DNA from: Eubacteriales bacterium
Lineage (GTDB): Bacteria > Bacillota > Clostridia > Oscillospirales > CAG-272
Assembly (NCBI GenBank): GCA_045542275.1
Contig: JAZQKP010000004.1
Location: 6,391 to 70,390, forward strand
Direction: 5' to 3'
DNA length: 64,000 nucleotides
The position numbers were made by a program, and so were the translations under genes. This document shows, piece after piece, positions 1 to 64,000 of this stretch (the stretch's first letter is position 1; each line of letters opens with the position of its first letter). The notes under the pieces are model-generated. The model searched no databases and was not told the DNA's origin. It was given only the letters and a program-made list of their open reading frames with translations.

Positions 1-1
1 A

Positions 2-247
2 CCCCTTTGCTATTTTGTTTTTTCCAGCATATTAAATCTTTTAAGCGTGGATTTCGGTAGAGGAGATGACTATCCTTACTTCTTTCTGAACCTTAAATCC
101 CCTGCCGGAATTTTCGGATTTTCAGACACTCCCCCCTTTGTAATCGGGTCATTTTACTGGATTTTGCTGTTTCTCTTTATGGTATTCAGCATTGCCTTTC
201 CCCTCGCCCTGATCAATAACAAAATACTTAAAAAGGCCTCAGTATGA
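2..247 (+). CDS. 3' part of a membrane protein starting before the window (Pr6Pr/AIG1-like)
   Basis: Frame is open from base 2 to the stop at 247; contains YPYFFLN followed by a hydrophobic C-terminal helix; a terminator follows. Confidence 0.5.
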   Translation, partial: PLCYFVFSSILNLLSVDFGRGDDYPYFFLNLKSPAGIFGFSDTPPFVIGSFYWILLFLFMVFSIAFPLALINNKILKKASV

Positions 248-256
248 GGCTTTTTT
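230..256 (+). terminator. intrinsic terminator
   Basis: GCCTCA-gta-TGAGGC stem followed by T6. Confidence 0.75.
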
Positions 257-258
257 AC

Positions 259-287
259 TTGACACTATTTTCTGTGTATGATAAAAT
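259..287 (+). promoter_or_regulatory. sigma-A promoter of the ABC-F gene
   Basis: TTGACA-17bp-TAAAAT with extended -10 TG. Confidence 0.75.
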
Positions 288-317
288 ACTAAAGGAATAA
301 ATGAAAGGAGGAAAAGT

Positions 318-1955
318 ATGAGAGGACAAAATATGAATCTTGCCTTTGGGCTTGAGGTTATCTATGATGATGCTGAATTTCAGATTGGCGAAAAGGATAA
401 GGTCGGTATAGTAGGCGTAAACGGCGCAGGTAAAACCACACTTTTCCGCCTTTTGCTAAAGGAAATAGAGCTTGATAGTGGTACATTGAATATCGGTAAT
501 GCCCGTGTTGGCTATCTGCCACAGGAAATTATTATCGAGGATGAAAATCAGACCGTATGGGAATATCTTTTGGAGGGACGTCCTGTACGTAAGCTTGAAA
601 AGGAGCTTAGCGAAATATACGGTAAGCTTGAAACCGAGCTTTCAGAGGAGGAGCAAGCCCCCTTGCTTCGCAGAATGCAAAGAATACAGGAGCTTCTTGA
701 ATACCATGAGTGCTATGATTATGAGGATATTTTGCTTGACCTTGTGGTTGAAATGGACATAGATCTTGATCTTGTTGAAAGACCTATGAGTGAGCTTTCG
801 GGTGGACAAAAGTCCAAGATGGCATTCTGCCGTGTGCTATTCTCAAAGCCGGAGATTTTACTCCTTGATGAGCCTACTAACCACCTTGACGCACAGACCA
901 AAGCCTTTGTAACGGAATACTTAAAAAACTATAAGGGTAGTGTGCTTATTATAAGCCACGATGTAGACTTTTTAAATCAGATAATAAACAAGGTTTTGTA
1001 CGTAAACAAGGTAACCCATAAAATCCTTATTTATGACGGAAACTATGATACGTATAAGAAGAAGCATGCCGAGGAGAAGAAGGCAAGGGAGCGCTTAATT
1101 ACCCAACAGGAAAAGGAAATCAAGGAGCTTTCCGACTTTGTTTTAAAGGCTAAGCAGGCAAGCCAGACTAACCACCGAATAAAGAGGGTTGGACAGGACA
1201 GAGAAATCAAGCTTGAAAAGAAGAAAAAAGAGCTTTTAGTCAGGGAACGTGGCTATAAAAGGGTTAAAATGGACATCAAGCCCAAGCGTGAGGGAGCATT
1301 GATTCCCTTGGAGGTGGAGCATCTTGCATTTAACTATCCCAACTCCCCATTGCTCTATAAGGATTTGTCCTTTAAAATCAACGGTGGTGAGCGATTCTTA
1401 GTTGTCGGCGAAAACGGTGTGGGTAAATCCACACTTCTTAAGCTGCTTATGCAGATTCTTACACCCAACTCGGGAAAAATCCGTTTCAATCCCAAAACGG
1501 ATATTGCCTACTATGCTCAGGAGCTTGAATATCTTGACCTTGATAAGACCGTGCTGCAAAATGTTGACAGGCCCGAATGTGCCGAATGGCAGCTTCGTGG
1601 TACGCTAAGCAACTTTCTCTTTTACGATGAGGACGTGTTTAAAAAGGTAGCTGTTTTATCCCCGGGTGAAAAGGCAAGAATTGCACTTTGCAAGGTGCTT
1701 ATGCAAAAGGCAAATCTTCTTATCCTTGATGAGCCCACTAACCATCTTGACCCCGAAACTCAGGCAATAATCGGTGGTAACTTCAGCACCTATGAGGGCA
1801 CAATTATTCTTGTAAGCCATAATCCCTCATTTGTAGAGCAGATAGGCATCAGCCGTATGCTTATTCTCCCCTCGGGCAGAATTGAGCATTACTCTCCCGA
1901 GCTTTTACAGTATTACTATGAGGTCAATACTCCCGATGAGGAAAAATACAAATAA
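318..1955 (+). CDS. ABC-F family ribosome-associated ATPase
   Basis: Two NBDs (GVNGAGKTT, GENGVGKST; LSGGQ/LSPGE; LDEPTNHLD twice), charged linker, no transmembrane segments; RBS AGGAGG. Confidence 0.92.
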   Translation: MRGQNMNLAFGLEVIYDDAEFQIGEKDKVGIVGVNGAGKTTLFRLLLKEIELDSGTLNIGNARVGYLPQEIIIEDENQTVWEYLLEGRPVRKLEKELSEIYGKLETELSEEEQAPLLRRMQRIQELLEYHECYDYEDILLDLVVEMDIDLDLVERPMSELSGGQKSKMAFCRVLFSKPEILLLDEPTNHLDAQTKAFVTEYLKNYKGSVLIISHDVDFLNQIINKVLYVNKVTHKILIYDGNYDTYKKKHAEEKKARERLITQQEKEIKELSDFVLKAKQASQTNHRIKRVGQDREIKLEKKKKELLVRERGYKRVKMDIKPKREGALIPLEVEHLAFNYPNSPLLYKDLSFKINGGERFLVVGENGVGKSTLLKLLMQILTPNSGKIRFNPKTDIAYYAQELEYLDLDKTVLQNVDRPECAEWQLRGTLSNFLFYDEDVFKKVAVLSPGEKARIALCKVLMQKANLLILDEPTNHLDPETQAIIGGNFSTYEGTIILVSHNPSFVEQIGISRMLILPSGRIEHYSPELLQYYYEVNTPDEEKYK

Positions 1956-1982
1956 GAGAGGCGCATAGCCTCTTTTATTTTT
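1950..1982 (+). terminator. intrinsic terminator
   Basis: AGAGGC-gcata-GCCTCT followed by a T-rich tail. Confidence 0.65.
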
Positions 1983-2017
1983 ACGCACCTTATTTTAAAA
2001 CTTATATTATAAAATAC

Positions 2018-2046
2018 TTGAATATTTTCACCCTTTGTGGTAAAAT
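2018..2046 (+). promoter_or_regulatory. sigma-A promoter of the miaB operon
   Basis: TTGAAT-17bp-TAAAAT with extended TG. Confidence 0.6.
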
Positions 2047-2075
2047 GATATAAATTGTTTTTGTAAGGAATAAAA

Positions 2076-3482
2076 ATGTCAGAATTTAGTAATTTTGTAG
2101 GAGCTGAGGAGCTTCTTAAGCAGCAGGAATATGCGTCAAGCACACGCAGACTTATAGATGGCAAGGGCTTTAAGGCTCACGTTATCACTCTTGGCTGTCA
2201 GCAGAATGAGGCAGACAGCGAAAGAATTTCCGGTGTTTTAAAAAGCCTTGGCTATGAGATAACAGAAAATGATAATGAGGCAGACCTTATTATCATAAAT
2301 ACCTGCGCGATAAGAGAGCATGCCGAGCGCAGAGCCCTCTCCTTTATCGGCAGATATAAGCACAACAAAATAAAAAATCCCGATATGATAATCGCTGTTT
2401 GTGGCTGTATGATGGCGCAAAAGCACAGAATGGAGCAGGTGCGCACCTTTGCATACGTGGATTTCGCCTTTGGCACAGGCTCAATGCACCGTTTGCCCGA
2501 ATTTGTGTATAATTCTCTTACAAAGGGTAAGCGTAAATTCATCCCCGACCCCGAAAGGATGCTTATCAGCGAGGAGATTCCCGTTCTTCGTAAAAGTGGC
2601 TATAAGGCGTGGGTAAGCATTATGTACGGATGTAATAATTTCTGTACATACTGTATAGTACCCTATGTTCGTGGAAGAGAGCGCAGCAGACTGCTAAAGG
2701 ATATTATTTCCGAGGTAAGGGAGCTTGTTTCAAAGGGCTATAAGGATATTACCCTTCTTGGTCAGAATGTAAATTCCTACGGCAAGGATTTAGAGGGTAA
2801 GCCCACCATTGCAGACCTTATTAATGAGATTTCCAAGCTTGATGGTGACTTCTGGCTTCACTTTATGACAAGCCATCCAAAGGATGCCTCAAGTGAAATG
2901 ATAGATGCAATCGCAAACAGTAAATACTGTGCAAATTGCTTCCATCTTCCCTTACAGTCAGGCTCAGATGAAATTCTTAAAAAAATGAACAGACACTACA
3001 CCCTTGACAGATATTTAAGCGTAGTTAAGGAGCTTAAGGAAAAGAACCCGGGTATTACTCTTACCACCGATATTATCGTTGGCTTCCCCGGAGAAACCGA
3101 GGAGGATTTCCAAAAGACTCTTGACGTAGTCAAGGCTGTGGAGTACGATTCAATCTACACCTTTATCTATTCACCGAGAAAGGGCACTCCTGCTGCCGTA
3201 ATGGAAAATCAGATTCCTGAGGAAATACAAAAGGAGCGCTTTAACCGTCTTGTTGATCTACAGAACAGCATTTCAAAAAACTTCAATGAAAGCGCTGTCG
3301 GTAAGACATTTAAGGCATTGGTGGACGGAAAGAGCAAAAATAATGAAAATGTGTATATGTCCCGTACAGAAAACAATAGAATAGTCCATTTTGAAAGCGA
3401 TACGGACTATACAGGACAGTTTGTAAATGTTAAAATCACCCGTGCAGACACCTTTGCTATGTACGGTGAAATAGAAAAATAA
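2076..3482 (+). CDS. miaB: tRNA-i6A37 methylthiotransferase MiaB
   Basis: UPF0004 N-terminus (TLGCQQN, NTCAIRE), radical SAM CNNFCTYC, C-terminal TRAM domain; synteny with mutSL. Confidence 0.95.
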   Translation: MSEFSNFVGAEELLKQQEYASSTRRLIDGKGFKAHVITLGCQQNEADSERISGVLKSLGYEITENDNEADLIIINTCAIREHAERRALSFIGRYKHNKIKNPDMIIAVCGCMMAQKHRMEQVRTFAYVDFAFGTGSMHRLPEFVYNSLTKGKRKFIPDPERMLISEEIPVLRKSGYKAWVSIMYGCNNFCTYCIVPYVRGRERSRLLKDIISEVRELVSKGYKDITLLGQNVNSYGKDLEGKPTIADLINEISKLDGDFWLHFMTSHPKDASSEMIDAIANSKYCANCFHLPLQSGSDEILKKMNRHYTLDRYLSVVKELKEKNPGITLTTDIIVGFPGETEEDFQKTLDVVKAVEYDSIYTFIYSPRKGTPAAVMENQIPEEIQKERFNRLVDLQNSISKNFNESAVGKTFKALVDGKSKNNENVYMSRTENNRIVHFESDTDYTGQFVNVKITRADTFAMYGEIEK

Positions 3483-3501
3483 TTATTTAGGAGATAGAAA
3501 A

Positions 3502-3897
3502 ATGGAAATTATGGAACTTGCTGCAAAGCTTGGTCAGGCTATCAAGGCTGACGAAAGAATTGCAAACATGAATGTAGCCAGAGAGGCTTACGAAAAGGAC
3601 GAAAAGATTCAGTCACTTATGATGGAGTATCAGGCTCAGCAGACTGCACTTGCAGAGGCATATAAGCTTGATGCTACAGATACAGCAGTTATCTCTGCAA
3701 TCGAGGGCAGACTTCAGGCAATCGTAGCTGAGGTTACAGGTAGCGAGGTATTTGTAAACCTTAACAAGGCTCAGGAAGAGGTTAACGCTCTTATGCAGGA
3801 GGTTAATGAGGAAATCGAATTCCAGATTACAGGTGTTCGTCCCTCATGCACACACGACTGCTCAACCTGTGGTGGCGGCTGCTCACACAATCACTAA
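3502..3897 (+). CDS. YlbF/YmcA (Ric) family regulator with Cys-rich tail
   Basis: Helical 131 aa protein in the ymcA position between miaB and mutS; C-terminal CTHDCSTCGGGC. Confidence 0.8.
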   Translation: MEIMELAAKLGQAIKADERIANMNVAREAYEKDEKIQSLMMEYQAQQTALAEAYKLDATDTAVISAIEGRLQAIVAEVTGSEVFVNLNKAQEEVNALMQEVNEEIEFQITGVRPSCTHDCSTCGGGCSHNH

Positions 3898-3924
3898 TTA
3901 ACTAAGAAAGAGGAATAAAACAGT

Positions 3925-6507
3925 ATGACATCCATGATGCAACAATACCTTGATATAAAAAATCAGTATAAGGATTTTATACTGTTTTATCGTCTTGGTG
4001 ACTTTTACGAAATGTTCTTTGATGATGCCATCAAGGCATCAAGAGAATTGGAGCTTACCTTAACAGGCAGAGACTGTGGTGAGCCGGAGCGCGCACCTAT
4101 GTGTGGCGTTCCCTATCACAGCGCCGAGGTTTATATCGGTAAGCTTATATCCAAGGGCTATAAGGTAGCTATCTGTGAGCAGATGGAGGACCCATCTACC
4201 GCTAAGGGACTTGTTAAGCGTGAGGTGGTAAGAGAAATCACCCCCGGTACAGTTGTAGAAAGCAATCTTCTTAACGAAAACAGAAATAACTACCTTTGCG
4301 CCATAGCTTATGACAGCACACATGTGGGCATTTGCTTTGCAGACGTATCCACAGGTGAAATAAGCGCTACATCTATCGATAACGAAAAGAGCAAGATTTT
4401 AAACGAGCTTGGCACATATTCTCCAAAGGAGATAATTGTAAATCTTCCTATGGACAGCGTGTCCTATCTTTACGATTTTGCAAAAACAAGGCTTAATGCT
4501 CTTTGCGAGTTTGAGCTTGATAATCTCTTTGATTATCCCAAGGCAAGCAATGAGGTAAGCAACCATTTTGGCAGCGAATTCACCGTAAAATACGGTAATG
4601 ACGAGCCTATGATTTGCGCTATGGGCGCAATTCTTGACTATATCCGTTCCACACAGAGAACAGATATATCCTACATAAACAATCTCAATGTTTACGGAGA
4701 GGGTCAGTATCTTGAAATGGACCTTAACACCCGCCGTAATCTTGAGCTGTGCGAAACCATGAGAAACAAGGAAAAGAGAGGCAGTCTTTTCTGGGTTCTT
4801 GATAAAACAAAGACCGCCATGGGCGCACGTATGCTCCGTAGCTTTGTGGAGCATCCCCTTATTGACGTTAAAAAGATTAATGCACGTCAGGGCGCAGTTT
4901 CAGAGCTTGTTAATAACTTTGTTCTGCGTGAGGAAATTTCCCATCTTCTTTCTAACGTTTTAGACCTTGAAAGACTTATGACCAAGGTAGTGTACGGCAC
5001 GGCAAACGGTAAGGATTTACGTGGAATTTCCACTACGATAGGCGTAATTCCCGATATCAGAAGCCTTCTTTTCACCGTAAATACTCCGGAGCTTTCTGCA
5101 ATCAGAAATGAGATTGACACTCTTGAGGATATTTACGAGGCAATTGATAATACCCTTGTGGAAAATCCCCCATTCTCCATACGTGAGGGCGGCTTTATCA
5201 AGGATGGAGTAAGCTCCGATGTTGATTATCTTCGTACCGTAATGAGTGACGGTAAGGGCTGGATATCCAAGATTGAGGAAAGCGAAAGAGAAAAGACAGG
5301 CATTAAAACCCTTAAAATAGGCTACAACAGAGTATTTGGATATTATATTGAGGTAACCAAGTCCTTAATATCCCAGGTACCCGAAACATACATAAGAAAG
5401 CAGACTCTTTCCAACTGTGAAAGATATATCACAGAGGAATTAAAGAGCATGGAGGCGACGGTTCTCGGTGCTACCGACAAGGTATGTGCCCTTGAATACG
5501 ATATTTTTATTGCACTCCGTGATGAGCTTGCTAAAAACCTTAAAAGAATTCAGAAGAGTGCTAACCTTCTTGCCAAGCTTGATGTTTACATCTCACTTGC
5601 AGAGGTAGCGATGAAAAATAATTACGTTTGCCCCGAGGTTGATTACAGCGATGTTATCGACATCAAGGACGGACGTCATCCTGTTGTGGAGCAGTTTGTT
5701 AAGGATAGCTACTTTGTGCCTAATGATACATTCCTTAATACAACAACAGACAAGCTTGCTCTTATTACAGGACCCAACATGGCAGGTAAATCCACATATA
5801 TGCGTCAGAGTGCGCTTATCGTTCTTATGGCGCAGATCGGCTCCTTTGTTCCCGCCAAGGAGGCAAGAATCGGTGTTGTGGATAAGCTGTTTACCCGTGT
5901 AGGCGCATCTGACGATTTGGCATCGGGTCAATCTACATTTATGCTTGAAATGACAGAGGTTGCCTACATTCTTGATAACGCTACAAAGCGTAGCTTTATA
6001 ATTTACGATGAAATAGGCAGAGGCACCAGCACCTTTGACGGTATGAGCATGGCTAAGGCTATTGCAGAATATACCGCAGGCAAGAAGATAGGTGCCAAGA
6101 CCATGTTTGCAACTCACTATCATGAGCTTACCTCTCTTGAGGACGAAATCAGTGGAGTTGTAAACTATAATATAGCAGCTAAAAAGCGTGGAGAGGATAT
6201 TATCTTCCTTCGTAAAATAGTAAAGGGCCCCACTGATGACAGCTACGGTATCGAGGTATCAAAGCTGGCAGGCGTACCAAATGAGGTTGTTAAGCGTGCC
6301 CGTGCTATTCTTGCCGATATGGTAGAGGGTGCTATAGGTGCGCCTAAATCCACAAGGGCTAAGGTGCAGGAAAGCATTCCTATGGAAATGTCCATAGAGG
6401 ATGTAAGCGTATATGAGGCTGCGGAAAGAATTAAGAAGGTGGATATTAACACCTTAACCCCCATTGAAGCGATGAACTTCATTTTTGAGCTTAAAAAATT
6501 ATTCTAA
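3925..6507 (+). CDS. mutS: DNA mismatch repair protein MutS
   Basis: GDFYEMF mismatch-binding motif, TGPNMAGKSTYMRQ, DEIGRGTST, FATHYHEL. Confidence 0.98.
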   Translation: MTSMMQQYLDIKNQYKDFILFYRLGDFYEMFFDDAIKASRELELTLTGRDCGEPERAPMCGVPYHSAEVYIGKLISKGYKVAICEQMEDPSTAKGLVKREVVREITPGTVVESNLLNENRNNYLCAIAYDSTHVGICFADVSTGEISATSIDNEKSKILNELGTYSPKEIIVNLPMDSVSYLYDFAKTRLNALCEFELDNLFDYPKASNEVSNHFGSEFTVKYGNDEPMICAMGAILDYIRSTQRTDISYINNLNVYGEGQYLEMDLNTRRNLELCETMRNKEKRGSLFWVLDKTKTAMGARMLRSFVEHPLIDVKKINARQGAVSELVNNFVLREEISHLLSNVLDLERLMTKVVYGTANGKDLRGISTTIGVIPDIRSLLFTVNTPELSAIRNEIDTLEDIYEAIDNTLVENPPFSIREGGFIKDGVSSDVDYLRTVMSDGKGWISKIEESEREKTGIKTLKIGYNRVFGYYIEVTKSLISQVPETYIRKQTLSNCERYITEELKSMEATVLGATDKVCALEYDIFIALRDELAKNLKRIQKSANLLAKLDVYISLAEVAMKNNYVCPEVDYSDVIDIKDGRHPVVEQFVKDSYFVPNDTFLNTTTDKLALITGPNMAGKSTYMRQSALIVLMAQIGSFVPAKEARIGVVDKLFTRVGASDDLASGQSTFMLEMTEVAYILDNATKRSFIIYDEIGRGTSTFDGMSMAKAIAEYTAGKKIGAKTMFATHYHELTSLEDEISGVVNYNIAAKKRGEDIIFLRKIVKGPTDDSYGIEVSKLAGVPNEVVKRARAILADMVEGAIGAPKSTRAKVQESIPMEMSIEDVSVYEAAERIKKVDINTLTPIEAMNFIFELKKLF

Positions 6508-6522
6508 AGAGGTGGTGAACGG

Positions 6523-8463
6523 ATGGGAAGAATTAATGTACTTGGATTTGACGTTGCCAATTTAATAGCGGCAGGCGAGGTAGTAGACCGTCCCTCATCC
6601 GTTGTTAAGGAGCTACTTGAAAACGCTATTGACTCCGGTGCCAAAAGCATTACAGTTGAGGTGAAAAAGGGTGGCAGCGCCTTTATAAGAGTAGCTGACG
6701 ATGGCTGTGGCATTGAATATGAGGATTTGCCCGTAGCCATTCTCCGTCACGCAACAAGTAAAATCAAGGATCAGACAGATCTTGAGGCTATTATGACTCT
6801 TGGCTTCCGCGGTGAAGCCCTTGCAGCTATTGCCTCTGTATCTAAAATAAGAATAATGTCCCGTCAGCCCGATAGGGAAATGGGTGGACTTCTTGAGTGC
6901 CACGGCGGTGAAATTGTAAATCACATGGCAACAGGCTGTGCAAAGGGTACAACCGTAATTGTAGAGGACCTTTTCTACAACGTACCTGCACGAAAGAAGT
7001 TTTTAAAGAAGGATATGACAGAAACCTCAGCTATTACAGCCGTAATAGAAAAGGTGGCAATGTCAAAGCCCGATATTTCATTCCGTTACATAGTTGACGG
7101 AGAAATCAAGTATATGACATCGGGGGACGGCAATCTTCTTAACACAATCTATGCTATGCTTGGCAGAGATATAGCAAAGAAGACAGTCAAGGTTGAAAGA
7201 GAGGACAACGGAATCAGGGTAGAGGGCTTTATTTCCACCCCTGAGCATGTAAGGTCCAACAGAAATTTTGAAAATTTTTATATTAACTCCAGATTTGTAA
7301 AAAGCAAGACAGCATCTGCAGCGATTGAGCAGGCGTATGTGTCATTTATCCCGTCGGATAAGTTCCCATTCTGTGTTCTTAATATAGTGATTGACCCCAC
7401 ACAGGTTGATGTAAATGTACACCCCTCTAAGCTTGAGGTTAAATTCTCTAATGAAAAGCTTATTTTTGAGGCTGTGTACTACGCAGTAAAAACCGCCCTT
7501 ACAAATGAGATAGTCCGTCCTGAGCTTTTCAAAGAGACAGACCCTGTGTCAAAAAAGGCACAGGAATATATAAATACTCCATTCCCCGTAACCGACAGAG
7601 AAGCCCCTCGGGCACAGAGAATGGTATTTGACTCTAACAGTAATATCGGCACTCTCCGTAGCGATTATACTCTTAAGTATGAGGATAAAAGGGAGACTGA
7701 TAGCAGGATAACAGAAAAGCCACAGGTGTCATCAATTTTTGACACCGTAATGGAAAAAATAAGCAAAAACGATGTAAAAGCCCCCGATTTTACACCGAAA
7801 ACAGAAAATATATCCCCTAAGGAAAATATTGTAAGCGTTCCTGCATTCGTTGAGAAAAAGGACGAAGCAAAGGTTACAGTACCCGACTATAAGCTTGTTG
7901 GCGAGGTGTTTAACTCATATGTAATAGTGGAGCTTGGCGAAACTATGTATATGATAGATAAGCACGCAGCCCACGAAAGAATTATATTCGAGGATTTAAA
8001 GAAGCTTACAGAGGAGGCATCTCCCTCATCACAAATGCTTATGATGCCTATTGAGGTATATCTTACAAGTGATGAAATCGGTGCCGTTACCGAATGGGAG
8101 GCAGACATAAGAAAAACAGGCTTCGGCTTTGAAATAAGCGGAGGACGTGTTTCAATTTACGAAATTCCCACAGGAATTGAGCAGGGTGTAGCAGGAGATA
8201 TGTTTGTCACCTTTGCTACAAGGCTTGTAAAGGGCGAGGGCGATGCTGCCACAGCTAAAAATGAGTTTTTTGAGCGTGCGCTGTATCAGGCGTCCTGCAA
8301 GGCAGCAATCAAGGCAGGTAGAGTATATGACAGCGGACACATCAAGTGGATTTGCGACAGAGTGCTCACCCTTAGCAATATAAAATACTGCCCTCACGGC
8401 AGACCTGTTGCCTTTGAAATTACAAAGCATTTTCTTGAAAAACAGTTTGAAAGGATAAAATAA
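6523..8463 (+). CDS. mutL: DNA mismatch repair endonuclease MutL
   Basis: IAAGEVVDRP, GFRGEAL, DKHAAHER, CPHGRP. Confidence 0.98.
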   Translation: MGRINVLGFDVANLIAAGEVVDRPSSVVKELLENAIDSGAKSITVEVKKGGSAFIRVADDGCGIEYEDLPVAILRHATSKIKDQTDLEAIMTLGFRGEALAAIASVSKIRIMSRQPDREMGGLLECHGGEIVNHMATGCAKGTTVIVEDLFYNVPARKKFLKKDMTETSAITAVIEKVAMSKPDISFRYIVDGEIKYMTSGDGNLLNTIYAMLGRDIAKKTVKVEREDNGIRVEGFISTPEHVRSNRNFENFYINSRFVKSKTASAAIEQAYVSFIPSDKFPFCVLNIVIDPTQVDVNVHPSKLEVKFSNEKLIFEAVYYAVKTALTNEIVRPELFKETDPVSKKAQEYINTPFPVTDREAPRAQRMVFDSNSNIGTLRSDYTLKYEDKRETDSRITEKPQVSSIFDTVMEKISKNDVKAPDFTPKTENISPKENIVSVPAFVEKKDEAKVTVPDYKLVGEVFNSYVIVELGETMYMIDKHAAHERIIFEDLKKLTEEASPSSQMLMMPIEVYLTSDEIGAVTEWEADIRKTGFGFEISGGRVSIYEIPTGIEQGVAGDMFVTFATRLVKGEGDAATAKNEFFERALYQASCKAAIKAGRVYDSGHIKWICDRVLTLSNIKYCPHGRPVAFEITKHFLEKQFERIK

Positions 8464-9599
8464 TGTTCAAAGTATTAAAGACCGACGGACGTGCGCGCCG
8501 TTGCACAATGGAAACTGTACACGGCACAATAGAAACACCTGTCTTTATGAATGTCGGCACCTGCGCTGCTATTAAGGGTGGAGTGTCCACAATAGATTTA
8601 AAGGAGCTTAACTGTCAGGTTGAGCTGTCAAATACCTATCATCTTCATATTCGCCCCGGTGATAAGCTTATTCACGACCTTGGTGGTATTCATAAGTTCT
8701 TCAACTGGGACAGACCTGTTCTTACAGACAGCGGCGGATTTCAGGTATTTTCCCTGGCTCAGCTTCGTAAGATTACTGAGGAGGGCGTTAAGTTTGCATC
8801 TCATATAGACGGTAAGCGTATTTTTATGGGCCCCGAGGAAAGTATGCAGATTCAGTCAAATCTTGCTTCCACCATTGCAATGGCATTTGACGAATGTATT
8901 GAAAATCCTGCCACATATGAATATACAAAGCAGTCCTGTGACAGAACTGTAAGATGGCTTGTAAGATGTAAAAAGGAAATGGAAAGATTAAACTCTCTTC
9001 CCGAAACAATAAACAAGCATCAGATGCTTTTCGGCATAAATCAGGGTAGCACCTTTGAGGATTTACGTATAAAGCATATGCAACAGATTGCAGAGCTTGA
9101 TCTTGATGGATATGCTATCGGTGGACTTGCAGTAGGTGAGGAAACCGAGGAAATGTACAGAATTATTGACGTGGTTGAGCCTTATATGCCTAAGGATAAG
9201 CCAAGATACTTAATGGGCGTTGGTACACCCTGTAATATTCTTGAGGCTGTCCACAGAGGAGTTGACTTCTTTGACTGTGTAATGCCCAGCCGTAATGCCC
9301 GTCACGGTAATCTCTTTACATGGCACGGCAAGATGAATATTATGAACGAGAAGTACGCCCGTGATTCCCGTCCCATTGACGAAAACTGTGGCTGTCCTGC
9401 CTGCCGTAATCATTCAAGGGCATATATCCGTCACCTTATCAAGGCTAAGGAAACACTTGGTATGCGCCTTTGCGTTCTTCATAACCTTTATTTCTACAAT
9501 GAGCTTATGCAGAAGATAAGAGACGCGCTTGATGGCGACTACTTTGAAAGCTTTTATCAGAAATACAGAATTTTACTGGGTGAAAGAAACCCCGACTAA
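8463..9599 (+). CDS. tgt: tRNA-guanine transglycosylase
   Basis: TPVFM, TDSGGFQ, DEC, GGLAVGE, CxCxxC zinc site. Confidence 0.97.
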   Translation: MFKVLKTDGRARRCTMETVHGTIETPVFMNVGTCAAIKGGVSTIDLKELNCQVELSNTYHLHIRPGDKLIHDLGGIHKFFNWDRPVLTDSGGFQVFSLAQLRKITEEGVKFASHIDGKRIFMGPEESMQIQSNLASTIAMAFDECIENPATYEYTKQSCDRTVRWLVRCKKEMERLNSLPETINKHQMLFGINQGSTFEDLRIKHMQQIAELDLDGYAIGGLAVGEETEEMYRIIDVVEPYMPKDKPRYLMGVGTPCNILEAVHRGVDFFDCVMPSRNARHGNLFTWHGKMNIMNEKYARDSRPIDENCGCPACRNHSRAYIRHLIKAKETLGMRLCVLHNLYFYNELMQKIRDALDGDYFESFYQKYRILLGERNPD

Positions 9600-9610
9600 G
9601 AGGAGATAAT

Positions 9611-10453
9611 ATGAAGCATTATATGATGTTGTTCCCCGAGGGAAAGACTAAGGCAGTAACCTTCAGCTACGACGATGCTATACAGAGTGACCGTCGCTTT
9701 ATAGAGCTTCTTAATAAGTACAATCTTAAGGGAAGCTTCAATATTTCATCTCATATGTGTATTACAGCAGAGGGAGAGGAAAATCCACGCAATATTAAGC
9801 TTTCGGAAATCAAGGATGTTTATAAGGGACACGAGATTGCATCTCACGGATATACACATCCTCACCTTGACAGACTTCCCGTAGAGACTATGAGCTATGA
9901 AATTTATAAGGACAGACTTACTCTTGAGGAAGCAACAGGAGAAATCGTAAAGGGCTTTGTATACCCCTACGGCAACTACAATAATGATACTATTACCGCC
10001 CTCAGAATGAACGGTCTTGTTTACGCACGTACCTGTATGGGCTTCCCAAAGCACCATGAGTTTGATGTGCCTGAAAACTGGCTTGAAATGGATACTACCT
10101 GTCACCATGCAGACAGTCGCCTTTTCGACCTTGCAGACAGATTTGTAAACGAGGACCCACTTCGTAACTGGCACAGAAAGGCAGGCTTCCTTTTCAGCAT
10201 CTGGGGACACACCTACGAGTTTGATAAGGAAGAGGAATGGGAAAGAATAGAGAAGCTTATGCAGCTTGTAAGCAACAGAGATGAGGTATGGTACCCCACC
10301 ACTATTGAGCTTTACAGATATGTAAAAGCATATAACTCACTTGAGTATTCCATTGACCAGTCAGTTATATATAACCCCTCAGCCTATGATATCTGGCTTG
10401 CAAGAGATGGAAAGCCCTTCCTTGCTCCTGCAGGCAAGAAAATAAGAATATAA
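9611..10453 (+). CDS. polysaccharide deacetylase (CE4/NodB-like)
   Basis: TFSYDD, HGYTHPHL, YPYG, WGH motifs. Confidence 0.85.
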   Translation: MKHYMMLFPEGKTKAVTFSYDDAIQSDRRFIELLNKYNLKGSFNISSHMCITAEGEENPRNIKLSEIKDVYKGHEIASHGYTHPHLDRLPVETMSYEIYKDRLTLEEATGEIVKGFVYPYGNYNNDTITALRMNGLVYARTCMGFPKHHEFDVPENWLEMDTTCHHADSRLFDLADRFVNEDPLRNWHRKAGFLFSIWGHTYEFDKEEEWERIEKLMQLVSNRDEVWYPTTIELYRYVKAYNSLEYSIDQSVIYNPSAYDIWLARDGKPFLAPAGKKIRI

Positions 10454-10499
10454 TTATAATGCCGGGTTATGCTCGGCATTTACAAAATAAGGAGAAATA

Positions 10500-11423
10500 A
10501 TGAATCATATTTATGATGTTATAATAATCGGTGGAGGACCGGCAGGATATTCTGCAGCCTTATATACCGCACGTGCAGGGCTTGATACCCTTGTAGTGGA
10601 AAAGGCAGCACCGGGTGGCCAGATGGCCCTTACAGACATTATAGATAACTACCCCGGCTTTAATGAGGGAGTGGACGGATTTACCCTTGGTATGAATATG
10701 CAAATGGGTGCTGAACGCTTTGGCGCTAAGACCGAATATGCTCAGGTTATCAGCGTTGATTTTTCCGAAAAAATCAAAAAACTAACCACGTCCTCGGGGG
10801 AATTGTATGCAAAATCAGTAATAATCGCCACAGGCGCCGACCCACGTAAGCTTGGAATAGAGGGTGAGGACGCTTTAGTCGGCAAGGGACTTCACTACTG
10901 TGCCCATTGTGATGGCAGATTCTACAAAAACAAGGTTGCAATTGTAGTTGGTGGAGGCAACTCTGCAGTTTCCGATGCCCTTTATCTTTCACATCTGTGT
11001 GAAAGGGTTATTGTAATTCACAGACGTGACACCCTTCGTGCAACTAAAATATATCATGAGCCACTTATGAAGGCAGAAAACGTTGAATTTATGTGGGATA
11101 GCGCAATAGACAGCTATCTTGTAGACGGCAGAATTACAGGCGCTAAGGTTAAAAATCTTAAGACAGGCAATGTAACAGAGGTTAAATGCGACGGAATATT
11201 TGTAAGCATAGGCAGACAGCCTATTACAGATATTTTCAATGGTCAGATTGATATAGACAGCTACGGCTACGTAATAGCAGACGAAAGCACCAAGACTAAT
11301 ATTGAAGGCGTTTTTGTAGCAGGCGATGTACGCACTAAGGCACTTCGTCAGGTAGTTACCGCTGCATCTGACGGTGCTGTCGCAGCCCATTATGCTGAGG
11401 AATATATTTCGGCATTGAACTGA
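10500..11423 (+). CDS. trxB: thioredoxin reductase
   Basis: GGGPAG, CAHCDG redox pair, GGGNSA, HRRD, AGD. Confidence 0.93.
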   Translation: MNHIYDVIIIGGGPAGYSAALYTARAGLDTLVVEKAAPGGQMALTDIIDNYPGFNEGVDGFTLGMNMQMGAERFGAKTEYAQVISVDFSEKIKKLTTSSGELYAKSVIIATGADPRKLGIEGEDALVGKGLHYCAHCDGRFYKNKVAIVVGGGNSAVSDALYLSHLCERVIVIHRRDTLRATKIYHEPLMKAENVEFMWDSAIDSYLVDGRITGAKVKNLKTGNVTEVKCDGIFVSIGRQPITDIFNGQIDIDSYGYVIADESTKTNIEGVFVAGDVRTKALRQVVTAASDGAVAAHYAEEYISALN

Positions 11424-11480
11424 CAAAATGTCATAAAAAATCAGCTACGTAATCAAAAAACAGGTACAAAAGAGGTAAAT

Positions 11481-13220
11481 ATGGCTACTTTTTATTTGAA
11501 CAATCTAACCTTCAATACACAAACAGAGGATAATTTAAGGGAAGAAAAGCTTGAGCTTTTGTCTAATGGTGAGATCTCATACTATAAATTATCTCTTGTA
11601 TTCGACGGGAAAATCAAGCCAAAAAGATACTCCCTTAGCTGGGAGGAGGATCAGGTTGATATGATGGGATTTTGGTCAAGTAAATCCCACTTTGATAAGA
11701 ATATTACTCCCGATTGGTATATGAGAAATGAAATGAGCAGAACTGCCACAGGTATGCCTCTTATCTCGATTTACAGCAAATCAAATCTTAACAGAACAAC
11801 AGTAGCATTATCCGACCCGTCAAACCCCTCAGTTCTTATGGCAGGCTGCATTGAGGAGAGAGGAGCAGTCCTTTTTAAGATTGATTTGTTCCCCGACATC
11901 AGTCCTCTTATGTCAAGCTATGAGGTTATTATCAGAATTGACAGAAGAAAAATACCCTTTTACAAATCCGTTCAGGATGTAAAATCCTGGTGGAACGAAA
12001 TCGGATATAAGAATTGCTACGTTCCCGACCATGCAAAATTGCCTATGTATTCTGCATGGTACAGCTACCATCAGGAAATAGATGTGGATGCGATTGTAAA
12101 GGAATGTAAGCAGGCTAAGGAATACGGTATGGATACCATTATCGTAGATGACGGCTGGCAGACAGACGACAGCTCCCGTGGATATGCCTACTGTGGCGAC
12201 TGGCAGGTAAGCAAAAAGAAAATACCCGATATGAAGCACTTCGTTGATGAGATTCATAAGATAGGTATGAAATTTGTTATTTGGTTTTCCGTTCCCTTTA
12301 TGGGAGTTATGAGTGAAAACTATGAAAGGTTTAAGGGAATGTATCTTGGTAACCGAAGCAGCAATGATTCTTTCGTTCTTGACCCCAGATACAAGGAGGT
12401 GCGTGATTTCCTTTGCGATATCTACGCAACCCACGTTGAAAATTACGGTTGGGACGGCTTGAAGCTTGACTTTATTGACAGCTTCCGCCCCTATGAGTCG
12501 AGCACAGATTACGATCCCAGAATGGATTGCGTTTCCGTTGAAGAGGGAGTAATCAAGCTTCTTTCCGAGGTGTCTGCAAGATTAAAGGGCGCAAATCCCG
12601 AATTTATGATTGAATTCCGTCAGTCCTACGTAGGACCGATTATGTCTATGTACGGCAACTTCTTCCGTGTCGGTGACTGTCCCTGTGATGTTTTGGTAAA
12701 CAGAATAGGTGCAATTAATCTTCGCTTGACATCAGGTGAAACTGCTGTACATAGCGATATGATTATGTGGAACAAAAACGATACTGTTGAAAGCGTAGCG
12801 TATCAGCTTCTTGGCACGCTTCTTATCGTACCTCAGATCTCCATTCGCTTTGACGATATTACAGATGAGCATAAGAAGCTTTTAAAGGGCTATCTTTCCT
12901 TCTGGCGTGAGCACAGAGACACTATTTTAAACGGTGAAATTGAAATTGAAGACGCAGAGGCCAACTATTCTATGGCAAAAAGCACCAATGATACCGAAAG
13001 TGTATGCGCTCTTTACCAGAATGTAGTTGCCAGGGTTGAGGAAAACAAGACAAATTATATCTTCAACTCAACAGGCAAGAGCTACGCATATGTAGAGTCG
13101 GATAAGGACTGTACCTATGAGCTTTATAATATTTACGGCGAAAAAGAGGGAAGCGGTACACTTTTGCGTGGCGTAACCAAGCTCCCTGTAGCCAACTGTG
13201 GAATGGTTAAAATATTCTGA
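11481..13220 (+). CDS. GH36 alpha-galactosidase-like glycoside hydrolase
   Basis: YSAWY, VDDGWQ, KLDF catalytic motifs. Confidence 0.8.
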   Translation: MATFYLNNLTFNTQTEDNLREEKLELLSNGEISYYKLSLVFDGKIKPKRYSLSWEEDQVDMMGFWSSKSHFDKNITPDWYMRNEMSRTATGMPLISIYSKSNLNRTTVALSDPSNPSVLMAGCIEERGAVLFKIDLFPDISPLMSSYEVIIRIDRRKIPFYKSVQDVKSWWNEIGYKNCYVPDHAKLPMYSAWYSYHQEIDVDAIVKECKQAKEYGMDTIIVDDGWQTDDSSRGYAYCGDWQVSKKKIPDMKHFVDEIHKIGMKFVIWFSVPFMGVMSENYERFKGMYLGNRSSNDSFVLDPRYKEVRDFLCDIYATHVENYGWDGLKLDFIDSFRPYESSTDYDPRMDCVSVEEGVIKLLSEVSARLKGANPEFMIEFRQSYVGPIMSMYGNFFRVGDCPCDVLVNRIGAINLRLTSGETAVHSDMIMWNKNDTVESVAYQLLGTLLIVPQISIRFDDITDEHKKLLKGYLSFWREHRDTILNGEIEIEDAEANYSMAKSTNDTESVCALYQNVVARVEENKTNYIFNSTGKSYAYVESDKDCTYELYNIYGEKEGSGTLLRGVTKLPVANCGMVKIF

Positions 13221-13250
13221 CAGAAAAGCAAATATATTAAGACGAACAAT

Positions 13251-13520
13251 GTGAGGTGCTACTATGAGGAATATATGGGTGGACACATTCTTTACGGACA
13301 GGGTAACTTCCTCCTATCCGAAATGGATAAGCGTAATTCTGCCTTGAAGGACGGCACCTGGTATGATTACTGGCGAGAATTTGCACTAAGTCAGCCACGT
13401 TACCGTATAGTTCCCAAGGAGCTTTATGAGGATGTTGCCCATTATATCGATTGCGAATCCCATAATGATGTGTGCAGAGAGGTTTATAAGACCTTAAATC
13501 ACTCAAATGAGCTTGACTAA
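13251..13520 (+). pseudogene. remnant of a CapA-family metallophosphoesterase
   Basis: YEEYxGGHILYGQGNF resembles the CapA C-terminal E.Y.G..I.Y..GNF motif; no N-terminal domain and no clear RBS. Confidence 0.55.
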
Positions 13521-13546
13521 GTATATTCTTAATACGTATACAAAAA

Positions 13547-13580
13547 TAAAAAGACCTGCTCAGATGAGCAGGTCTTTTTA
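13547..13580. terminator. bidirectional intrinsic terminator
   Basis: Perfect 15-bp inverted repeat TAAAAAGACCTGCTC/GAGCAGGTCTTTTTA. Confidence 0.85.
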
Positions 13581-13591
13581 TGGTCGCAATG
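13581..13591 (-). repeat. degenerate copy of the tRNA-Pro 3' end (att-like)
   Basis: TGGTCGCAATG vs TGGTCGGAATG at 15646-15656 (10/11), same orientation; both abut a terminator. Confidence 0.45.
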
Positions 13592-13897
13592 AGCCAACCC
13601 CGGTTGAACACCATTACAAAAGTGAGATAAACCCTTATGGCAAAAGGAGTTTTGCAACTTTTTTGTGAGCCGAAAAATTTGAGAAAAATGTAAAATCGCA
13701 TATCAAAAGACCTCGAAAATATCACTTTCTGAAATTTGGGATTTTTATTTTAAGGGGTATAAAAGAGCAGAACTTTTTAGACAGTATCTGAGAAAATTTA
13801 AAAAATCTATTGACATTCACCTAAGGTTAAGGTTTATAATTATAATGTCATAAGCACGATATGACGGAAATTTGCATATGATGAAAGGGAAATTATT

Positions 13898-15217
13898 ATG
13901 AAGTTAACATTTATGGGTGCGGGCAGCACCGTATTTTCTAAAAACGTATTAGGTGACACAATGCTGTGCGATGCGTTCCACGATGTAGAAATTGCGCTTT
14001 ACGATATAGATGAAAAAAGACTTGACGAGTCATATCTTCTTATTTCAAAAATGAATGACTCTATAAACGAGGGACGTGCAACAATCAAAAAGTATTTAGG
14101 TGTTTCTGAAAGAAAGGATGCGTTAAGAAAGGCAGATTTTGTCGTTAACGCAATTCAAGTAGGGCTTTATGACCCTTGCACAATTATAGATTTTGAAATT
14201 CCAAAAAAGTACGGACTTCGCCAAACAATAGGTGACACTCTCGGTATCGGCGGCATTTTCCGTGCCCTTCGTACCATTCACGTGCTTAAGGACTTTGCAA
14301 AGGATATTGAAGAGGTTTGTCCAAATGCGTGGTTCTTAAACTACACAAACCCAATGGCTATGCTCACAGGCTATATGCAAAGATATACCAAGGTAAAGAC
14401 CGTAGGACTTTGCCATAGTGTACAGAGTTGTTCTAAAGATTTGCTTAATGGTTTGAATATGAGCGACAAATTAGAGGGCAGGCGCGAGAAAATAGCCGGT
14501 ATTAACCATATGGCTTGGCTTCTTGAAATTAAGGACAAGGACGGAAATGACCTATATCCTGAAATTAAAAAGCGCGCAAAAGAGAAAAATTCAAAAGAAA
14601 AGCATGGCGATATGGTGCGTTACGACTATATTGATAAGCTTGGTTATTATTGCACAGAATCGAGTGAGCATAACGCAGAATACAACCCATTTTACATAAA
14701 GCCAAACAGAAACGATTTAATAGAAAAATTCAACATTCCTCTTGATGAATATCCACGTCGCTGTATAAATCAAATTAATGGCTGGCAAAAGCAATATGAG
14801 GATCTAATGTCAGGCGGTAAAATTGAGCATACTCGTTCAAAGGAATATGCATCATACATTATGGAGGCAATTTATACAAACAAGCCATACAAAATCGGTG
14901 GTAATGTTATTAACAACGGTGTTATTACAAACCTACCGTATGATGCTTGCGTTGAGGTGCCTTGCTTAGTAGACGGAGAGGGAATACACCCTACCTTTGT
15001 TGGAGAGCTTCCTCTCCAGCTTGCTGCCATGAATTCGTCAAACATCTATGCTCAAATGCTTACAATTGAGGCAGCCCACACAATGGATAAGCAAAAGATT
15101 TATCAAGCAGCAATGATGGATCCCCACACAGGAGCAGAGCTTTCAACAGATGAAATCATAGCACTTTGTGACGAGCTCTTTGAAGCACACGAAAAAGCAG
15201 GATATCCAATATTTTAA
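13898..15217 (+). CDS. melA: GH4 NAD+-dependent alpha-galactosidase
   Basis: MGAGS NAD-binding start, QTIGDTLG, NYTNP, GLCHSV, GINH, ESSEH. Confidence 0.88.
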   Translation: MKLTFMGAGSTVFSKNVLGDTMLCDAFHDVEIALYDIDEKRLDESYLLISKMNDSINEGRATIKKYLGVSERKDALRKADFVVNAIQVGLYDPCTIIDFEIPKKYGLRQTIGDTLGIGGIFRALRTIHVLKDFAKDIEEVCPNAWFLNYTNPMAMLTGYMQRYTKVKTVGLCHSVQSCSKDLLNGLNMSDKLEGRREKIAGINHMAWLLEIKDKDGNDLYPEIKKRAKEKNSKEKHGDMVRYDYIDKLGYYCTESSEHNAEYNPFYIKPNRNDLIEKFNIPLDEYPRRCINQINGWQKQYEDLMSGGKIEHTRSKEYASYIMEAIYTNKPYKIGGNVINNGVITNLPYDACVEVPCLVDGEGIHPTFVGELPLQLAAMNSSNIYAQMLTIEAAHTMDKQKIYQAAMMDPHTGAELSTDEIIALCDELFEAHEKAGYPIF

Positions 15218-15237
15218 GTTTGATACAAAACAATAGA

Positions 15238-15273
15238 TAAAGGGTCGCATTTCTTGTGAAATGCGACCCTTAA
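15238..15273. terminator. terminator hairpin after melA
   Basis: AGGGTCGCATTTC-ttgt-GAAATGCGACCCT perfect 13-bp stem. Confidence 0.75.
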
Positions 15274-15310
15274 ATCTTAATATAAACAAAAATAATTAAG
15301 TCATCATCAC

Positions 15311-15436
15311 GGTCCCGTGTGTCGGGCTTAGTCATAGGTGGTCTGAATGACAAGAAGCATCGCAACAAGTTGCTCGTAACACTTCGCAGCCTCTGATGTG
15401 CAAGCACCTCTCGGCTTTGCTCGCTAGGTGAACCGA
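15311..15436 (-). other. tRNA-like T-arm/acceptor 3' half split by a 100-nt hairpin-rich insert
   Basis: Removing 15329-15428 gives minus-strand TCGG-TTCAAGC-CCGAC-ACACGGG-A-CC. Confidence 0.35.
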
Positions 15437-15440
15437 AAAA

Positions 15441-15612
15441 ATCAATGGCAGAGCCATTGCATATCATCAAAACAGAGTTTTGCATATCATCAAATTCGCA
15501 GAATTTGTATATCATCATTGCGAAAGAAGATGCAACCTACGGTTGATGATATACGCCTACGGCGATGATATACACACTAAAGTGTGATGATATACCATCG
15601 CTTTCGCAATGG
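15441..15612. repeat. REP-like element: alternating mini-hairpins and ATATCAT/ATGATAT tags in inverted arrangement
   Basis: Three ATATCATC on the left, three GATGATATAC on the right, each adjoining a 4-7 bp hairpin; CATTGCGAAAG/CTTTCGCAATG 11-bp inverted repeat. Confidence 0.8.
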
Positions 15613-15614
15613 AT

Positions 15615-15646
15615 AAAAAACGACAAGCTCTCGCTTGTCGTTTTTT
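15615..15646 (-). terminator. tRNA-Pro terminator
   Basis: AAAAAACGACAAGC-tctc-GCTTGTCGTTTTTT. Confidence 0.85.
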
Positions 15647-15721
15647 GGTCGGAATGGCAGGGTTCGAACCTGCGACATCATGGTCCCAAACCATGCGCGC
15701 TACCAACTGCGCTACATCCCG
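15646..15721 (-). tRNA. tRNA-Pro (UGG)
   Basis: 76-nt cloverleaf CGGGATG...CATGG-TTTGGGA-CCATG...GGTTCGAACC...CCGACCA. Confidence 0.97.
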
Positions 15722-15739
15722 AAGCTTTATTGCCTTGAT

Positions 15740-15768
15740 ATTATATCAAATAAAAATCTGTTTGTCAA
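15740..15768 (-). promoter_or_regulatory. sigma-A promoter of tRNA-Pro
   Basis: Perfect TTGACA-17bp-TATAAT on the minus strand. Confidence 0.85.
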
Positions 15769-15791
15769 TACTCGATATTGAAAAATATATA

Positions 15792-15820
15792 AAAAGAGTG
15801 TCGCAGTGCGACACTCTTTT
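15792..15820 (-). terminator. terminator after the GH2 gene
   Basis: AAAAGAGTGTCGCA-g-TGCGACACTCTTTT. Confidence 0.8.
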
Positions 15821-15825
15821 ACTAT

Positions 15826-18060
15826 TTATTCAGGCTTTTTGATTTGGTTAAGTTGAGCATTAAGACCGAGAAGGTCATCCTTTGTAAGATTTACACCCAT
15901 AGTGCCAATCATACCGGAGAGGCGAAGAACTGTAAAGCCACCCAGCATCTGCATCATGGCATCGTTCATTTCAAAGCCACCCATAACCTCGTCACCCTTC
16001 TTAGGCATCATTTTTGCAAACATACCCATAAAGAGTGCAGCGCCTGCCTGTGTCTTAAGGATATCGCCGATCTTGTCATTAAGAGAGAAGTATCCCTCAA
16101 CCTCAGTAATATCAAACCAGTTAAGGACTGCGTTCTTTTCCTTAAGGCGATATTCCTCATTGAATACCTCAACCTTACAAATCTTGCTTTCATCCTTGCA
16201 TTCTCCTGCAACAGCCACAAGTGTGGTTTCACCTACATTGGGAACATCAAAGTAGAAGAAATGGTCGGACGCAGACTTTTTACCAAGGCTTACGCCGTTT
16301 GCAAAAAGCTCAACCTCGGGGAGATTTGAGTAAACAGTAACCTTTGTTACGTCCTCAACTCTGTCAACATAGCGCTTTCCGCAAAGATGAACAAAGGGAT
16401 CGGTAGTAAGCCAAGCCTTGTATGCGTAGAAGGAATCCTTCTTATACTTTCTGTCAAAGGTTACAAGACCCTTATGGTTCTGTCCGTTTTCACCGCCCTC
16501 GCTACGTGCGTCAGCGCCGAAGTCGAACATATTCCATACATGTGTTGCCCACATATATTTTCTTGTAAAGAGCTGTCTTATAAGCTCCTCATGGTAGTAA
16601 GCCTGATATTCCTCGGTATAGTCACCCTGTGTAGGCTTGGAGGTATGCCAGTTAAGAGCCTCACAGCCATACTCGGAGCAGCCGATAGGAATATTTGGCC
16701 AACGCTTATGGAAATTATCAAACCAAGGTCCATTCATAGAGGTGTCGCCACCGTACCAACCAAAATAGTGGTTGTAGGATACAAGGTCTGGAATCTGAAT
16801 GTAAGGGCTTTCAATGCTGCAGGGAGAAACTACTGCGATAGTAGTAGGACGTGTCTTGTCCATCTTGTGACACATATCGTTAAGGATACGGTGGTTTTCA
16901 AGAAGGTCAGGGTCCTCGTCACCCTTCATGGAGATTTCATTTGAAAGTCCCCATACTGCAATAGATGGGTGATTGTAGTTTTGTACTATAAGCTCTGTCA
17001 TCTGTGAGATTGTATTCTCACGTGCAGTAGGCATATGCTGTGAAATATAAGGAATTTCAGCCCAGATTACAAGACCGCGCTCATCGCAAAGATCGTAGAA
17101 ATACTGGTCATGCTGATAGTGAGCAAGACGAATTGTAGTAGCGCCCACCTCACAGATAAGGTCAATATCCTCTCTGTGATGCTCAGGAAGAAGAGCATTA
17201 CCAAAGCCCCATCTGTCCTGATGACGGGATACACCTCTTAAGGGGTATTCCTCACCGTTCAAAATAAATCCGTTTTCAGGGTCAATATAGTAGCTACGGC
17301 AGCCGAAGCGTGTGGAAACTACATCAATTACATCATTACCGGAAAGAAGCTCTGCCTTAGCTACATAAAGGTAAGGATCCTTTCTTCCGTGCCACTTATG
17401 TACATTCTTTATTACAAGGTTAACCTCAGTATCCTCAACAGCTGTGCAAACTGCGTTTCCGTCAGCATCTGTAATTGTATAACGAACGGATAAGCCGTCC
17501 TTCTTATTTGTTACAAAGGTTTTTACATTAACTACTGCATCGTTATCCTTAATTTCGGGTGTAACCTGAATACCGGGGCCACCGAAATAATCAAGGTCAA
17601 AGTGGGATTCGCTTACACAAATAATATTTACATCACGGTAAAGTCCACCGTAGAAGGTAAAGTCAGCTACCTGAGGATAAACTGTATTGTTGGGAGAGTT
17701 GTCGACTGCGATTACAAAAAGGTTTTCACGCACAAGGGAGTCTGTAATGTCAACACGCCATGTGGAATATCCACCGTCGTGATGTGTAAGCTTGTTGCCG
17801 TTTACATAAACATCTGCAGAGGAGTTTGCGCCCTTGATTTCTAGGTAGTAGCGATCTGCTGTGGGAAGATCCATTTTGTCAAGCTTCTTTGCATAGTAGC
17901 CTGTTCCACGGTAGTAGTCATTACCGCCGTCCTGACCGTCAATTGTGTTCCAGGAATGGGGAAGATTTACAAAATCCCATTTGGAGCAAATCTCTGTCGG
18001 CACCTCTGTTGCCATCTTTGTAAATGCCCATTTAGTATTGAAATTTATAATTTTTCTCAT
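15826..18060 (-). CDS. GH2 beta-glucuronidase (probable FMN-binding clostridial type)
   Basis: GH2 motifs (YGGLYR, RLAHY, SNE acid/base, SEYG nucleophile), YFGWY and NHKG (NxK) GUS signature; adjacent to uxuAB-eda-kdgK. Confidence 0.85.
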   Translation of the reverse strand: MRKIINFNTKWAFTKMATEVPTEICSKWDFVNLPHSWNTIDGQDGGNDYYRGTGYYAKKLDKMDLPTADRYYLEIKGANSSADVYVNGNKLTHHDGGYSTWRVDITDSLVRENLFVIAVDNSPNNTVYPQVADFTFYGGLYRDVNIICVSESHFDLDYFGGPGIQVTPEIKDNDAVVNVKTFVTNKKDGLSVRYTITDADGNAVCTAVEDTEVNLVIKNVHKWHGRKDPYLYVAKAELLSGNDVIDVVSTRFGCRSYYIDPENGFILNGEEYPLRGVSRHQDRWGFGNALLPEHHREDIDLICEVGATTIRLAHYQHDQYFYDLCDERGLVIWAEIPYISQHMPTARENTISQMTELIVQNYNHPSIAVWGLSNEISMKGDEDPDLLENHRILNDMCHKMDKTRPTTIAVVSPCSIESPYIQIPDLVSYNHYFGWYGGDTSMNGPWFDNFHKRWPNIPIGCSEYGCEALNWHTSKPTQGDYTEEYQAYYHEELIRQLFTRKYMWATHVWNMFDFGADARSEGGENGQNHKGLVTFDRKYKKDSFYAYKAWLTTDPFVHLCGKRYVDRVEDVTKVTVYSNLPEVELFANGVSLGKKSASDHFFYFDVPNVGETTLVAVAGECKDESKICKVEVFNEEYRLKEKNAVLNWFDITEVEGYFSLNDKIGDILKTQAGAALFMGMFAKMMPKKGDEVMGGFEMNDAMMQMLGGFTVLRLSGMIGTMGVNLTKDDLLGLNAQLNQIKKPE

Positions 18061-18076
18061 ATAATCTCCTTTTCTT

Positions 18077-18117
18077 AAAAAATGTCCGACAGGACCTAGG
18101 AAGCTCTGTCGGACATT
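18077..18117 (-). terminator. hairpin/terminator between the permease and the GH2 gene
   Basis: 12-bp stem AATGTCCGACAG/CTGTCGGACATT followed by a T run on the minus strand. Confidence 0.55.
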
Positions 18118-18131
18118 GTAAGGTCAATTAA

Positions 18132-19616
18132 TTATTCGGAAACTGCTACGTCCTGCTTGTTACGTCCGAGATCCTCGTTCATCTTAGCAAGAGTCTTTTT
18201 ATCAACATTGTAGATGAATGCAAGGCTTACGAACTGAAGCAATGCGCTGAAGAGGTAAAGTCCTGCAACGAGCCAGCACATATTGGATGCTGTCTGAAGT
18301 GACTGACCCTCTGTACCAAGCTTTTCAACATATCCGAGGGCGCCCATAAGGAGAAGAACGATGGAGGGACCAACGCCCTGAGCAAGCTTTCTGAAGAAGG
18401 AATGGAGTGAATATACTGTACCTTCCTCTCTCTTACCTGTCTTCCACTCATTGTAGTCAATAGCATCAGCCATAAGAGCCCAGGATACACATGTGTAGAT
18501 ACCCATACCGATACCGAATACGCAGAGGGCAAACATATATAAGCCGAGAGCTGCTGTCTTATTGGGGATAGCAGGGAATACGAACATGAGAAGTCCGCCT
18601 GCAACTGAAACTAAGGAGCCAACTGCAGATGCTTCCTTCTTGCCCCACTTACCAACAATCTTTTTGATGAAGGGCATGAAGATAAACATGGGAAGAAAAC
18701 CGATTACAGAAACTACACCGGAAAGGGAAGCCATACCGAAGTATGTAGCAAACATAATTGTTGTTGCTGTAGCTGCGGAGTTCATACCGAGGAACATTGC
18801 CATAGCTGCAAGTGTTGCACCGATAGCGGGACGGTTCTTCATAAAGTTACGGAAGGCTAAAAGGATATTGAACTTTTCACCCTCGTTTACCTTAACAGAC
18901 TGCTCGTCTACACGGATTGTAATCTTCTTTATCATAAACATAAATGCGATAAAGCCGAGAACACCCATTATGATAGCAGCGAAGAATACTCTTTCGCCAA
19001 GAAGTGTTTCAACCTGTACGCCTGTTTCGGGGTTGATAACGGGATCACCGTTTGCGTCAACCTCTTTACGCCAGATAAGCATAGGAAGTATCATCATAGG
19101 AACCATGTTACCTACCATGGAACCGACAGAACGCCATGTGGAAAGTTGAGATCTTTCACCGGGATCCTCGGATACGAGAGAGAGCATAGAGCCATATGGA
19201 ACGTTAGCTACTGTGTAGCAAGCATCCCAGATAACGTAACCGAGAATGAAGAGAATAGACTTTAAAACTATACCAGCATTAGGAACAGGAATGAAGCAGA
19301 GTGCACCTGCTACTGTAAGTCCGATAGCGCCGATAAAAATATAGGTCTTGAATTTGCCCATTTTGTAATTTCTTCTGTCTGCATCAATTAATGAGCCGAT
19401 AAGGGGGTCATTAATGGCATCCCAGATCTGTACTACGAGAAGGAGTGCGGCAAGAAGTCCGGTTTCCATCATCATAAATACAAGCCAGAAGGTCTGGATT
19501 GTGTTCTTGAGTGAGAAGCTCATGTTACAGCCAAAGTCTCCGGCGGCATATGCGACCTTATCGATCATACCAAACTTAGGCTTGCCATTTGCATCAAGCT
19601 GTCTTTGCTTTGCCAT
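18132..19616 (-). CDS. GPH-family (MFS) glycoside:cation symporter, probable glucuronide permease
   Basis: YAAGDFG, WDAINDPLIG, NVPYGSM, ADAIDYNEWKTGKREEG; about 12 TM segments. Confidence 0.9.
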   Translation of the reverse strand: MAKQRQLDANGKPKFGMIDKVAYAAGDFGCNMSFSLKNTIQTFWLVFMMMETGLLAALLLVVQIWDAINDPLIGSLIDADRRNYKMGKFKTYIFIGAIGLTVAGALCFIPVPNAGIVLKSILFILGYVIWDACYTVANVPYGSMLSLVSEDPGERSQLSTWRSVGSMVGNMVPMMILPMLIWRKEVDANGDPVINPETGVQVETLLGERVFFAAIIMGVLGFIAFMFMIKKITIRVDEQSVKVNEGEKFNILLAFRNFMKNRPAIGATLAAMAMFLGMNSAATATTIMFATYFGMASLSGVVSVIGFLPMFIFMPFIKKIVGKWGKKEASAVGSLVSVAGGLLMFVFPAIPNKTAALGLYMFALCVFGIGMGIYTCVSWALMADAIDYNEWKTGKREEGTVYSLHSFFRKLAQGVGPSIVLLLMGALGYVEKLGTEGQSLQTASNMCWLVAGLYLFSALLQFVSLAFIYNVDKKTLAKMNEDLGRNKQDVAVSE

Positions 19617-19835
19617 AAAAATTCCTCTTTCTAAATTTATTTTGGTTCATTCGGGATTATCCCGACAGGGTTTACCATTATTAGTATAACTTATATTCTA
19701 TAAAAATGAGAGTAATTTTTTTATGAAAAGTTGTATTTTTTTAATTATTGGAGAGAAAACTATGTTGTAATTGCACAAAAACTGTGATATAATTATTAAA
19801 AACTTATCAAATTTTACCATTGAGGAGGAATGCAC

Positions 19836-21059
19836 ATGGATTATAAAAATGAGCTTGAGCTGCTGTGTGATACACTTAAAAAGTGCCATGTGCAGTTTCA
19901 TATTGTAAATGCCAACGATGAATTAAGCCGTAGTGTTTATAAGGGAATAGATATAGTTTTCGGTAAAATTCTCGGTAATACGGGTACGGTAAGTGGACTT
20001 CTTGGCGAAATGGAGTCTCGTACGGTATATAAGGTAACAGACGAATTAAAGCTTTGCTATCTGTATATCAAGTTAGCTGACAGTAATGACGAAATATTTG
20101 TTTTAGGTCCATATATGCCGGCATCACTAACCCCAAGACAGCTTCTTGAAATATGTGAAAAAAGTGGTGTTTCTCTAAAAAACCAAAGGTACGTAGAGGA
20201 GTTTTTCCTTTCTATTCCGGTTATTGATGATGGAAACCCCTTGCTGTCATTGCTAAATGCTTTTCTTGAAAGAATATGGGGTCAGCCTTCCTTTTCGGTG
20301 GTAGATGCTTCAAGGGATTTTTCATTTGCTCCCTCGCCTATTAACGAAGCTAACCTTAGCGACGAATTTGATGATGTGCTTCTTAACATGAAATCCATGG
20401 AGCTAAGATACAGCTACGAAAATGAAATGATGCAAGCGATAAGCTTGGGACAGATACAAAGGACGAATCAGCTTTTATCCATGTCATCTGAGCAAGTATT
20501 TGAAAAACGTTCTCAGGACCCCTTGCGCAATATGAAAAATTATTGTATAATAATGAATACATTATCCCGTAAAGCTGCTGAAAATGGCAAGGTGCATCCT
20601 ATGTATCTTGATAGAGTATCCTCGGATTTTGCCACAAAAATTGAACAGCTTCCCACTGTGGAGGATGCACAAATATTAATGAAGGATATGTTTAAGGCAT
20701 ATTGCCGACTTGTAAGAAAGCATTCAATGAAGGACTATTCACCTATAGTGCAAAAGGCGATTGTGCTGATAGAATCGGATCTTTCGGCAAATCTTTCCTT
20801 AAGCTCCATCAGCGCAAGTCAAAGTGTCAGCGCAGGATATCTTTCCACCGTATTCAAAAATGAAACGGGCAAGACTGTTACCGAATACATTCGCGAAAAG
20901 AGGATGAAGCATGCAGCCCACCTTTTAAGCACCACATTTTTGCAGATACAAACCGTTGCACTTCACTGTGGAATTATGGATGTGCAGTATTTTTCAAAAA
21001 CCTTTAAAAAATATATGGGTATGACGCCTAAGGAATACAGAGACAGTACAAAGGAGTAA
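19836..21059 (+). CDS. AraC-family transcriptional regulator
   Basis: C-terminal AraC HTH (YLSTVFKNETG...YFSKTFKKYMGMTPKEYR); start moved to the ATG spaced 7 nt from GAGGAGG. Confidence 0.9.
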   Translation: MDYKNELELLCDTLKKCHVQFHIVNANDELSRSVYKGIDIVFGKILGNTGTVSGLLGEMESRTVYKVTDELKLCYLYIKLADSNDEIFVLGPYMPASLTPRQLLEICEKSGVSLKNQRYVEEFFLSIPVIDDGNPLLSLLNAFLERIWGQPSFSVVDASRDFSFAPSPINEANLSDEFDDVLLNMKSMELRYSYENEMMQAISLGQIQRTNQLLSMSSEQVFEKRSQDPLRNMKNYCIIMNTLSRKAAENGKVHPMYLDRVSSDFATKIEQLPTVEDAQILMKDMFKAYCRLVRKHSMKDYSPIVQKAIVLIESDLSANLSLSSISASQSVSAGYLSTVFKNETGKTVTEYIREKRMKHAAHLLSTTFLQIQTVALHCGIMDVQYFSKTFKKYMGMTPKEYRDSTKE

Positions 21060-21130
21060 GGCGAATTATCCACACGTATCGGCACTTTTTAATTAAAATA
21101 ATATTGATATAAATTTTTAGGAGGATTACT

Positions 21131-22183
21131 ATGAATATGAAGCTCTCATTCCGTTGGTACGGAAAGGATGACCCCATTTCTCTCGAATATATTTCTCAGA
21201 TACCCGGTATGCGTTCCATCGTTTCTGCGGTATACGATGTTAAGCCCGGCGAGGTTTGGCCTGAGGAAAGTCTTGAAAAAATGAAGGACGTATGCGAAAA
21301 AAGCGGACTTATCTTCGATGTTGTCGAGTCAATTCCCGTTCACGAGGACATTAAGCTTGGCAGAGGAGATGTAGACAGGCTTCTTGATGTTTACTGCGAA
21401 AATATCCGCAGATGTGCAAAGTACGGTGTAAAGTGTGTTACATATAACTTTATGCCCGTATTTGACTGGACACGTACACAGCTTGATAAAAAGGCACCCG
21501 ACGGATCCACAAGCCTTGTAATGTACTGGGATCAGATGAGAGGGCTTAATCCTCTTAAGGACGATATTCACCTGCCCGGCTGGGATTCAAGCTATACTCA
21601 GGACGAGGTAAGAGAGCTTATTAGCGCTTACGGTGAAATCGGTGAGGAGGGACTCTGGAAAAACCTTGAAAAATTCTTAAAGAAGGTTATCCCCGTTGCC
21701 GAGGAATGCGGTGTAAGAATGGCTATTCACCCCGATGACCCGCCATATCCTATTTTTGGCTTGCCCAGAGTAATAACAAATGAAGCAAACCTTGACAGAT
21801 TCCTTGCAATTGTGGACAGCCCTGCCAACAGTCTTTGCCTTTGCACAGGCAGCCTTGGCTGCGCATCAAGCAATGATGTTGTAAAAATGGTTCGCAAGTA
21901 TGCGAAAATGGACAGAATCGCATTTATGCATATAAGAAATGTAAAGAATCTTGAGGACGGCTCCTTTGAAGAAAGAGCTCATCTTTCATCCTGTGGCTCA
22001 CTTGATATTTATGAGATTGTTAAGGCGCTTTGCGAAAATAACTTTGACGGCTATGTTCGTCCCGACCACGGCAGAATGATCTGGGGCGAAACCGGCAAGC
22101 CCGGCTACGGACTTTTTGACAGAGCTCTTGGCGCAACTTATATAAACGGTTTGTTTGAAGCTTGCGAAAAAGCATTGAAATAG
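21131..22183 (+). CDS. uxuA: mannonate dehydratase
   Basis: [38 protein letters not shown]. Confidence 0.96.
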
Positions 22184-22216
22184 TATAAAATTAGTGTTAT
22201 AATAAGGAGAGAACAT

Positions 22217-23068
22217 ATGAATAAGAATGTACTTAATACCGACCTTACAGGTAAGGTAGCCGTTGTTACAGGCGCAGGCGGTGTCCTTTGCAGCTATTTT
22301 GCCAAGGTATTGGCAAGGGCAGGCGCTAAGGTTGCTTTGCTTGACCTTAATTACGATGCAGCAAAGGGCTTTGCTGATGAAATCAATGCAGAGGGTGGCG
22401 TGGCTAAAGCATACTCCTGTAACGTGCTTAATAAGGAAATCTGCTTGGACGTGGCTAAAAATGTACTTGCAGACCTTGGTCCCTGTGATATTCTTGTAAA
22501 TGGCGCAGGTGGAAATAATCCTCGTGCTACAACTGATAAGGAATATTACGAAAGCGGAGATATTGATGCCGATACAAAGAGTTTCTTTGACCTTGAGGCT
22601 GACGGTGTAGGCTTTGTTTTCAATCTTAATTTCCTTGGTACTCTTATTCCCACACAGGCATTTGTACTCCAGATGCTTGGAAGAAAGGGATGCTCCATTC
22701 TTAATATTTCATCTATGAATGCGTACACTCCCCTTACCAAAATTCCTGCATACTCAGGCGCTAAGGCTGCTATCTCCAACTTCACACAGTGGCTTGCAGT
22801 TCACTTTTCAAGAGAAGGCATTCGTGTAAACGCAATTGCACCGGGATTTTTCTCAACCAAGCAGAATGCTAAGCTTCTTTGGAATGATGACGGCACACCT
22901 ACTGCACGTACAGGCAAAATTCTTGCTGCTACTCCCATGGGCAGATTCGGTAAGACAGAGGAGCTTGAGGGTGGACTTTTGTTCCTTGTAAACGATGAGG
23001 CTGCATCCTTTATAACAGGCGTTGTATTGCCTATTGACGGTGGCTTCTCATCTTATTCAGGTGTTTGA
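22217..23068 (+). CDS. uxuB: SDR-family D-mannonate oxidoreductase (fructuronate reductase)
   Basis: TGAGGVL, NGAGGN, PAYSGAK, NAIAPGFF; located after uxuA. Confidence 0.85.
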   Translation: MNKNVLNTDLTGKVAVVTGAGGVLCSYFAKVLARAGAKVALLDLNYDAAKGFADEINAEGGVAKAYSCNVLNKEICLDVAKNVLADLGPCDILVNGAGGNNPRATTDKEYYESGDIDADTKSFFDLEADGVGFVFNLNFLGTLIPTQAFVLQMLGRKGCSILNISSMNAYTPLTKIPAYSGAKAAISNFTQWLAVHFSREGIRVNAIAPGFFSTKQNAKLLWNDDGTPTARTGKILAATPMGRFGKTEELEGGLLFLVNDEAASFITGVVLPIDGGFSSYSGV

Positions 23069-23098
23069 TTTGTAAATTAATAATAAAGGAGATTTATT

Positions 23099-23746
23099 AT
23101 GGTTGATATTAACAAAAGGGTTGAGGAAATAGGCGTTGTGCCTGTTATCAAGCTTAACAACCCGGAAAAAGATGCTGCCCCCTTGGCTAAGGCTCTTTGC
23201 GCAGGCGGTGTTCCCATTGCAGAGGTTACCTTCCGTGCTGCAGGCGCAGACTTGGCTATCAAGCTTATGAAGGAGGCTTGCCCTGATATGCTTTGCGGTG
23301 CAGGTACAGTTCTTACAACTGAGCACATTGATAAGGCAATCGCAGCAGGTGCTGAATTTATCGTTACCCCCGGCTTTGATCCTGAGCTTGTGGCTTACTG
23401 TCAGGAAAAGGGTATTGCGATTTATCCCGGCTGTACAACCCCCACAGATTACCACGCTGCTTACAAATTCGGTCTTAAGGTTCTTAAGTTTTTCCCTGCT
23501 GAGCAGTCAGGAGGCCTTGCAAAAATCAAGGCTATGAGCGCTCCGTTCCCTATGTTCAAGGTAATGCCCACAGGTGGAATTTCATTAAAGAACTTGAAGG
23601 AATATATTAAATGTCCTGTTATCTGCGCTTGCGGTGGCTCATATATGGTAACCGCAGATCTTATTGATAATGGTAAATGGGACGAAATTACAGAGCTTTG
23701 CCGTCAGTCGGCAGAAATTGTTAAGGAGGCACGAAATAATGGCTAA
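23099..23746 (+). CDS. eda: KDPG/KHG aldolase
   Basis: EVTFR, GAGTV, KFFPA, PTGGI. Confidence 0.93.
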   Translation: MVDINKRVEEIGVVPVIKLNNPEKDAAPLAKALCAGGVPIAEVTFRAAGADLAIKLMKEACPDMLCGAGTVLTTEHIDKAIAAGAEFIVTPGFDPELVAYCQEKGIAIYPGCTTPTDYHAAYKFGLKVLKFFPAEQSGGLAKIKAMSAPFPMFKVMPTGGISLKNLKEYIKCPVICACGGSYMVTADLIDNGKWDEITELCRQSAEIVKEARNNG

Positions 23747-24761
23747 AATTGTTACCTTTGGCGAGCTTATGTTGAGACTCGCACCTAACGGTTACTACCG
23801 TTTCTTCCAGAATGATCAGATGCAGGCTACCTTTGGTGGTGGCGAAGCAAACGTTGCTGTTTCCCTTGCTAACTACGGCATGGACAGCGTTTATGTAACT
23901 AAGCTTCCTAAGCATGCTATCGGTCAGGCTGCAGTTAACTCACTCAGATACTTCGGCGTTGATACCTCTAAGATTGTAAGAGGTGGCGACAGAGTTGGTA
24001 TCTATTATCTTGAAAAGGGCGCATCTCAGAGAGGCTCCGTATGTATCTATGACAGAGCTCACTCTGCTATTCAGGAGGCTAGCGCTTCCGATTTTGACTG
24101 GGACAGCATTTTTGAGGGTGCTGACTGGTTCCACTTTACAGGTATCACACCTGCTCTCGGTCCTAACGTAGTTGAAATCTGCCGTGAGGCTTGTAAGGCT
24201 GCTAAGGCTAAGGGCGTTAAGATCTCCTGTGACCTTAACTACCGTGGCAAGCTCTGCACAAGAGCTGAGGCAAGAGAGGCTATGACAGACCTTTGCCAGT
24301 ATGTTGACGTTTGTATCTCCAATGAAGAGGACGCAAAGGACGTATTCGGTATCGAGGCTGAAAACACAGATATTTACGGTGGTAAGCTTAACCACGACGG
24401 CTATAAGTCAGTTGCTAAGCAGCTTGCTGATAAGTTTGGCTTTGAAAAGGTTGCAATCACACTTCGTTCCTCTATCTCTGCAAGTGATAATGACTGGGCA
24501 GGTATGCTTTACGACGGTGAGGATTACTACTTTTCAAAGAGCTATCATTTACATATTGTTGACCGTGTTGGCGGTGGCGACTCCTTCGGTGGCGGTCTTA
24601 TCTATGCAATTCTTTCAGGTAAGTCCTCTAAGGAGGTTATCGAATTTGCAGTTGCAGCATCTGCCCTTAAACATAGCGTAGAGGGCGACTACAACAGAGT
24701 TTCCGTTTCCGAGGTTGAAAAGCTTGCAGGTGGCGACGGCTCAGGTAGAGTTCAGAGATAA
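23739..24761 (+). CDS. kdgK: 2-keto-3-deoxygluconate kinase (PfkB family)
   Basis: FGELMLR, GGGEANVA, DLNYR, DRVGGGDSF; start at ATG 23739 overlaps the eda stop. Confidence 0.93.
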   Translation: MAKIVTFGELMLRLAPNGYYRFFQNDQMQATFGGGEANVAVSLANYGMDSVYVTKLPKHAIGQAAVNSLRYFGVDTSKIVRGGDRVGIYYLEKGASQRGSVCIYDRAHSAIQEASASDFDWDSIFEGADWFHFTGITPALGPNVVEICREACKAAKAKGVKISCDLNYRGKLCTRAEAREAMTDLCQYVDVCISNEEDAKDVFGIEAENTDIYGGKLNHDGYKSVAKQLADKFGFEKVAITLRSSISASDNDWAGMLYDGEDYYFSKSYHLHIVDRVGGGDSFGGGLIYAILSGKSSKEVIEFAVAASALKHSVEGDYNRVSVSEVEKLAGGDGSGRVQR

Positions 24762-24777
24762 ATAATTTAATATAATT

Positions 24778-24803
24778 AAGGAGAGAGAAATCTCTCCTTT
24801 TTT
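24778..24803 (+). terminator. terminator of the uxu-kdg operon
   Basis: AAGGAGAGA-gaaa-TCTCTCCTT followed by a T tail. Confidence 0.8.
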
Positions 24804-24843
24804 ATTTCCCGAGAAATATTTTGAATAAAAATTCAAAAAGATG

Positions 24844-24872
24844 TTGACATCTCAACAAATGTATGCTATAAT
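24844..24872 (+). promoter_or_regulatory. sigma-A promoter of the DegV gene
   Basis: TTGACA-17bp-TATAAT with extended TG. Confidence 0.8.
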
Positions 24873-24924
24873 TCAAATTGTTGAGAGGTCAACGATTAAA
24901 ATTGATATTTTTGGAGACAGTATA

Positions 24925-25767
24925 ATGGTCAGAATTGTAACGGATTCCACTTCGGATTTGACAAAGGATATAAGAAGCAGGGTAACAGTAGTTCCTCTGA
25001 TTATAAGCTTTTCCGGTGAGCAGTTTATAGACGGACTTGATATAAGCAAGCAGGAGTTTTACGAGAAGCTTATTGAGTGTACGGAGCTTCCTATAACAAG
25101 TCAACCTACACCCTTGTCCTTTGAGGGCGTATTCAAGGATGCGAAAAAGAAGGGCGACAAGGTTGTTTGTATAACTCTTTCATCAGAGCTGTCGGGCACA
25201 TATCAGAGTGCGAAAATAGCTATGGAGGGCTACGAGGACACGGTTTATCTTGTAGACGGTAAAACTGCGGCAATCGGTACAGGACTTCTTGTGGAAATGG
25301 CTCTTAAGATGGCAGAAAGTGGCGAAAGCGCCGAGGCAATTGCAGAGTGCATTACAAAAGAAAGGGAAAACGTACGCATCATCGCCATGCTTGATACCTT
25401 AGAGTACCTTAAGCGTGGTGGCAGAATATCAAGGGCAGCTGCCTTTGCAGGTGGCATTCTTTCCATTAAGCCCGTAATTACCCTTAAGGACGGAAGGATA
25501 GAAATTCTCGGCAAGGCACGTGGCTCAAAGCAGGGCAATAATTTACTGATTAAGGAAATTGAAGCCTCAGGCGGCGTGGATTTTAATAAGCCTGTGCTCC
25601 TTGGCTTTACAGGGCTTAACGATACCTTGCTTCAAAAATACATAAAGGACAGCGCATTTCTGTGGCAGGACCATGTTGATAAGCTACGTACCGTTTTGGT
25701 AGGTAGTGTAATCGGAACGCATATAGGTCCCGGTGGAATTGCGGTAGCTTACTTCAAAAAAGGCTGA
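24925..25767 (+). CDS. DegV/FakB fatty acid-binding protein
   Basis: IVTDST, TSQP, LSSELSGT, LKRGGRI, HIGPG. Confidence 0.92.
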   Translation: MVRIVTDSTSDLTKDIRSRVTVVPLIISFSGEQFIDGLDISKQEFYEKLIECTELPITSQPTPLSFEGVFKDAKKKGDKVVCITLSSELSGTYQSAKIAMEGYEDTVYLVDGKTAAIGTGLLVEMALKMAESGESAEAIAECITKERENVRIIAMLDTLEYLKRGGRISRAAAFAGGILSIKPVITLKDGRIEILGKARGSKQGNNLLIKEIEASGGVDFNKPVLLGFTGLNDTLLQKYIKDSAFLWQDHVDKLRTVLVGSVIGTHIGPGGIAVAYFKKG

Positions 25768-25916
25768 TTTCAATCAAAAATCCTCCGAAAAATGCTTAAT
25801 AGATTATTTTATTACAAATATAAACATATGAACATATTATAATATGTAGAAATCAGTCGTATTTTTGCTCCTTTTTAATTTTTGTGCGGAAGAATTTTTT
25901 GCACAAGCTTAGCACA

Positions 25917-25960
25917 TAAAATAAGGGACTCCCATGAGCACACGGGAGTCCTTTATTTTT
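25917..25960. terminator. terminator between convergent genes
   Basis: ATAAGGGACTCCC...GGGAGTCCTTTAT stem with A/T flanks. Confidence 0.7.
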
Positions 25961-26813
25961 AGCTTATATTTCCTGTAATTACAAGAGTTACTGTGCCGGG
26001 TGTTATTTGCCATACTCCTGTGTCTGTATCCTGAGTATAGGTTGCCGCAGGAACTGTGATAGCGCCTACTGTTGAAGTAAACGTACCGTCTGCCTCATTA
26101 TAGGTGTATTCCGTTCCTTCTGTCCAAGCAGTGCCGTTAAGGGCTGCTGTAATTTCTGTAAGAACAGGATTGAATACATCTGTAAGAATTACATTATCCG
26201 TTGCCACCGCTTCAGTGTTACCCATATTCTGGATTGTGAAGGTGTAGGTTACTCTGCCGTTTTCTGCAACGGGAATAGGACTGATTGCTTTTGTAATCGT
26301 AAGCAAAGGACCGCTTATCGCATTTACTGTCGCTGTAGCCTCTATGGGAGTTATGCCTCCACCGGATACTGTTACGGTATTTGTAATTTCTCCGTCCTCC
26401 GTTAAGGGGGCATACTGATTTGTTATTGTTTCATATATAATAATTGCATTTGAGCCTGAAGGCACATTAATGCCCGATATCACAAGACCGTTATCGCTGT
26501 TTACCGTAGGGGAGGGCTGAAGCACACCGTCAATAAAGAGCTTAACTGAGCCATCGGTGTAGGTAAGGGGGGTAAGAGTGCCTGTACCAAAGGTATATGC
26601 GCCAAGGTTATCAGTCAGAGTAAGACCTGTAAGGCTGCTTGTCGCAGAATTATTGAGGCTTACCACATAGGTTATGCTATCGCCTTGAGCATAGGTATCG
26701 GTTACAGGAGTTTTGGATACTGTAAGTGCGCCTATAATCTCACCGATAGCAATATTTGAGGTGGTAACCGTATTATTGTAAGACAGCTGTGCCTGATTTG
26801 TAAATTGAGCCAT
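25959..26813 (-). CDS. DUF11-type repeat beta-sandwich protein (Thr-rich, no signal peptide)
   Basis: Two repeats of L.(V/I).K...(I/V)TY...(L/I).N...LTD; Thr/Gly-rich. Confidence 0.65.
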   Translation of the reverse strand: MAQFTNQAQLSYNNTVTTSNIAIGEIIGALTVSKTPVTDTYAQGDSITYVVSLNNSATSSLTGLTLTDNLGAYTFGTGTLTPLTYTDGSVKLFIDGVLQPSPTVNSDNGLVISGINVPSGSNAIIIYETITNQYAPLTEDGEITNTVTVSGGGITPIEATATVNAISGPLLTITKAISPIPVAENGRVTYTFTIQNMGNTEAVATDNVILTDVFNPVLTEITAALNGTAWTEGTEYTYNEADGTFTSTVGAITVPAATYTQDTDTGVWQITPGTVTLVITGNIS

Positions 26814-26934
26814 ATTTATTTCCTTTCATAATATTTGAGGGATAACCCTCAATACAGAATATGATTTTAAAAGTTAATGTGATACGAAAGAAAAATGAAA
26901 TAGTCGAAAAAAGTCAAAAACCCGAAAATTACTA

Positions 26935-26963
26935 TTGACAAAAGAATTTATATGTGATAGAAT
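26935..26963 (+). promoter_or_regulatory. sigma-A promoter of the riboswitch leader
   Basis: TTGACA-17bp-TAGAAT with extended TG. Confidence 0.75.
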
Positions 26964-26987
26964 TGTCGCTGTAAGTAAAAAGCTAAG

Positions 26988-27150
26988 TGAAGATTGCAGA
27001 AGATGGCTATGCCGACCGAAGGAGCGAAACTCTCAGGTGATTTTAAATCGGGAACTGCAATTTGATAGCACTCCGGAGAATCTCACCACGAGTGAGTGCC
27101 GAAGGGGCAAGACGGATATTCCGTTAATCTCTCAGGCAAAAGGACAGAGT
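26988..27150 (+). ncRNA. tandem glycine riboswitch
   Basis: Two CCGAAGG...CTCTCAGG aptamers, second with GGAGA and AAAAGGACAGAG; lies upstream of an AGCS symporter. Confidence 0.9.
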
Positions 27151-27202
27151 TTTACAATTACCTTTCCTATTTTATTTTTAGGGAATATAATTATAAAATT
27201 TT

Positions 27203-27236
27203 GCGGAGTGATATTTTTTATCACTCCGCTTTTCTT
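27203..27236 (+). terminator. riboswitch expression-platform terminator
   Basis: GCGGAGTGATA-tttt-TATCACTCCGC followed by TTTTCTT. Confidence 0.8.
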
Positions 27237-27263
27237 CATTATAAGTTAAAGGAGAAAACAAAA

Positions 27264-28751
27264 ATGTTAAAGGTAGTAAATTTCATCAATGACTATCTCT
27301 CAGGCTACATACTTGTATTTTTGCTTATTGCAGTAGGACTTTTCTACTCGGTCAAGACAAAATTTGTTCAGGTTCGTTGCTTTGGAGAAGGCTTTAAAAA
27401 GGTATTCGCAAGAAACCAGAAGGACGGAGAGAGAAAGGGTCTTTCCTCATTCCAGGCTCTTGCAACAGCTGTTGCTGCACAGGTAGGTACAGGTAATATC
27501 GTTGGTGCCTGCGGTGCTATCCTTGTTGGTGGTCCCGGTGCTATTTTCTGGATGTGGATTATTGCATTCTTAGGTATGGCTACTAACTATGCAGAGGCTG
27601 TTCTTGCACAGAAGACCAAGGAAGTGGACGAAAACGGTGAGGTTCGCGGTGGTCCTGTATATTACATCAAGAAGGCATTTACAGGTAAGGGTGGTAAGTT
27701 CCTTGCAACCTTCTTCGCGGTAGCAATCACTATTGCCCTTGGCTTTATCGGCGCTATGGTACAGTCCAATTCCATTACATCTAATATTTCAGGTGTGTTC
27801 AGCTCCTTCGGTGCAGACATTTCAGGCTACACATGGATTATCGGTATTATTATCGCAGCTCTTGCCGCAGTAATCGTAATCGGCGGTGTTAAGAGAATCG
27901 CCTCCGTGACCGAAAAAATAGTACCCGTTATGGCAATTTTGTACATTTTGGGTGGTATTTTGGTGCTTTGCGTTAATATTAAGAATGTGCCTATGGCTAT
28001 CGGCTCAATCTTCAAGTATGCCTTTGTTCCTCAGGCTATTATCGGTGGTGGCTTCGGCGCTGCAATCGTAAAGGCTATTCAGAAGGGCGCGCAGAGAGGT
28101 CTTTTCTCAAACGAGGCAGGTATGGGTTCAACTCCTCATGCCCACGCACAGGCAGACGTTAAGGACCCTCACGATCAGGGTGTTGCCGCAATGGTTGGTG
28201 TGTTTATTGATACCTTTGTCGTTCTTACAATGACAGCGCTTATCGTTCTTTGCACTTTATATGCTAAGGACGGTCCATTTGCAGCTATAAACGGCGATGT
28301 TGCAAACTTTACAGGCCTTTCCTTTAAGGAGCTTGTAGGCGCTAAGGGCTACACAGACGGCAATATGGTACAGAGTGCATTCCAGATTACCTTTAGTAAG
28401 CTTTTTGGCAACGCAGCAGGTAAAATAATCGGTAGTATCTTCGTTGCAGTATGCCTCTTCTTCTTCGCATTCTCAACTATTATCAGCTGGAACTTCTTCG
28501 GTAAGATAAACTTTAACTACCTTTTCGGCAAGAAGGCAACAATTGCTTATTCAGCACTTTCAATCGTATGCGTATTCCTTGGCTCAATCGGTTCAAACGA
28601 TCTTGTATGGGGTCTTTCCGATATGTTCAATAACCTTATGGTTATCCCCAACGTATTGGCACTCTTTGCCCTTGGCTCAATGGTTTATGGCAGATTTCAG
28701 AAAAAGGACGAAATCTGCGCTACAGGTAGTGTAAGCAAGGACGCAGAATAA
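27264..28751 (+). CDS. alanine/glycine:cation symporter (AGCS, AlsT-like)
   Basis: QVGTGNI, GGPGAIFWMW, GGPVYYI, RGLFSNEAGMGS; start after RBS AAAGGAG. Confidence 0.93.
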   Translation: MLKVVNFINDYLSGYILVFLLIAVGLFYSVKTKFVQVRCFGEGFKKVFARNQKDGERKGLSSFQALATAVAAQVGTGNIVGACGAILVGGPGAIFWMWIIAFLGMATNYAEAVLAQKTKEVDENGEVRGGPVYYIKKAFTGKGGKFLATFFAVAITIALGFIGAMVQSNSITSNISGVFSSFGADISGYTWIIGIIIAALAAVIVIGGVKRIASVTEKIVPVMAILYILGGILVLCVNIKNVPMAIGSIFKYAFVPQAIIGGGFGAAIVKAIQKGAQRGLFSNEAGMGSTPHAHAQADVKDPHDQGVAAMVGVFIDTFVVLTMTALIVLCTLYAKDGPFAAINGDVANFTGLSFKELVGAKGYTDGNMVQSAFQITFSKLFGNAAGKIIGSIFVAVCLFFFAFSTIISWNFFGKINFNYLFGKKATIAYSALSIVCVFLGSIGSNDLVWGLSDMFNNLMVIPNVLALFALGSMVYGRFQKKDEICATGSVSKDAE

Positions 28752-28759
28752 ATAAATTG

Positions 28760-28794
28760 TCCACAGTTAAATTTCGTTAACTGTGGATTTTTTT
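28760..28794 (+). terminator. intrinsic terminator
   Basis: TCCACAGTTAA/TTAACTGTGGA stem followed by T7. Confidence 0.8.
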
Positions 28795-28839
28795 ATTAAG
28801 ATATGTTACAATAGAATAAGAAAGAAAAAGGAGTGCTAT

Positions 28840-29493
28840 ATGAAGGATTACAGTACAGTATTTTTTGATTTAGACGGAACACTTGTGGACTCTGGTGAGG
28901 GTGTGCGCAATTCCGTTGAATATGCCTTGAACAAATTTGGAATCAAGGTGGAGAATAAGGATAGCCTAAGCTGCTTTATCGGCCCACCACTTACAGTTTC
29001 CTTTAAAACCTTTTACGGCTTTGACGATGAAAAGGCAGACCTTGGAGTTTCTTATTACCGTGAATATTATAAGGATAAGGGCATTTTCGAGGGGTACGTA
29101 TATGAGGGAATAGAAGAAACCCTTAAAAGACTTAAGGATGCAGGCAAGACCGTAATGGTAGCCACCTCCAAGCCTGAGCTTTTTGCAAAAAGAGTTCTTG
29201 AAAAATTCGGAATTGCCGAGTACTTTGATTTTATAGCAGGTGCCACCCTTGATGAAAAGACAAGGGCAAACAAGATTGAAATAATGGATTACGCCTTAAA
29301 AAGCTGTAACGTTTCCCCTAAGGATGTAATTATGGTTGGCGACCGACTTTTCGATATAGAGGGTGCTAAGCATTTCGGTATGGAATGTATTGCTGTTCTT
29401 TACGGCTACGGCTCAAGAGAGGAATTTATTAAGTACGGTGCAGAGTATATCGTGGAAACTCCCAAGGATATTGCAGATTTGATACTGAAATAA
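28840..29493 (+). CDS. HAD-superfamily phosphatase (phosphoglycolate phosphatase/5'-nucleotidase-like)
   Basis: FDLDGTLVDS, ATSK, MVGDR motifs. Confidence 0.88.
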   Translation: MKDYSTVFFDLDGTLVDSGEGVRNSVEYALNKFGIKVENKDSLSCFIGPPLTVSFKTFYGFDDEKADLGVSYYREYYKDKGIFEGYVYEGIEETLKRLKDAGKTVMVATSKPELFAKRVLEKFGIAEYFDFIAGATLDEKTRANKIEIMDYALKSCNVSPKDVIMVGDRLFDIEGAKHFGMECIAVLYGYGSREEFIKYGAEYIVETPKDIADLILK

Positions 29494-29526
29494 GAAAATC
29501 GGACACAGGGTGTCCGATTTTTCTTT
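29492..29526. terminator. bidirectional terminator
   Basis: AAAATCGGACAC-agg-GTGTCCGATTTT with A/T flanks, between convergent genes. Confidence 0.85.
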
Positions 29527-32500
29527 TATTTAAGCTTAAGTGTAACAATTTCAAAGGGCTTGATATCAAGGGAAACTGTGTTATTTTTAACAGTAAGCTT
29601 TTTCTGCTCCTTTTCGCTGAGATTAGCAAGGTAAGCTTCGCTTACATTAAAGCCGAATTTAACGGTTGCCTTTGTACGTGTGTTCTTTGTTTCGTACATA
29701 CGTACAATAGTTTCGTTACCGTATTCAGCCTCTTTTACTGTTTCAATAATTACGTTATCCTTATCAATTGATACAAGTGAGTATTCATCATCAAGGCTGC
29801 CGTCACCCTCTGCCTTAAGTGCTGTCATAGGCATATTAAGATCATATGCATATTTAACAACATCACATGAGGCAAGATTGCCTGCGTGAGGATAAATAGA
29901 GTAGGTAAACTCATGCTCACCCTGGTCATTGTAAACACCTGTGTTACCGGGGTTCCAGTCACACTTAATAAGAGTAAGACGCATATCGCTGTTGTGGATA
30001 TCGTGACCGTACTTACAATCGTTAATAAGGCTGACACCGTAGCAGCCCTCAGAAAGATCGGCATATTTGTGTCCGCAAACCTCAAATTTTGCCTGATCCC
30101 AGGTGGTGTTGAAGTGGGTAGGACGCTCAATAGTACCGAACTGAATCTCATAGCTTGCCTTATCGGAGTTAATATCAACAGGGAAGGAAACCTTAAGAAT
30201 CTGCTTTATCTGATGCCAATCAACCTTAGTTTCAAAGTCAATTTTAGGCATATCGGCATAGAACCACATAATCTGATTTATTGTGCTGTCCTGATGCTGT
30301 CTTGTTACGTGGATACCCTGTCTTGCACCGTCATTAATTACATAAATGTCGGACACTGTGTCGATATTATACTGCTTATCACGGCTGGAGAACTGAAGCT
30401 CCCATGTAGGATAGCAATCGTTGTAGTCCTCAAGAACGATAAACTGATTTGCCTTGGCGCCGTTCTTTACTACCTCACGGTGATTTTTCTTATCAAAAAT
30501 GCTTACAATATTATAGTCCTTGTCAAGCTTGACTGTAAAGAATTTGGTAGATACTGTTCTTCCCGAAATCTTGACACCTGTGTCGCTGAAATCAGGATTT
30601 ACAAGTTTGTAGCCCTTTGCGGGAATATCCTTTACGTATACGCTCTTACCGTCAATCTTAACAGTAGACGTATTCTTAAAGGAATGGGGATTAAATACCA
30701 CATATCCGTCACCCTTAACCTTAGATGCAACGTACTTATATGCTTCATTTCTGATTCCGTTTACAGCTTCACGTATTTCAGCGTAATCCTTATCGCTGCG
30801 CTCGTATACCTCAGGAATAGAGGAGCCGGGGATAATATCGTGGAACTGATTTGTAAGGATAGTTTCCCATGTGCTTCTTAACACATTCTTAGGGAAGGGC
30901 TTGCCTGCAAGCTTGTTCATCATAACAGACATGGCCTCAGCATCAAGGGTCAAAAACTCACATTGACGGTTGTTTCTCTTATTTTTTGCAATAGATGTGT
31001 ATGTACCTCTGTGGAATTCAAGATAAAGCTCACCCTGCCAGGTGGGTACCATTTCCGGATATTTCTTAATATTCTTAGCTATCTTATCAAGAAATTCTCC
31101 TGCAAACTTGATTTTTGTCTGGGCGCAGCCGGGGATACCCTTGTCGGTTCTGCGAATGCTTTCAAGCATTTGCTCGGTAGGTCCGCCACCGCCGTCACCG
31201 TAGCCGAAGGTCATAATCGCTTCATTTGTAAGCTCCTTCTGCTGATATCTGTTCCAGGCGCCGTTAACCTCCTGTGCTGTTGCCATAGGACCGTAGGAGG
31301 AATATCTTTCAAAGCCAAGACCCTTGGTCTGTGGCTGAGCAGTTAAAAAATGAGAATTAATTTCTGTGCCGTCAATACCTCTCCAGAGGAATGTATCGTA
31401 GGGCATAGTGTTTCTGTCGTTCCAGCCGATTTTGGAGGTAACAAACCAGTCAACATCGCTCTTGCGAAGAATCTGAGGAAGAGCAGCAGAGTAGCCGAAT
31501 ACGTCAGGAAGCCAAAGCACGTGGCTGTCAACATCGAATTCCTCCTTGAAGAAATTCTTTCCGTACTGTACCTGACGGACAAGGCTTTCACCGGAGGAAA
31601 GGTTGCAGTCAGCCTCAACCCACATAGCGCCCTCAACCTCCCATCTGCCTGCCTTGACCATTTCCTTGATCTCAGCATAAAGCTCAGGGCAATCCTCCTT
31701 AAGCATCTTGTAAAGAACAGCCTGAGAGGACATAAATTTATATTCGGGGTAGCGCTTCATAAGATTAATTACGGTAGAGAATGAGCGCTGTACCTTCTCA
31801 CGTGTCTGCTCAAGGGTCCAGAGCCAGGCTACGTCAATATGTGTATGACCGATTGATATGGTTGCAACCTCTTTATCCCTGCACACACCCTTATAGAATT
31901 CGGTATCAAGATACTTTATTGCGTCCTTTACGGAATCGTGAAATTCCTTGGAGCCGGGCTTAAGGAAATTAACCTTTGTAAGGGCAGAATTAAGACGTGT
32001 AACTATTTCGTGATATTCCTTGGAATTTTCGTCAGCATACTCAAGCACCTGAGAGGGAATAAGAATATCGTAGTAAAGCCTTGTAACATCGTGATTTTCC
32101 ACCATAAGATCGGCATAAAATCTTACATTTATCTTATAGTGCATGCCTGCATACGCATAAATATGCAATTTATAGAATTTTTTACCGCTTAAGCGAACTA
32201 TCATATGATTGGTGTCAAGCCCCTGTGTAATCTTGCCGTCCACGTAAACGATAAACTGAGGATTAACCGCATCCCAGTCGGTTTCATCGGTTCTTATCTT
32301 GAGAATAAGCTCTTTTTCTCCGATTTCCTCAGGTGAGTAAACGTCAAAGCAGAACCAGGCATGCTCATCCATCTTATCACTCCATACAGTACCCTGAGTG
32401 TATGTTTCGAAATTACTGTAATCGGGGAGGGGAGCATTGTTCTTGTAGTCGCATTTTGTGTATTTTACATTTTTAACGGGGGATATAAGTGTATATCTCT

Positions 32501-32561
32501 GGCTATTCAATACATCAAGTAAGGTTTTAATCTTTCTTAATGATTCTGATAAAGGCTTCAT
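29526..32561 (-). CDS. GH38 alpha-mannosidase
   Basis: GHTHIDVAWLW, WLPDVFGY, GYGDGGGGP, GELYLEFHRG, NQFHDIIPG. Confidence 0.95.
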   Translation of the reverse strand: MKPLSESLRKIKTLLDVLNSQRYTLISPVKNVKYTKCDYKNNAPLPDYSNFETYTQGTVWSDKMDEHAWFCFDVYSPEEIGEKELILKIRTDETDWDAVNPQFIVYVDGKITQGLDTNHMIVRLSGKKFYKLHIYAYAGMHYKINVRFYADLMVENHDVTRLYYDILIPSQVLEYADENSKEYHEIVTRLNSALTKVNFLKPGSKEFHDSVKDAIKYLDTEFYKGVCRDKEVATISIGHTHIDVAWLWTLEQTREKVQRSFSTVINLMKRYPEYKFMSSQAVLYKMLKEDCPELYAEIKEMVKAGRWEVEGAMWVEADCNLSSGESLVRQVQYGKNFFKEEFDVDSHVLWLPDVFGYSAALPQILRKSDVDWFVTSKIGWNDRNTMPYDTFLWRGIDGTEINSHFLTAQPQTKGLGFERYSSYGPMATAQEVNGAWNRYQQKELTNEAIMTFGYGDGGGGPTEQMLESIRRTDKGIPGCAQTKIKFAGEFLDKIAKNIKKYPEMVPTWQGELYLEFHRGTYTSIAKNKRNNRQCEFLTLDAEAMSVMMNKLAGKPFPKNVLRSTWETILTNQFHDIIPGSSIPEVYERSDKDYAEIREAVNGIRNEAYKYVASKVKGDGYVVFNPHSFKNTSTVKIDGKSVYVKDIPAKGYKLVNPDFSDTGVKISGRTVSTKFFTVKLDKDYNIVSIFDKKNHREVVKNGAKANQFIVLEDYNDCYPTWELQFSSRDKQYNIDTVSDIYVINDGARQGIHVTRQHQDSTINQIMWFYADMPKIDFETKVDWHQIKQILKVSFPVDINSDKASYEIQFGTIERPTHFNTTWDQAKFEVCGHKYADLSEGCYGVSLINDCKYGHDIHNSDMRLTLIKCDWNPGNTGVYNDQGEHEFTYSIYPHAGNLASCDVVKYAYDLNMPMTALKAEGDGSLDDEYSLVSIDKDNVIIETVKEAEYGNETIVRMYETKNTRTKATVKFGFNVSEAYLANLSEKEQKKLTVKNNTVSLDIKPFEIVTLKLK

Positions 32562-32594
32562 AAAGCACCTCCAAGTATAAAAATCTCTACATAA

Positions 32595-32623
32595 ATCTTA
32601 CCATATTTATAAGAAATAGTCAA
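32595..32623 (-). promoter_or_regulatory. sigma-A promoter of the GH38 gene
   Basis: TTGACT-17bp-TAAGAT on the minus strand. Confidence 0.6.
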
Positions 32624-32777
32624 GTTTTTTATGTATGAATACGTTTGCAATATTATTCAGCAAATGTGAATATTTTTTCGAAGGTGTCTGGAACAGCAAG
32701 GTTTGTGTGCGTAAGTGTATGTGCGTTACTCAGCGCAATAATAAAGCAAAAAAATTTAGAAAAGTTTTTTATACCTA

Positions 32778-32806
32778 TTGACTTGACAGGGCCATTGTGC
32801 TATGAT
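32778..32806 (+). promoter_or_regulatory. sigma-A promoter of ilvE
   Basis: TTGACT-17bp-TATGAT with extended TG. Confidence 0.6.
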
Positions 32807-32873
32807 TTAGTGTATAATTATTAGTTGAATTTGGATAGCGAAGAAATTTTATTCGCTACATCAAGGAGAAAGA

Positions 32874-33938
32874 ATGGATATCAGGATTACTAAGACCACT
32901 ACACCTAAGACTATGGTTCCCGAGAATGAGCTTGGATTTGGAAAATACTTTTCCGACCATATGTTTGTTATGGATTACGATACAGAAAAGGGCTGGCACG
33001 ATGCAAGAATAGTGCCCTTCGGCAATATTTCACTTCATCCCGCATCAACAGTTCTTCACTACGGTGCCGAAATCTTTGAGGGACTTAAGGCATACCGTAG
33101 GGCAGACGGCGGTATTCAGCTTTTCAGACCTCTTGAAAATATCAGAAGAATGAATACCTCGGCTGAGCGTATGTGCTTACCTCTTATTGACGAAAATGAC
33201 GGACTTGAAATTCTTAAGACCTTTGTGGAGCTTGAAAAGGATTTTGTTCCTCACTCCGTTGGCACATCACTTTATCTTCGTCCCTTTATGTTCGGTAATG
33301 ATGAGCATCTTGGCGTACACGCAGTAAGCAGAGCAACCTTTATGCTTATCGGCTCACCCAGCGGCAGCTACTACAAGGAGGGCATCAACCCTGTTAAGAT
33401 TATGATTGAGTCTGAGGATGTTCGTACCGTTCGCGGTGGAACAGGCTTTGCTAAATGCGGAGGTAACTATGCCGCATCTACAAGGGCAGGCGAGAGAGCG
33501 AACAAAAAGGGCTACTCCCAGGTGCTCTGGCTTGACGGTGTTGAAAGAAAGTATATTGAAGAGGTTGGAGCTATGAACGTTATGTTCAAGATAGACGGCG
33601 AGATTGTTACTCCCGCCCTTACAGGCTCTATTCTTCCCGGTATTACAAGAAAGTCCTGTATTGAGGTTTTAAAGGACCTTGGCTACAAGGTAAGTGAGCG
33701 ACTTCTCTCAGTTGATGAGCTTATGGACGCCCTTAAAAACGGCAAGCTTGAGGAGGCTTGGGGCTGTGGCACAGCAGCAGTAGTTTCCCCTATTGGAAGG
33801 CTTATGTATGAGGACGTAGAATACCCAATTAACGGTGAAAAAATCGGTGATACCACAAAGAAACTTTATGACATTCTTACAGGTATTCAGTGGGGTACAG
33901 TTGAGGATAAATACGGCTGGATTTATAAGGTTAACTAA
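32874..33938 (+). CDS. ilvE: branched-chain amino acid aminotransferase
   Basis: FEGLKAYR, LYLRP, AKCGGNYA, EEVGAMN, ILPGITR, GTAAVVSP. Confidence 0.96.
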   Translation: MDIRITKTTTPKTMVPENELGFGKYFSDHMFVMDYDTEKGWHDARIVPFGNISLHPASTVLHYGAEIFEGLKAYRRADGGIQLFRPLENIRRMNTSAERMCLPLIDENDGLEILKTFVELEKDFVPHSVGTSLYLRPFMFGNDEHLGVHAVSRATFMLIGSPSGSYYKEGINPVKIMIESEDVRTVRGGTGFAKCGGNYAASTRAGERANKKGYSQVLWLDGVERKYIEEVGAMNVMFKIDGEIVTPALTGSILPGITRKSCIEVLKDLGYKVSERLLSVDELMDALKNGKLEEAWGCGTAAVVSPIGRLMYEDVEYPINGEKIGDTTKKLYDILTGIQWGTVEDKYGWIYKVN

Positions 33939-33960
33939 ATTAACAAAAGTTTTAAATAAT

Positions 33961-34008
33961 ATACACCCGCATTTGTATATATCGCACAAGTGCGGGGGTA
34001 TTTATTTT
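33961..34008 (+). terminator. ilvE terminator
   Basis: CCCGCATTTGT/ACAAGTGCGGG stem with T-rich tail. Confidence 0.65.
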
Positions 34009-34056
34009 AAATTTTTGTATGAAATGTCAAAAATATTTACGCGCGTAAAAATGTTG

Positions 34057-34085
34057 TTGACAACTCGTGTGAATTGTTATAAAAT
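34057..34085 (+). promoter_or_regulatory. sigma-A promoter of the ilv-leu leader
   Basis: TTGACA-17bp-TAAAAT. Confidence 0.75.
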
Positions 34086-34104
34086 AAGAAATATATTATT
34101 TAAA

Positions 34105-34349
34105 AGACAGTGAAGGGAATAAAACCGCAAGGTCGGCAAAGAGAATCGGCGATTGGTGTAAGCCGTGCGACTGAAGGGCATACTCACCCCGGAGTCTCCA
34201 ACTGAACCAAGTAGGCTTGGACGGGCGCTCCCGTTACAGGGCAGTTTACAGATGTAAACGTAAGAGGGCGCATAGCGCCAATATAGAGTGGTACCGCGGA
34301 TTTTTCCGTCTCTTTTATGCACAGTGCGTAAAAGATGCTTTTTTGTTTT
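34105..34349 (+). ncRNA. T-box leader, Leu (CUC) specifier
   Basis: Stem I with AGAGA and GGTGTAA motifs, CTC at 34183-34185 before the GA motif, T-box AGAGTGGTACCGCG with CGTCTCT partner, terminator with T tail. Confidence 0.9.
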
Positions 34350-34380
34350 AGTGCGTATCACAGGAAAGGAATTATCAGTA

Positions 34381-36054
34381 ATGAAGGGCAATGGAAAATA
34401 TATAAAGCAGTACTTTTCACCCGTAGGGGTCACAATGGACTGGATGAAGAAGGATAGCATTGATAAGGCGCCTATCTGGTGTAGCGTTGATCTGAGAGAC
34501 GGCAACCAGTCACTTATTATTCCTATGAGCCTTGAGGAAAAGCTTGAATTTTTTAAGCTTCTTTGCAAAATCGGCTTTAAGGAAATAGAGGTAGGCTTCC
34601 CCGCAGCATCAGAAACAGAATATGAATTCTGCCGTGCGCTTATAGAACAGAATCTTATTCCCGACGATGTTACTATTCAGGTCCTCACCCAGTCAAGAGA
34701 GCATATTATTGCAAAGACCTTTGAGGCTATTGACGGTGCAAAGCACGCAGTAGTTCACCTTTACAACTCCACCTCAGTTGCTCAGAGAGAGCAGGTGTTC
34801 AAAAAGAGCAAGGAGGATATTGTAAAGATTGCAAGGTTTGGTGCAGAGCTTTGCAAGGAATATAAGAAAAACGCAAAGGGCAAGATTACCTTTGAATACT
34901 CTCCCGAAAGCTTTACAGGAACAGAGCCGGAGTTTGCAGCCGAGATATGCAATGAGGTGATTTCTATCTGGCAGCCAACACCCGACGATAAGGTTATTAT
35001 CAATCTTCCCGTTACGGTTTCTCACTCAATGCCTCACGTATACGCAGCTCAGGTTGAGTATATGTGCAAGAATCTTAAGGATAGAGAAAGCCTTGTTATT
35101 TCACTTCACCCCCATAATGACAGAGGCTGCGCCGTGGCAGACAGCGAAATGGGACTTTTGGCAGGCGGTGACAGAATTGAGGGTACACTCTTCGGTAACG
35201 GAGAGAGAACAGGTAATGTGGATATTATTACTCTTGCACTCAATATGTACTCACAGGGCATAGATCCGGAGCTTGATTTTACAAATCTTCCCGAAATTAC
35301 CAAGGTTTATGAAAAGGTCACAAGAATGCACGTTTACGAAAGACAGCCTTACAGCGGTCAGCTTGTATTTGCAGCATTCAGCGGCTCCCATCAGGATGCT
35401 ATTGCCAAGGGCATGAAGTGCCGAGAGGGCAAGGACTGCGTATGGACAGTTCCTTATCTTCCCATTGACCCCGGTGACGTTGGCAGAATTTATGAGGCAG
35501 ACGTAATCCGTATCAACTCCCAGTCGGGCAAGGGTGGTATCGGTTACATTATGGAAACTCAGTTCAAGCTTAATCTTCCCACTAAAATGCGTGAATCCTT
35601 TGGATACCACGTTAAGAGCATATCTGACCATCAGCACAGAGAGCTTCAGCCTAAGGAGGTATACGAAATCTTCCTACGTGATTTTGTTAACCTTACAGAT
35701 AAGCTTGATGTTGTAAAGGCAGTATATACAGACCAAAATGACGGAATCAAGGGTAATGTAACAGTTAAGTATGATGGCAAATACGAGGATATAGTTTCCT
35801 TCGGTAACGGTCGCCTTGACTGTGTAAGCTCAGCAATCCGTGAGCTTACAGGACTTGACTACACTCTTGAAACCTATACTCAGCACGCACTTGAGGAAAA
35901 GACCACCTCAAAGGCTGCATCATACGTCAGCATAAAGTCTGACGGAAAAACCTATTGGGGTACAGGTATTGACAGCGATATTATTGTATCCTCTGTTAAG
36001 GCGCTTGTAAGCGCAGTAAATAGACTATTGTACGACAAAAAGGAGAGCCTATGA
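34381..36054 (+). CDS. leuA: 2-isopropylmalate synthase (yeast/actinobacterial type)
   Basis: WCSVDLRDGNQ, EYSPE, HPHNDRG, GNGERTGN, SGSHQDA. Confidence 0.95.
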   Translation: MKGNGKYIKQYFSPVGVTMDWMKKDSIDKAPIWCSVDLRDGNQSLIIPMSLEEKLEFFKLLCKIGFKEIEVGFPAASETEYEFCRALIEQNLIPDDVTIQVLTQSREHIIAKTFEAIDGAKHAVVHLYNSTSVAQREQVFKKSKEDIVKIARFGAELCKEYKKNAKGKITFEYSPESFTGTEPEFAAEICNEVISIWQPTPDDKVIINLPVTVSHSMPHVYAAQVEYMCKNLKDRESLVISLHPHNDRGCAVADSEMGLLAGGDRIEGTLFGNGERTGNVDIITLALNMYSQGIDPELDFTNLPEITKVYEKVTRMHVYERQPYSGQLVFAAFSGSHQDAIAKGMKCREGKDCVWTVPYLPIDPGDVGRIYEADVIRINSQSGKGGIGYIMETQFKLNLPTKMRESFGYHVKSISDHQHRELQPKEVYEIFLRDFVNLTDKLDVVKAVYTDQNDGIKGNVTVKYDGKYEDIVSFGNGRLDCVSSAIRELTGLDYTLETYTQHALEEKTTSKAASYVSIKSDGKTYWGTGIDSDIIVSSVKALVSAVNRLLYDKKESL

Positions 36055-37733
36055 AATTAACAGGTGCAGAAATCATTATAAGAACACTTATTGAGCAGGG
36101 TGTTACCGACGTTTTCGGTTATCCGGGCGGACAGGTAATCAGCATTTACGATGCTCTTTATAAATATCAGGACGAAATCAATCACGTTCTCACAGCTCAT
36201 GAGCAGGGTGCCTCTCACGCAGCAGACGGCTACTCAAGAGCAACAGGTAAGGTTGGCGTATGTATCGCTACCTCAGGTCCCGGTGCTACCAACCTTGTAA
36301 CAGGTATTGCAACCGCAATGCTGGACTCCATTCCCATGGTGGCAATTACAGGTAACGTGCCCTGTAGCCTTATCGGTAAGGACTCCTTCCAGGAGATTGA
36401 TATTACAGGCGTTACACTACCTATTACAAAGCACAACTATTTTGTAAACAGAATTGAGGATTTGGCAGACTCTATAAGAGAGGCGTTTTCAATTGCCAAG
36501 TCAGGCCGTCCCGGTCCTGTCCTTGTTGACGTTCCCAAGGACGTACAGGTTGCTACATATGAATATGAGCCACAGCCTGTTGTAGAGAAGATTCCTCTTC
36601 CCAAGGCAACAGATGAGCAGATTAATGAGGCTGTTAAGCTTGTTAATGAGGCTAAGCGCCCCTATATCTACATAGGTGGCGGCGCTGCAGGTCTTGGCCT
36701 TGGCGATGAGGTTATGGAGCTTGCAGATAAGATTGACGGTTGTATAGGCTGTACCTTTATGGGCCTTTCCGCAGTTCCCGACGGATATGAAAGATTCCTC
36801 GGTATGCAGGGCATGCACGGACACTATGCGTCATCAATCGCACAGAATGAGGCAGATCTTATTATCGGTGTAGGTGTTCGCTTCAGCGACAGAGCAACAG
36901 GTAATGTAAAGAAGTTCGCTAAGAACAGTAAGATTATTCAGCTTGACCCCGACTTTGCAGAAATCAACAAGAACGTTAAGGTTGACTGTGGCATTGTTGC
37001 AGACGTTGAGGATTCCTTTAAGAGAATTGCGGCAGCCTGCGAGGCAAAGAGCAATCCCGACTGGATAGCAAGAGTTCACGCCCTTAAGGCTGAGGAGGCT
37101 AAGCAGGAAAAGGAAATTTCAAAGAGCAACAAAAATAAGCTTACCCCCAAGAACATATTCGATGTAATCAATGAGTGCAAGCTTCCCGCTACAATTACAG
37201 TTACCGATGTAGGTCAGCATCAGATGTGGGCAGCGCAGTATTCCACCTTTGACAGACCCAGACGCTTTGTTTCAAGCGGTAGTCTTGGTACTATGGGCTT
37301 TGGACTTGGCGCAGCTCTCGGCGCATATGTAGCTACCAAGGACCCCACAATCCTTATTACAGGTGACGGCTCCTTCGGTATGAACCTTAATGAGCTTGCT
37401 ACTGCAGTTAAATACAATATTCCCGTTGTTATCGTTCTTGTAAATAACGGTGTGCTTGGAATGGTACGTCAGTGGCAGACCCTCTTCTTTGGCAGAAGAT
37501 ATTCAAATACTGTCCTTGACAGACAAACAGACTTTGTAAAGCTTGCAGAGGCATTTGGCGCTGTGGCTTACAGGGCAGACAGTAAAAAGGAATTCAAGTC
37601 AGCCTTTGAAAAGGCGATTAAGTGTGGCAGACCCGTAGTGATTGATGCAATAATAGACAAGGACGAATTCGTTCTTCCCATGCTTCCCCCCGGTGGCTCT
37701 ATTGATGAAATCATTACCGATGTTGAAAAATAA
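36051..37733 (+). CDS. ilvB: acetolactate synthase large subunit
   Basis: FGYPGG, HEQGA, TSGPGATN, GDGSFGMN ThDP motif. Confidence 0.96.
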   Translation: MKLTGAEIIIRTLIEQGVTDVFGYPGGQVISIYDALYKYQDEINHVLTAHEQGASHAADGYSRATGKVGVCIATSGPGATNLVTGIATAMLDSIPMVAITGNVPCSLIGKDSFQEIDITGVTLPITKHNYFVNRIEDLADSIREAFSIAKSGRPGPVLVDVPKDVQVATYEYEPQPVVEKIPLPKATDEQINEAVKLVNEAKRPYIYIGGGAAGLGLGDEVMELADKIDGCIGCTFMGLSAVPDGYERFLGMQGMHGHYASSIAQNEADLIIGVGVRFSDRATGNVKKFAKNSKIIQLDPDFAEINKNVKVDCGIVADVEDSFKRIAAACEAKSNPDWIARVHALKAEEAKQEKEISKSNKNKLTPKNIFDVINECKLPATITVTDVGQHQMWAAQYSTFDRPRRFVSSGSLGTMGFGLGAALGAYVATKDPTILITGDGSFGMNLNELATAVKYNIPVVIVLVNNGVLGMVRQWQTLFFGRRYSNTVLDRQTDFVKLAEAFGAVAYRADSKKEFKSAFEKAIKCGRPVVIDAIIDKDEFVLPMLPPGGSIDEIITDVEK

Positions 37734-37743
37734 GGAGGTAAAT

Positions 37744-38238
37744 ATGAATAAGTTTGTAATTGCGGTTTACGTAGATAACAAATTCGGTGTACTTACAAGA
37801 GTAACAAGTATGTTTACCCGCCGTGGCTTCAACATTGATGCCTTAACCGTTGGTGAAACAGAAAGACCCGAATATTCAAGAATAACTATTTGCTTAAGCG
37901 GTGACGGCTACGCAAGAGAGCAGCTTATTAATCAGCTTCGCAAGCTTCATAACGTAAAGAAGGTTGATGTGCTTGAGGATGACTGTATTAAGAGAGAGCT
38001 TATGCTTATCAAGGTAGGCTACACCACAGAAACAAGAGCCGACATTCTTGCGGCTACCGATGTGTACAGAGCAAAGGTAATCGACTACACACCCGAGGAG
38101 ATGTGTATCGAGGTAACAGGCGACCCAACAAAGATTGACGCATTTATCCGTCTTATGATACCCTTTGGCATTATTGAAATGTGCCGTACAGGTATTGTAG
38201 CTCTTGAACGCGGAAATACAAATCTTTTGGATAAATAA
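37744..38238 (+). CDS. ilvN: acetolactate synthase small subunit
   Basis: ACT domain NKFGVLTRV..F.RRGFNI, RELMLIK, RTG. Confidence 0.95.
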   Translation: MNKFVIAVYVDNKFGVLTRVTSMFTRRGFNIDALTVGETERPEYSRITICLSGDGYAREQLINQLRKLHNVKKVDVLEDDCIKRELMLIKVGYTTETRADILAATDVYRAKVIDYTPEEMCIEVTGDPTKIDAFIRLMIPFGIIEMCRTGIVALERGNTNLLDK

Positions 38239-38245
38239 ATTTTAA

Positions 38246-39286
<1,041 letters not shown>

Positions 39287-39307
39287 TTAAAACAACAAGA
39301 GGTTATT

Positions 39308-40969
39308 ATGATTAAAGAAAAAATAGTTGACGGAGCTCATAACGCCCCTCACCGTTCACTCTATAAGGCGCTTGGCCTTACAAGAGAGGAGCTGGACCGT
39401 CCTCTTATCGGTATTGTCAGCTCTTATAACGAGATAGTTCCGGGACATATGAACCTCGATAAAATAACAGAGGCAGTTAAGCTTGGCGTTGCTATGGCAG
39501 GGGGAACACCTATTATGTTCCCTGCCATCGCCGTATGCGACGGTATCGCTATGGGACATGTGGGCATGAAATACTCCCTTGTTACCCGTGACCTTATTGC
39601 AGACTCCACAGAGGCTATGGTAATGGCTCACGGCTTTGACGGTCTTGTTATGATACCTAACTGTGATAAAAACGTGCCCGGTCTTCTTATGGCTGCTGCA
39701 AGACTTAATATTCCTACCGTTTTTGTAAGCGGAGGACCTATGCTTGCAGGCAGAGTAGACGGCAAAAAGCGAAGCCTTTCCGCTATGTTTGAGGCGGTAG
39801 GCTCCTACAAGGCAGGCACTATTGACGAGTGTAAGCTTTGCGAATACGAAAATAAGGCGTGTCCTACCTGTGGCTCCTGCTCAGGTATGTATACAGCCAA
39901 CTCTATGAACTGTCTTACCGAGGTTCTCGGTATGGGACTTGGCGGTAACGGTACTATCCCCGCAGTTTACTCTGCAAGAATAGAGCTTGCCAAGCATGCA
40001 GGTATGCAGGTTATGGAGCTTGTAAGAAAGAATATTTGCCCTAAGGATATTATGACAAAGGCAGCTATCAAGAATGCTATTACAGCAGATATGGCACTTG
40101 GCTGCTCCACCAACAGTATGCTTCATTTGCCGGCTATCGCAAATGAATGCGGTGTGGAATTTGACCTTGACGATGTAAACAGAATAAGTGAGGTAACTCC
40201 TAACCTTTGTCACCTTGCCCCCGCAGGTCCTACATATATGGAGGATCTTAACGAGGCCGGCGGTGTATATGCAGTTCTTAAGGAGCTTGATAAGCTTGGT
40301 CTTATTGACACCTCAGTTATGACCTGCACAGGTAAGACAATGGCTGAAAACATTGAGGGCGCTTATAACAGAGACACAGAAACTATAAGAACAGTAGAGA
40401 ACCCCTACAGTAAGACAGGCGGTATTGCCGTGCTTAAGGGTAATCTTGCACCCGACGGCTGCGTAGTAAAGAGAAGTGCAGTTGCTCCCGAAATGCTTAT
40501 TCACGAGGGACCTGCAAAGGTCTACGAAAGCGAGGAGGAGGCTATCAGCGCAATCTATGAAGGCAAAATAGTTAAGGGTGATGTTGTGGTTATTCGCTAT
40601 GAGGGCCCTGCAGGTGGCCCGGGTATGAGAGAAATGCTTTCTCCCACCTCTGCAATTGCAGGTATGGGACTTGATAAGGACGTTGCTTTGATTACAGACG
40701 GACGCTTCTCAGGTGCAACCCGTGGCGCATCAATCGGTCACGTTTCCCCCGAGGCTGTAAGCGGCGGTATTATCGCTTACGTTAAGGACGGAGATATTAT
40801 TTCTATCAATATTCCCGAATATAAAATTGAGCTTAAGGTTTCAGATGAGGAAATCGAAAAGCGTAAAGCAGAAATGCCCATTAAGAAAAAGGAAAACATC
40901 AAGGGCTACTTAAAGCGCTATGCCGCTATGGTAAGCTCTGCAGATAAGGGCGCAATTATAAACAGATAA
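39308..40969 (+). CDS. ilvD: dihydroxy-acid dehydratase
   Basis: [28 protein letters not shown]. Confidence 0.97.
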
Positions 40970-40989
40970 GTGGAAAGGAAGCTGGAATT

Positions 40990-42264
40990 ATGTCAATGAC
41001 AATGACACAGAAGATTCTTGCGGCACACGCAGGACTTGACAAGGTTGAGGCAGGTCAGCTCATTCTTGTTGATGTGGACAGAGTTCTCGGTAACGACATT
41101 ACCTCTCCCGTTGCTATACGTGAATATGAGCGTATCGGCGCTAAGGGAGTTTACGACCGTGAAAAGGTAACAATGGTTATGGACCACTTTGCACCTAATA
41201 AGGATATAAAGGCGGCAGTTCAGTGTAAAATGTGCCGTGATTTCTGTGAAAAGGAGCAGATTACCAACTTTTACGATGTTGGCAGAATGGGTATTGAGCA
41301 TGCGCTCTTACCCGAAAAGGGTCTTGTTATTCCCGGAGACGTGGTTATCGGTGCTGATTCTCACACCTGTACATACGGCGCAATCGGAGCATTCTCCACA
41401 GGCGTAGGCTCAACAGATATGGCTTGCGGTATGGCAACAGGCAAGGCGTGGTTCAAGGTTCCCTCCGCTATTAAGTTTGTTTTAAAGGGCAAGCTTAATA
41501 AATACGTTTCCGGTAAGGACGTTATTCTTCACATTATCGGTATGATAGGTGTTGACGGCGCACTTTACAAGTCTATGGAATTTACAGGCGAGGGCATAAA
41601 GGAGCTTACAGTATTTGACCGTCTTACAATTTCAAATATGGCAATTGAGGCAGGCGCTAAGAACGGTATATTTGAGGTTGATGAGCAGACTGAGGCTTAC
41701 ATAAAGGAGCGCTCCGACAGAGAATACAAGATTTATAAGGCAGACGAGGATGCAGAGTATGACGAGGTTTACGAAATAGACCTTTCAGCTATCAAGTCTA
41801 CCGTTGCATTCCCCCACCTCCCCGAAAACACACGCACTATTGATGAGGTAGGCGAGGTTAAGATTGACCAGGTAGTTATCGGCTCCTGTACAAACGGTCA
41901 TTATAAGGACCTTGCCGAGGCTGCCGAAATTATCAAGGGCAAGAAGGTAGCTAAGAATGTACGTGCTATTATCATTCCCGCAACACAGGACATTTACCTT
42001 AAGGCTATGGAAAACGGCTTGCTTAAAGCATTTATCGAGGCAGGCTGCGTAGTTTCCACACCTACCTGTGGACCTTGCCTTGGTGGATATATGGGTATCC
42101 TTGCAGCAGGTGAGAGAGCAGTAGCCACCACCAACAGAAACTTTGTTGGCAGAATGGGTGATGTTACATCTGAGGTATATCTTGCCAGCCCTGCAGTTGC
42201 AGCTGCCAGCGCTATTGCAGGTAAGATTGCAGACCCCTGCGAAATTATGAAGGAGGATAAGTAA
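40990..42264 (+). CDS. leuC: 3-isopropylmalate dehydratase large subunit
   Basis: GADSHT, GSCTNG, CGPCLG, TTNRNF. Confidence 0.95.
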
Positions 42265-42265
42265 G

Positions 42266-42760
42266 ATGATATTTAACGGTAAAGCCATCAAGTACGGTGA
42301 TAACGTTGATACAGACGTAATTATCCCCGCAAGATATCTTAATACCATTGATAAGAGGGAGCTTGCCTCCCACTGTATGGAGGATATTGATAAGGATTTT
42401 GTAAAAAAGGTTAGTGCAGGCGACATTATGATTGCAGGCAATAACTTTGGCTGCGGCTCCTCAAGAGAGCATGCGCCTATTGCTATTAAGGAAAGCGGTA
42501 TTTCCCTGGTAATAGCAAAGAGCTTTGCAAGAATCTTTTACCGTAACTCCATTAATATCGGTCTTGCTATTCTTGAATGTCCCGAGGCTGCTGAGCGCAT
42601 TTCAGAGGGCGACATGGTAGAGGCAGATCTTGACAAGGGTATTATTTACAACAGAACAACAGGAGAAAGCTTTGAAACAAAGCCTTTCCCCGAATTTATC
42701 CAGAAAATTATTACAAACGGCGGACTTGTTGAGTCGATTCGCCGTGGTGACATAAAATAA
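42266..42760 (+). CDS. leuD: 3-isopropylmalate dehydratase small subunit
   Basis: [22 protein letters not shown]. Confidence 0.95.
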
Positions 42761-42771
42761 GAGGCTCTTTT

Positions 42772-43839
42772 ATGAATTACAATATTGCACTTTTAAAGGG
42801 TGACGGTATCGGTCCCGAAATCGTTGACAGCGCAGTACGTGTGCTTGAGGTGATTGGCAAAAAATACGGACATACCTTTAATTTCACACCTTATGATATA
42901 GGTGGCATATCTATTGATAAGCACGGAATGCCACTTACTAAGGAGACTGTTGACGGCTGTCTTGCATCTGACAGTGTGCTTCTTGGCGCAGTAGGTGGAC
43001 CGAAATGGGACACTCTCCCCGGCAACATGCGTCCCGAGAAGGCTCTTCTCGGCATTCGTGCCGCTATGAACCTCTTTACAAATTTAAGACCTGCCAAGCT
43101 TTATCCTGCATTAAAGGGCGAATGCCCCTTGAGAGAGGATATCGTTGCACAGGGCTTTGATATTATGATTGTAAGAGAGCTTACAGGCGGTATATACTTT
43201 GGCGAAAGAGGAATGAGAGAGGGCAAGTACGGTGAGGAGGCATACGATACAGAATGCTACAGCCGTATGGAAATTGAAAGAATTGCAAGGGTAGCCTTTG
43301 AAACAGCACGCAAGCGTAATAAGAAGCTTGTCAGCATTGATAAGGCAAACGTTCTTGATACATCAAGACTCTGGAGAAAAATTGTACACGAGATATCAGC
43401 TGAGTATCCCGATGTAGAATGTACAGATATGCTTGTTGACAACGCTGCAATGCAGCTTGTAAGAAACCCTGCACAGTTTGACGTTATTGTAACATCAAAT
43501 ATGTTCGGTGATATTCTTTCCGATGAGGCATCTCAGATTACAGGCTCTATCGGTATGCTTCCCTCAGCATCTCTTAACGAAACAACAAGAGGACTTTATG
43601 AGCCTATTCACGGCTCAGCCCCCGATATTGCGGGACAGAATAAGGCAAATCCTATTGCCACAATTTTGTCAGCAGGTATGATGCTTCTTTATTCCTTCGG
43701 TCTTTCAAAGGAATATAATAATATTGTAGAGGCAGTGGATAAGGTCCTTGAGGCAGGCTATCGCACAGCAGACCTTTCTCACGGTGCCCCCTACCTTTCA
43801 ACAACAGAAATAACAGACAAGATTATTGAAAATATTTAA
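42772..43839 (+). CDS. leuB: 3-isopropylmalate dehydrogenase
   Basis: [35 protein letters not shown]. Confidence 0.97.
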
Positions 43840-43842
43840 GAT

Positions 43843-45024
43843 ATGGAAAACAACAGACTGAAAAAGCTTTATTTTCGACTTTGCATGACAAGTATTTTTC
43901 ATAACGTACTTAAAAATCCTGTATTTTCTGCCTTTGAAGCTTATGCTAAAAGCGAAAGCACAGAGGAAAAGCTGAAGGCGTATTCCTCAATGGTTACAGC
44001 CATTTATGAAAATGGCGGTACCCTTGACGGATATTTAAGAAAGGCGATTTTTGAGGACGAAAATATTTATGTCAAGCAAAGAGCAAGGAAGATAGCTATT
44101 GATAAGAAAATGGAGAAGGCGGTGACAACAGAGCTTGATACCTTTTCGGAATTTACAGCTCTTTCTGCCGAAGACTTCAAAAACGATTTGGGTATTGATT
44201 TGTCTATTCCCGAGTTTAACTCAAGGGAGCTTGATTTAAATGTGCTTTACCACAAGAGAATAGAGGAGATTGATAAGTACGGCTATGGCGTATTTTCCTC
44301 ATCTCCTATGTTTCGCCTTTCAGACTCTATGGAGATAGAGCCTGTTGTCAGTGCTGACAAAATTTCACTGGAGAAGTTTATCGGCTACAAGGAGGAAAGA
44401 CAAAGGGTTATCGACAATACAGAAGCATTTTTGCAGGGCAGACCTGCTGCCAACGTGCTTCTTTGCGGTGATGCCGGCACAGGCAAGTCCTCTACTGTCA
44501 AGGCGGTGGCAAATGAATTTTTCAATAAAGGCATAAGGCTTATTGAGCTTCGTAAGGATCAGCTTTCCGCTTTGCCCTATGTTATGGGAAAAATCAGCGA
44601 AAACCCTCTTAAGTTTATAATCTTTATTGATGACCTTTCCTTTAACAAAAACGATGATAATTTCAGTATGCTTAAGGCAGCCCTTGAGGGCTCTGCATCT
44701 GCCAAGGCAGAGAATGCAGTAATTTACGCCACAAGCAACAGACGTCACATCGTTAAGGAAAGCTTTCAGGACAGAGAGGGCAGCGATATTCACAGAAACG
44801 ATACCATTCAGGAAACCCTTTCCTTATCAGAGCGCTTTGGACTTACAGTACTGTTTTCCAAGCCCGACAAGAAGCTGTATCTTGAAATCATACATGAGCT
44901 TGCCGAAAGAAGCAATATCAAATGCGATTATGCTAAGCTTGATATTGATGCAGAGGCATTTGCTTTGCGCAGGGGATATCGCAGCGCAAGATGTGCCGAG
45001 CAGTTTATTAACAGTCTTTTGTAA
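43843..45024 (+). CDS. DUF815-family AAA+ ATPase
   Basis: GDAGTGKSS, FIDDLSF, YATSNRRH, SLSERFG. Confidence 0.85.
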   Translation: MENNRLKKLYFRLCMTSIFHNVLKNPVFSAFEAYAKSESTEEKLKAYSSMVTAIYENGGTLDGYLRKAIFEDENIYVKQRARKIAIDKKMEKAVTTELDTFSEFTALSAEDFKNDLGIDLSIPEFNSRELDLNVLYHKRIEEIDKYGYGVFSSSPMFRLSDSMEIEPVVSADKISLEKFIGYKEERQRVIDNTEAFLQGRPAANVLLCGDAGTGKSSTVKAVANEFFNKGIRLIELRKDQLSALPYVMGKISENPLKFIIFIDDLSFNKNDDNFSMLKAALEGSASAKAENAVIYATSNRRHIVKESFQDREGSDIHRNDTIQETLSLSERFGLTVLFSKPDKKLYLEIIHELAERSNIKCDYAKLDIDAEAFALRRGYRSARCAEQFINSLL

Positions 45025-45058
45025 TTGACAAATACTATTTTGCAGAAAAGAGGATATT

Positions 45059-46252
45059 ATGCTTACACTTGATAATGTTTACCGTGCAAGCTACGTGCTT
45101 AAAAACGTAATCAGAAAAACTGACGTAATATATGCCCCCAAGCTTAAAAAGGGAGCAGAGCTTTACTTAAAGACCGAGAATCTTCAGATTACCGGCTCCT
45201 TTAAGGTAAGAGGCTCATACTATAAAATGTCCACTCTCACAGAGGAGGAAAAATCAAGAGGTGTTATCGCCTGCTCAGCGGGAAATCACGCACAGGGTGT
45301 GGCTCTTTCCGCTCAGAAGAACGGAATAAAGGCAGTAATCTGTCTTCCCGACGGTGCGCCTATCTCCAAGGTAGAGGCTACAAAAAGCTACGGTGCAGAG
45401 GTGTGTCTTGTAGAGGGCGTTTATGACGATGCATACAAAAAGGCGCTCAGCCTCCGTGACGAAAAGGGTTATACATTTATTCACCCCTTTGACGATGAGG
45501 ACGTCATTGCAGGACAGGGTACAATCGCCCTTGAGGTTGCAGAGCAGATTCCCGACCTTGACGCTATTATTGTTCCCGTAGGCGGAGGCGGACTTATCTC
45601 AGGCATCGCCTACACAATCAAAATGCTTAATCCTAAGATTAAGGTTTACGGCGTACAGGCAGCAGGTGCCCCCTCAATGAAAAACTCCATTAAGGACGGC
45701 AAGATTGAGGAGCTTTCTAACGTATCCACAATCGCCGACGGTATTGCCGTTAAGAAGCCCGGAAGCCTTACATATGAGCTTTGCAGCAAGTACGTTGATG
45801 AAATTGTAACCGTTACAGATGATGAAATTTCTGCAGCTATCCTTGCACTTATGGAGCAGCATAAGCTTGTTACCGAGGGTGCAGGCGCTGTTTCCGTAGC
45901 CGCTGCCATGTTCGGTAAGGTTGATATCGAAAATAAAAAGGCGGTTTGCTTACTTTCCGGCGGTAATATTGACGTTACTATCCTTTCAAGAGTAATCAAG
46001 AGAGGTCTTCTTATGTCAGGCAGAACTGCACAGCTTATGATAGAGCTTGCAGATAAGCCCGGTCAGCTTAAGAACGTATCCCGTATTATTGCAGACCTTG
46101 GCGGTAACGTAATTTCCGTTCACCACGAGAGAGCAAGCGAGGGCTCAGACGTTAACGGCTGCTACTTAAGAATCGTACTTGAAACAAGAAATTATGAGCA
46201 CATAGACCAGATTAAGAAGGCTCTTTGTGACTTTGGCTTTAAGCTTTTATAA
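45059..46252 (+). CDS. ilvA: threonine ammonia-lyase with C-terminal ACT domain
   Basis: ENLQITGSFKVRG, SAGNHAQG, GGGGLI, SGGN, DKPGQL. Confidence 0.93.
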   Translation: MLTLDNVYRASYVLKNVIRKTDVIYAPKLKKGAELYLKTENLQITGSFKVRGSYYKMSTLTEEEKSRGVIACSAGNHAQGVALSAQKNGIKAVICLPDGAPISKVEATKSYGAEVCLVEGVYDDAYKKALSLRDEKGYTFIHPFDDEDVIAGQGTIALEVAEQIPDLDAIIVPVGGGGLISGIAYTIKMLNPKIKVYGVQAAGAPSMKNSIKDGKIEELSNVSTIADGIAVKKPGSLTYELCSKYVDEIVTVTDDEISAAILALMEQHKLVTEGAGAVSVAAAMFGKVDIENKKAVCLLSGGNIDVTILSRVIKRGLLMSGRTAQLMIELADKPGQLKNVSRIIADLGGNVISVHHERASEGSDVNGCYLRIVLETRNYEHIDQIKKALCDFGFKLL

Positions 46253-46261
46253 GGAGAAATT

Positions 46262-46636
46262 ATGATAAAAAAGGTTGCTACAGATAAAGCTCCTGCAGCT
46301 ATCGGCCCATATTCACAGGCTGTTATCTTCGGTGGAGCAATATATACATCAGGACAGATTGCCATAGTTCCCGAAACAGGCAACATTGAGGCTGCCGACG
46401 TTGTAGGCCAGACTGAGCAGGTTATGAAAAATCTCGGCGAGGTTTTGAAGGCTGCAGGCACCTCCTACGATAAGGCAATCAAGACCACATGCTTCCTTGC
46501 CGATATCAAGGACTTTGCACAGTTCAATGAGGTATACGGTAAGTATTTCACCTCAAAGCCCGCACGCAGCTGCGTTGCAGTTAAGGATCTTCCCAAGGGC
46601 GCTTTGGTTGAGGTCGAGGTTATTGCAGAAATCTGA
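46262..46636 (+). CDS. ridA: RidA/YjgF enamine-imine deaminase
   Basis: APAAIGPYSQ, SGQI, PARS (catalytic Arg), LPKG..VEVE. Confidence 0.93.
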   Translation: MIKKVATDKAPAAIGPYSQAVIFGGAIYTSGQIAIVPETGNIEAADVVGQTEQVMKNLGEVLKAAGTSYDKAIKTTCFLADIKDFAQFNEVYGKYFTSKPARSCVAVKDLPKGALVEVEVIAEI

Positions 46637-46644
46637 ATAAGCTG

Positions 46645-46681
46645 ATTCCGCCCCAAACAAGCGGGGCGGAATTGATTTTTT
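46645..46681 (+). terminator. ilv-leu operon terminator
   Basis: ATTCCGCCCC/GGGGCGGAAT stem with T tail. Confidence 0.8.
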
Positions 46682-46722
46682 ACTAACATATTCTTATATT
46701 TATATAAATATTGGAAAACTAC

Positions 46723-46784
46723 TTGACAAATAGCTGAAACAGTATTATAATTTAGTGTATTAAAGTGATAAAGTGCTAAAGCGA
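46723..46784 (+). promoter_or_regulatory. his promoter with overlapping HisR/YerC-type operator
   Basis: Perfect TTGACA-17bp-TATAAT, then TTTA-N6-TAAAGTG and three TAAAGYG repeats at 8-bp period. Confidence 0.75.
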
Positions 46785-46792
46785 GGTAAAAA

Positions 46793-47086
46793 ATGAGTAG
46801 AATACAGAATAAGGATATAGACAGACTCTTTGAGGCTATTCTCACCCTTGAAAGCGTAGAGGAATGCTATAATTTTTTTGAGGACGCTTGCACTGTCAAG
46901 GAGCTTCAGGATATCGCCCAGAGATTAAAGGCAGCCGAGATGCTTAAAAAGGGCGAGAATTATAATGTTGTCAGCAAGGAAACAGGAATGAGTACTGCTA
47001 CTATAAGCAGAGTAAGCAAATGCTTAAGCTATGGTGGTGGTGGCTACCTTACAGTAATTGAAAGACTTGATAAGAAGGGTGAATAA
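46793..47086 (+). CDS. TrpR-like YerC/YecD regulator (probable HisR)
   Basis: FFEDACT..EL...QRL, G.STATISRV...L.YG..GY; first gene of the his operon. Confidence 0.9.
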   Translation: MSRIQNKDIDRLFEAILTLESVEECYNFFEDACTVKELQDIAQRLKAAEMLKKGENYNVVSKETGMSTATISRVSKCLSYGGGGYLTVIERLDKKGE

Positions 47087-47087
47087 C

Positions 47088-48191
47088 GTGATAGAGAGTA
47101 AGCTTTTGAAAAATGAGGAGAAGGCGATTTTCGCACTTCGTGCTCTTTACAGGGGATACGGATATCTTCCTTATAAGATGAGCAAATTTGAGGAATATGA
47201 CCTCTACGTGCGCAACAAGGATTTTCTTGTTAGTGACACGGTTATTACCTTTAATGATACAAACGGTAAGCTTCTTGCATTAAAGCCGGACGTTACCCTT
47301 TCTATAATCAAAAATACAACCGATGAAATCGGCTGTAAGCAAAAGGTATATTACAACGAAAACGTGTACAGAGTATCGGGCAGCACACATCAGTTCAAGG
47401 AGCTTATGCAGACAGGTCTTGAATGTATCGGTGATATTGATATGTACGATATATTTGAGGCAGTATATCTTGCTGCAAAAAGCCTTGATACTATCTCTCC
47501 CGACTTTGTGCTTGATATATCCCATATGGGAGTGCTTTCCGCAGCTCTTGATGAGGTGTGCGACAGCGCAGAATTCAAAAAGGAGATTATTGCCCTCATA
47601 GGTGAGAAAAATCCCCACGAGGCAGAGGCTCTTTGTGAAAGATATTCAATTGATAAAGACGGTAAGGAAAGGGTGTGTGCCTTTGTTAATCTTCACGGCA
47701 ACACAGAAAAGGTTATTTCCAGACTTGAGTCTCTTTGTCAGGGTGAAAAATCAAAAGGAGAGCTTAATAATCTTAAGGAGCTTTGCGCTCTTATTGATAA
47801 GACAGAATATGCAAAAAATGTAAGAATTGATTTTTCCGTTTTAAACGATATGAGCTATTATAACGGCATTGTATTCAAGGGCTTCCTTGAGGGTATTCCC
47901 GAGGGCGTTCTTTCAGGTGGCAGATACGATAAGCTTATGGAAAGAATGGGCAGAAAATCAGGTGCTATCGGCTTTGCCCTTTACCTTGATTTGCTTTATG
48001 AGCTTGAAACGGATAAGAAATCATATGATGTTGACACCCTTGTTTTGTATTCCGATAACACAGATATTGCAAAGGTGTCAGCTAAGGTAAATGAGCTTAA
48101 TTCCATGGGAATATCCGTAACAGCCCAAAAGGCTATCCCCACTAAGCTCAGATACAGAGAGCTTGTAGATCTTACAAAGGAGGGCAGATAA
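47088..48191 (+). CDS. hisZ: ATP phosphoribosyltransferase regulatory subunit
   Basis: LKPDVT, YYNGIVF, GGRYD, AIGFA; precedes the short hisG; GTG start. Confidence 0.9.
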   Translation: MIESKLLKNEEKAIFALRALYRGYGYLPYKMSKFEEYDLYVRNKDFLVSDTVITFNDTNGKLLALKPDVTLSIIKNTTDEIGCKQKVYYNENVYRVSGSTHQFKELMQTGLECIGDIDMYDIFEAVYLAAKSLDTISPDFVLDISHMGVLSAALDEVCDSAEFKKEIIALIGEKNPHEAEALCERYSIDKDGKERVCAFVNLHGNTEKVISRLESLCQGEKSKGELNNLKELCALIDKTEYAKNVRIDFSVLNDMSYYNGIVFKGFLEGIPEGVLSGGRYDKLMERMGRKSGAIGFALYLDLLYELETDKKSYDVDTLVLYSDNTDIAKVSAKVNELNSMGISVTAQKAIPTKLRYRELVDLTKEGR

Positions 48192-48192
48192 T

Positions 48193-48822
48193 ATGATTAA
48201 TGTTGCGCTCCCAAAGGGCAGACTTGGCGAAAAGGTATACGCCATGTTTGAAAATGCAGGGTATGAGTGTCCCGCTATTAAGGAAAACACAAGAAAGCTC
48301 ATATTTGAAAACAAGGAAAAGGGTGTAAGATTTTTCTGGGTAAAGCCCTCTGATGTTTCCATTTACGTTGAAAGAGGCGCAGCCGATATCGGTGTGGCAG
48401 GTAAGGATATTTTGCTTGAATATTCCCCCGATGTATATGAGCTGCTTGATCTTAATATGGGCAAATGCCGAATGGCTGTAGCAGCACAAAACGGCTTTTA
48501 CGATGATAACTCACGCACGCTTAAGGTGGCTACAAAGTTTGTAAATATTGCAAGAAAATTTTACGCATCAAGATGCCGTGATATAGATATTATCAAGCTT
48601 AACGGCTCAATTGAGATTGCCCCTATCTTAGGACTTGCAGATGTTATTGTTGATATTGTGGAAACAGGTACAACCCTTAAGGAAAACGATTTAAGCGTTG
48701 TTGAAACCATAGTTCCAATCAGCGCAAGGCTTATTTCAAACAAGTCAAGCTTTAAATTCAAAACAGAAGAAATTGAAAATATAGTTAAATGTATGAAGGC
48801 TCAGGTGAAGACCGATGATTAG
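48193..48822 (+). CDS. hisG: ATP phosphoribosyltransferase (short form)
   Basis: ALPKGRL, VATKF, GSIEIAP, DIVETGTTL. Confidence 0.96.
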   Translation: MINVALPKGRLGEKVYAMFENAGYECPAIKENTRKLIFENKEKGVRFFWVKPSDVSIYVERGAADIGVAGKDILLEYSPDVYELLDLNMGKCRMAVAAQNGFYDDNSRTLKVATKFVNIARKFYASRCRDIDIIKLNGSIEIAPILGLADVIVDIVETGTTLKENDLSVVETIVPISARLISNKSSFKFKTEEIENIVKCMKAQVKTDD

Positions 48823-50092
48823 GATATACAAGTACGGAGAGGTATCAAATGAGGAAATCTTCTCCCGTGAAAATATAGCCTCTGATGTAGAGGGCGTTGT
48901 TTCTGAAATTATTGCCAATGTTATACTTAATAAGGATAAGGCGCTTTACGAATATTCCCTTAAGTTTGATAAGGCAGCTCTTTCCTCTCTTGAGGTAAGC
49001 GAGGACGAGATTGATGAGGCATTTGCATCTGTAGACGCTGAATTTGTAGAAATTATTAAGGAGGCTGCGGAAAATATCCGTGATTTCCATAAGCATCAGG
49101 TCAGAAACAGCTTTGTAATAAGCGAAAATGATGGAGTAGTTACAGGACAAAAGGTTATGCCTATTGAAAAGGTAGGACTTTACGTGCCCGGTGGCACAGC
49201 TGCATACCCCTCCACAGTTCTTATGGATTCAATTCCTGCTAAGATTGCAGGCTGCAGCCAGATTGTAATGGTAACCCCTCCTATGAAAAACGGCAAGGTT
49301 AACCCTGTAATTCTTGCAGCAGCTAAGATTGCGGGAGTTGACAGAATATTCAAGGTTGGTGGCGCACAGGCAATTGCAGCCTTAGCCTACGGAACAGAAA
49401 CTGTTCCCAAGGTTGATAAGATTGTAGGCCCCGGTAACGCTTACGTAGCCGAAGCGAAGAAGCAGGTATTCGGCAAGGTAAATATTGATATGATTGCCGG
49501 CCCCTCAGAAATTCTTGTGGTAGCCGATAAAACCTGTAGCCCCGCATACGTGGCTGCCGATTTACTCTCTCAGGCAGAGCATGACAGAATGGCAAGTGCA
49601 GTTTTGGTAACCGACAGCTATGAGCTTGCAGAGGCTGTAAGCGATGAAATAGAGAAGCAGATTCCTATGCTTCCGAGAGCTGATATTGCAAGATGCTCCA
49701 TTGATAATAACGGCAAGATAATCGTTAGCGAAAATAATCTTATGCTTGCAATTGATATTGCAAACGAGATAGCTCCCGAGCATCTTGAAATCTGTGTTGA
49801 TAACCCCTTTGATTATCTTGACAAGATAAAGCACGCAGGCTCAATCTTTATGGGCAAGTACTGTCCCGAGGCGCTTGGCGACTACTTTGCAGGGCCTAAT
49901 CACACACTCCCCACAAGTGGCACAGCAAGATTTTCAAGCCCACTTTCCGTTGACGATTTCGTGAAGAAATCTCAGTTTACCTATTACACAAAGGACGCAC
50001 TTTCAAAAGTAGCAGACAAGATTTCCTACTTTGCAAAGAAGGAAGGACTCCACGCCCACGCAAAGAGTGCAACTATTCGTTTCGAGGACTGA
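48815..50092 (+). CDS. hisD: histidinol dehydrogenase
   Basis: YVPGG, GPGNAYV, DMIAGPSE, QAEHD, APEHLE, GPNHTLPT. Confidence 0.97.
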   Translation: MIRIYKYGEVSNEEIFSRENIASDVEGVVSEIIANVILNKDKALYEYSLKFDKAALSSLEVSEDEIDEAFASVDAEFVEIIKEAAENIRDFHKHQVRNSFVISENDGVVTGQKVMPIEKVGLYVPGGTAAYPSTVLMDSIPAKIAGCSQIVMVTPPMKNGKVNPVILAAAKIAGVDRIFKVGGAQAIAALAYGTETVPKVDKIVGPGNAYVAEAKKQVFGKVNIDMIAGPSEILVVADKTCSPAYVAADLLSQAEHDRMASAVLVTDSYELAEAVSDEIEKQIPMLPRADIARCSIDNNGKIIVSENNLMLAIDIANEIAPEHLEICVDNPFDYLDKIKHAGSIFMGKYCPEALGDYFAGPNHTLPTSGTARFSSPLSVDDFVKKSQFTYYTKDALSKVADKISYFAKKEGLHAHAKSATIRFED

Positions 50093-50093
50093 T

Positions 50094-51155
50094 ATGAGCA
50101 GATTTTTCAGCAGCAAGTATTCAAATCTTGAGGCATACACCCCCGGTGAGCAGCCAAGAGATATGAAATATATAAAATTGAATACCAATGAATCTCCCTT
50201 TCCCCCCTCAGAAGCAGCCCTTGATGCCGCCTACAGAGAGGCAGGTAAGCTTCAGCTTTATTCTGACCCTCAGTGTACTGAGCTTACGGAAAAGGCTGCA
50301 GAGGTTTTTGGGGTTTCAAGGGACGAAATCCTTATGACCAACGGCTCTGATGAAATACTTAATTTTGCTTTTATGGCATTTTGCGACAATGAGCATTCCA
50401 TAGTATTTCCAGATATAACCTACGGCTTTTATCCTGTTTTTGCAGAGCTTAACGGTATTGCCTACAAGGAAATCCCTTTAAAAGAGGATTTCACCATTGA
50501 CTATAAGGAATATGTAGGTATTAACAAAAACATAGTTATAGCTAACCCAAATGCTCCCACAGGTATTGCCTTAACGCTTTCGGAAATAGAACAAATCGTT
50601 AAGTCAAATCCCGATAATGTGGTTATTATTGATGAGGCATACGTGGACTTTGGTGGCGAAAGCGCCATACCGTTAACAAAAAAATACGACAATTTACTTG
50701 TAACAGGCACATTTTCAAAGTCGCGCTCACTTGCAGGCGCACGTCTTGGATTTGGTATAGGCGCAAAATCTCTTATAAGCGACCTTAATACAATAAAGTA
50801 TTCAACTAACCCCTATAACATAAACAGAATGACTATGGCAGTAGGATACGCTGTGCTTTGCGATAATGAATACTATATGGAGAACTGCCGTACCATTATG
50901 GAGGTAAGGGAATACGTAACGGACAGGCTTAAGGCTATGGGCTTTAGCGTTCTGCCCTCAAGGGCTAACTTTATCTTTGCTACGCATAATGATATTTCAG
51001 GCTTTGACCTTTATGATAAGCTTAAAAAAAGAGGCATTCTTATTCGTCACTTCAACAAGGACAGAATAAAGGATTATAACAGAATCACCATTGGAACAAA
51101 GGATATGATGGATAAATTCCTAAGTGCAGTATCCGAGATTTTAGAGGAGAAATAA
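50094..51155 (+). CDS. hisC: histidinol-phosphate aminotransferase
   Basis: KLNTNESP, NPNAPTG, DEAY, TFSKSRSLAGARLG. Confidence 0.95.
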   Translation: MSRFFSSKYSNLEAYTPGEQPRDMKYIKLNTNESPFPPSEAALDAAYREAGKLQLYSDPQCTELTEKAAEVFGVSRDEILMTNGSDEILNFAFMAFCDNEHSIVFPDITYGFYPVFAELNGIAYKEIPLKEDFTIDYKEYVGINKNIVIANPNAPTGIALTLSEIEQIVKSNPDNVVIIDEAYVDFGGESAIPLTKKYDNLLVTGTFSKSRSLAGARLGFGIGAKSLISDLNTIKYSTNPYNINRMTMAVGYAVLCDNEYYMENCRTIMEVREYVTDRLKAMGFSVLPSRANFIFATHNDISGFDLYDKLKKRGILIRHFNKDRIKDYNRITIGTKDMMDKFLSAVSEILEEK

Positions 51156-51156
51156 T

Positions 51157-51744
51157 ATGAGAAATTACGAAATAAAGCGTAAAACCGCAGAAACAGATAT
51201 AGCTCTTTCCCTTAATTTAGACGGCAAGGGACAGGGAATAATAGACACAGGGTGCGGATTTCTTGACCATATGCTTACTCTTTTCTCAAAGCATGCTCAC
51301 TATGACCTTTCAGTTAAGTGCATAGGTGATACTAATGTGGATTATCACCACACAGTTGAGGATATCGGTATTTGTCTCGGTAAAGCATTTAATGAGGCAA
51401 TAGGCGATAAAAAGGGAATTTGCCGTTACGGAGATAAGACTATCCCCATGGACGAAACGCTTATTCTTTGTGCTGTTGATATTTCCGGCAGAGATTATCT
51501 TGGCTATGCTCTTGATATTCCTGCATACAAGGTAGGAGACTTTGATACTGAGCTTGTAGGTGAGTTTTTTATGGCATTTGTACGTGAGGCGAAAATCACT
51601 CTTCATATCCGTCAGATATGCGGTGTAAACTCTCACCACATAATTGAGGGTGCCTTTAAGGCATTTGCAAGAGCGCTTTCCTCTGCTACAAGCATTGATG
51701 AAGAATTTAAAGAAGAAATTCCTTCTACTAAGGGAGTAATTTAA
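51157..51744 (+). CDS. hisB: imidazoleglycerol-phosphate dehydratase
   Basis: FLDHML, HHTVED, PMDE, HHIIE, PSTKG. Confidence 0.96.
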   Translation: MRNYEIKRKTAETDIALSLNLDGKGQGIIDTGCGFLDHMLTLFSKHAHYDLSVKCIGDTNVDYHHTVEDIGICLGKAFNEAIGDKKGICRYGDKTIPMDETLILCAVDISGRDYLGYALDIPAYKVGDFDTELVGEFFMAFVREAKITLHIRQICGVNSHHIIEGAFKAFARALSSATSIDEEFKEEIPSTKGVI

Positions 51745-52364
51745 TGATTGCGATAATAGACTACGGCGTTGGCAATCTCTTTTCCCTTTGCTCATCATTC
51801 AAGTCAATAGGGGCAGAGGTTACCGTAACATCTGATGCTGAAATTATCAGAAAAGCCGACAAAATAATTTTACCCGGTGTTGGCGCCTTCGGTGATGCAA
51901 TTAAGAAATTAAACGACACAGGGTTAGGGAAAATTATAATAGAAGAAGTAAAAAAGGGCAAAAAGCTTATGGGCATCTGCCTTGGTATGCAGCTTCTTTT
52001 TGAAAAAAGCTACGAGTATGGAGAACATAAGGGCCTTTCCTTACTTAAGGGTAGCGTAGTTCCTATGGAAAATAAGATACCAAAAGAGCTTAAAATCCCG
52101 CATATAGGCTGGAATGCCTTGCACTTTACAAGAAGTCACCCTCTTTTCAAGTACATAAATGAGGAGGACTGTGTATATTTTGTTCATTCCTACTATGCAG
52201 AGGGCTGTGATGACAGCTTACTTGCAACTGCAGAATACGGACGTGAGCTTACTGCTGCAGTAGTTAAGGATAACGTAGCCGGAATGCAGTTCCACCCCGA
52301 AAAAAGCGGAGATGTGGGACTTAATATATTAAAGGCCTTTTGTGAATGGGAGGACGGAGAATGA
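51744..52364 (+). CDS. hisH: IGP synthase glutaminase subunit
   Basis: IDYGVGN, PGVGAF, GICLGMQ, QFHPEKS. Confidence 0.96.
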   Translation: MIAIIDYGVGNLFSLCSSFKSIGAEVTVTSDAEIIRKADKIILPGVGAFGDAIKKLNDTGLGKIIIEEVKKGKKLMGICLGMQLLFEKSYEYGEHKGLSLLKGSVVPMENKIPKELKIPHIGWNALHFTRSHPLFKYINEEDCVYFVHSYYAEGCDDSLLATAEYGRELTAAVVKDNVAGMQFHPEKSGDVGLNILKAFCEWEDGE

Positions 52365-53074
52365 ACATATTTCCTGCCATAGATTTATATGATAAAAAGG
52401 CTGTCCGTCTTTTTAAGGGCGACTATAATCAGATGACCGTTTATAGCGAAAACCCCATAGACGTAGCACGGGATTTTGAGAAAAAGGGCGCAAAATTTAT
52501 CCATATGGTAGACCTTGAGGGCGCAAAGGACGGAACAACACCAAATATTGAAATTGTATCACAGATAGCAAATGAAACCTCTCTTTTCGTTGAAATAGGC
52601 GGAGGCATCCGTTCTATGGAAACGGTTGAGAGATATCTGTCGTCAGGTGTATCAAGGGTAATCCTTGGCACATCAGCCGTAACCGATGAGGAATTTTTAA
52701 GGTCGGCTATATCAAAATACGGTGATAAAATTGCTGTTGGCGCTGACGTAAAGGACGGCTACATAGCTATTAAGGGTTGGCTTGAAAAGAGCAGCTATAC
52801 CCTTGATGCTTTCTTTGAAAAAATGCAGAGGCTTAATGTAAAAACAATCATCTGCACAGATATATCCAAGGACGGTGCGATGAAGGGTACTAACCTTAAA
52901 ATGTACAGCGAGCTTTCAAAAAAATACTCTCTCGACATAGTTGCGTCGGGGGGAGTGTCTACAATTAATGATATTACCGAGCTTCGCAAAATGGAGCTTT
53001 ACGGTGCTATAATCGGTAAAGCATATTACACAGGTGCAATTGACCTTGCCGAAGCTATCGAGGTGGCAAAATGA
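52361..53074 (+). CDS. hisA: ProFAR isomerase
   Basis: PAIDL, GGGIRS, TDISKDG, ASGGV. Confidence 0.96.
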   Translation: MNIFPAIDLYDKKAVRLFKGDYNQMTVYSENPIDVARDFEKKGAKFIHMVDLEGAKDGTTPNIEIVSQIANETSLFVEIGGGIRSMETVERYLSSGVSRVILGTSAVTDEEFLRSAISKYGDKIAVGADVKDGYIAIKGWLEKSSYTLDAFFEKMQRLNVKTIICTDISKDGAMKGTNLKMYSELSKKYSLDIVASGGVSTINDITELRKMELYGAIIGKAYYTGAIDLAEAIEVAK

Positions 53075-53829
53075 TTACAAAAAGAATAATTCCCTGCCTC
53101 GATGTTAAGGACGGCAGAGTAGTAAAGGGAGTTAACTTTCTTGGCCTTGCCGACGTTTCCTCCCCTGTAAGGCTGGCAGAATTTTATTCTCAGTGTGGCG
53201 CTGATGAGCTGGTGTTTTACGATATCACAGCCTCAGCTGAGGGACGTGCGCTCTTTACCGACATTCTTTGCGAGGTGGCAAGTAAGATATTTATTCCTCT
53301 TACCGTTGGCGGTGGCATTAACACAATTGAGGACTTTGATAGGGTGCTTAAGTGTGGCGCTGATAAGGTAAGCGTAAACTCAGGCGCTATAAGAAACCCT
53401 ATGCTTATCAAGGAGGCGGCACAGAAGTACGGCAATCAATGCGTAGTTATATCAGCCGATATAAAGCGTGTGGACGGCGTATTCCGTGTCTTTGCCAAGG
53501 GTGGACGTGAGAATACAGGCATGGAGGCAATCTCCTGGATAAAGAAATGCGTTGAGCTTGGTGCCGGCGAGGTAGTAGTTAACTCTATTGATACGGACGG
53601 AGTAAAGGGTGGCTTTGATATAGAAATGCTGAGAGCTGTATGCGATGCTGTAAATGTACCTGTAATTGCATCGGGAGGAGCCGGCAGCACACAGCACTTT
53701 GTAGATCTCTTTAAGGAGATACCCGATATAGATGCAGGTCTTGCCGCATCTGTATTCCATTTTGGAGAAATTGAAATTAAGGAGCTTAAAAGGGTCCTTC
53801 GCAATAACAACATAACTGTGAGGTTATAA
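53071..53829 (+). CDS. hisF: IGP synthase cyclase subunit
   Basis: RIIPCLDV, VVKG, GADEL, PVIASGGAG. Confidence 0.96.
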   Translation: MITKRIIPCLDVKDGRVVKGVNFLGLADVSSPVRLAEFYSQCGADELVFYDITASAEGRALFTDILCEVASKIFIPLTVGGGINTIEDFDRVLKCGADKVSVNSGAIRNPMLIKEAAQKYGNQCVVISADIKRVDGVFRVFAKGGRENTGMEAISWIKKCVELGAGEVVVNSIDTDGVKGGFDIEMLRAVCDAVNVPVIASGGAGSTQHFVDLFKEIPDIDAGLAASVFHFGEIEIKELKRVLRNNNITVRL

Positions 53830-53830
53830 A

Positions 53831-54481
53831 ATGATTAATATTGATGAACTTAAATTTGATGAAAAGGGCTTAATTCCCGCCGTTGTGGTTGACAGCATTA
53901 CAAAAAATGTGCTTACCGTGGCGTATATGAATAAGGAAAGCCTTAAAATATCTATGGAGAAGGGGCTCACCTGCTTTTACAGCCGTTCAAGAAATGAGCT
54001 TTGGCTCAAGGGCGAAACAAGTGGCAACTATCAGCACATTGTGTCTATAACAGCAGACTGTGATAAGGACGCTTTAACCGTTGTAGTTGAAAAGGACGGC
54101 CCTGCCTGTCATATGGGCACAGATTCCTGCTTTACAAATCCTGTATATCAGAGTGAGAGCCTTAATCAGTTTACCTTAGAGGGACTTTACGACCTTTTGG
54201 TAGGCAGAAAACAGGATAAGCCTGAGGGCTCATATACAACCTACCTTTTTGAAAAGGGAACAGATAAGATTCTTAAAAAGGTTGGTGAGGAATGTACAGA
54301 GGTTATTATTGCAGGAAAGGCTGATGATAAAAAGGAAACAATCTATGAGATTGCCGACCTTGCATATCACGTAATGGTGCTTATGGTACAAATGGGCATT
54401 TCCGTTGAGGACGTACACAGAGAGCTTGCGTCAAGACATATAATCGACCATAAGGTTAAGCAGGAGAAGATGACAAAATGA
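53831..54481 (+). CDS. hisIE: bifunctional PR-AMP cyclohydrolase / PR-ATP pyrophosphatase
   Basis: KGETSG, DCDKD, ACH...SCF, KKVGEE, EIADL.YH. Confidence 0.96.
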   Translation: MINIDELKFDEKGLIPAVVVDSITKNVLTVAYMNKESLKISMEKGLTCFYSRSRNELWLKGETSGNYQHIVSITADCDKDALTVVVEKDGPACHMGTDSCFTNPVYQSESLNQFTLEGLYDLLVGRKQDKPEGSYTTYLFEKGTDKILKKVGEECTEVIIAGKADDKKETIYEIADLAYHVMVLMVQMGISVEDVHRELASRHIIDHKVKQEKMTK

Positions 54482-55278
54482 AGCTTTCAACCTACCATCT
54501 CCATACCACCTACTGCGACGGTAAGAACTCAGCAGAGGAAATGGTGCTTAAGGCAATAGAGCTTGGCTGTCCCGAAATCGGATTTTCAGGTCACGCATAT
54601 ATGGACTTTGACGGTAGCTGGTGTATGACAGTTGAAAATACCGAAAGGTATAAAAAGGAAATAACCGGGCTTAAGGAAAAGTATAAGGACAAAATCAAAA
54701 TTTATATGGGTATAGAGCAGGACTATTTTTCCTGCCTTGATACAGATGATTACGATTATGTTTTAGGCTCTGTTCACTACGTTTATAAAAATGGAGAATA
54801 CCTTCCCGTAGACTTAAGCTTCAATGCTACAAACGCATTTGTAGATAAGCATTACGGTGGCGATATGTACGCATATTGCGAGGATTATTATAAGCTTGTT
54901 GCAGACCTATACAATAAGACCAAGTGCAATATAATCGGCCACGTTGACCTTTGCACTAAGTTTAACGAGGGTGGAAGACAGTTTGACACATCAAACGAAA
55001 GATATGTTAAATGCGCCACCGAGGCAGTAGCAGAGCTTCTTAAGACTCCTGCGATTTTTGAAATCAATACAGGCGCAATCTCCCGTGGCTACAGAACAGA
55101 ATCCTACCCCGAAGCATTTTTGCTTAAGGAAATCGGAGAAAGCGGAAAAAAATTCGTAATAAACTCCGATACCCATTCAACATCTACTATTGATTTCGGA
55201 CTTGATGAGGAAGCAAAAAAGCTTGATAGCTTAGGCTACAAATATATAACCTCACTTGACGAAATAATATCAAAATAA
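54478..55278 (+). CDS. hisK: PHP-family histidinol-phosphatase (HisJ/HisK)
   Basis: YHLHT.YCDG, GSVH, GHVD, EINTG, SDTH; last gene of the his operon. Confidence 0.88.
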   Translation: MKLSTYHLHTTYCDGKNSAEEMVLKAIELGCPEIGFSGHAYMDFDGSWCMTVENTERYKKEITGLKEKYKDKIKIYMGIEQDYFSCLDTDDYDYVLGSVHYVYKNGEYLPVDLSFNATNAFVDKHYGGDMYAYCEDYYKLVADLYNKTKCNIIGHVDLCTKFNEGGRQFDTSNERYVKCATEAVAELLKTPAIFEINTGAISRGYRTESYPEAFLLKEIGESGKKFVINSDTHSTSTIDFGLDEEAKKLDSLGYKYITSLDEIISK

Positions 55279-55310
55279 CAAAAAATCGCACCACGGTGCG
55301 ATTTTTTGTT
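55277..55310. terminator. bidirectional terminator
   Basis: AACAAAAAATCGCACC-ac-GGTGCGATTTTTTGTT. Confidence 0.85.
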
Positions 55311-55319
55311 GTAATGATA

Positions 55320-55766
55320 TTAGTATAACCAGCTTGATGGAATTAAAAATGTATAGGGTGCGGTAACAATTGCGAATACAAGAGACAAAGTTAGCCGTGC
55401 TTTTTTATCAGCTTTCTTAAATGTTATAAAAAAGTTGAAAACAAAAATTAAAATCGAAGATATAACAAGTGCAGGAATTGTTATATACGGTTCATCTCCC
55501 ATATTTCCCACTTCAAATCCAACCGTCATAAGAAGCATATATGCAGCGCCGATAATATCGGAAAGCATTCCAAAGCAAAAAACCTTAAGAATATGCTTTT
55601 TATAAAACTCTTTTATACCTGCTATTTTCAATACTTTCAAGCTTATAAGTAAAACGAGGCTATCGATAATAAAGTTTCCCGGCAGGATAACCAGCCATGC
55701 TATCGGAAACATCATAAGCATCCAGAACGGAAATAAAACATTATATAGCTTAATATTATTTTTCAT
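55320..55766 (-). CDS. hypothetical membrane protein (about 4 TM)
   Basis: Hydrophobic 148 aa ORF with AGGAGG RBS. Confidence 0.7.
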   Translation of the reverse strand: MKNNIKLYNVLFPFWMLMMFPIAWLVILPGNFIIDSLVLLISLKVLKIAGIKEFYKKHILKVFCFGMLSDIIGAAYMLLMTVGFEVGNMGDEPYITIPALVISSILIFVFNFFITFKKADKKARLTLSLVFAIVTAPYTFLIPSSWLY

Positions 55767-55802
55767 AAAACAACCTCCTAATTTATTATTTAGAGAATCG
55801 GT

Positions 55803-56678
55803 TTATTTCACCACTCCATTAATCGCTGTTTCAAGAGAATAGTCGCCGTAGGTTACGGGTACACCGTAAACCTCTTCATATTTTGCAAAGCAAAGACGGG
55901 AGTTTTCCTCCTGCATAATTTTTGCATTTTCACGTACCAGCTTGTCCTTGTCAGGATAGATAGGCTTCATTACGTGGATAGTGTATTTAAGGTCGGGGAA
56001 GCCGTCCTTACCTATCGTCCCCTTTTTTGAAAGAGTAACAAAGCAGGGGATTATGGGTACATTATTTTTAGCTGCATAATGGTATGCTCCTATTCTGTAG
56101 GGGCGAGGCTTGGGATAATTCCACCAAAGAGCCTGTTCGGGATATATAAGAATAAAATTATCCTTCTTTAAAAGCTCTGCAATAGACAAATCAAGCTTTT
56201 TCATAGTATGGAGATTAGAGCTTAAGGGCAGAGTACGGCAGTTTCTTAAAAGAAAGCCAAAAAGCCCCGTCATAAAGAAATTACCCTCACGCACAACCTT
56301 GTAAAGCTTGTGCTTTTTCTTTGCCTTTTCCGATGCAATTTTTACATTCAAACTTTCAAAAAAGCCAAAATGATTGCTTGTTATAATCGCACCGCCCTTA
56401 ATGTTACGAATGTTTTCCTCACCTAAAACGGTAATGTCGAATTTTTTCTTCATAATCTTTTTGCCTACCCATTCAATAACGGAGGCAAAAAAGGTCTTTA
56501 TCTTTGAGGAAAGCTTTTTATTTAAATAGTCTACCTCATGGGGCAAAATCGGACGTGTAGGAGGGTCAATTTCTGCATTTTCAAAGAAGCTTTCCCCACC
56601 CTCTTTTTCAAACTGGCTTATTCTGTTTATAACATCTACACGGTCCTGTGCAAGGGGTATCTTCTTTTCGTCCATCAT
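55803..56678 (-). CDS. PlsC-like acyltransferase (divergent)
   Basis: SNHFGFFES, LIYPEQ, GAYHYA....VPIIP. Confidence 0.8.
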   Translation of the reverse strand: MMDEKKIPLAQDRVDVINRISQFEKEGGESFFENAEIDPPTRPILPHEVDYLNKKLSSKIKTFFASVIEWVGKKIMKKKFDITVLGEENIRNIKGGAIITSNHFGFFESLNVKIASEKAKKKHKLYKVVREGNFFMTGLFGFLLRNCRTLPLSSNLHTMKKLDLSIAELLKKDNFILIYPEQALWWNYPKPRPYRIGAYHYAAKNNVPIIPCFVTLSKKGTIGKDGFPDLKYTIHVMKPIYPDKDKLVRENAKIMQEENSRLCFAKYEEVYGVPVTYGDYSLETAINGVVK

Positions 56679-57613
56679 AAAATTCCTGTATCAAATAATG
56701 TTTTCTTAAAGTTTTTATCGCTGTTCACTATACGGATAGTGCTTTTTACCAGCTCCTCACCGCCCTTGGCCTGTGCAAGAAGCTTTTCTTCATTGAAATT
56801 ACGGCGCATTTCAAGTATATCCTCATAATAGGGAGTATCCTTTGCATATTTCCAGAAGCAATCGCTGTAATTTATACCGTCCTGCTGCCAGGGCTTAGCA
56901 AAATTATTGTAGTGAACTATCATAGGATTTTCGTAGCTTCCGTCAATTGCCATCTTGTCCCAGCCCTCATCGACATAGAGAACTCTGTCCTTGCAGATTA
57001 CGTTTAGGTAGTCCTGGTCGGGACAAACGGTTTCAAAGCGATAGGTCTTGAAAAGATGCTCAAATTTACCCTCAAGGTCAAATTTACGCATTTCATCAAG
57101 GTTCATAAGCATCATGCCGGAGTTGAAATAGTTTGTATAGGGATAAATTCCACAGCCAAGCTCTGCATAATCACGGAATTCCTGTCTTGAGGCAATAACT
57201 GCATCAGGCACACCACCAAGAAGCTTGTCCCCAAGCTCAATTTTATAAAGCTTAGCCACGTCCTCAAGAATTACCATATCAGCATCAAGATAGATAGCCT
57301 TTTTAAATTCGGGGAACATACCGGGAATAAATATTCTGAAGTAGATAGACACGGTATAATAATCACGGAGATTAAGCTTTTTACCGTAGGTTACAAGCTT
57401 TTCGGAAACGTCAATAAAGCAGATGCTTACATTTTCCTTTTCCATAGCTGTTATTATTTTCATATTTTTAATGCTCATCTTTGAATGGAGAACAAACACA
57501 AAATAGTTGTTTTCCTTCGATGAATTCTCAATAAAAGATTTTATAGCAACCCCAAGAAAGGGAATATAGTTATCATCACAAGAGAAGAATACAGGTACGT
57601 TAGTCTTACTCAC
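56675..57613 (-). CDS. glycosyltransferase family 8
   Basis: DDNY, YLDAD, YFNSG, PDQDYLN, HY...KPW. Confidence 0.9.
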   Translation of the reverse strand: MSKTNVPVFFSCDDNYIPFLGVAIKSFIENSSKENNYFVFVLHSKMSIKNMKIITAMEKENVSICFIDVSEKLVTYGKKLNLRDYYTVSIYFRIFIPGMFPEFKKAIYLDADMVILEDVAKLYKIELGDKLLGGVPDAVIASRQEFRDYAELGCGIYPYTNYFNSGMMLMNLDEMRKFDLEGKFEHLFKTYRFETVCPDQDYLNVICKDRVLYVDEGWDKMAIDGSYENPMIVHYNNFAKPWQQDGINYSDCFWKYAKDTPYYEDILEMRRNFNEEKLLAQAKGGEELVKSTIRIVNSDKNFKKTLFDTGIL

Positions 57614-58439
57614 TTGCTACCTCCTTAAATTCCTTATAGGCTTCCTTCTTTTCCTTGAAAAGCTCTATAATGCTGTCATATTTATGTGTAAGCTCAGGCA
57701 CCTTGTCGGTATGCCAGGGCTTAATATTTCTTGTGTGAAAATATGGGAACCAGATAATAGTCTTTGCAAAATGCTGAACTACTGTCTCATCCTTAAAATG
57801 CTTCTGCTCATTAAACTTAGTGTCAATTATCATTTTTCCCACAGCCAAACGGTTTAAGGCAGTCTGGTCGGGAAGAAACACCTTCTTTTCGTTAAGAAGC
57901 TTTATTGATTTTTCAAAAAGCCCTGTTTCCCTTATTCTGTCAAGATTCAAAAGAAGCACGCCTGCATTTATGTATCTTGCACCAAGGAACCACTTGCCGT
58001 AGTAGTCAAGGCTTCCTGCCAGCTCATTATCTCCCAAATCAATATCGTAAAGCTCCTTAATATCCCTTGCCACAATCGTGTCTGCATCAAGGTAAATCAC
58101 CTTGCTTGGAAGAAAATCAATCTTGTCAGCAAAAAGACGCAAAAACGTGTAGGGAGTGTAGGAGGTTACTGCGTTTGGCGAATTCAAAAGAGTAGCCTTA
58201 TAAAGCTCACCGATATCAACAAGAGTAGCCGAGCTTTCTGGATTTTTCTCCTTGCAAAGCTTGTCTATGTAGTCTGCTTGATTTTTTGTAAGAGGCAAAA
58301 ACCTTTCGTTTTGCTCAGTTAAATCCATAGTGAACAAATAGATGGAAACAGGCTCACTGCTGCTTTCGATAACCGATAAAGCAGATATTAGTATTCCGTC
58401 AAATATTCCATAATTTCCCGCATAAATTATCGGTATCAT
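57606..58439 (-). CDS. glycosyltransferase family 8
   Basis: RLF, YLDAD, YINAGVLL, PDQTALN, KPW. Confidence 0.88.
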   Translation of the reverse strand: MIPIIYAGNYGIFDGILISALSVIESSSEPVSIYLFTMDLTEQNERFLPLTKNQADYIDKLCKEKNPESSATLVDIGELYKATLLNSPNAVTSYTPYTFLRLFADKIDFLPSKVIYLDADTIVARDIKELYDIDLGDNELAGSLDYYGKWFLGARYINAGVLLLNLDRIRETGLFEKSIKLLNEKKVFLPDQTALNRLAVGKMIIDTKFNEQKHFKDETVVQHFAKTIIWFPYFHTRNIKPWHTDKVPELTHKYDSIIELFKEKKEAYKEFKEVASE

Positions 58440-58448
58440 AGCTTCTCC

Positions 58449-59216
58449 TTACTTCTTTATGTACTTAATTCTTTCGTAGGTGCTGCTTTCACTACGCTTA
58501 ACCATAGCTTCATATACAGCATCTCTCAACCTTTTCTGTGCTTCCTTAGGCTTCAATTCCTTGTTGGGATAAAAGGGGCCGTCGATATATACTGTCGCCT
58601 TGGGAACCTTTCTCAGTCTTCTTTTCGAATATGTAACCGTAGCTGCAAACACAGGTGCATTATGCTTTATAGGATAAGCAAAGGATGTGTCTGCAAAATC
58701 ACGAATCTTGGTGTAATAGGGCCAGATGTGCGCCTCGGGATAAATACAAATTGCGCCACCCTCATTTATTCTTGTGCTGATAGCATCAAGAAACCCACGG
58801 TAGCCATCAATGGAGGTGGGTGTTGGAATTGCACCGCATCGCATTATAAATCCCTTTGTTCCCTTGGTTGATATATTGTCAGGATGTACAACCATATATG
58901 TTTTCTTAGGGAAGGAGTATACGTTTGGTATAAATGCATCTCCTGCCATAAGGGTGTGGTTTGAATAAACAAAGTATCCCTGCTTCTTCATTTCCTTAAG
59001 AGATTTTTTGTTTACAACCTTAAGGCCAAATTTAAGCTTACACCAAAGGAAAGCGATGGGAGTCATTATAACCCTGTATACAAGAAAGGTGGATAGGGAA
59101 TGGAAAAAGCCCTTTTTTATATACTTGAAGCTTTTATCAACCTTAACGGTATTTTTTGTGATTCCGGAAAACTCATTGTTCCTTTCATCATCGTAATATA
59201 TCACCTTTTGCTTCAT
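58449..59216 (-). CDS. PlsC-like acyltransferase (divergent)
   Basis: SNHTLMAGD, IYPEAHIWPY. Confidence 0.8.
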   Translation of the reverse strand: MKQKVIYYDDERNNEFSGITKNTVKVDKSFKYIKKGFFHSLSTFLVYRVIMTPIAFLWCKLKFGLKVVNKKSLKEMKKQGYFVYSNHTLMAGDAFIPNVYSFPKKTYMVVHPDNISTKGTKGFIMRCGAIPTPTSIDGYRGFLDAISTRINEGGAICIYPEAHIWPYYTKIRDFADTSFAYPIKHNAPVFAATVTYSKRRLRKVPKATVYIDGPFYPNKELKPKEAQKRLRDAVYEAMVKRSESSTYERIKYIKK

Positions 59217-59317
59217 GGCTGTACCCCCTTTCCTTTACTATAATAAATAATAACAAGAAAGCACTAAAATTAAAAGGACATACCTATATTTTCCACTCTA
59301 AAATTTTTTGAGAGAAT

Positions 59318-59457
59318 TCTCATAACTGTAGAAAACGGACTCTACAAAAGTGAGAACCCTTGATTTTATTGGGAAAAACCCTTGATTTTATTAAATAAAT
59401 AATATATAATGAAACCAGTATAAAGTGAAATTTTTTGAAAATTCTCACATTCTGAGA
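59318..59457. promoter_or_regulatory. divergent control region with three candidate operators and the XRE promoter
   Basis: TCTCA/TCTAC-N5-TGAGA/GTAGA at 59318, 59341, 59443; TTGATT-17bp-TATAAT (59382-59410). Confidence 0.55.
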
Positions 59458-59474
59458 GAGGAAAACAAGGAATT

Positions 59475-60062
59475 ATGAAGGATATTAAGCCTATTATAGC
59501 TGCTAATCTTGTTACCTTGAGAAAGGAAAAGGGGCTTACTCAGGCAGAGCTTGCTGAGAAGCTAAGCTACTCTGACAAGGCAATTTCCCGTTGGGAAAGG
59601 GGAGATACTCTACCTGATATAAGCGTGCTTTATGAAATATGTAATTACTATAATATTACCCTTGATATGCTGGTCAGCGATGAGCCGATTATAAGGGAGG
59701 AGGAAAAGGTTTATACAAAAAATTCTCTGGCTTATAAGATTTGGGCAACTATGCTTTCCGTAACTTTTGTATGGCTTGCAGCCACCATTACCTTTATATA
59801 TTCCAATGTAAAGGGTGAGGGCTACAATTTCTGGATGGCATTTGTATGGGCTGTACCCCTTACTTGTATTGTGCTTAAGATTGCAGGACGAAATATTTTC
59901 AACACAGTTCTGAAAATCATTACCGATTCTGTGCTTATATGGTCAATTCTTGCATCATTTTACTTACAGCTGTTGCCTTACAACATCTGGATGATATTCC
60001 TGCTTGGCATTCCCGTACAGACAATAATATTCCTTTGGATAAGAATGAAAAAATACAGATAA
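59475..60062 (+). CDS. XRE-family HTH regulator with C-terminal membrane domain
   Basis: LTQAELAEKL.YSDKAISRWERG..LPD, then about 4 TM helices. Confidence 0.88.
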   Translation: MKDIKPIIAANLVTLRKEKGLTQAELAEKLSYSDKAISRWERGDTLPDISVLYEICNYYNITLDMLVSDEPIIREEEKVYTKNSLAYKIWATMLSVTFVWLAATITFIYSNVKGEGYNFWMAFVWAVPLTCIVLKIAGRNIFNTVLKIITDSVLIWSILASFYLQLLPYNIWMIFLLGIPVQTIIFLWIRMKKYR

Positions 60063-60063
60063 T

Positions 60064-60094
60064 AAAAAAGTCGACCACGTGGTCGACTTTTTTT
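60064..60094. terminator. bidirectional terminator
   Basis: AAAAAAGTCGACCACGTGGTCGACTTTTTT palindrome. Confidence 0.85.
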
Positions 60095-60099
60095 ATGGA

Positions 60100-60786
60100 T
60101 TAAAGCTCTTCAAGCATTTCTTCGGTTGAAAGTCTGATTTCAAGATTACCGTTTCTGCATCTTAATTCGTCAATCATTGATTTTTCGGACACACCACTCT
60201 TAAAATCTACAAGATATTTAAGCTTAAATAAGCTACCAAGGTTAGAGGTTTTTACAGATACAAGCTCATGGCGCTTTGTGTATTTATTAAGAATTTCATC
60301 AAATACCTCATCATAGCTTAAATCCTCGGGGATTGTAATAAGAAGCGCCTTTGTATTTTCCTTTACGCTTCCAATTTTAATTGCTTTAAAGGCTACTGTA
60401 ATCAGCGCAAGAAGAATTGCAAAGAGAATTGAGTAGGCAAGATATCCCATACCGCTTATAAGACCTGCACCCATTGCAATAAAGATTGTGCAGATTTCCT
60501 TTGCGCTACCGGGGGCAGAACGGAATCTTACAAGGCTGAACGCACCTGCAACCGCAACACCCGTACCGATATTACCGTTTACCATCATAATAACAGCACA
60601 AACTACGGCAGGTAAAATACATATGGTCATTAAAAAGCTTTTTGTATATCTGCTTTTGTATGTATATGCAGCAGCGATTGCCACACCTGCTATAATGGAG
60701 GCGAGAATACAGAGAAGAAAATCACCCACAGAAATTACAGCCTCACCGGGCTGACTGAAAATACCGCTGAATATTTTTTCTAACAT
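60100..60786 (-). CDS. DUF4956 membrane protein
   Basis: GNIGTGVAVAGAFSLVRFRSAPG, IPED..Y, RCRNGNL; overlaps the VTC stop. Confidence 0.85.
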   Translation of the reverse strand: MLEKIFSGIFSQPGEAVISVGDFLLCILASIIAGVAIAAAYTYKSRYTKSFLMTICILPAVVCAVIMMVNGNIGTGVAVAGAFSLVRFRSAPGSAKEICTIFIAMGAGLISGMGYLAYSILFAILLALITVAFKAIKIGSVKENTKALLITIPEDLSYDEVFDEILNKYTKRHELVSVKTSNLGSLFKLKYLVDFKSGVSEKSMIDELRCRNGNLEIRLSTEEMLEEL

Positions 60787-61493
60787 TTTATAAGCTCCTT
60801 CTTTTTGCTCTGGCACACATCAATATAGGCTGTGCCGTATTTTGAAAATGAGATTTTGTAAATTTTGTTTTCGCTTAGAAAAGAGGTAAACCAAAGGGGA
60901 AGTGCATAGGCGGTTTTAACCTCCATAACTATTATTCCGTCATCAAGTATTCGCTTGCCGAAAACCCCGCTTTCAAGAGAAAGGGAATCCTCTCGGTAGA
61001 GAATATTTCTGTCAAAGGTGATTCTGAAGGTTTCGTCGGTTTTAGAGTAAAACGCCTCACGCTCATAGGAAATTACCATGCTTGGCATAAGGTCCTTGTA
61101 ATAGGAAATAAAGTAGTCTATCTCCCTTGATATCTGATTGTCGGGTAAAGAGCTTTTGCCGGCAATATAGTCAACTGCCTCCTTCTCCTTAAGTCGAACT
61201 CGCCTTTTGTAAACCACACCCTTAAACTTCTTTTTGAGCTCAAGAAATACGGGTGTATCAGCCGTTGTTTCTCCGTAGCTGCGAAGTCTGATTTTTTCCT
61301 TATAAACAGGCTTATCAATGGAGTTTCTAATTAAAAGGTGGGAGGGAGTGTCAAAATATATGTTTCTTATAACGCTTTTTCCGTACGCATCATCAGTCAT
61401 ATATTCATAGAACATTGACTTAAGCTTGGCACATTGCTCCTCAGTAATGAGAAACTTAAGCTCATACCGCTTAAACACGGTTTGATTTTTCAT
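60780..61493 (-). CDS. VTC-domain (polyphosphate polymerase-like, TTM fold) protein
   Basis: RYELKF, YFDT, KEKIRLRSY, FLELKKK, YEREA, RITFD, MEVK, SKY. Confidence 0.88.
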   Translation of the reverse strand: MKNQTVFKRYELKFLITEEQCAKLKSMFYEYMTDDAYGKSVIRNIYFDTPSHLLIRNSIDKPVYKEKIRLRSYGETTADTPVFLELKKKFKGVVYKRRVRLKEKEAVDYIAGKSSLPDNQISREIDYFISYYKDLMPSMVISYEREAFYSKTDETFRITFDRNILYREDSLSLESGVFGKRILDDGIIVMEVKTAYALPLWFTSFLSENKIYKISFSKYGTAYIDVCQSKKKELIKC

Positions 61494-61578
61494 TTTATCC
61501 CTCCTTTTCTTAATTTTAACATAATAAACTTAAATGTGCAATAAAAATCAAAAATAATTTCGTATGTCGCCCTTTAAC

Positions 61579-61607
61579 TTGACATCTATTTTAAAAAATG
61601 GTACAAT
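61579..61607 (+). promoter_or_regulatory. sigma-A promoter
   Basis: TTGACA-17bp-TACAAT with extended TG. Confidence 0.7.
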
Positions 61608-61632
61608 AAAGAGGATAACGGAGGATATAACT

Positions 61633-62019
61633 ATGGAAGCTGGAAAAGTATTTACAATAGAAGCAAAGGTTACAGAAAATGATACCGCTAAGGTGTTTGG
61701 CAGCGGTGAGCTTGAGGTTCTTGCCACACCTAAAATGATTGCGCTTATGGAGATGGCATCCTACAAGTGTATTGCAGATGAGCTGGAGGAGGGCGCTACC
61801 ACAGTAGGCACCTACCTTGATGTTAAGCATCTTGCCGCTACCCCTGTCGGAATGGGCGTAAGGGTGGAAAGCACACTTACATCATCTGAGGGACGTAAGC
61901 TTACATTCAGCGTTAAGGCATACGATGAAAGTGGCATTATCGGTGAGGGCACACACGAAAGATTTATCGTGTACAGCGAAAAGTTTACAGCTAAAACCTA
62001 TGCAAAATTGGACAAATAA
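61633..62019 (+). CDS. hotdog thioesterase (FlK-like)
   Basis: GSG...VLATP.MIALME, TVG....V.HLAATPVG, GEGTHER. Confidence 0.88.
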   Translation: MEAGKVFTIEAKVTENDTAKVFGSGELEVLATPKMIALMEMASYKCIADELEEGATTVGTYLDVKHLAATPVGMGVRVESTLTSSEGRKLTFSVKAYDESGIIGEGTHERFIVYSEKFTAKTYAKLDK

Positions 62020-62024
62020 AAGGA

Positions 62025-62050
62025 AACGGTGCTGAAATTTCAGCACCGTT
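62025..62050. terminator. terminator hairpin between convergent genes
   Basis: AACGGTGCTGAAATTTCAGCACCGTT palindrome. Confidence 0.75.
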
Positions 62051-62055
62051 CTTAT

Positions 62056-62556
62056 TTAAAATGATTTTACATCCTTATTTTTATAGGTGGTAAATCTGAT
62101 TACATATCCGTTAGTTTCAATAGGGTCGCTAACATATACGCATTCCATATTTTCCATTTTATCAAGGTTTTCGTAAAATACCTCAGCGCTTCCGTCTGCC
62201 TCAACCTTTGTAATAAGGTATTCGTCGCAGTAGGGAAGCATGGTCTTATAGAACATAGCTCCGCCTATAACGTAAATTTCGTCAGAATCATATTTTTTAA
62301 GCTCACAAAACAGCTCATCAAGTGTGTGTACAACTGTACAATCATCACGTTCAACCTCTTTAGGTGCAAGAACAATGTTTGTTCTGTTCTTAAGAGGCTT
62401 GCTGCCGGGGAAGGAAAGCAAGGTGTTGTAACCCATACAGCAAACCTTACCCATAGTGGTTTTTCTGAAGAATGCCATATCCTCGGGAATGGAGAAAAGA
62501 AGATCGTTCTTTTTGCCGATACCCCATTTATTATCAACTGCTACAATAGTTTTCAT
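62056..62556 (-). CDS. folA: dihydrofolate reductase
   Basis: IVAVD...GIG, PEDM.FFR, PL.NR.NIVL, VIGG; overlaps thyA. Confidence 0.93.
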   Translation of the reverse strand: MKTIVAVDNKWGIGKKNDLLFSIPEDMAFFRKTTMGKVCCMGYNTLLSFPGSKPLKNRTNIVLAPKEVERDDCTVVHTLDELFCELKKYDSDEIYVIGGAMFYKTMLPYCDEYLITKVEADGSAEVFYENLDKMENMECVYVSDPIETNGYVIRFTTYKNKDVKSF

Positions 62557-63386
62557 CAGATAGCCACCTCAATCTTGTCCTCAAGCTTTGTATACTCATA
62601 GCCCTCAAGCTTGAAATCGTCTACTGTGAAATCGTAGAAATTCTTGATTTCGGGATTTATCCACACCTTAGGTGCAGGATACTGAGGATTTTTAAGAATC
62701 TTTTCAACAATGGGAACGTGTCTGTCATAAATATGTGCATCTGCAATTACGTGTACAAGCTCACCGGCCTTAAGTCCGGATACCTGTGCAAGCATCATAA
62801 GAAGAATAGCGTATTGTACAACGTTCCAGTTGTTAGCTGTAAGCACGTCGTTGCTGCGCTGATTAAGAATGCCGTTTAGTGTGTCACCCGAAACATTAAA
62901 GGTCATTGAGTATGCGCAGGGGTAAAGGTTCATTTCGGAAAGGTCCTGATGAACGTAAATATTTGTCATAATTCTTCTGGAGGCGGGGTTGTGCTTAAGG
63001 TCGTAGAGAACTCTGTCAACCTGGTCCATCATACCCTCCTTATACTTGTGCTTTACGCCAAGCTGATAGCCGTAAGCCTTACCGATAGAGCCGTTTTCGT
63101 CAGCCCAGCTATCCCAGATATGAGAATTAAGGTCATTTATATTGTTGGATTTCTTCTGCCATATCCAAAGAATTTCGTCAATAGCTGACTTAAAGGCAGT
63201 ACGGCGAAGAGTGATAATAGGAAATTCCTCCTGAAGATTGTATCTGTTTACAATGCAGAATTTCTTTACAGTATGTGCGGGAGTACCGTCCTCCCAATGG
63301 GGACGTACATTCTGGTCGGTGTCCCAATGGCCGTTATCAATTATTTCACGGCAGGTTTTAATAAACAATTCATCAGCTCTGCTCAT
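62556..63386 (-). CDS. thyA: thymidylate synthase
   Basis: IWDSWAD, IGKAYG, SRRI, LYPC, QRSND, HIYDRH. Confidence 0.96.
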   Translation of the reverse strand: MSRADELFIKTCREIIDNGHWDTDQNVRPHWEDGTPAHTVKKFCIVNRYNLQEEFPIITLRRTAFKSAIDEILWIWQKKSNNINDLNSHIWDSWADENGSIGKAYGYQLGVKHKYKEGMMDQVDRVLYDLKHNPASRRIMTNIYVHQDLSEMNLYPCAYSMTFNVSGDTLNGILNQRSNDVLTANNWNVVQYAILLMMLAQVSGLKAGELVHVIADAHIYDRHVPIVEKILKNPQYPAPKVWINPEIKNFYDFTVDDFKLEGYEYTKLEDKIEVAI

Positions 63387-63419
63387 AATAACTCCTTAGC
63401 TTATTAGCATTATCAATTA

Positions 63420-63448
63420 ATTATATCAAAATCATAAGATATTTTCAA
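63420..63448 (-). promoter_or_regulatory. sigma-A promoter of thyA-folA
   Basis: TTGAAA-17bp-TATAAT on the minus strand. Confidence 0.65.
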
Positions 63449-63555
63449 TAGAAAAAATCAAGTTTTAAAATATAAGGAAAAAATTTAGCAAAAAAGAGCA
63501 GAAAACTACGGAAAAATTACCCTAAAAAATATTTCCAAAAAATTAAAAAAAGGTA

Positions 63556-63584
63556 TTGACAAGAAAAATAAGTTATGATATAAT
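63556..63584 (+). promoter_or_regulatory. strong sigma-A promoter of the tRNA operon
   Basis: TTGACA-17bp-TATAAT with extended TG and upstream A-tracts. Confidence 0.85.
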
Positions 63585-63612
63585 AGTCAAGCATTAAGCA
63601 TGAGTTAGTTAT

Positions 63613-63688
63613 GGCGGAATAGCTCAGAGGCTAGAGCATCCGGTTCATACCCGGCAGGTCATAGGTTCAAATCCCATTTCCGCCACCA
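63613..63688 (+). tRNA. tRNA-Met (CAU), elongator type
   Basis: 76 nt, G1-C72 paired, CCGG-TTCATAC-CCGG anticodon arm, GGTTCAAATCC, CCA end. Confidence 0.93.
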
Positions 63689-63693
63689 CTCAT

Positions 63694-63768
63694 GGCCCGT
63701 TGGTCAAGCGGCTAAGACACGGCCCTTTCACGGCTGTAACATGGGTTCGATTCCCGTACGGGTCACCA
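63694..63768 (+). tRNA. tRNA-Glu (UUC)
   Basis: 75 nt GGCCCGTTGGTCAAG...CTTTCAC...GGTTCGATTCC...CACCA. Confidence 0.97.
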
Positions 63769-63814
63769 GCAAAGCGAAAAGGACACTCAAACGAGTGTCC
63801 TTTTTGTTTTGCTG
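63767..63814 (+). terminator. tRNA operon terminator within a 22-bp stem
   Basis: CAGCAAAGCGAAAAGGACACTC-aaac-GAGTGTCCTTTTTGTTTTGCTG (two G.U pairs). Confidence 0.85.
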
Positions 63815-63983
63815 ACGGTCCATACGGACCGAATCGACCCATCTTCAAAATGCAACCGCATTTTGAATTGGGTTCGCATTTTCGACCAAGACCGTTGTCT
63901 GCTTGCAAGGCAAAAGGTCGGGCGAAAATAGCTCCGCAAGGAGCCTTCCTGCTTGCTTTTGTATCGCAAAAGTACGGGTTACA
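63811..63983. repeat. structured element containing antisense and split sense copies of the tRNA-Glu 3' half
   Basis: 63811-63842 resembles the reverse complement of 63741-63770; 63869-63880 and 63972-63982 resemble the T-arm and acceptor end. Confidence 0.6.
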
Positions 63984-64000
63984 AGTATTTAACGGGGTGC

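Follow-up and report, generated by a model that had tools for sequence, protein, structure and literature searches.

The window considered here, a stretch of 64,000 nucleotides from an Eubacteriales genome (G000; assembly 95.6% complete), carries tRNA genes at two places, all of them confirmed as real: tRNA-Pro(TGG) on the minus strand (15646..15721) and, on the plus strand, tRNA-Met(CAT) (63613..63688) followed by tRNA-Glu(TTC) (63694..63768), the anchor of a second array. Downstream of tRNA-Pro, on the same minus strand, lie its terminator hairpin (15615..15645) and, directly past it, a 175-nt ATCATC-repeat module (15440..15614). This module is a tRNA-promiscuous miniature element that begins immediately past terminators; the genome has three copies, each behind a tRNA. 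It is followed by a degenerate copy of the tRNA-Pro 3' half (15339..15435, minus strand), split into a T-arm start (15427-15435), an insert of about 70 nt and a degenerate tail (15339-15356) in which 13/18 bases, counted by eye, are those of the tRNA. This copy, the end of a unit resembling tRNA-linked repeats (TLRs), has homologues in relatives that are better preserved.

Next comes a 1.76-kb alpha-galactosidase cassette (13581-15338). Its left arm is a P'-type hairpin (15294..15338, minus strand), with a T-loop box that is degenerate in this copy. The single cargo gene encodes a 439-aa GH4 alpha-galactosidase (13898..15217, plus strand), with a terminator at its 3' end (15240..15271, minus strand), and no integration or transfer gene is found in the cassette interior. 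On the far side are a conserved sub-terminal right arm, E1 (13610..13760, minus strand), present beside different genes in 26/50 genomes of the genus, and a 29-nt right half-site, or P arm (13581..13609, minus strand), whose T-loop box lies 29 nt from the CCA end and which shares a 6-nt identity with the tRNA end. The terminator after it (13547..13580, minus strand) belongs to the type found behind tRNA-Pro in relatives, and is probably a displaced tRNA terminator. The cassette is bounded by the P' arm and the 29-nt arm as attL/attR-type sites, which have only the last 6 tRNA bases in common. The 29-nt motif alone is not rare across the genome (5 seen versus 0-5 in 10 shuffles); what gives it weight is position and homology. 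The cargo gene had been called atypical in the first-pass annotation, and is mildly so, with a GC content of 39.5% and the lowest GC3 (0.366) among the 23 genes tested. In contigs of four public runs, none of which spanned the whole of 12900-16300, no circle or empty-site joint was found for this stretch; a single joint (13647-15356) was seen in one contig, with only 29 letters on its short side.

At the tRNA-Glu locus, on the plus strand, the terminator hairpin (63769..63812) is followed by an imperfect copy, in inverted orientation, of the 3' end of tRNA-Glu (63813..63842), then by a hairpin and a direct 3'-half copy split by hairpins (63844..63983, the split copy itself being 63869-63983), which together are the first body of a TLR-like unit. 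A second split copy starts at 63984..64000 and continues beyond the window to 64068, where it ends in a near-perfect 18-nt tRNA tail. Directly after it comes a P' arm (64069-64087), then a cassette of 3.6 kb, whose cargo is an ABC transporter and an HTH protein; at the far end of this cassette stand a 29-nt P-like arm (67682-67710) and a terminator of the tRNA-Glu type. Split tRNA 3'-half copies past the terminators, as first described, are thus present at both loci, but the distal fragment assigned to tRNA-Pro is no split copy: it is the 29-nt recombination half-site with its terminator. Folding of the Glu region (tRNA included) is much stronger than that of shuffled sequence (z -11), which is not so for the Pro split unit; folded alone, this gave z +1.0, with 169/200 shuffles folding equally well. 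A genome-wide cognate/non-cognate test yielded a tail score of 30 for Glu versus a non-cognate maximum of 20, and only 18 versus 17 for Pro. Among Rfam matches for the window and five loci, only tRNAs and a glycine riboswitch exceeded the gathering score.

Altogether, 21 complete cassettes were mapped in 18 loci, stacked in varying order, and 12 of them hold one ORF; this tally omits a spurious entry that fell within an integrase gene. The cargo amounts to 45 ORFs in 41 families, none of which (0/45) matched the integrase or Rep queries. Such rates are not independent counts, as the genomes are related and similarity to the window guided the choice of loci. The GH4 gene comes first in the tRNA-Pro array of the window's genome, and its close copies in relatives hold other places, after a six-ORF module in G003 and after a GH43 gene in G011. 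Content behind the tRNA varies among relatives, so that the invariance proposed as a refutation does not apply, and the suggestion that single genes accumulate behind tRNAs is borne out by the variable order and recurring tRNA-end sites, with an enzyme that probably acts in trans.

Such cassettes could be relics only: what is left of large ICEs, IMEs or prophages, with a tyrosine or serine integrase, after gene loss in place, and no longer mobile as small units. CIMEs (cis-mobilizable elements) arise by such decay according to the available text of PMC5704250, the enzyme is absent from the window's genome, and in some relatives (L191, L204, L033) tyrosine integrases likewise occupy tRNA-Pro. 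We nevertheless consider decay alone unlikely: the same small cassettes (GH4, a 704-aa gene, the 304-aa GH43) turn up in different species at varying places in the array, bounded by the same arms; in the best matches, arm identity is 77-89% across about 160-180 bp; and the tyrosine-integrase elements at tRNA-Pro differ in their arms and have longer repeats (L204). The view that these are remnants of known mobile-element att sites is partly right, in that the cassettes are CIME-like.

Across relatives, the distance from the T-loop box to the CCA end is 24 nt in tRNAs and 29 nt in cassette ends, the box being repeated at the right end 5 bp further out than in the tRNA; right ends at tRNA-Glu, read by eye, likewise show 29 nt. 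At 120 junction sites measured without preset spacing, the upstream box lay at 24 nt (38 sites), 29 (30), 16 (3) or 18 (1), and the downstream box, inverted and within a hairpin at the left end of the cassette, 18 nt (35) or 19 nt (9) after the CCA. Cassette ends and tRNA have only positions 71-76 in common: identity to the host tRNA drops to 7/15 at position 70, 2/15 at 69 and 1/15 at 68, positions 72-76 of this profile being fixed by the search pattern itself. In large serine integrases, motifs are shifted by 5 bp between attP and attB (PMC3783163, available text), and the 24 versus 29 nt spacing is this shift. The tRNA-Pro 3' half would then be attB, on which no constant box was found beyond the tRNA. 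Joined cassette arms measure 47-48 bp, with outer motifs inverted; with the commonest P' spacing, 18, the joined site has a length of 47 bp and misses even symmetry by one base. Perfect inverted ends of 9 bp are present in a 49.9-kb element of G054 but weak in the window copy, whose joined arms show symmetry at just 14/53 positions. An order-wide search with the left-arm pattern (58/301 genomes matching) was uninformative because the reversed control was, by eye, about equally frequent. The exact right-arm pattern over species genomes gave 23 stretches, 11 of which are Clostridia/Eubacteriales arrays; the other 12, in unrelated taxa, were taken as chance.

A candidate enzyme is provided by the G054 element (contig C65), whose ends are a P' arm (52712) and a 29-nt arm (2809). 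A cassette arm at tRNA-Pro in G063 has a sequence identical to the latter. Near its right end the element encodes a 506-aa Resolvase+Recombinase+Zn-ribbon protein, whose best NCBIfam match is CcrB (121 bits; cut-off 900). As this element also encodes two further recombinases, one serine and one tyrosine, the pairing of arm and enzyme rests on the family pattern. Of the 29 genus loci with a member of the 506-aa family, 17 have a tRNA or one of the two arm types (P' or 29-nt) no more than 1.1 kb away and 12 showed no arm at that distance, compared with 0/10 placeable controls with other serine recombinases (13/23 control loci were unplaceable). More generally, cassette-type arms bound or adjoin elements with a serine integrase of about 500 aa, often beside a rolling-circle Rep of the HUH type (PF23343). 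A 'distal' integrase group at tRNA-Glu (L125-L132), of unsure place in the tree, is without a clear 29-nt arm. The initial observation that no recombinase is encoded nearby is confirmed, and in the whole assembly of the window's genome PF00239, PF07508, PF01797 and PF23343 had no match and no such serine integrase was found. Its one XerC-like protein was set aside as housekeeping, being single copy across the genus with ordinary neighbours, and an IS3-like rve gene beside tRNA-Gln was dropped because none occurs in any mapped cassette or arm-bounded element.

The split copies had been proposed as attC- or REP-like attachment sites, a reading in which the hairpin-split tRNA copies fold as single-stranded, attC-like sites and a tyrosine or HUH enzyme captures genes in trans. 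Hairpin units do alternate with cassettes and are often followed at once by the left arm of one; in the centroid structure, a single long stem can be formed by the tRNA end, the terminator and the inverted copy; and the inverted copy often lacks one T, which resembles an extrahelical base. This integron-like capture is nonetheless very improbable. Cassettes are joined directly to the tRNA, without a hairpin unit, at 8/40 tRNA-Pro loci, and their ends have serine-integrase spacing. They have their own promoters and both orientations (31 versus 17 of 48 ORFs, counted before one row was dropped), and the window's Pro unit folds no better than shuffles. The sole tyrosine recombinase of the genome scores 228 bits as XerC and only 100 as integron integrase (cut-off 265), and no Y1 protein was found in G000.

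The tRNA-Pro and tRNA-Glu cassettes, which have no recombinase of their own, were thus likely inserted by a large serine integrase acting in trans from larger sister elements, while the hairpin-split copies are separate gene-less units and probably not the att site of the cassettes. Such an integrase would read the T-loop box with its zinc-ribbon domain and cross over at about 71/72, leaving the tRNA intact. The left arm would bring a new terminator, the old one being pushed outward together with older cassettes, so that arrays would grow from the tRNA side. This offers small-genome gut Clostridia a testable route to swap single carbohydrate-use genes, with candidate enzyme, site and crossover named. 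A T-loop-reading serine integrase that leaves the tRNA intact would also be a useful insertion tool.

Several known systems resemble these arrays, and the comparisons below follow the available text of each cited source. The ssrA-specific islands of Dehalococcoides (DsiB; PMC3146451) also lie in tandem behind a t(m)RNA 3' end, use a CcrB-like serine integrase, and often lack an integration module. They differ by a T-loop crossover with a 20-bp repeat, whereas the cassette repeat here is 6 bp (positions 71-76), and by a six-gene module, compared here with integrase plus Rep, many target tRNAs and mostly one-gene cassettes. CIMEs formed by site-specific accretion (PMC5704250) likewise retain attL and attR without integration or transfer genes, in tandem at tRNA 3' ends. 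That source ties integration at gene ends such as tRNAs to tyrosine integrases, and describes site-specific serine-integrase IMEs as gene-disrupting; a serine integrase acting at tRNA ends without disruption, as appears to be the case here, would depart from the usual rule that tyrosine integrases own these ends. The LI/A118 large serine integrase model (PMC3783163) shares an attP of about 48 bp, with outer inverted motifs 5 bp further out than in attB, but here the motif is the tRNA T-loop, on one attB side only, and the spacing is often one base short. SCC/ECC elements (PMC6222049) combine a serine recombinase, att sites of about 50 bp at a gene 3' end and several attR in a row, with rlmH rather than a tRNA as target, paired ccrAB genes and larger elements. 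Integron attC arrays are comparable through their variable, mostly single-gene cassettes and polar growth (presumed here), and differ in that the present arrays have no IntI, need no attC fold, and hold cassettes with promoters in both orientations.

The hairpin units form a layer separate from the cassettes, which fits the alternative initially raised of tRNA-linked miniature elements. Thirty units were found in 22/43 tRNA-Pro loci, and in many the end of the host tRNA is present as an inverted copy as well. Unit tails match the host T-stem variant in 27/28 cases, inverted arms in 16/16 informative cases, and both arms are cognate to the host tRNA at 19/111 loci versus 0/333 controls. The bodies are mosaics. 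Units might be added at the tRNA itself, with its last 17-20 nt duplicated from the T-loop on. Fold-back synthesis is a model for inverted copies, and could have made the present ones at the terminator. REP-like hairpin modules may have been inserted in the loop. Reverse transcriptase as the maker of the 18-nt tails was discarded, PF00078 not being found in 5/5 carriers.

Could the units instead be REP/MITE-like DNA parasites, spread by an HUH nuclease (Y1 or Rep) that inserts into hairpin loops, with the tRNA copies as repair by-products? One body of 75-90 nt recurs between arms of six tRNA isotypes (Arg, Trp, Met, Leu, Pro, Ser) and also inside other palindromes, another body interrupts a tRNA-Ser-like copy at the D-loop, and the integrase elements encode the HUH-type Rep. 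This remains doubtful, due to the lack of Y1 in G000 and to the flanks of six Y1 loci (Y1 genes being present in 3/5 carriers tested), which held no unit sequence. IS200-type insertion is not known to give a target duplication. REP/REPIN with RAYT was likewise rejected, as no Y1 gene flanked by the repeat was found. A bolder conjecture, speculative and rather improbable in this form, is that the units are a protein-less class of mobile element, whose two arms, an inverted and a direct one, are copied anew from each tRNA behind which a unit lands, which would open many isotypes to a single body. With the T-loop-reading serine-integrase family, they would make up a lineage-wide, integron-like platform by which genes for glycoside hydrolases and for defence are shuffled at the majority of tRNA ends in gut Clostridia.

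The known elements closest to the units are the TLRs of E. coli, which, in the available text of PMC8144298, are gene-less, lie behind tRNA genes between terminators, have an 18-19-nt end identical to the end of the upstream gene and are of mostly unknown function. The Glu unit and the units in relatives share this hallmark, with one inserted base in the Glu tail and the degenerate 13/18 tail in the window's Pro copy. Differences from E. coli TLRs are the lack of an Rfam match for the hairpin units (window and five loci), the inverted tRNA-end copy ('inverted' is absent from the available text of PMC8144298), the exchangeable hairpin bodies and the alternation with gene cassettes. The available literature text on tandem inversion duplication and REP-like repeats behind Clostridial tRNAs contained nothing on hairpin units. 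A tentative possibility is that the units encode small RNAs, transcribed by read-through from the tRNA and released by cleavage at the duplicated tail, as has been shown for E. coli rrA/rrB/rrF, the inverted arm and tail pairing into a CCA-ended stem. Beyond the identical tails, it is favoured by arms that track the host tRNA variant and by the strong folding at tRNA-Glu. Against it, bodies differ between loci and strains, many loci have no unit, and one body in distant Clostridia lies mostly inside non-tRNA palindromes, with 6/33 copies near a tRNA. The units provide many natural variants for the old question of the nature and origin of TLRs. The small-RNA reading concerns this layer only, and is compatible with insertion of the cassettes by a serine integrase.

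Both tRNA loci of the window, tRNA-Pro(TGG) at 15646-15721(-) and the tRNA-Met/tRNA-Glu pair at 63613-63768(+), were confirmed using ARAGORN and Rfam. Outward from tRNA-Pro lie a terminator, an ATCATC-repeat module of 175 nt, a degenerate split copy of the tRNA 3' half whose far end is at 15339, then a hairpin arm and a GH4 alpha-galactosidase gene that converges on the tRNA. Next come a conserved stretch of 150 bp, a tRNA-like end of 29 nt (13581-13609), and a second terminator. Behind tRNA-Glu, the terminator is followed by an inverted copy of the tRNA end, a hairpin, and a split direct copy; beyond the window edge, a further split copy and a hairpin arm lead into a two-gene block of 3.6 kb, which is again bounded by a tRNA-like end followed by a terminator. 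By eye, the DNA beyond the window's Glu unit resembles the left ends of tRNA-Met and tRNA-Ser integrase elements. The first-pass annotation had described structured, split tRNA copies at both loci. The copies are largely real, except that the distal Pro fragment is the 29-nt tRNA-like end plus terminator, while strong folding against shuffles holds for the Glu region (z -11, tRNA included) but not for the Pro split copy (z +1.0).

The proposal that genes are captured here as cassettes is supported by relatives. Matching loci are titled as gut MAGs of Clostridia/Eubacteriales, and the right arm, the conserved 150-bp stretch next to the 29-nt end, is present in 26/50 genomes of the genus. Mapping of 43 tRNA-Pro(TGG) loci and 10 array contigs lacking this tRNA gave 21 complete cassettes, spread over 18 loci and 1.4-5.0 kb long, 12 of them with a single ORF; a 22nd row, whose start was a chance site within an integrase gene, was excluded. 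The 45 cargo ORFs form 41 families, and none of the 45 matched serine-integrase profile, tyrosine-integrase, or Rep queries. Glycoside hydrolases (GH2, GH27-like, GH43, and GH63-like) are abundant in the scanned cargo, which also includes regulators, nuclease-like genes, and a CDF transporter. As anticipated, content downstream of related tRNAs is variable in cargo and order: the GH4 gene comes first in the window's genome (G000), after a six-ORF module in G003, and after a GH43 gene in G011. The tRNA-Glu arrays have the same build. An orphan tRNA-Glu-type 29-nt arm with a hairpin unit (G000 C28:1627-1830) is probably the distal piece of the tRNA-Glu array that lies on a different contig.

With the spacing of the T-loop box (the tRNA T-loop motif) left free, across 120 of 138 junction sites the box lies 24 nt from the CCA end at 38 sites (tRNA ends) and 29 nt at 30 (cassette right ends), with 4 stray sites; an inverted box lies 18 nt (35 sites) or 19 nt (9 sites) downstream of the CCA end. 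All expected junction kinds were seen (tRNA/left arm, right arm/terminator, and right arm/left arm). The 15 right arms compared with their host tRNA are fully identical at positions 71-76, identity at 72-76 being imposed by the search pattern, then fall to 7/15 at position 70, 2/15 at 69, and 1/15 at 68, with position 66 likewise kept (15/15). In attB, the zinc-ribbon motif lies 5 bp closer to the centre than in attP, according to the accessible part of Rutherford et al. (PMC3783163). Judged from sequence, the geometry of the cassette ends is that of serine-integrase sites. This geometry, a Pro copy that folds no better than shuffles, and the cassettes sitting directly on the tRNA without a hairpin unit (8/40 tRNA-Pro loci) argue against folded single-stranded, attC-like sites, and the tRNA cassette system is not an integron.

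A serine-integrase cassette layer behind tRNAs is the reading that we consider rather likely. No recombinase had been noticed nearby, and the window's assembly indeed yields no profile match to PF00239, PF07508, PF01797, or PF23343, its sole tyrosine recombinase being one XerC-like protein. The expected association with a recombinase appears in relatives but not in this assembly, nor for the hairpin units. A family of ~500-aa Resolvase+Recombinase+Zn-ribbon proteins, found in 22/50 genomes of the genus, takes one of two positions. Some members converge on a tRNA (Glu, Met, Ser, Gln, or Arg) behind a left arm, and a PF23343 Rep is often encoded upstream of them; others lie immediately within a 29-nt right arm. 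These settings account for 17/29 placed loci of the family, versus 0/10 other serine recombinases (13 more were not placeable). In genome G054, a 49.9 kb element (contig C65) starts at a tRNA-Pro(CGG)-like end with a standard left arm, ends on a 29-nt arm shared, base for base, with the tRNA-Pro array of G063, and carries, 2 kb inside, a 506-aa family member grouping in the tree (96/94) with members having right arms like the window's. Since two further recombinases are present in the element, these arms are linked to the 506-aa integrase by family pattern.

A near-identical serine integrase and left arm occur at tRNA-Glu in five species (L125-L132: G016, G022, G009, G001, and G005), with differing cargo that looks defence-like. 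A structured, conserved stretch of ~150 nt between tRNA and integrase 3' end (left ends of L134, L136, and L097; G000 C4:70500-70700) had no Rfam match at gathering level and is a candidate oriT, origin, or small RNA. Directly behind tRNA-Gln(CTG), an IS3-like rve gene (G000 C2:25125-25924) accompanies a left hairpin with T-loop-like boxes and an inverted motif like the cassette right arm.

The hairpin-split, gene-less tRNA copies form a second layer apart from the cassettes, and their origin is the stranger part of the system. At tRNA-Pro, 30 units of 110-435 nt were found in 22/43 loci. Their tails extend back to the T-loop (17-20 nt, versus 6 nt in cassettes), without a T-loop box at 24 or 29 nt. 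Tails fit the host T-stem variant in 27/28 scored cases, and inverted arms in 16/16 informative cases, counts that are not independent owing to kinship. Among 111 terminal tRNA loci, in which Pro and Glu are over-represented by retrieval, both arms best matched their own tRNA in 19, versus 0/333 random non-cognate trials; only the inverted arm was cognate in 12, only the direct arm in 11, and neither in 69. Two units (L039 and L185) have a foreign tail, which suggests that blocks were transferred from a different tRNA or species. One hairpin body was seen flanked by the arms of six different tRNA isotypes; of its 33 distant copies, 6 lie behind tRNA or tmRNA, with a cognate inverted arm in 5 of them and a cognate direct arm in 4, and the others mostly seem, by eye, nested in other palindromes. 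The junction order fits units and cassettes being added by turns at the tRNA itself. No enzyme was found for the units, Y1 and PF00078 reverse transcriptase being among those looked for. One genome, G356, holds 15 copies of the shared body (L332, L339, L344-L358), mostly within a REP-like palindrome away from tRNAs, and in G000 (C7 ~32650-32830(-)) a ~105-nt module, which tRNA-Leu and tRNA-Ser units share, splits a tRNA-Ser-like copy at the D-loop.

The Dehalococcoides ssrA islands (PMC3146451), SCC/ECC (PMC6222049), and CIME accretion (PMC5704250), as far as the accessible texts describe them, work like the cassette layer. From similarly partial texts, tycheposons likewise leave partial tRNAs, a few of them having serine recombinases (10.1101/2020.12.28.424599), the Shimadzu phage, one copy of which is inserted into a tRNA, encodes a serine integrase (10.1101/575076), and the hairpin units bear the hallmark of E. 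coli tRNA-linked repeats (TLR) as stated in PMC8144298. Neither a T-loop-reading serine-integrase family at tRNA positions 71/72 nor mirror-armed units are described in the literature consulted, mostly openly readable texts without supplements, or in the accessible parts of PMC12884075 and PMC10083194.

A third element, the ATCATC module, begins directly past the terminator at many tRNA and tmRNA genes. TIGR02436-like four-helix-bundle genes, with 8 copies in G000, stand behind tRNA-Trp, -Tyr, -Met, and -Thr (C2:27-176, C44:17439-17771, C23:1-177, and C35:60831-61187), each preceded at these four tRNAs by short-repeat arrays. In the window, a small ORF just outside the array (13264-13519(+)) has DNA that recurs at other places in relatives (G005:C3, G017:C3, and G020:C21), and a glycine riboswitch aptamer lies at 27063-27157(+). 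Upstream of the GH4 gene, a perfect TTGACA/TATAAT promoter is predicted at 13810-13840(+), with a dyad within its 19-bp spacer. MerR-type promoters typically show this spacing, which is odd for a galactosidase and perhaps a leftover of other cargo.
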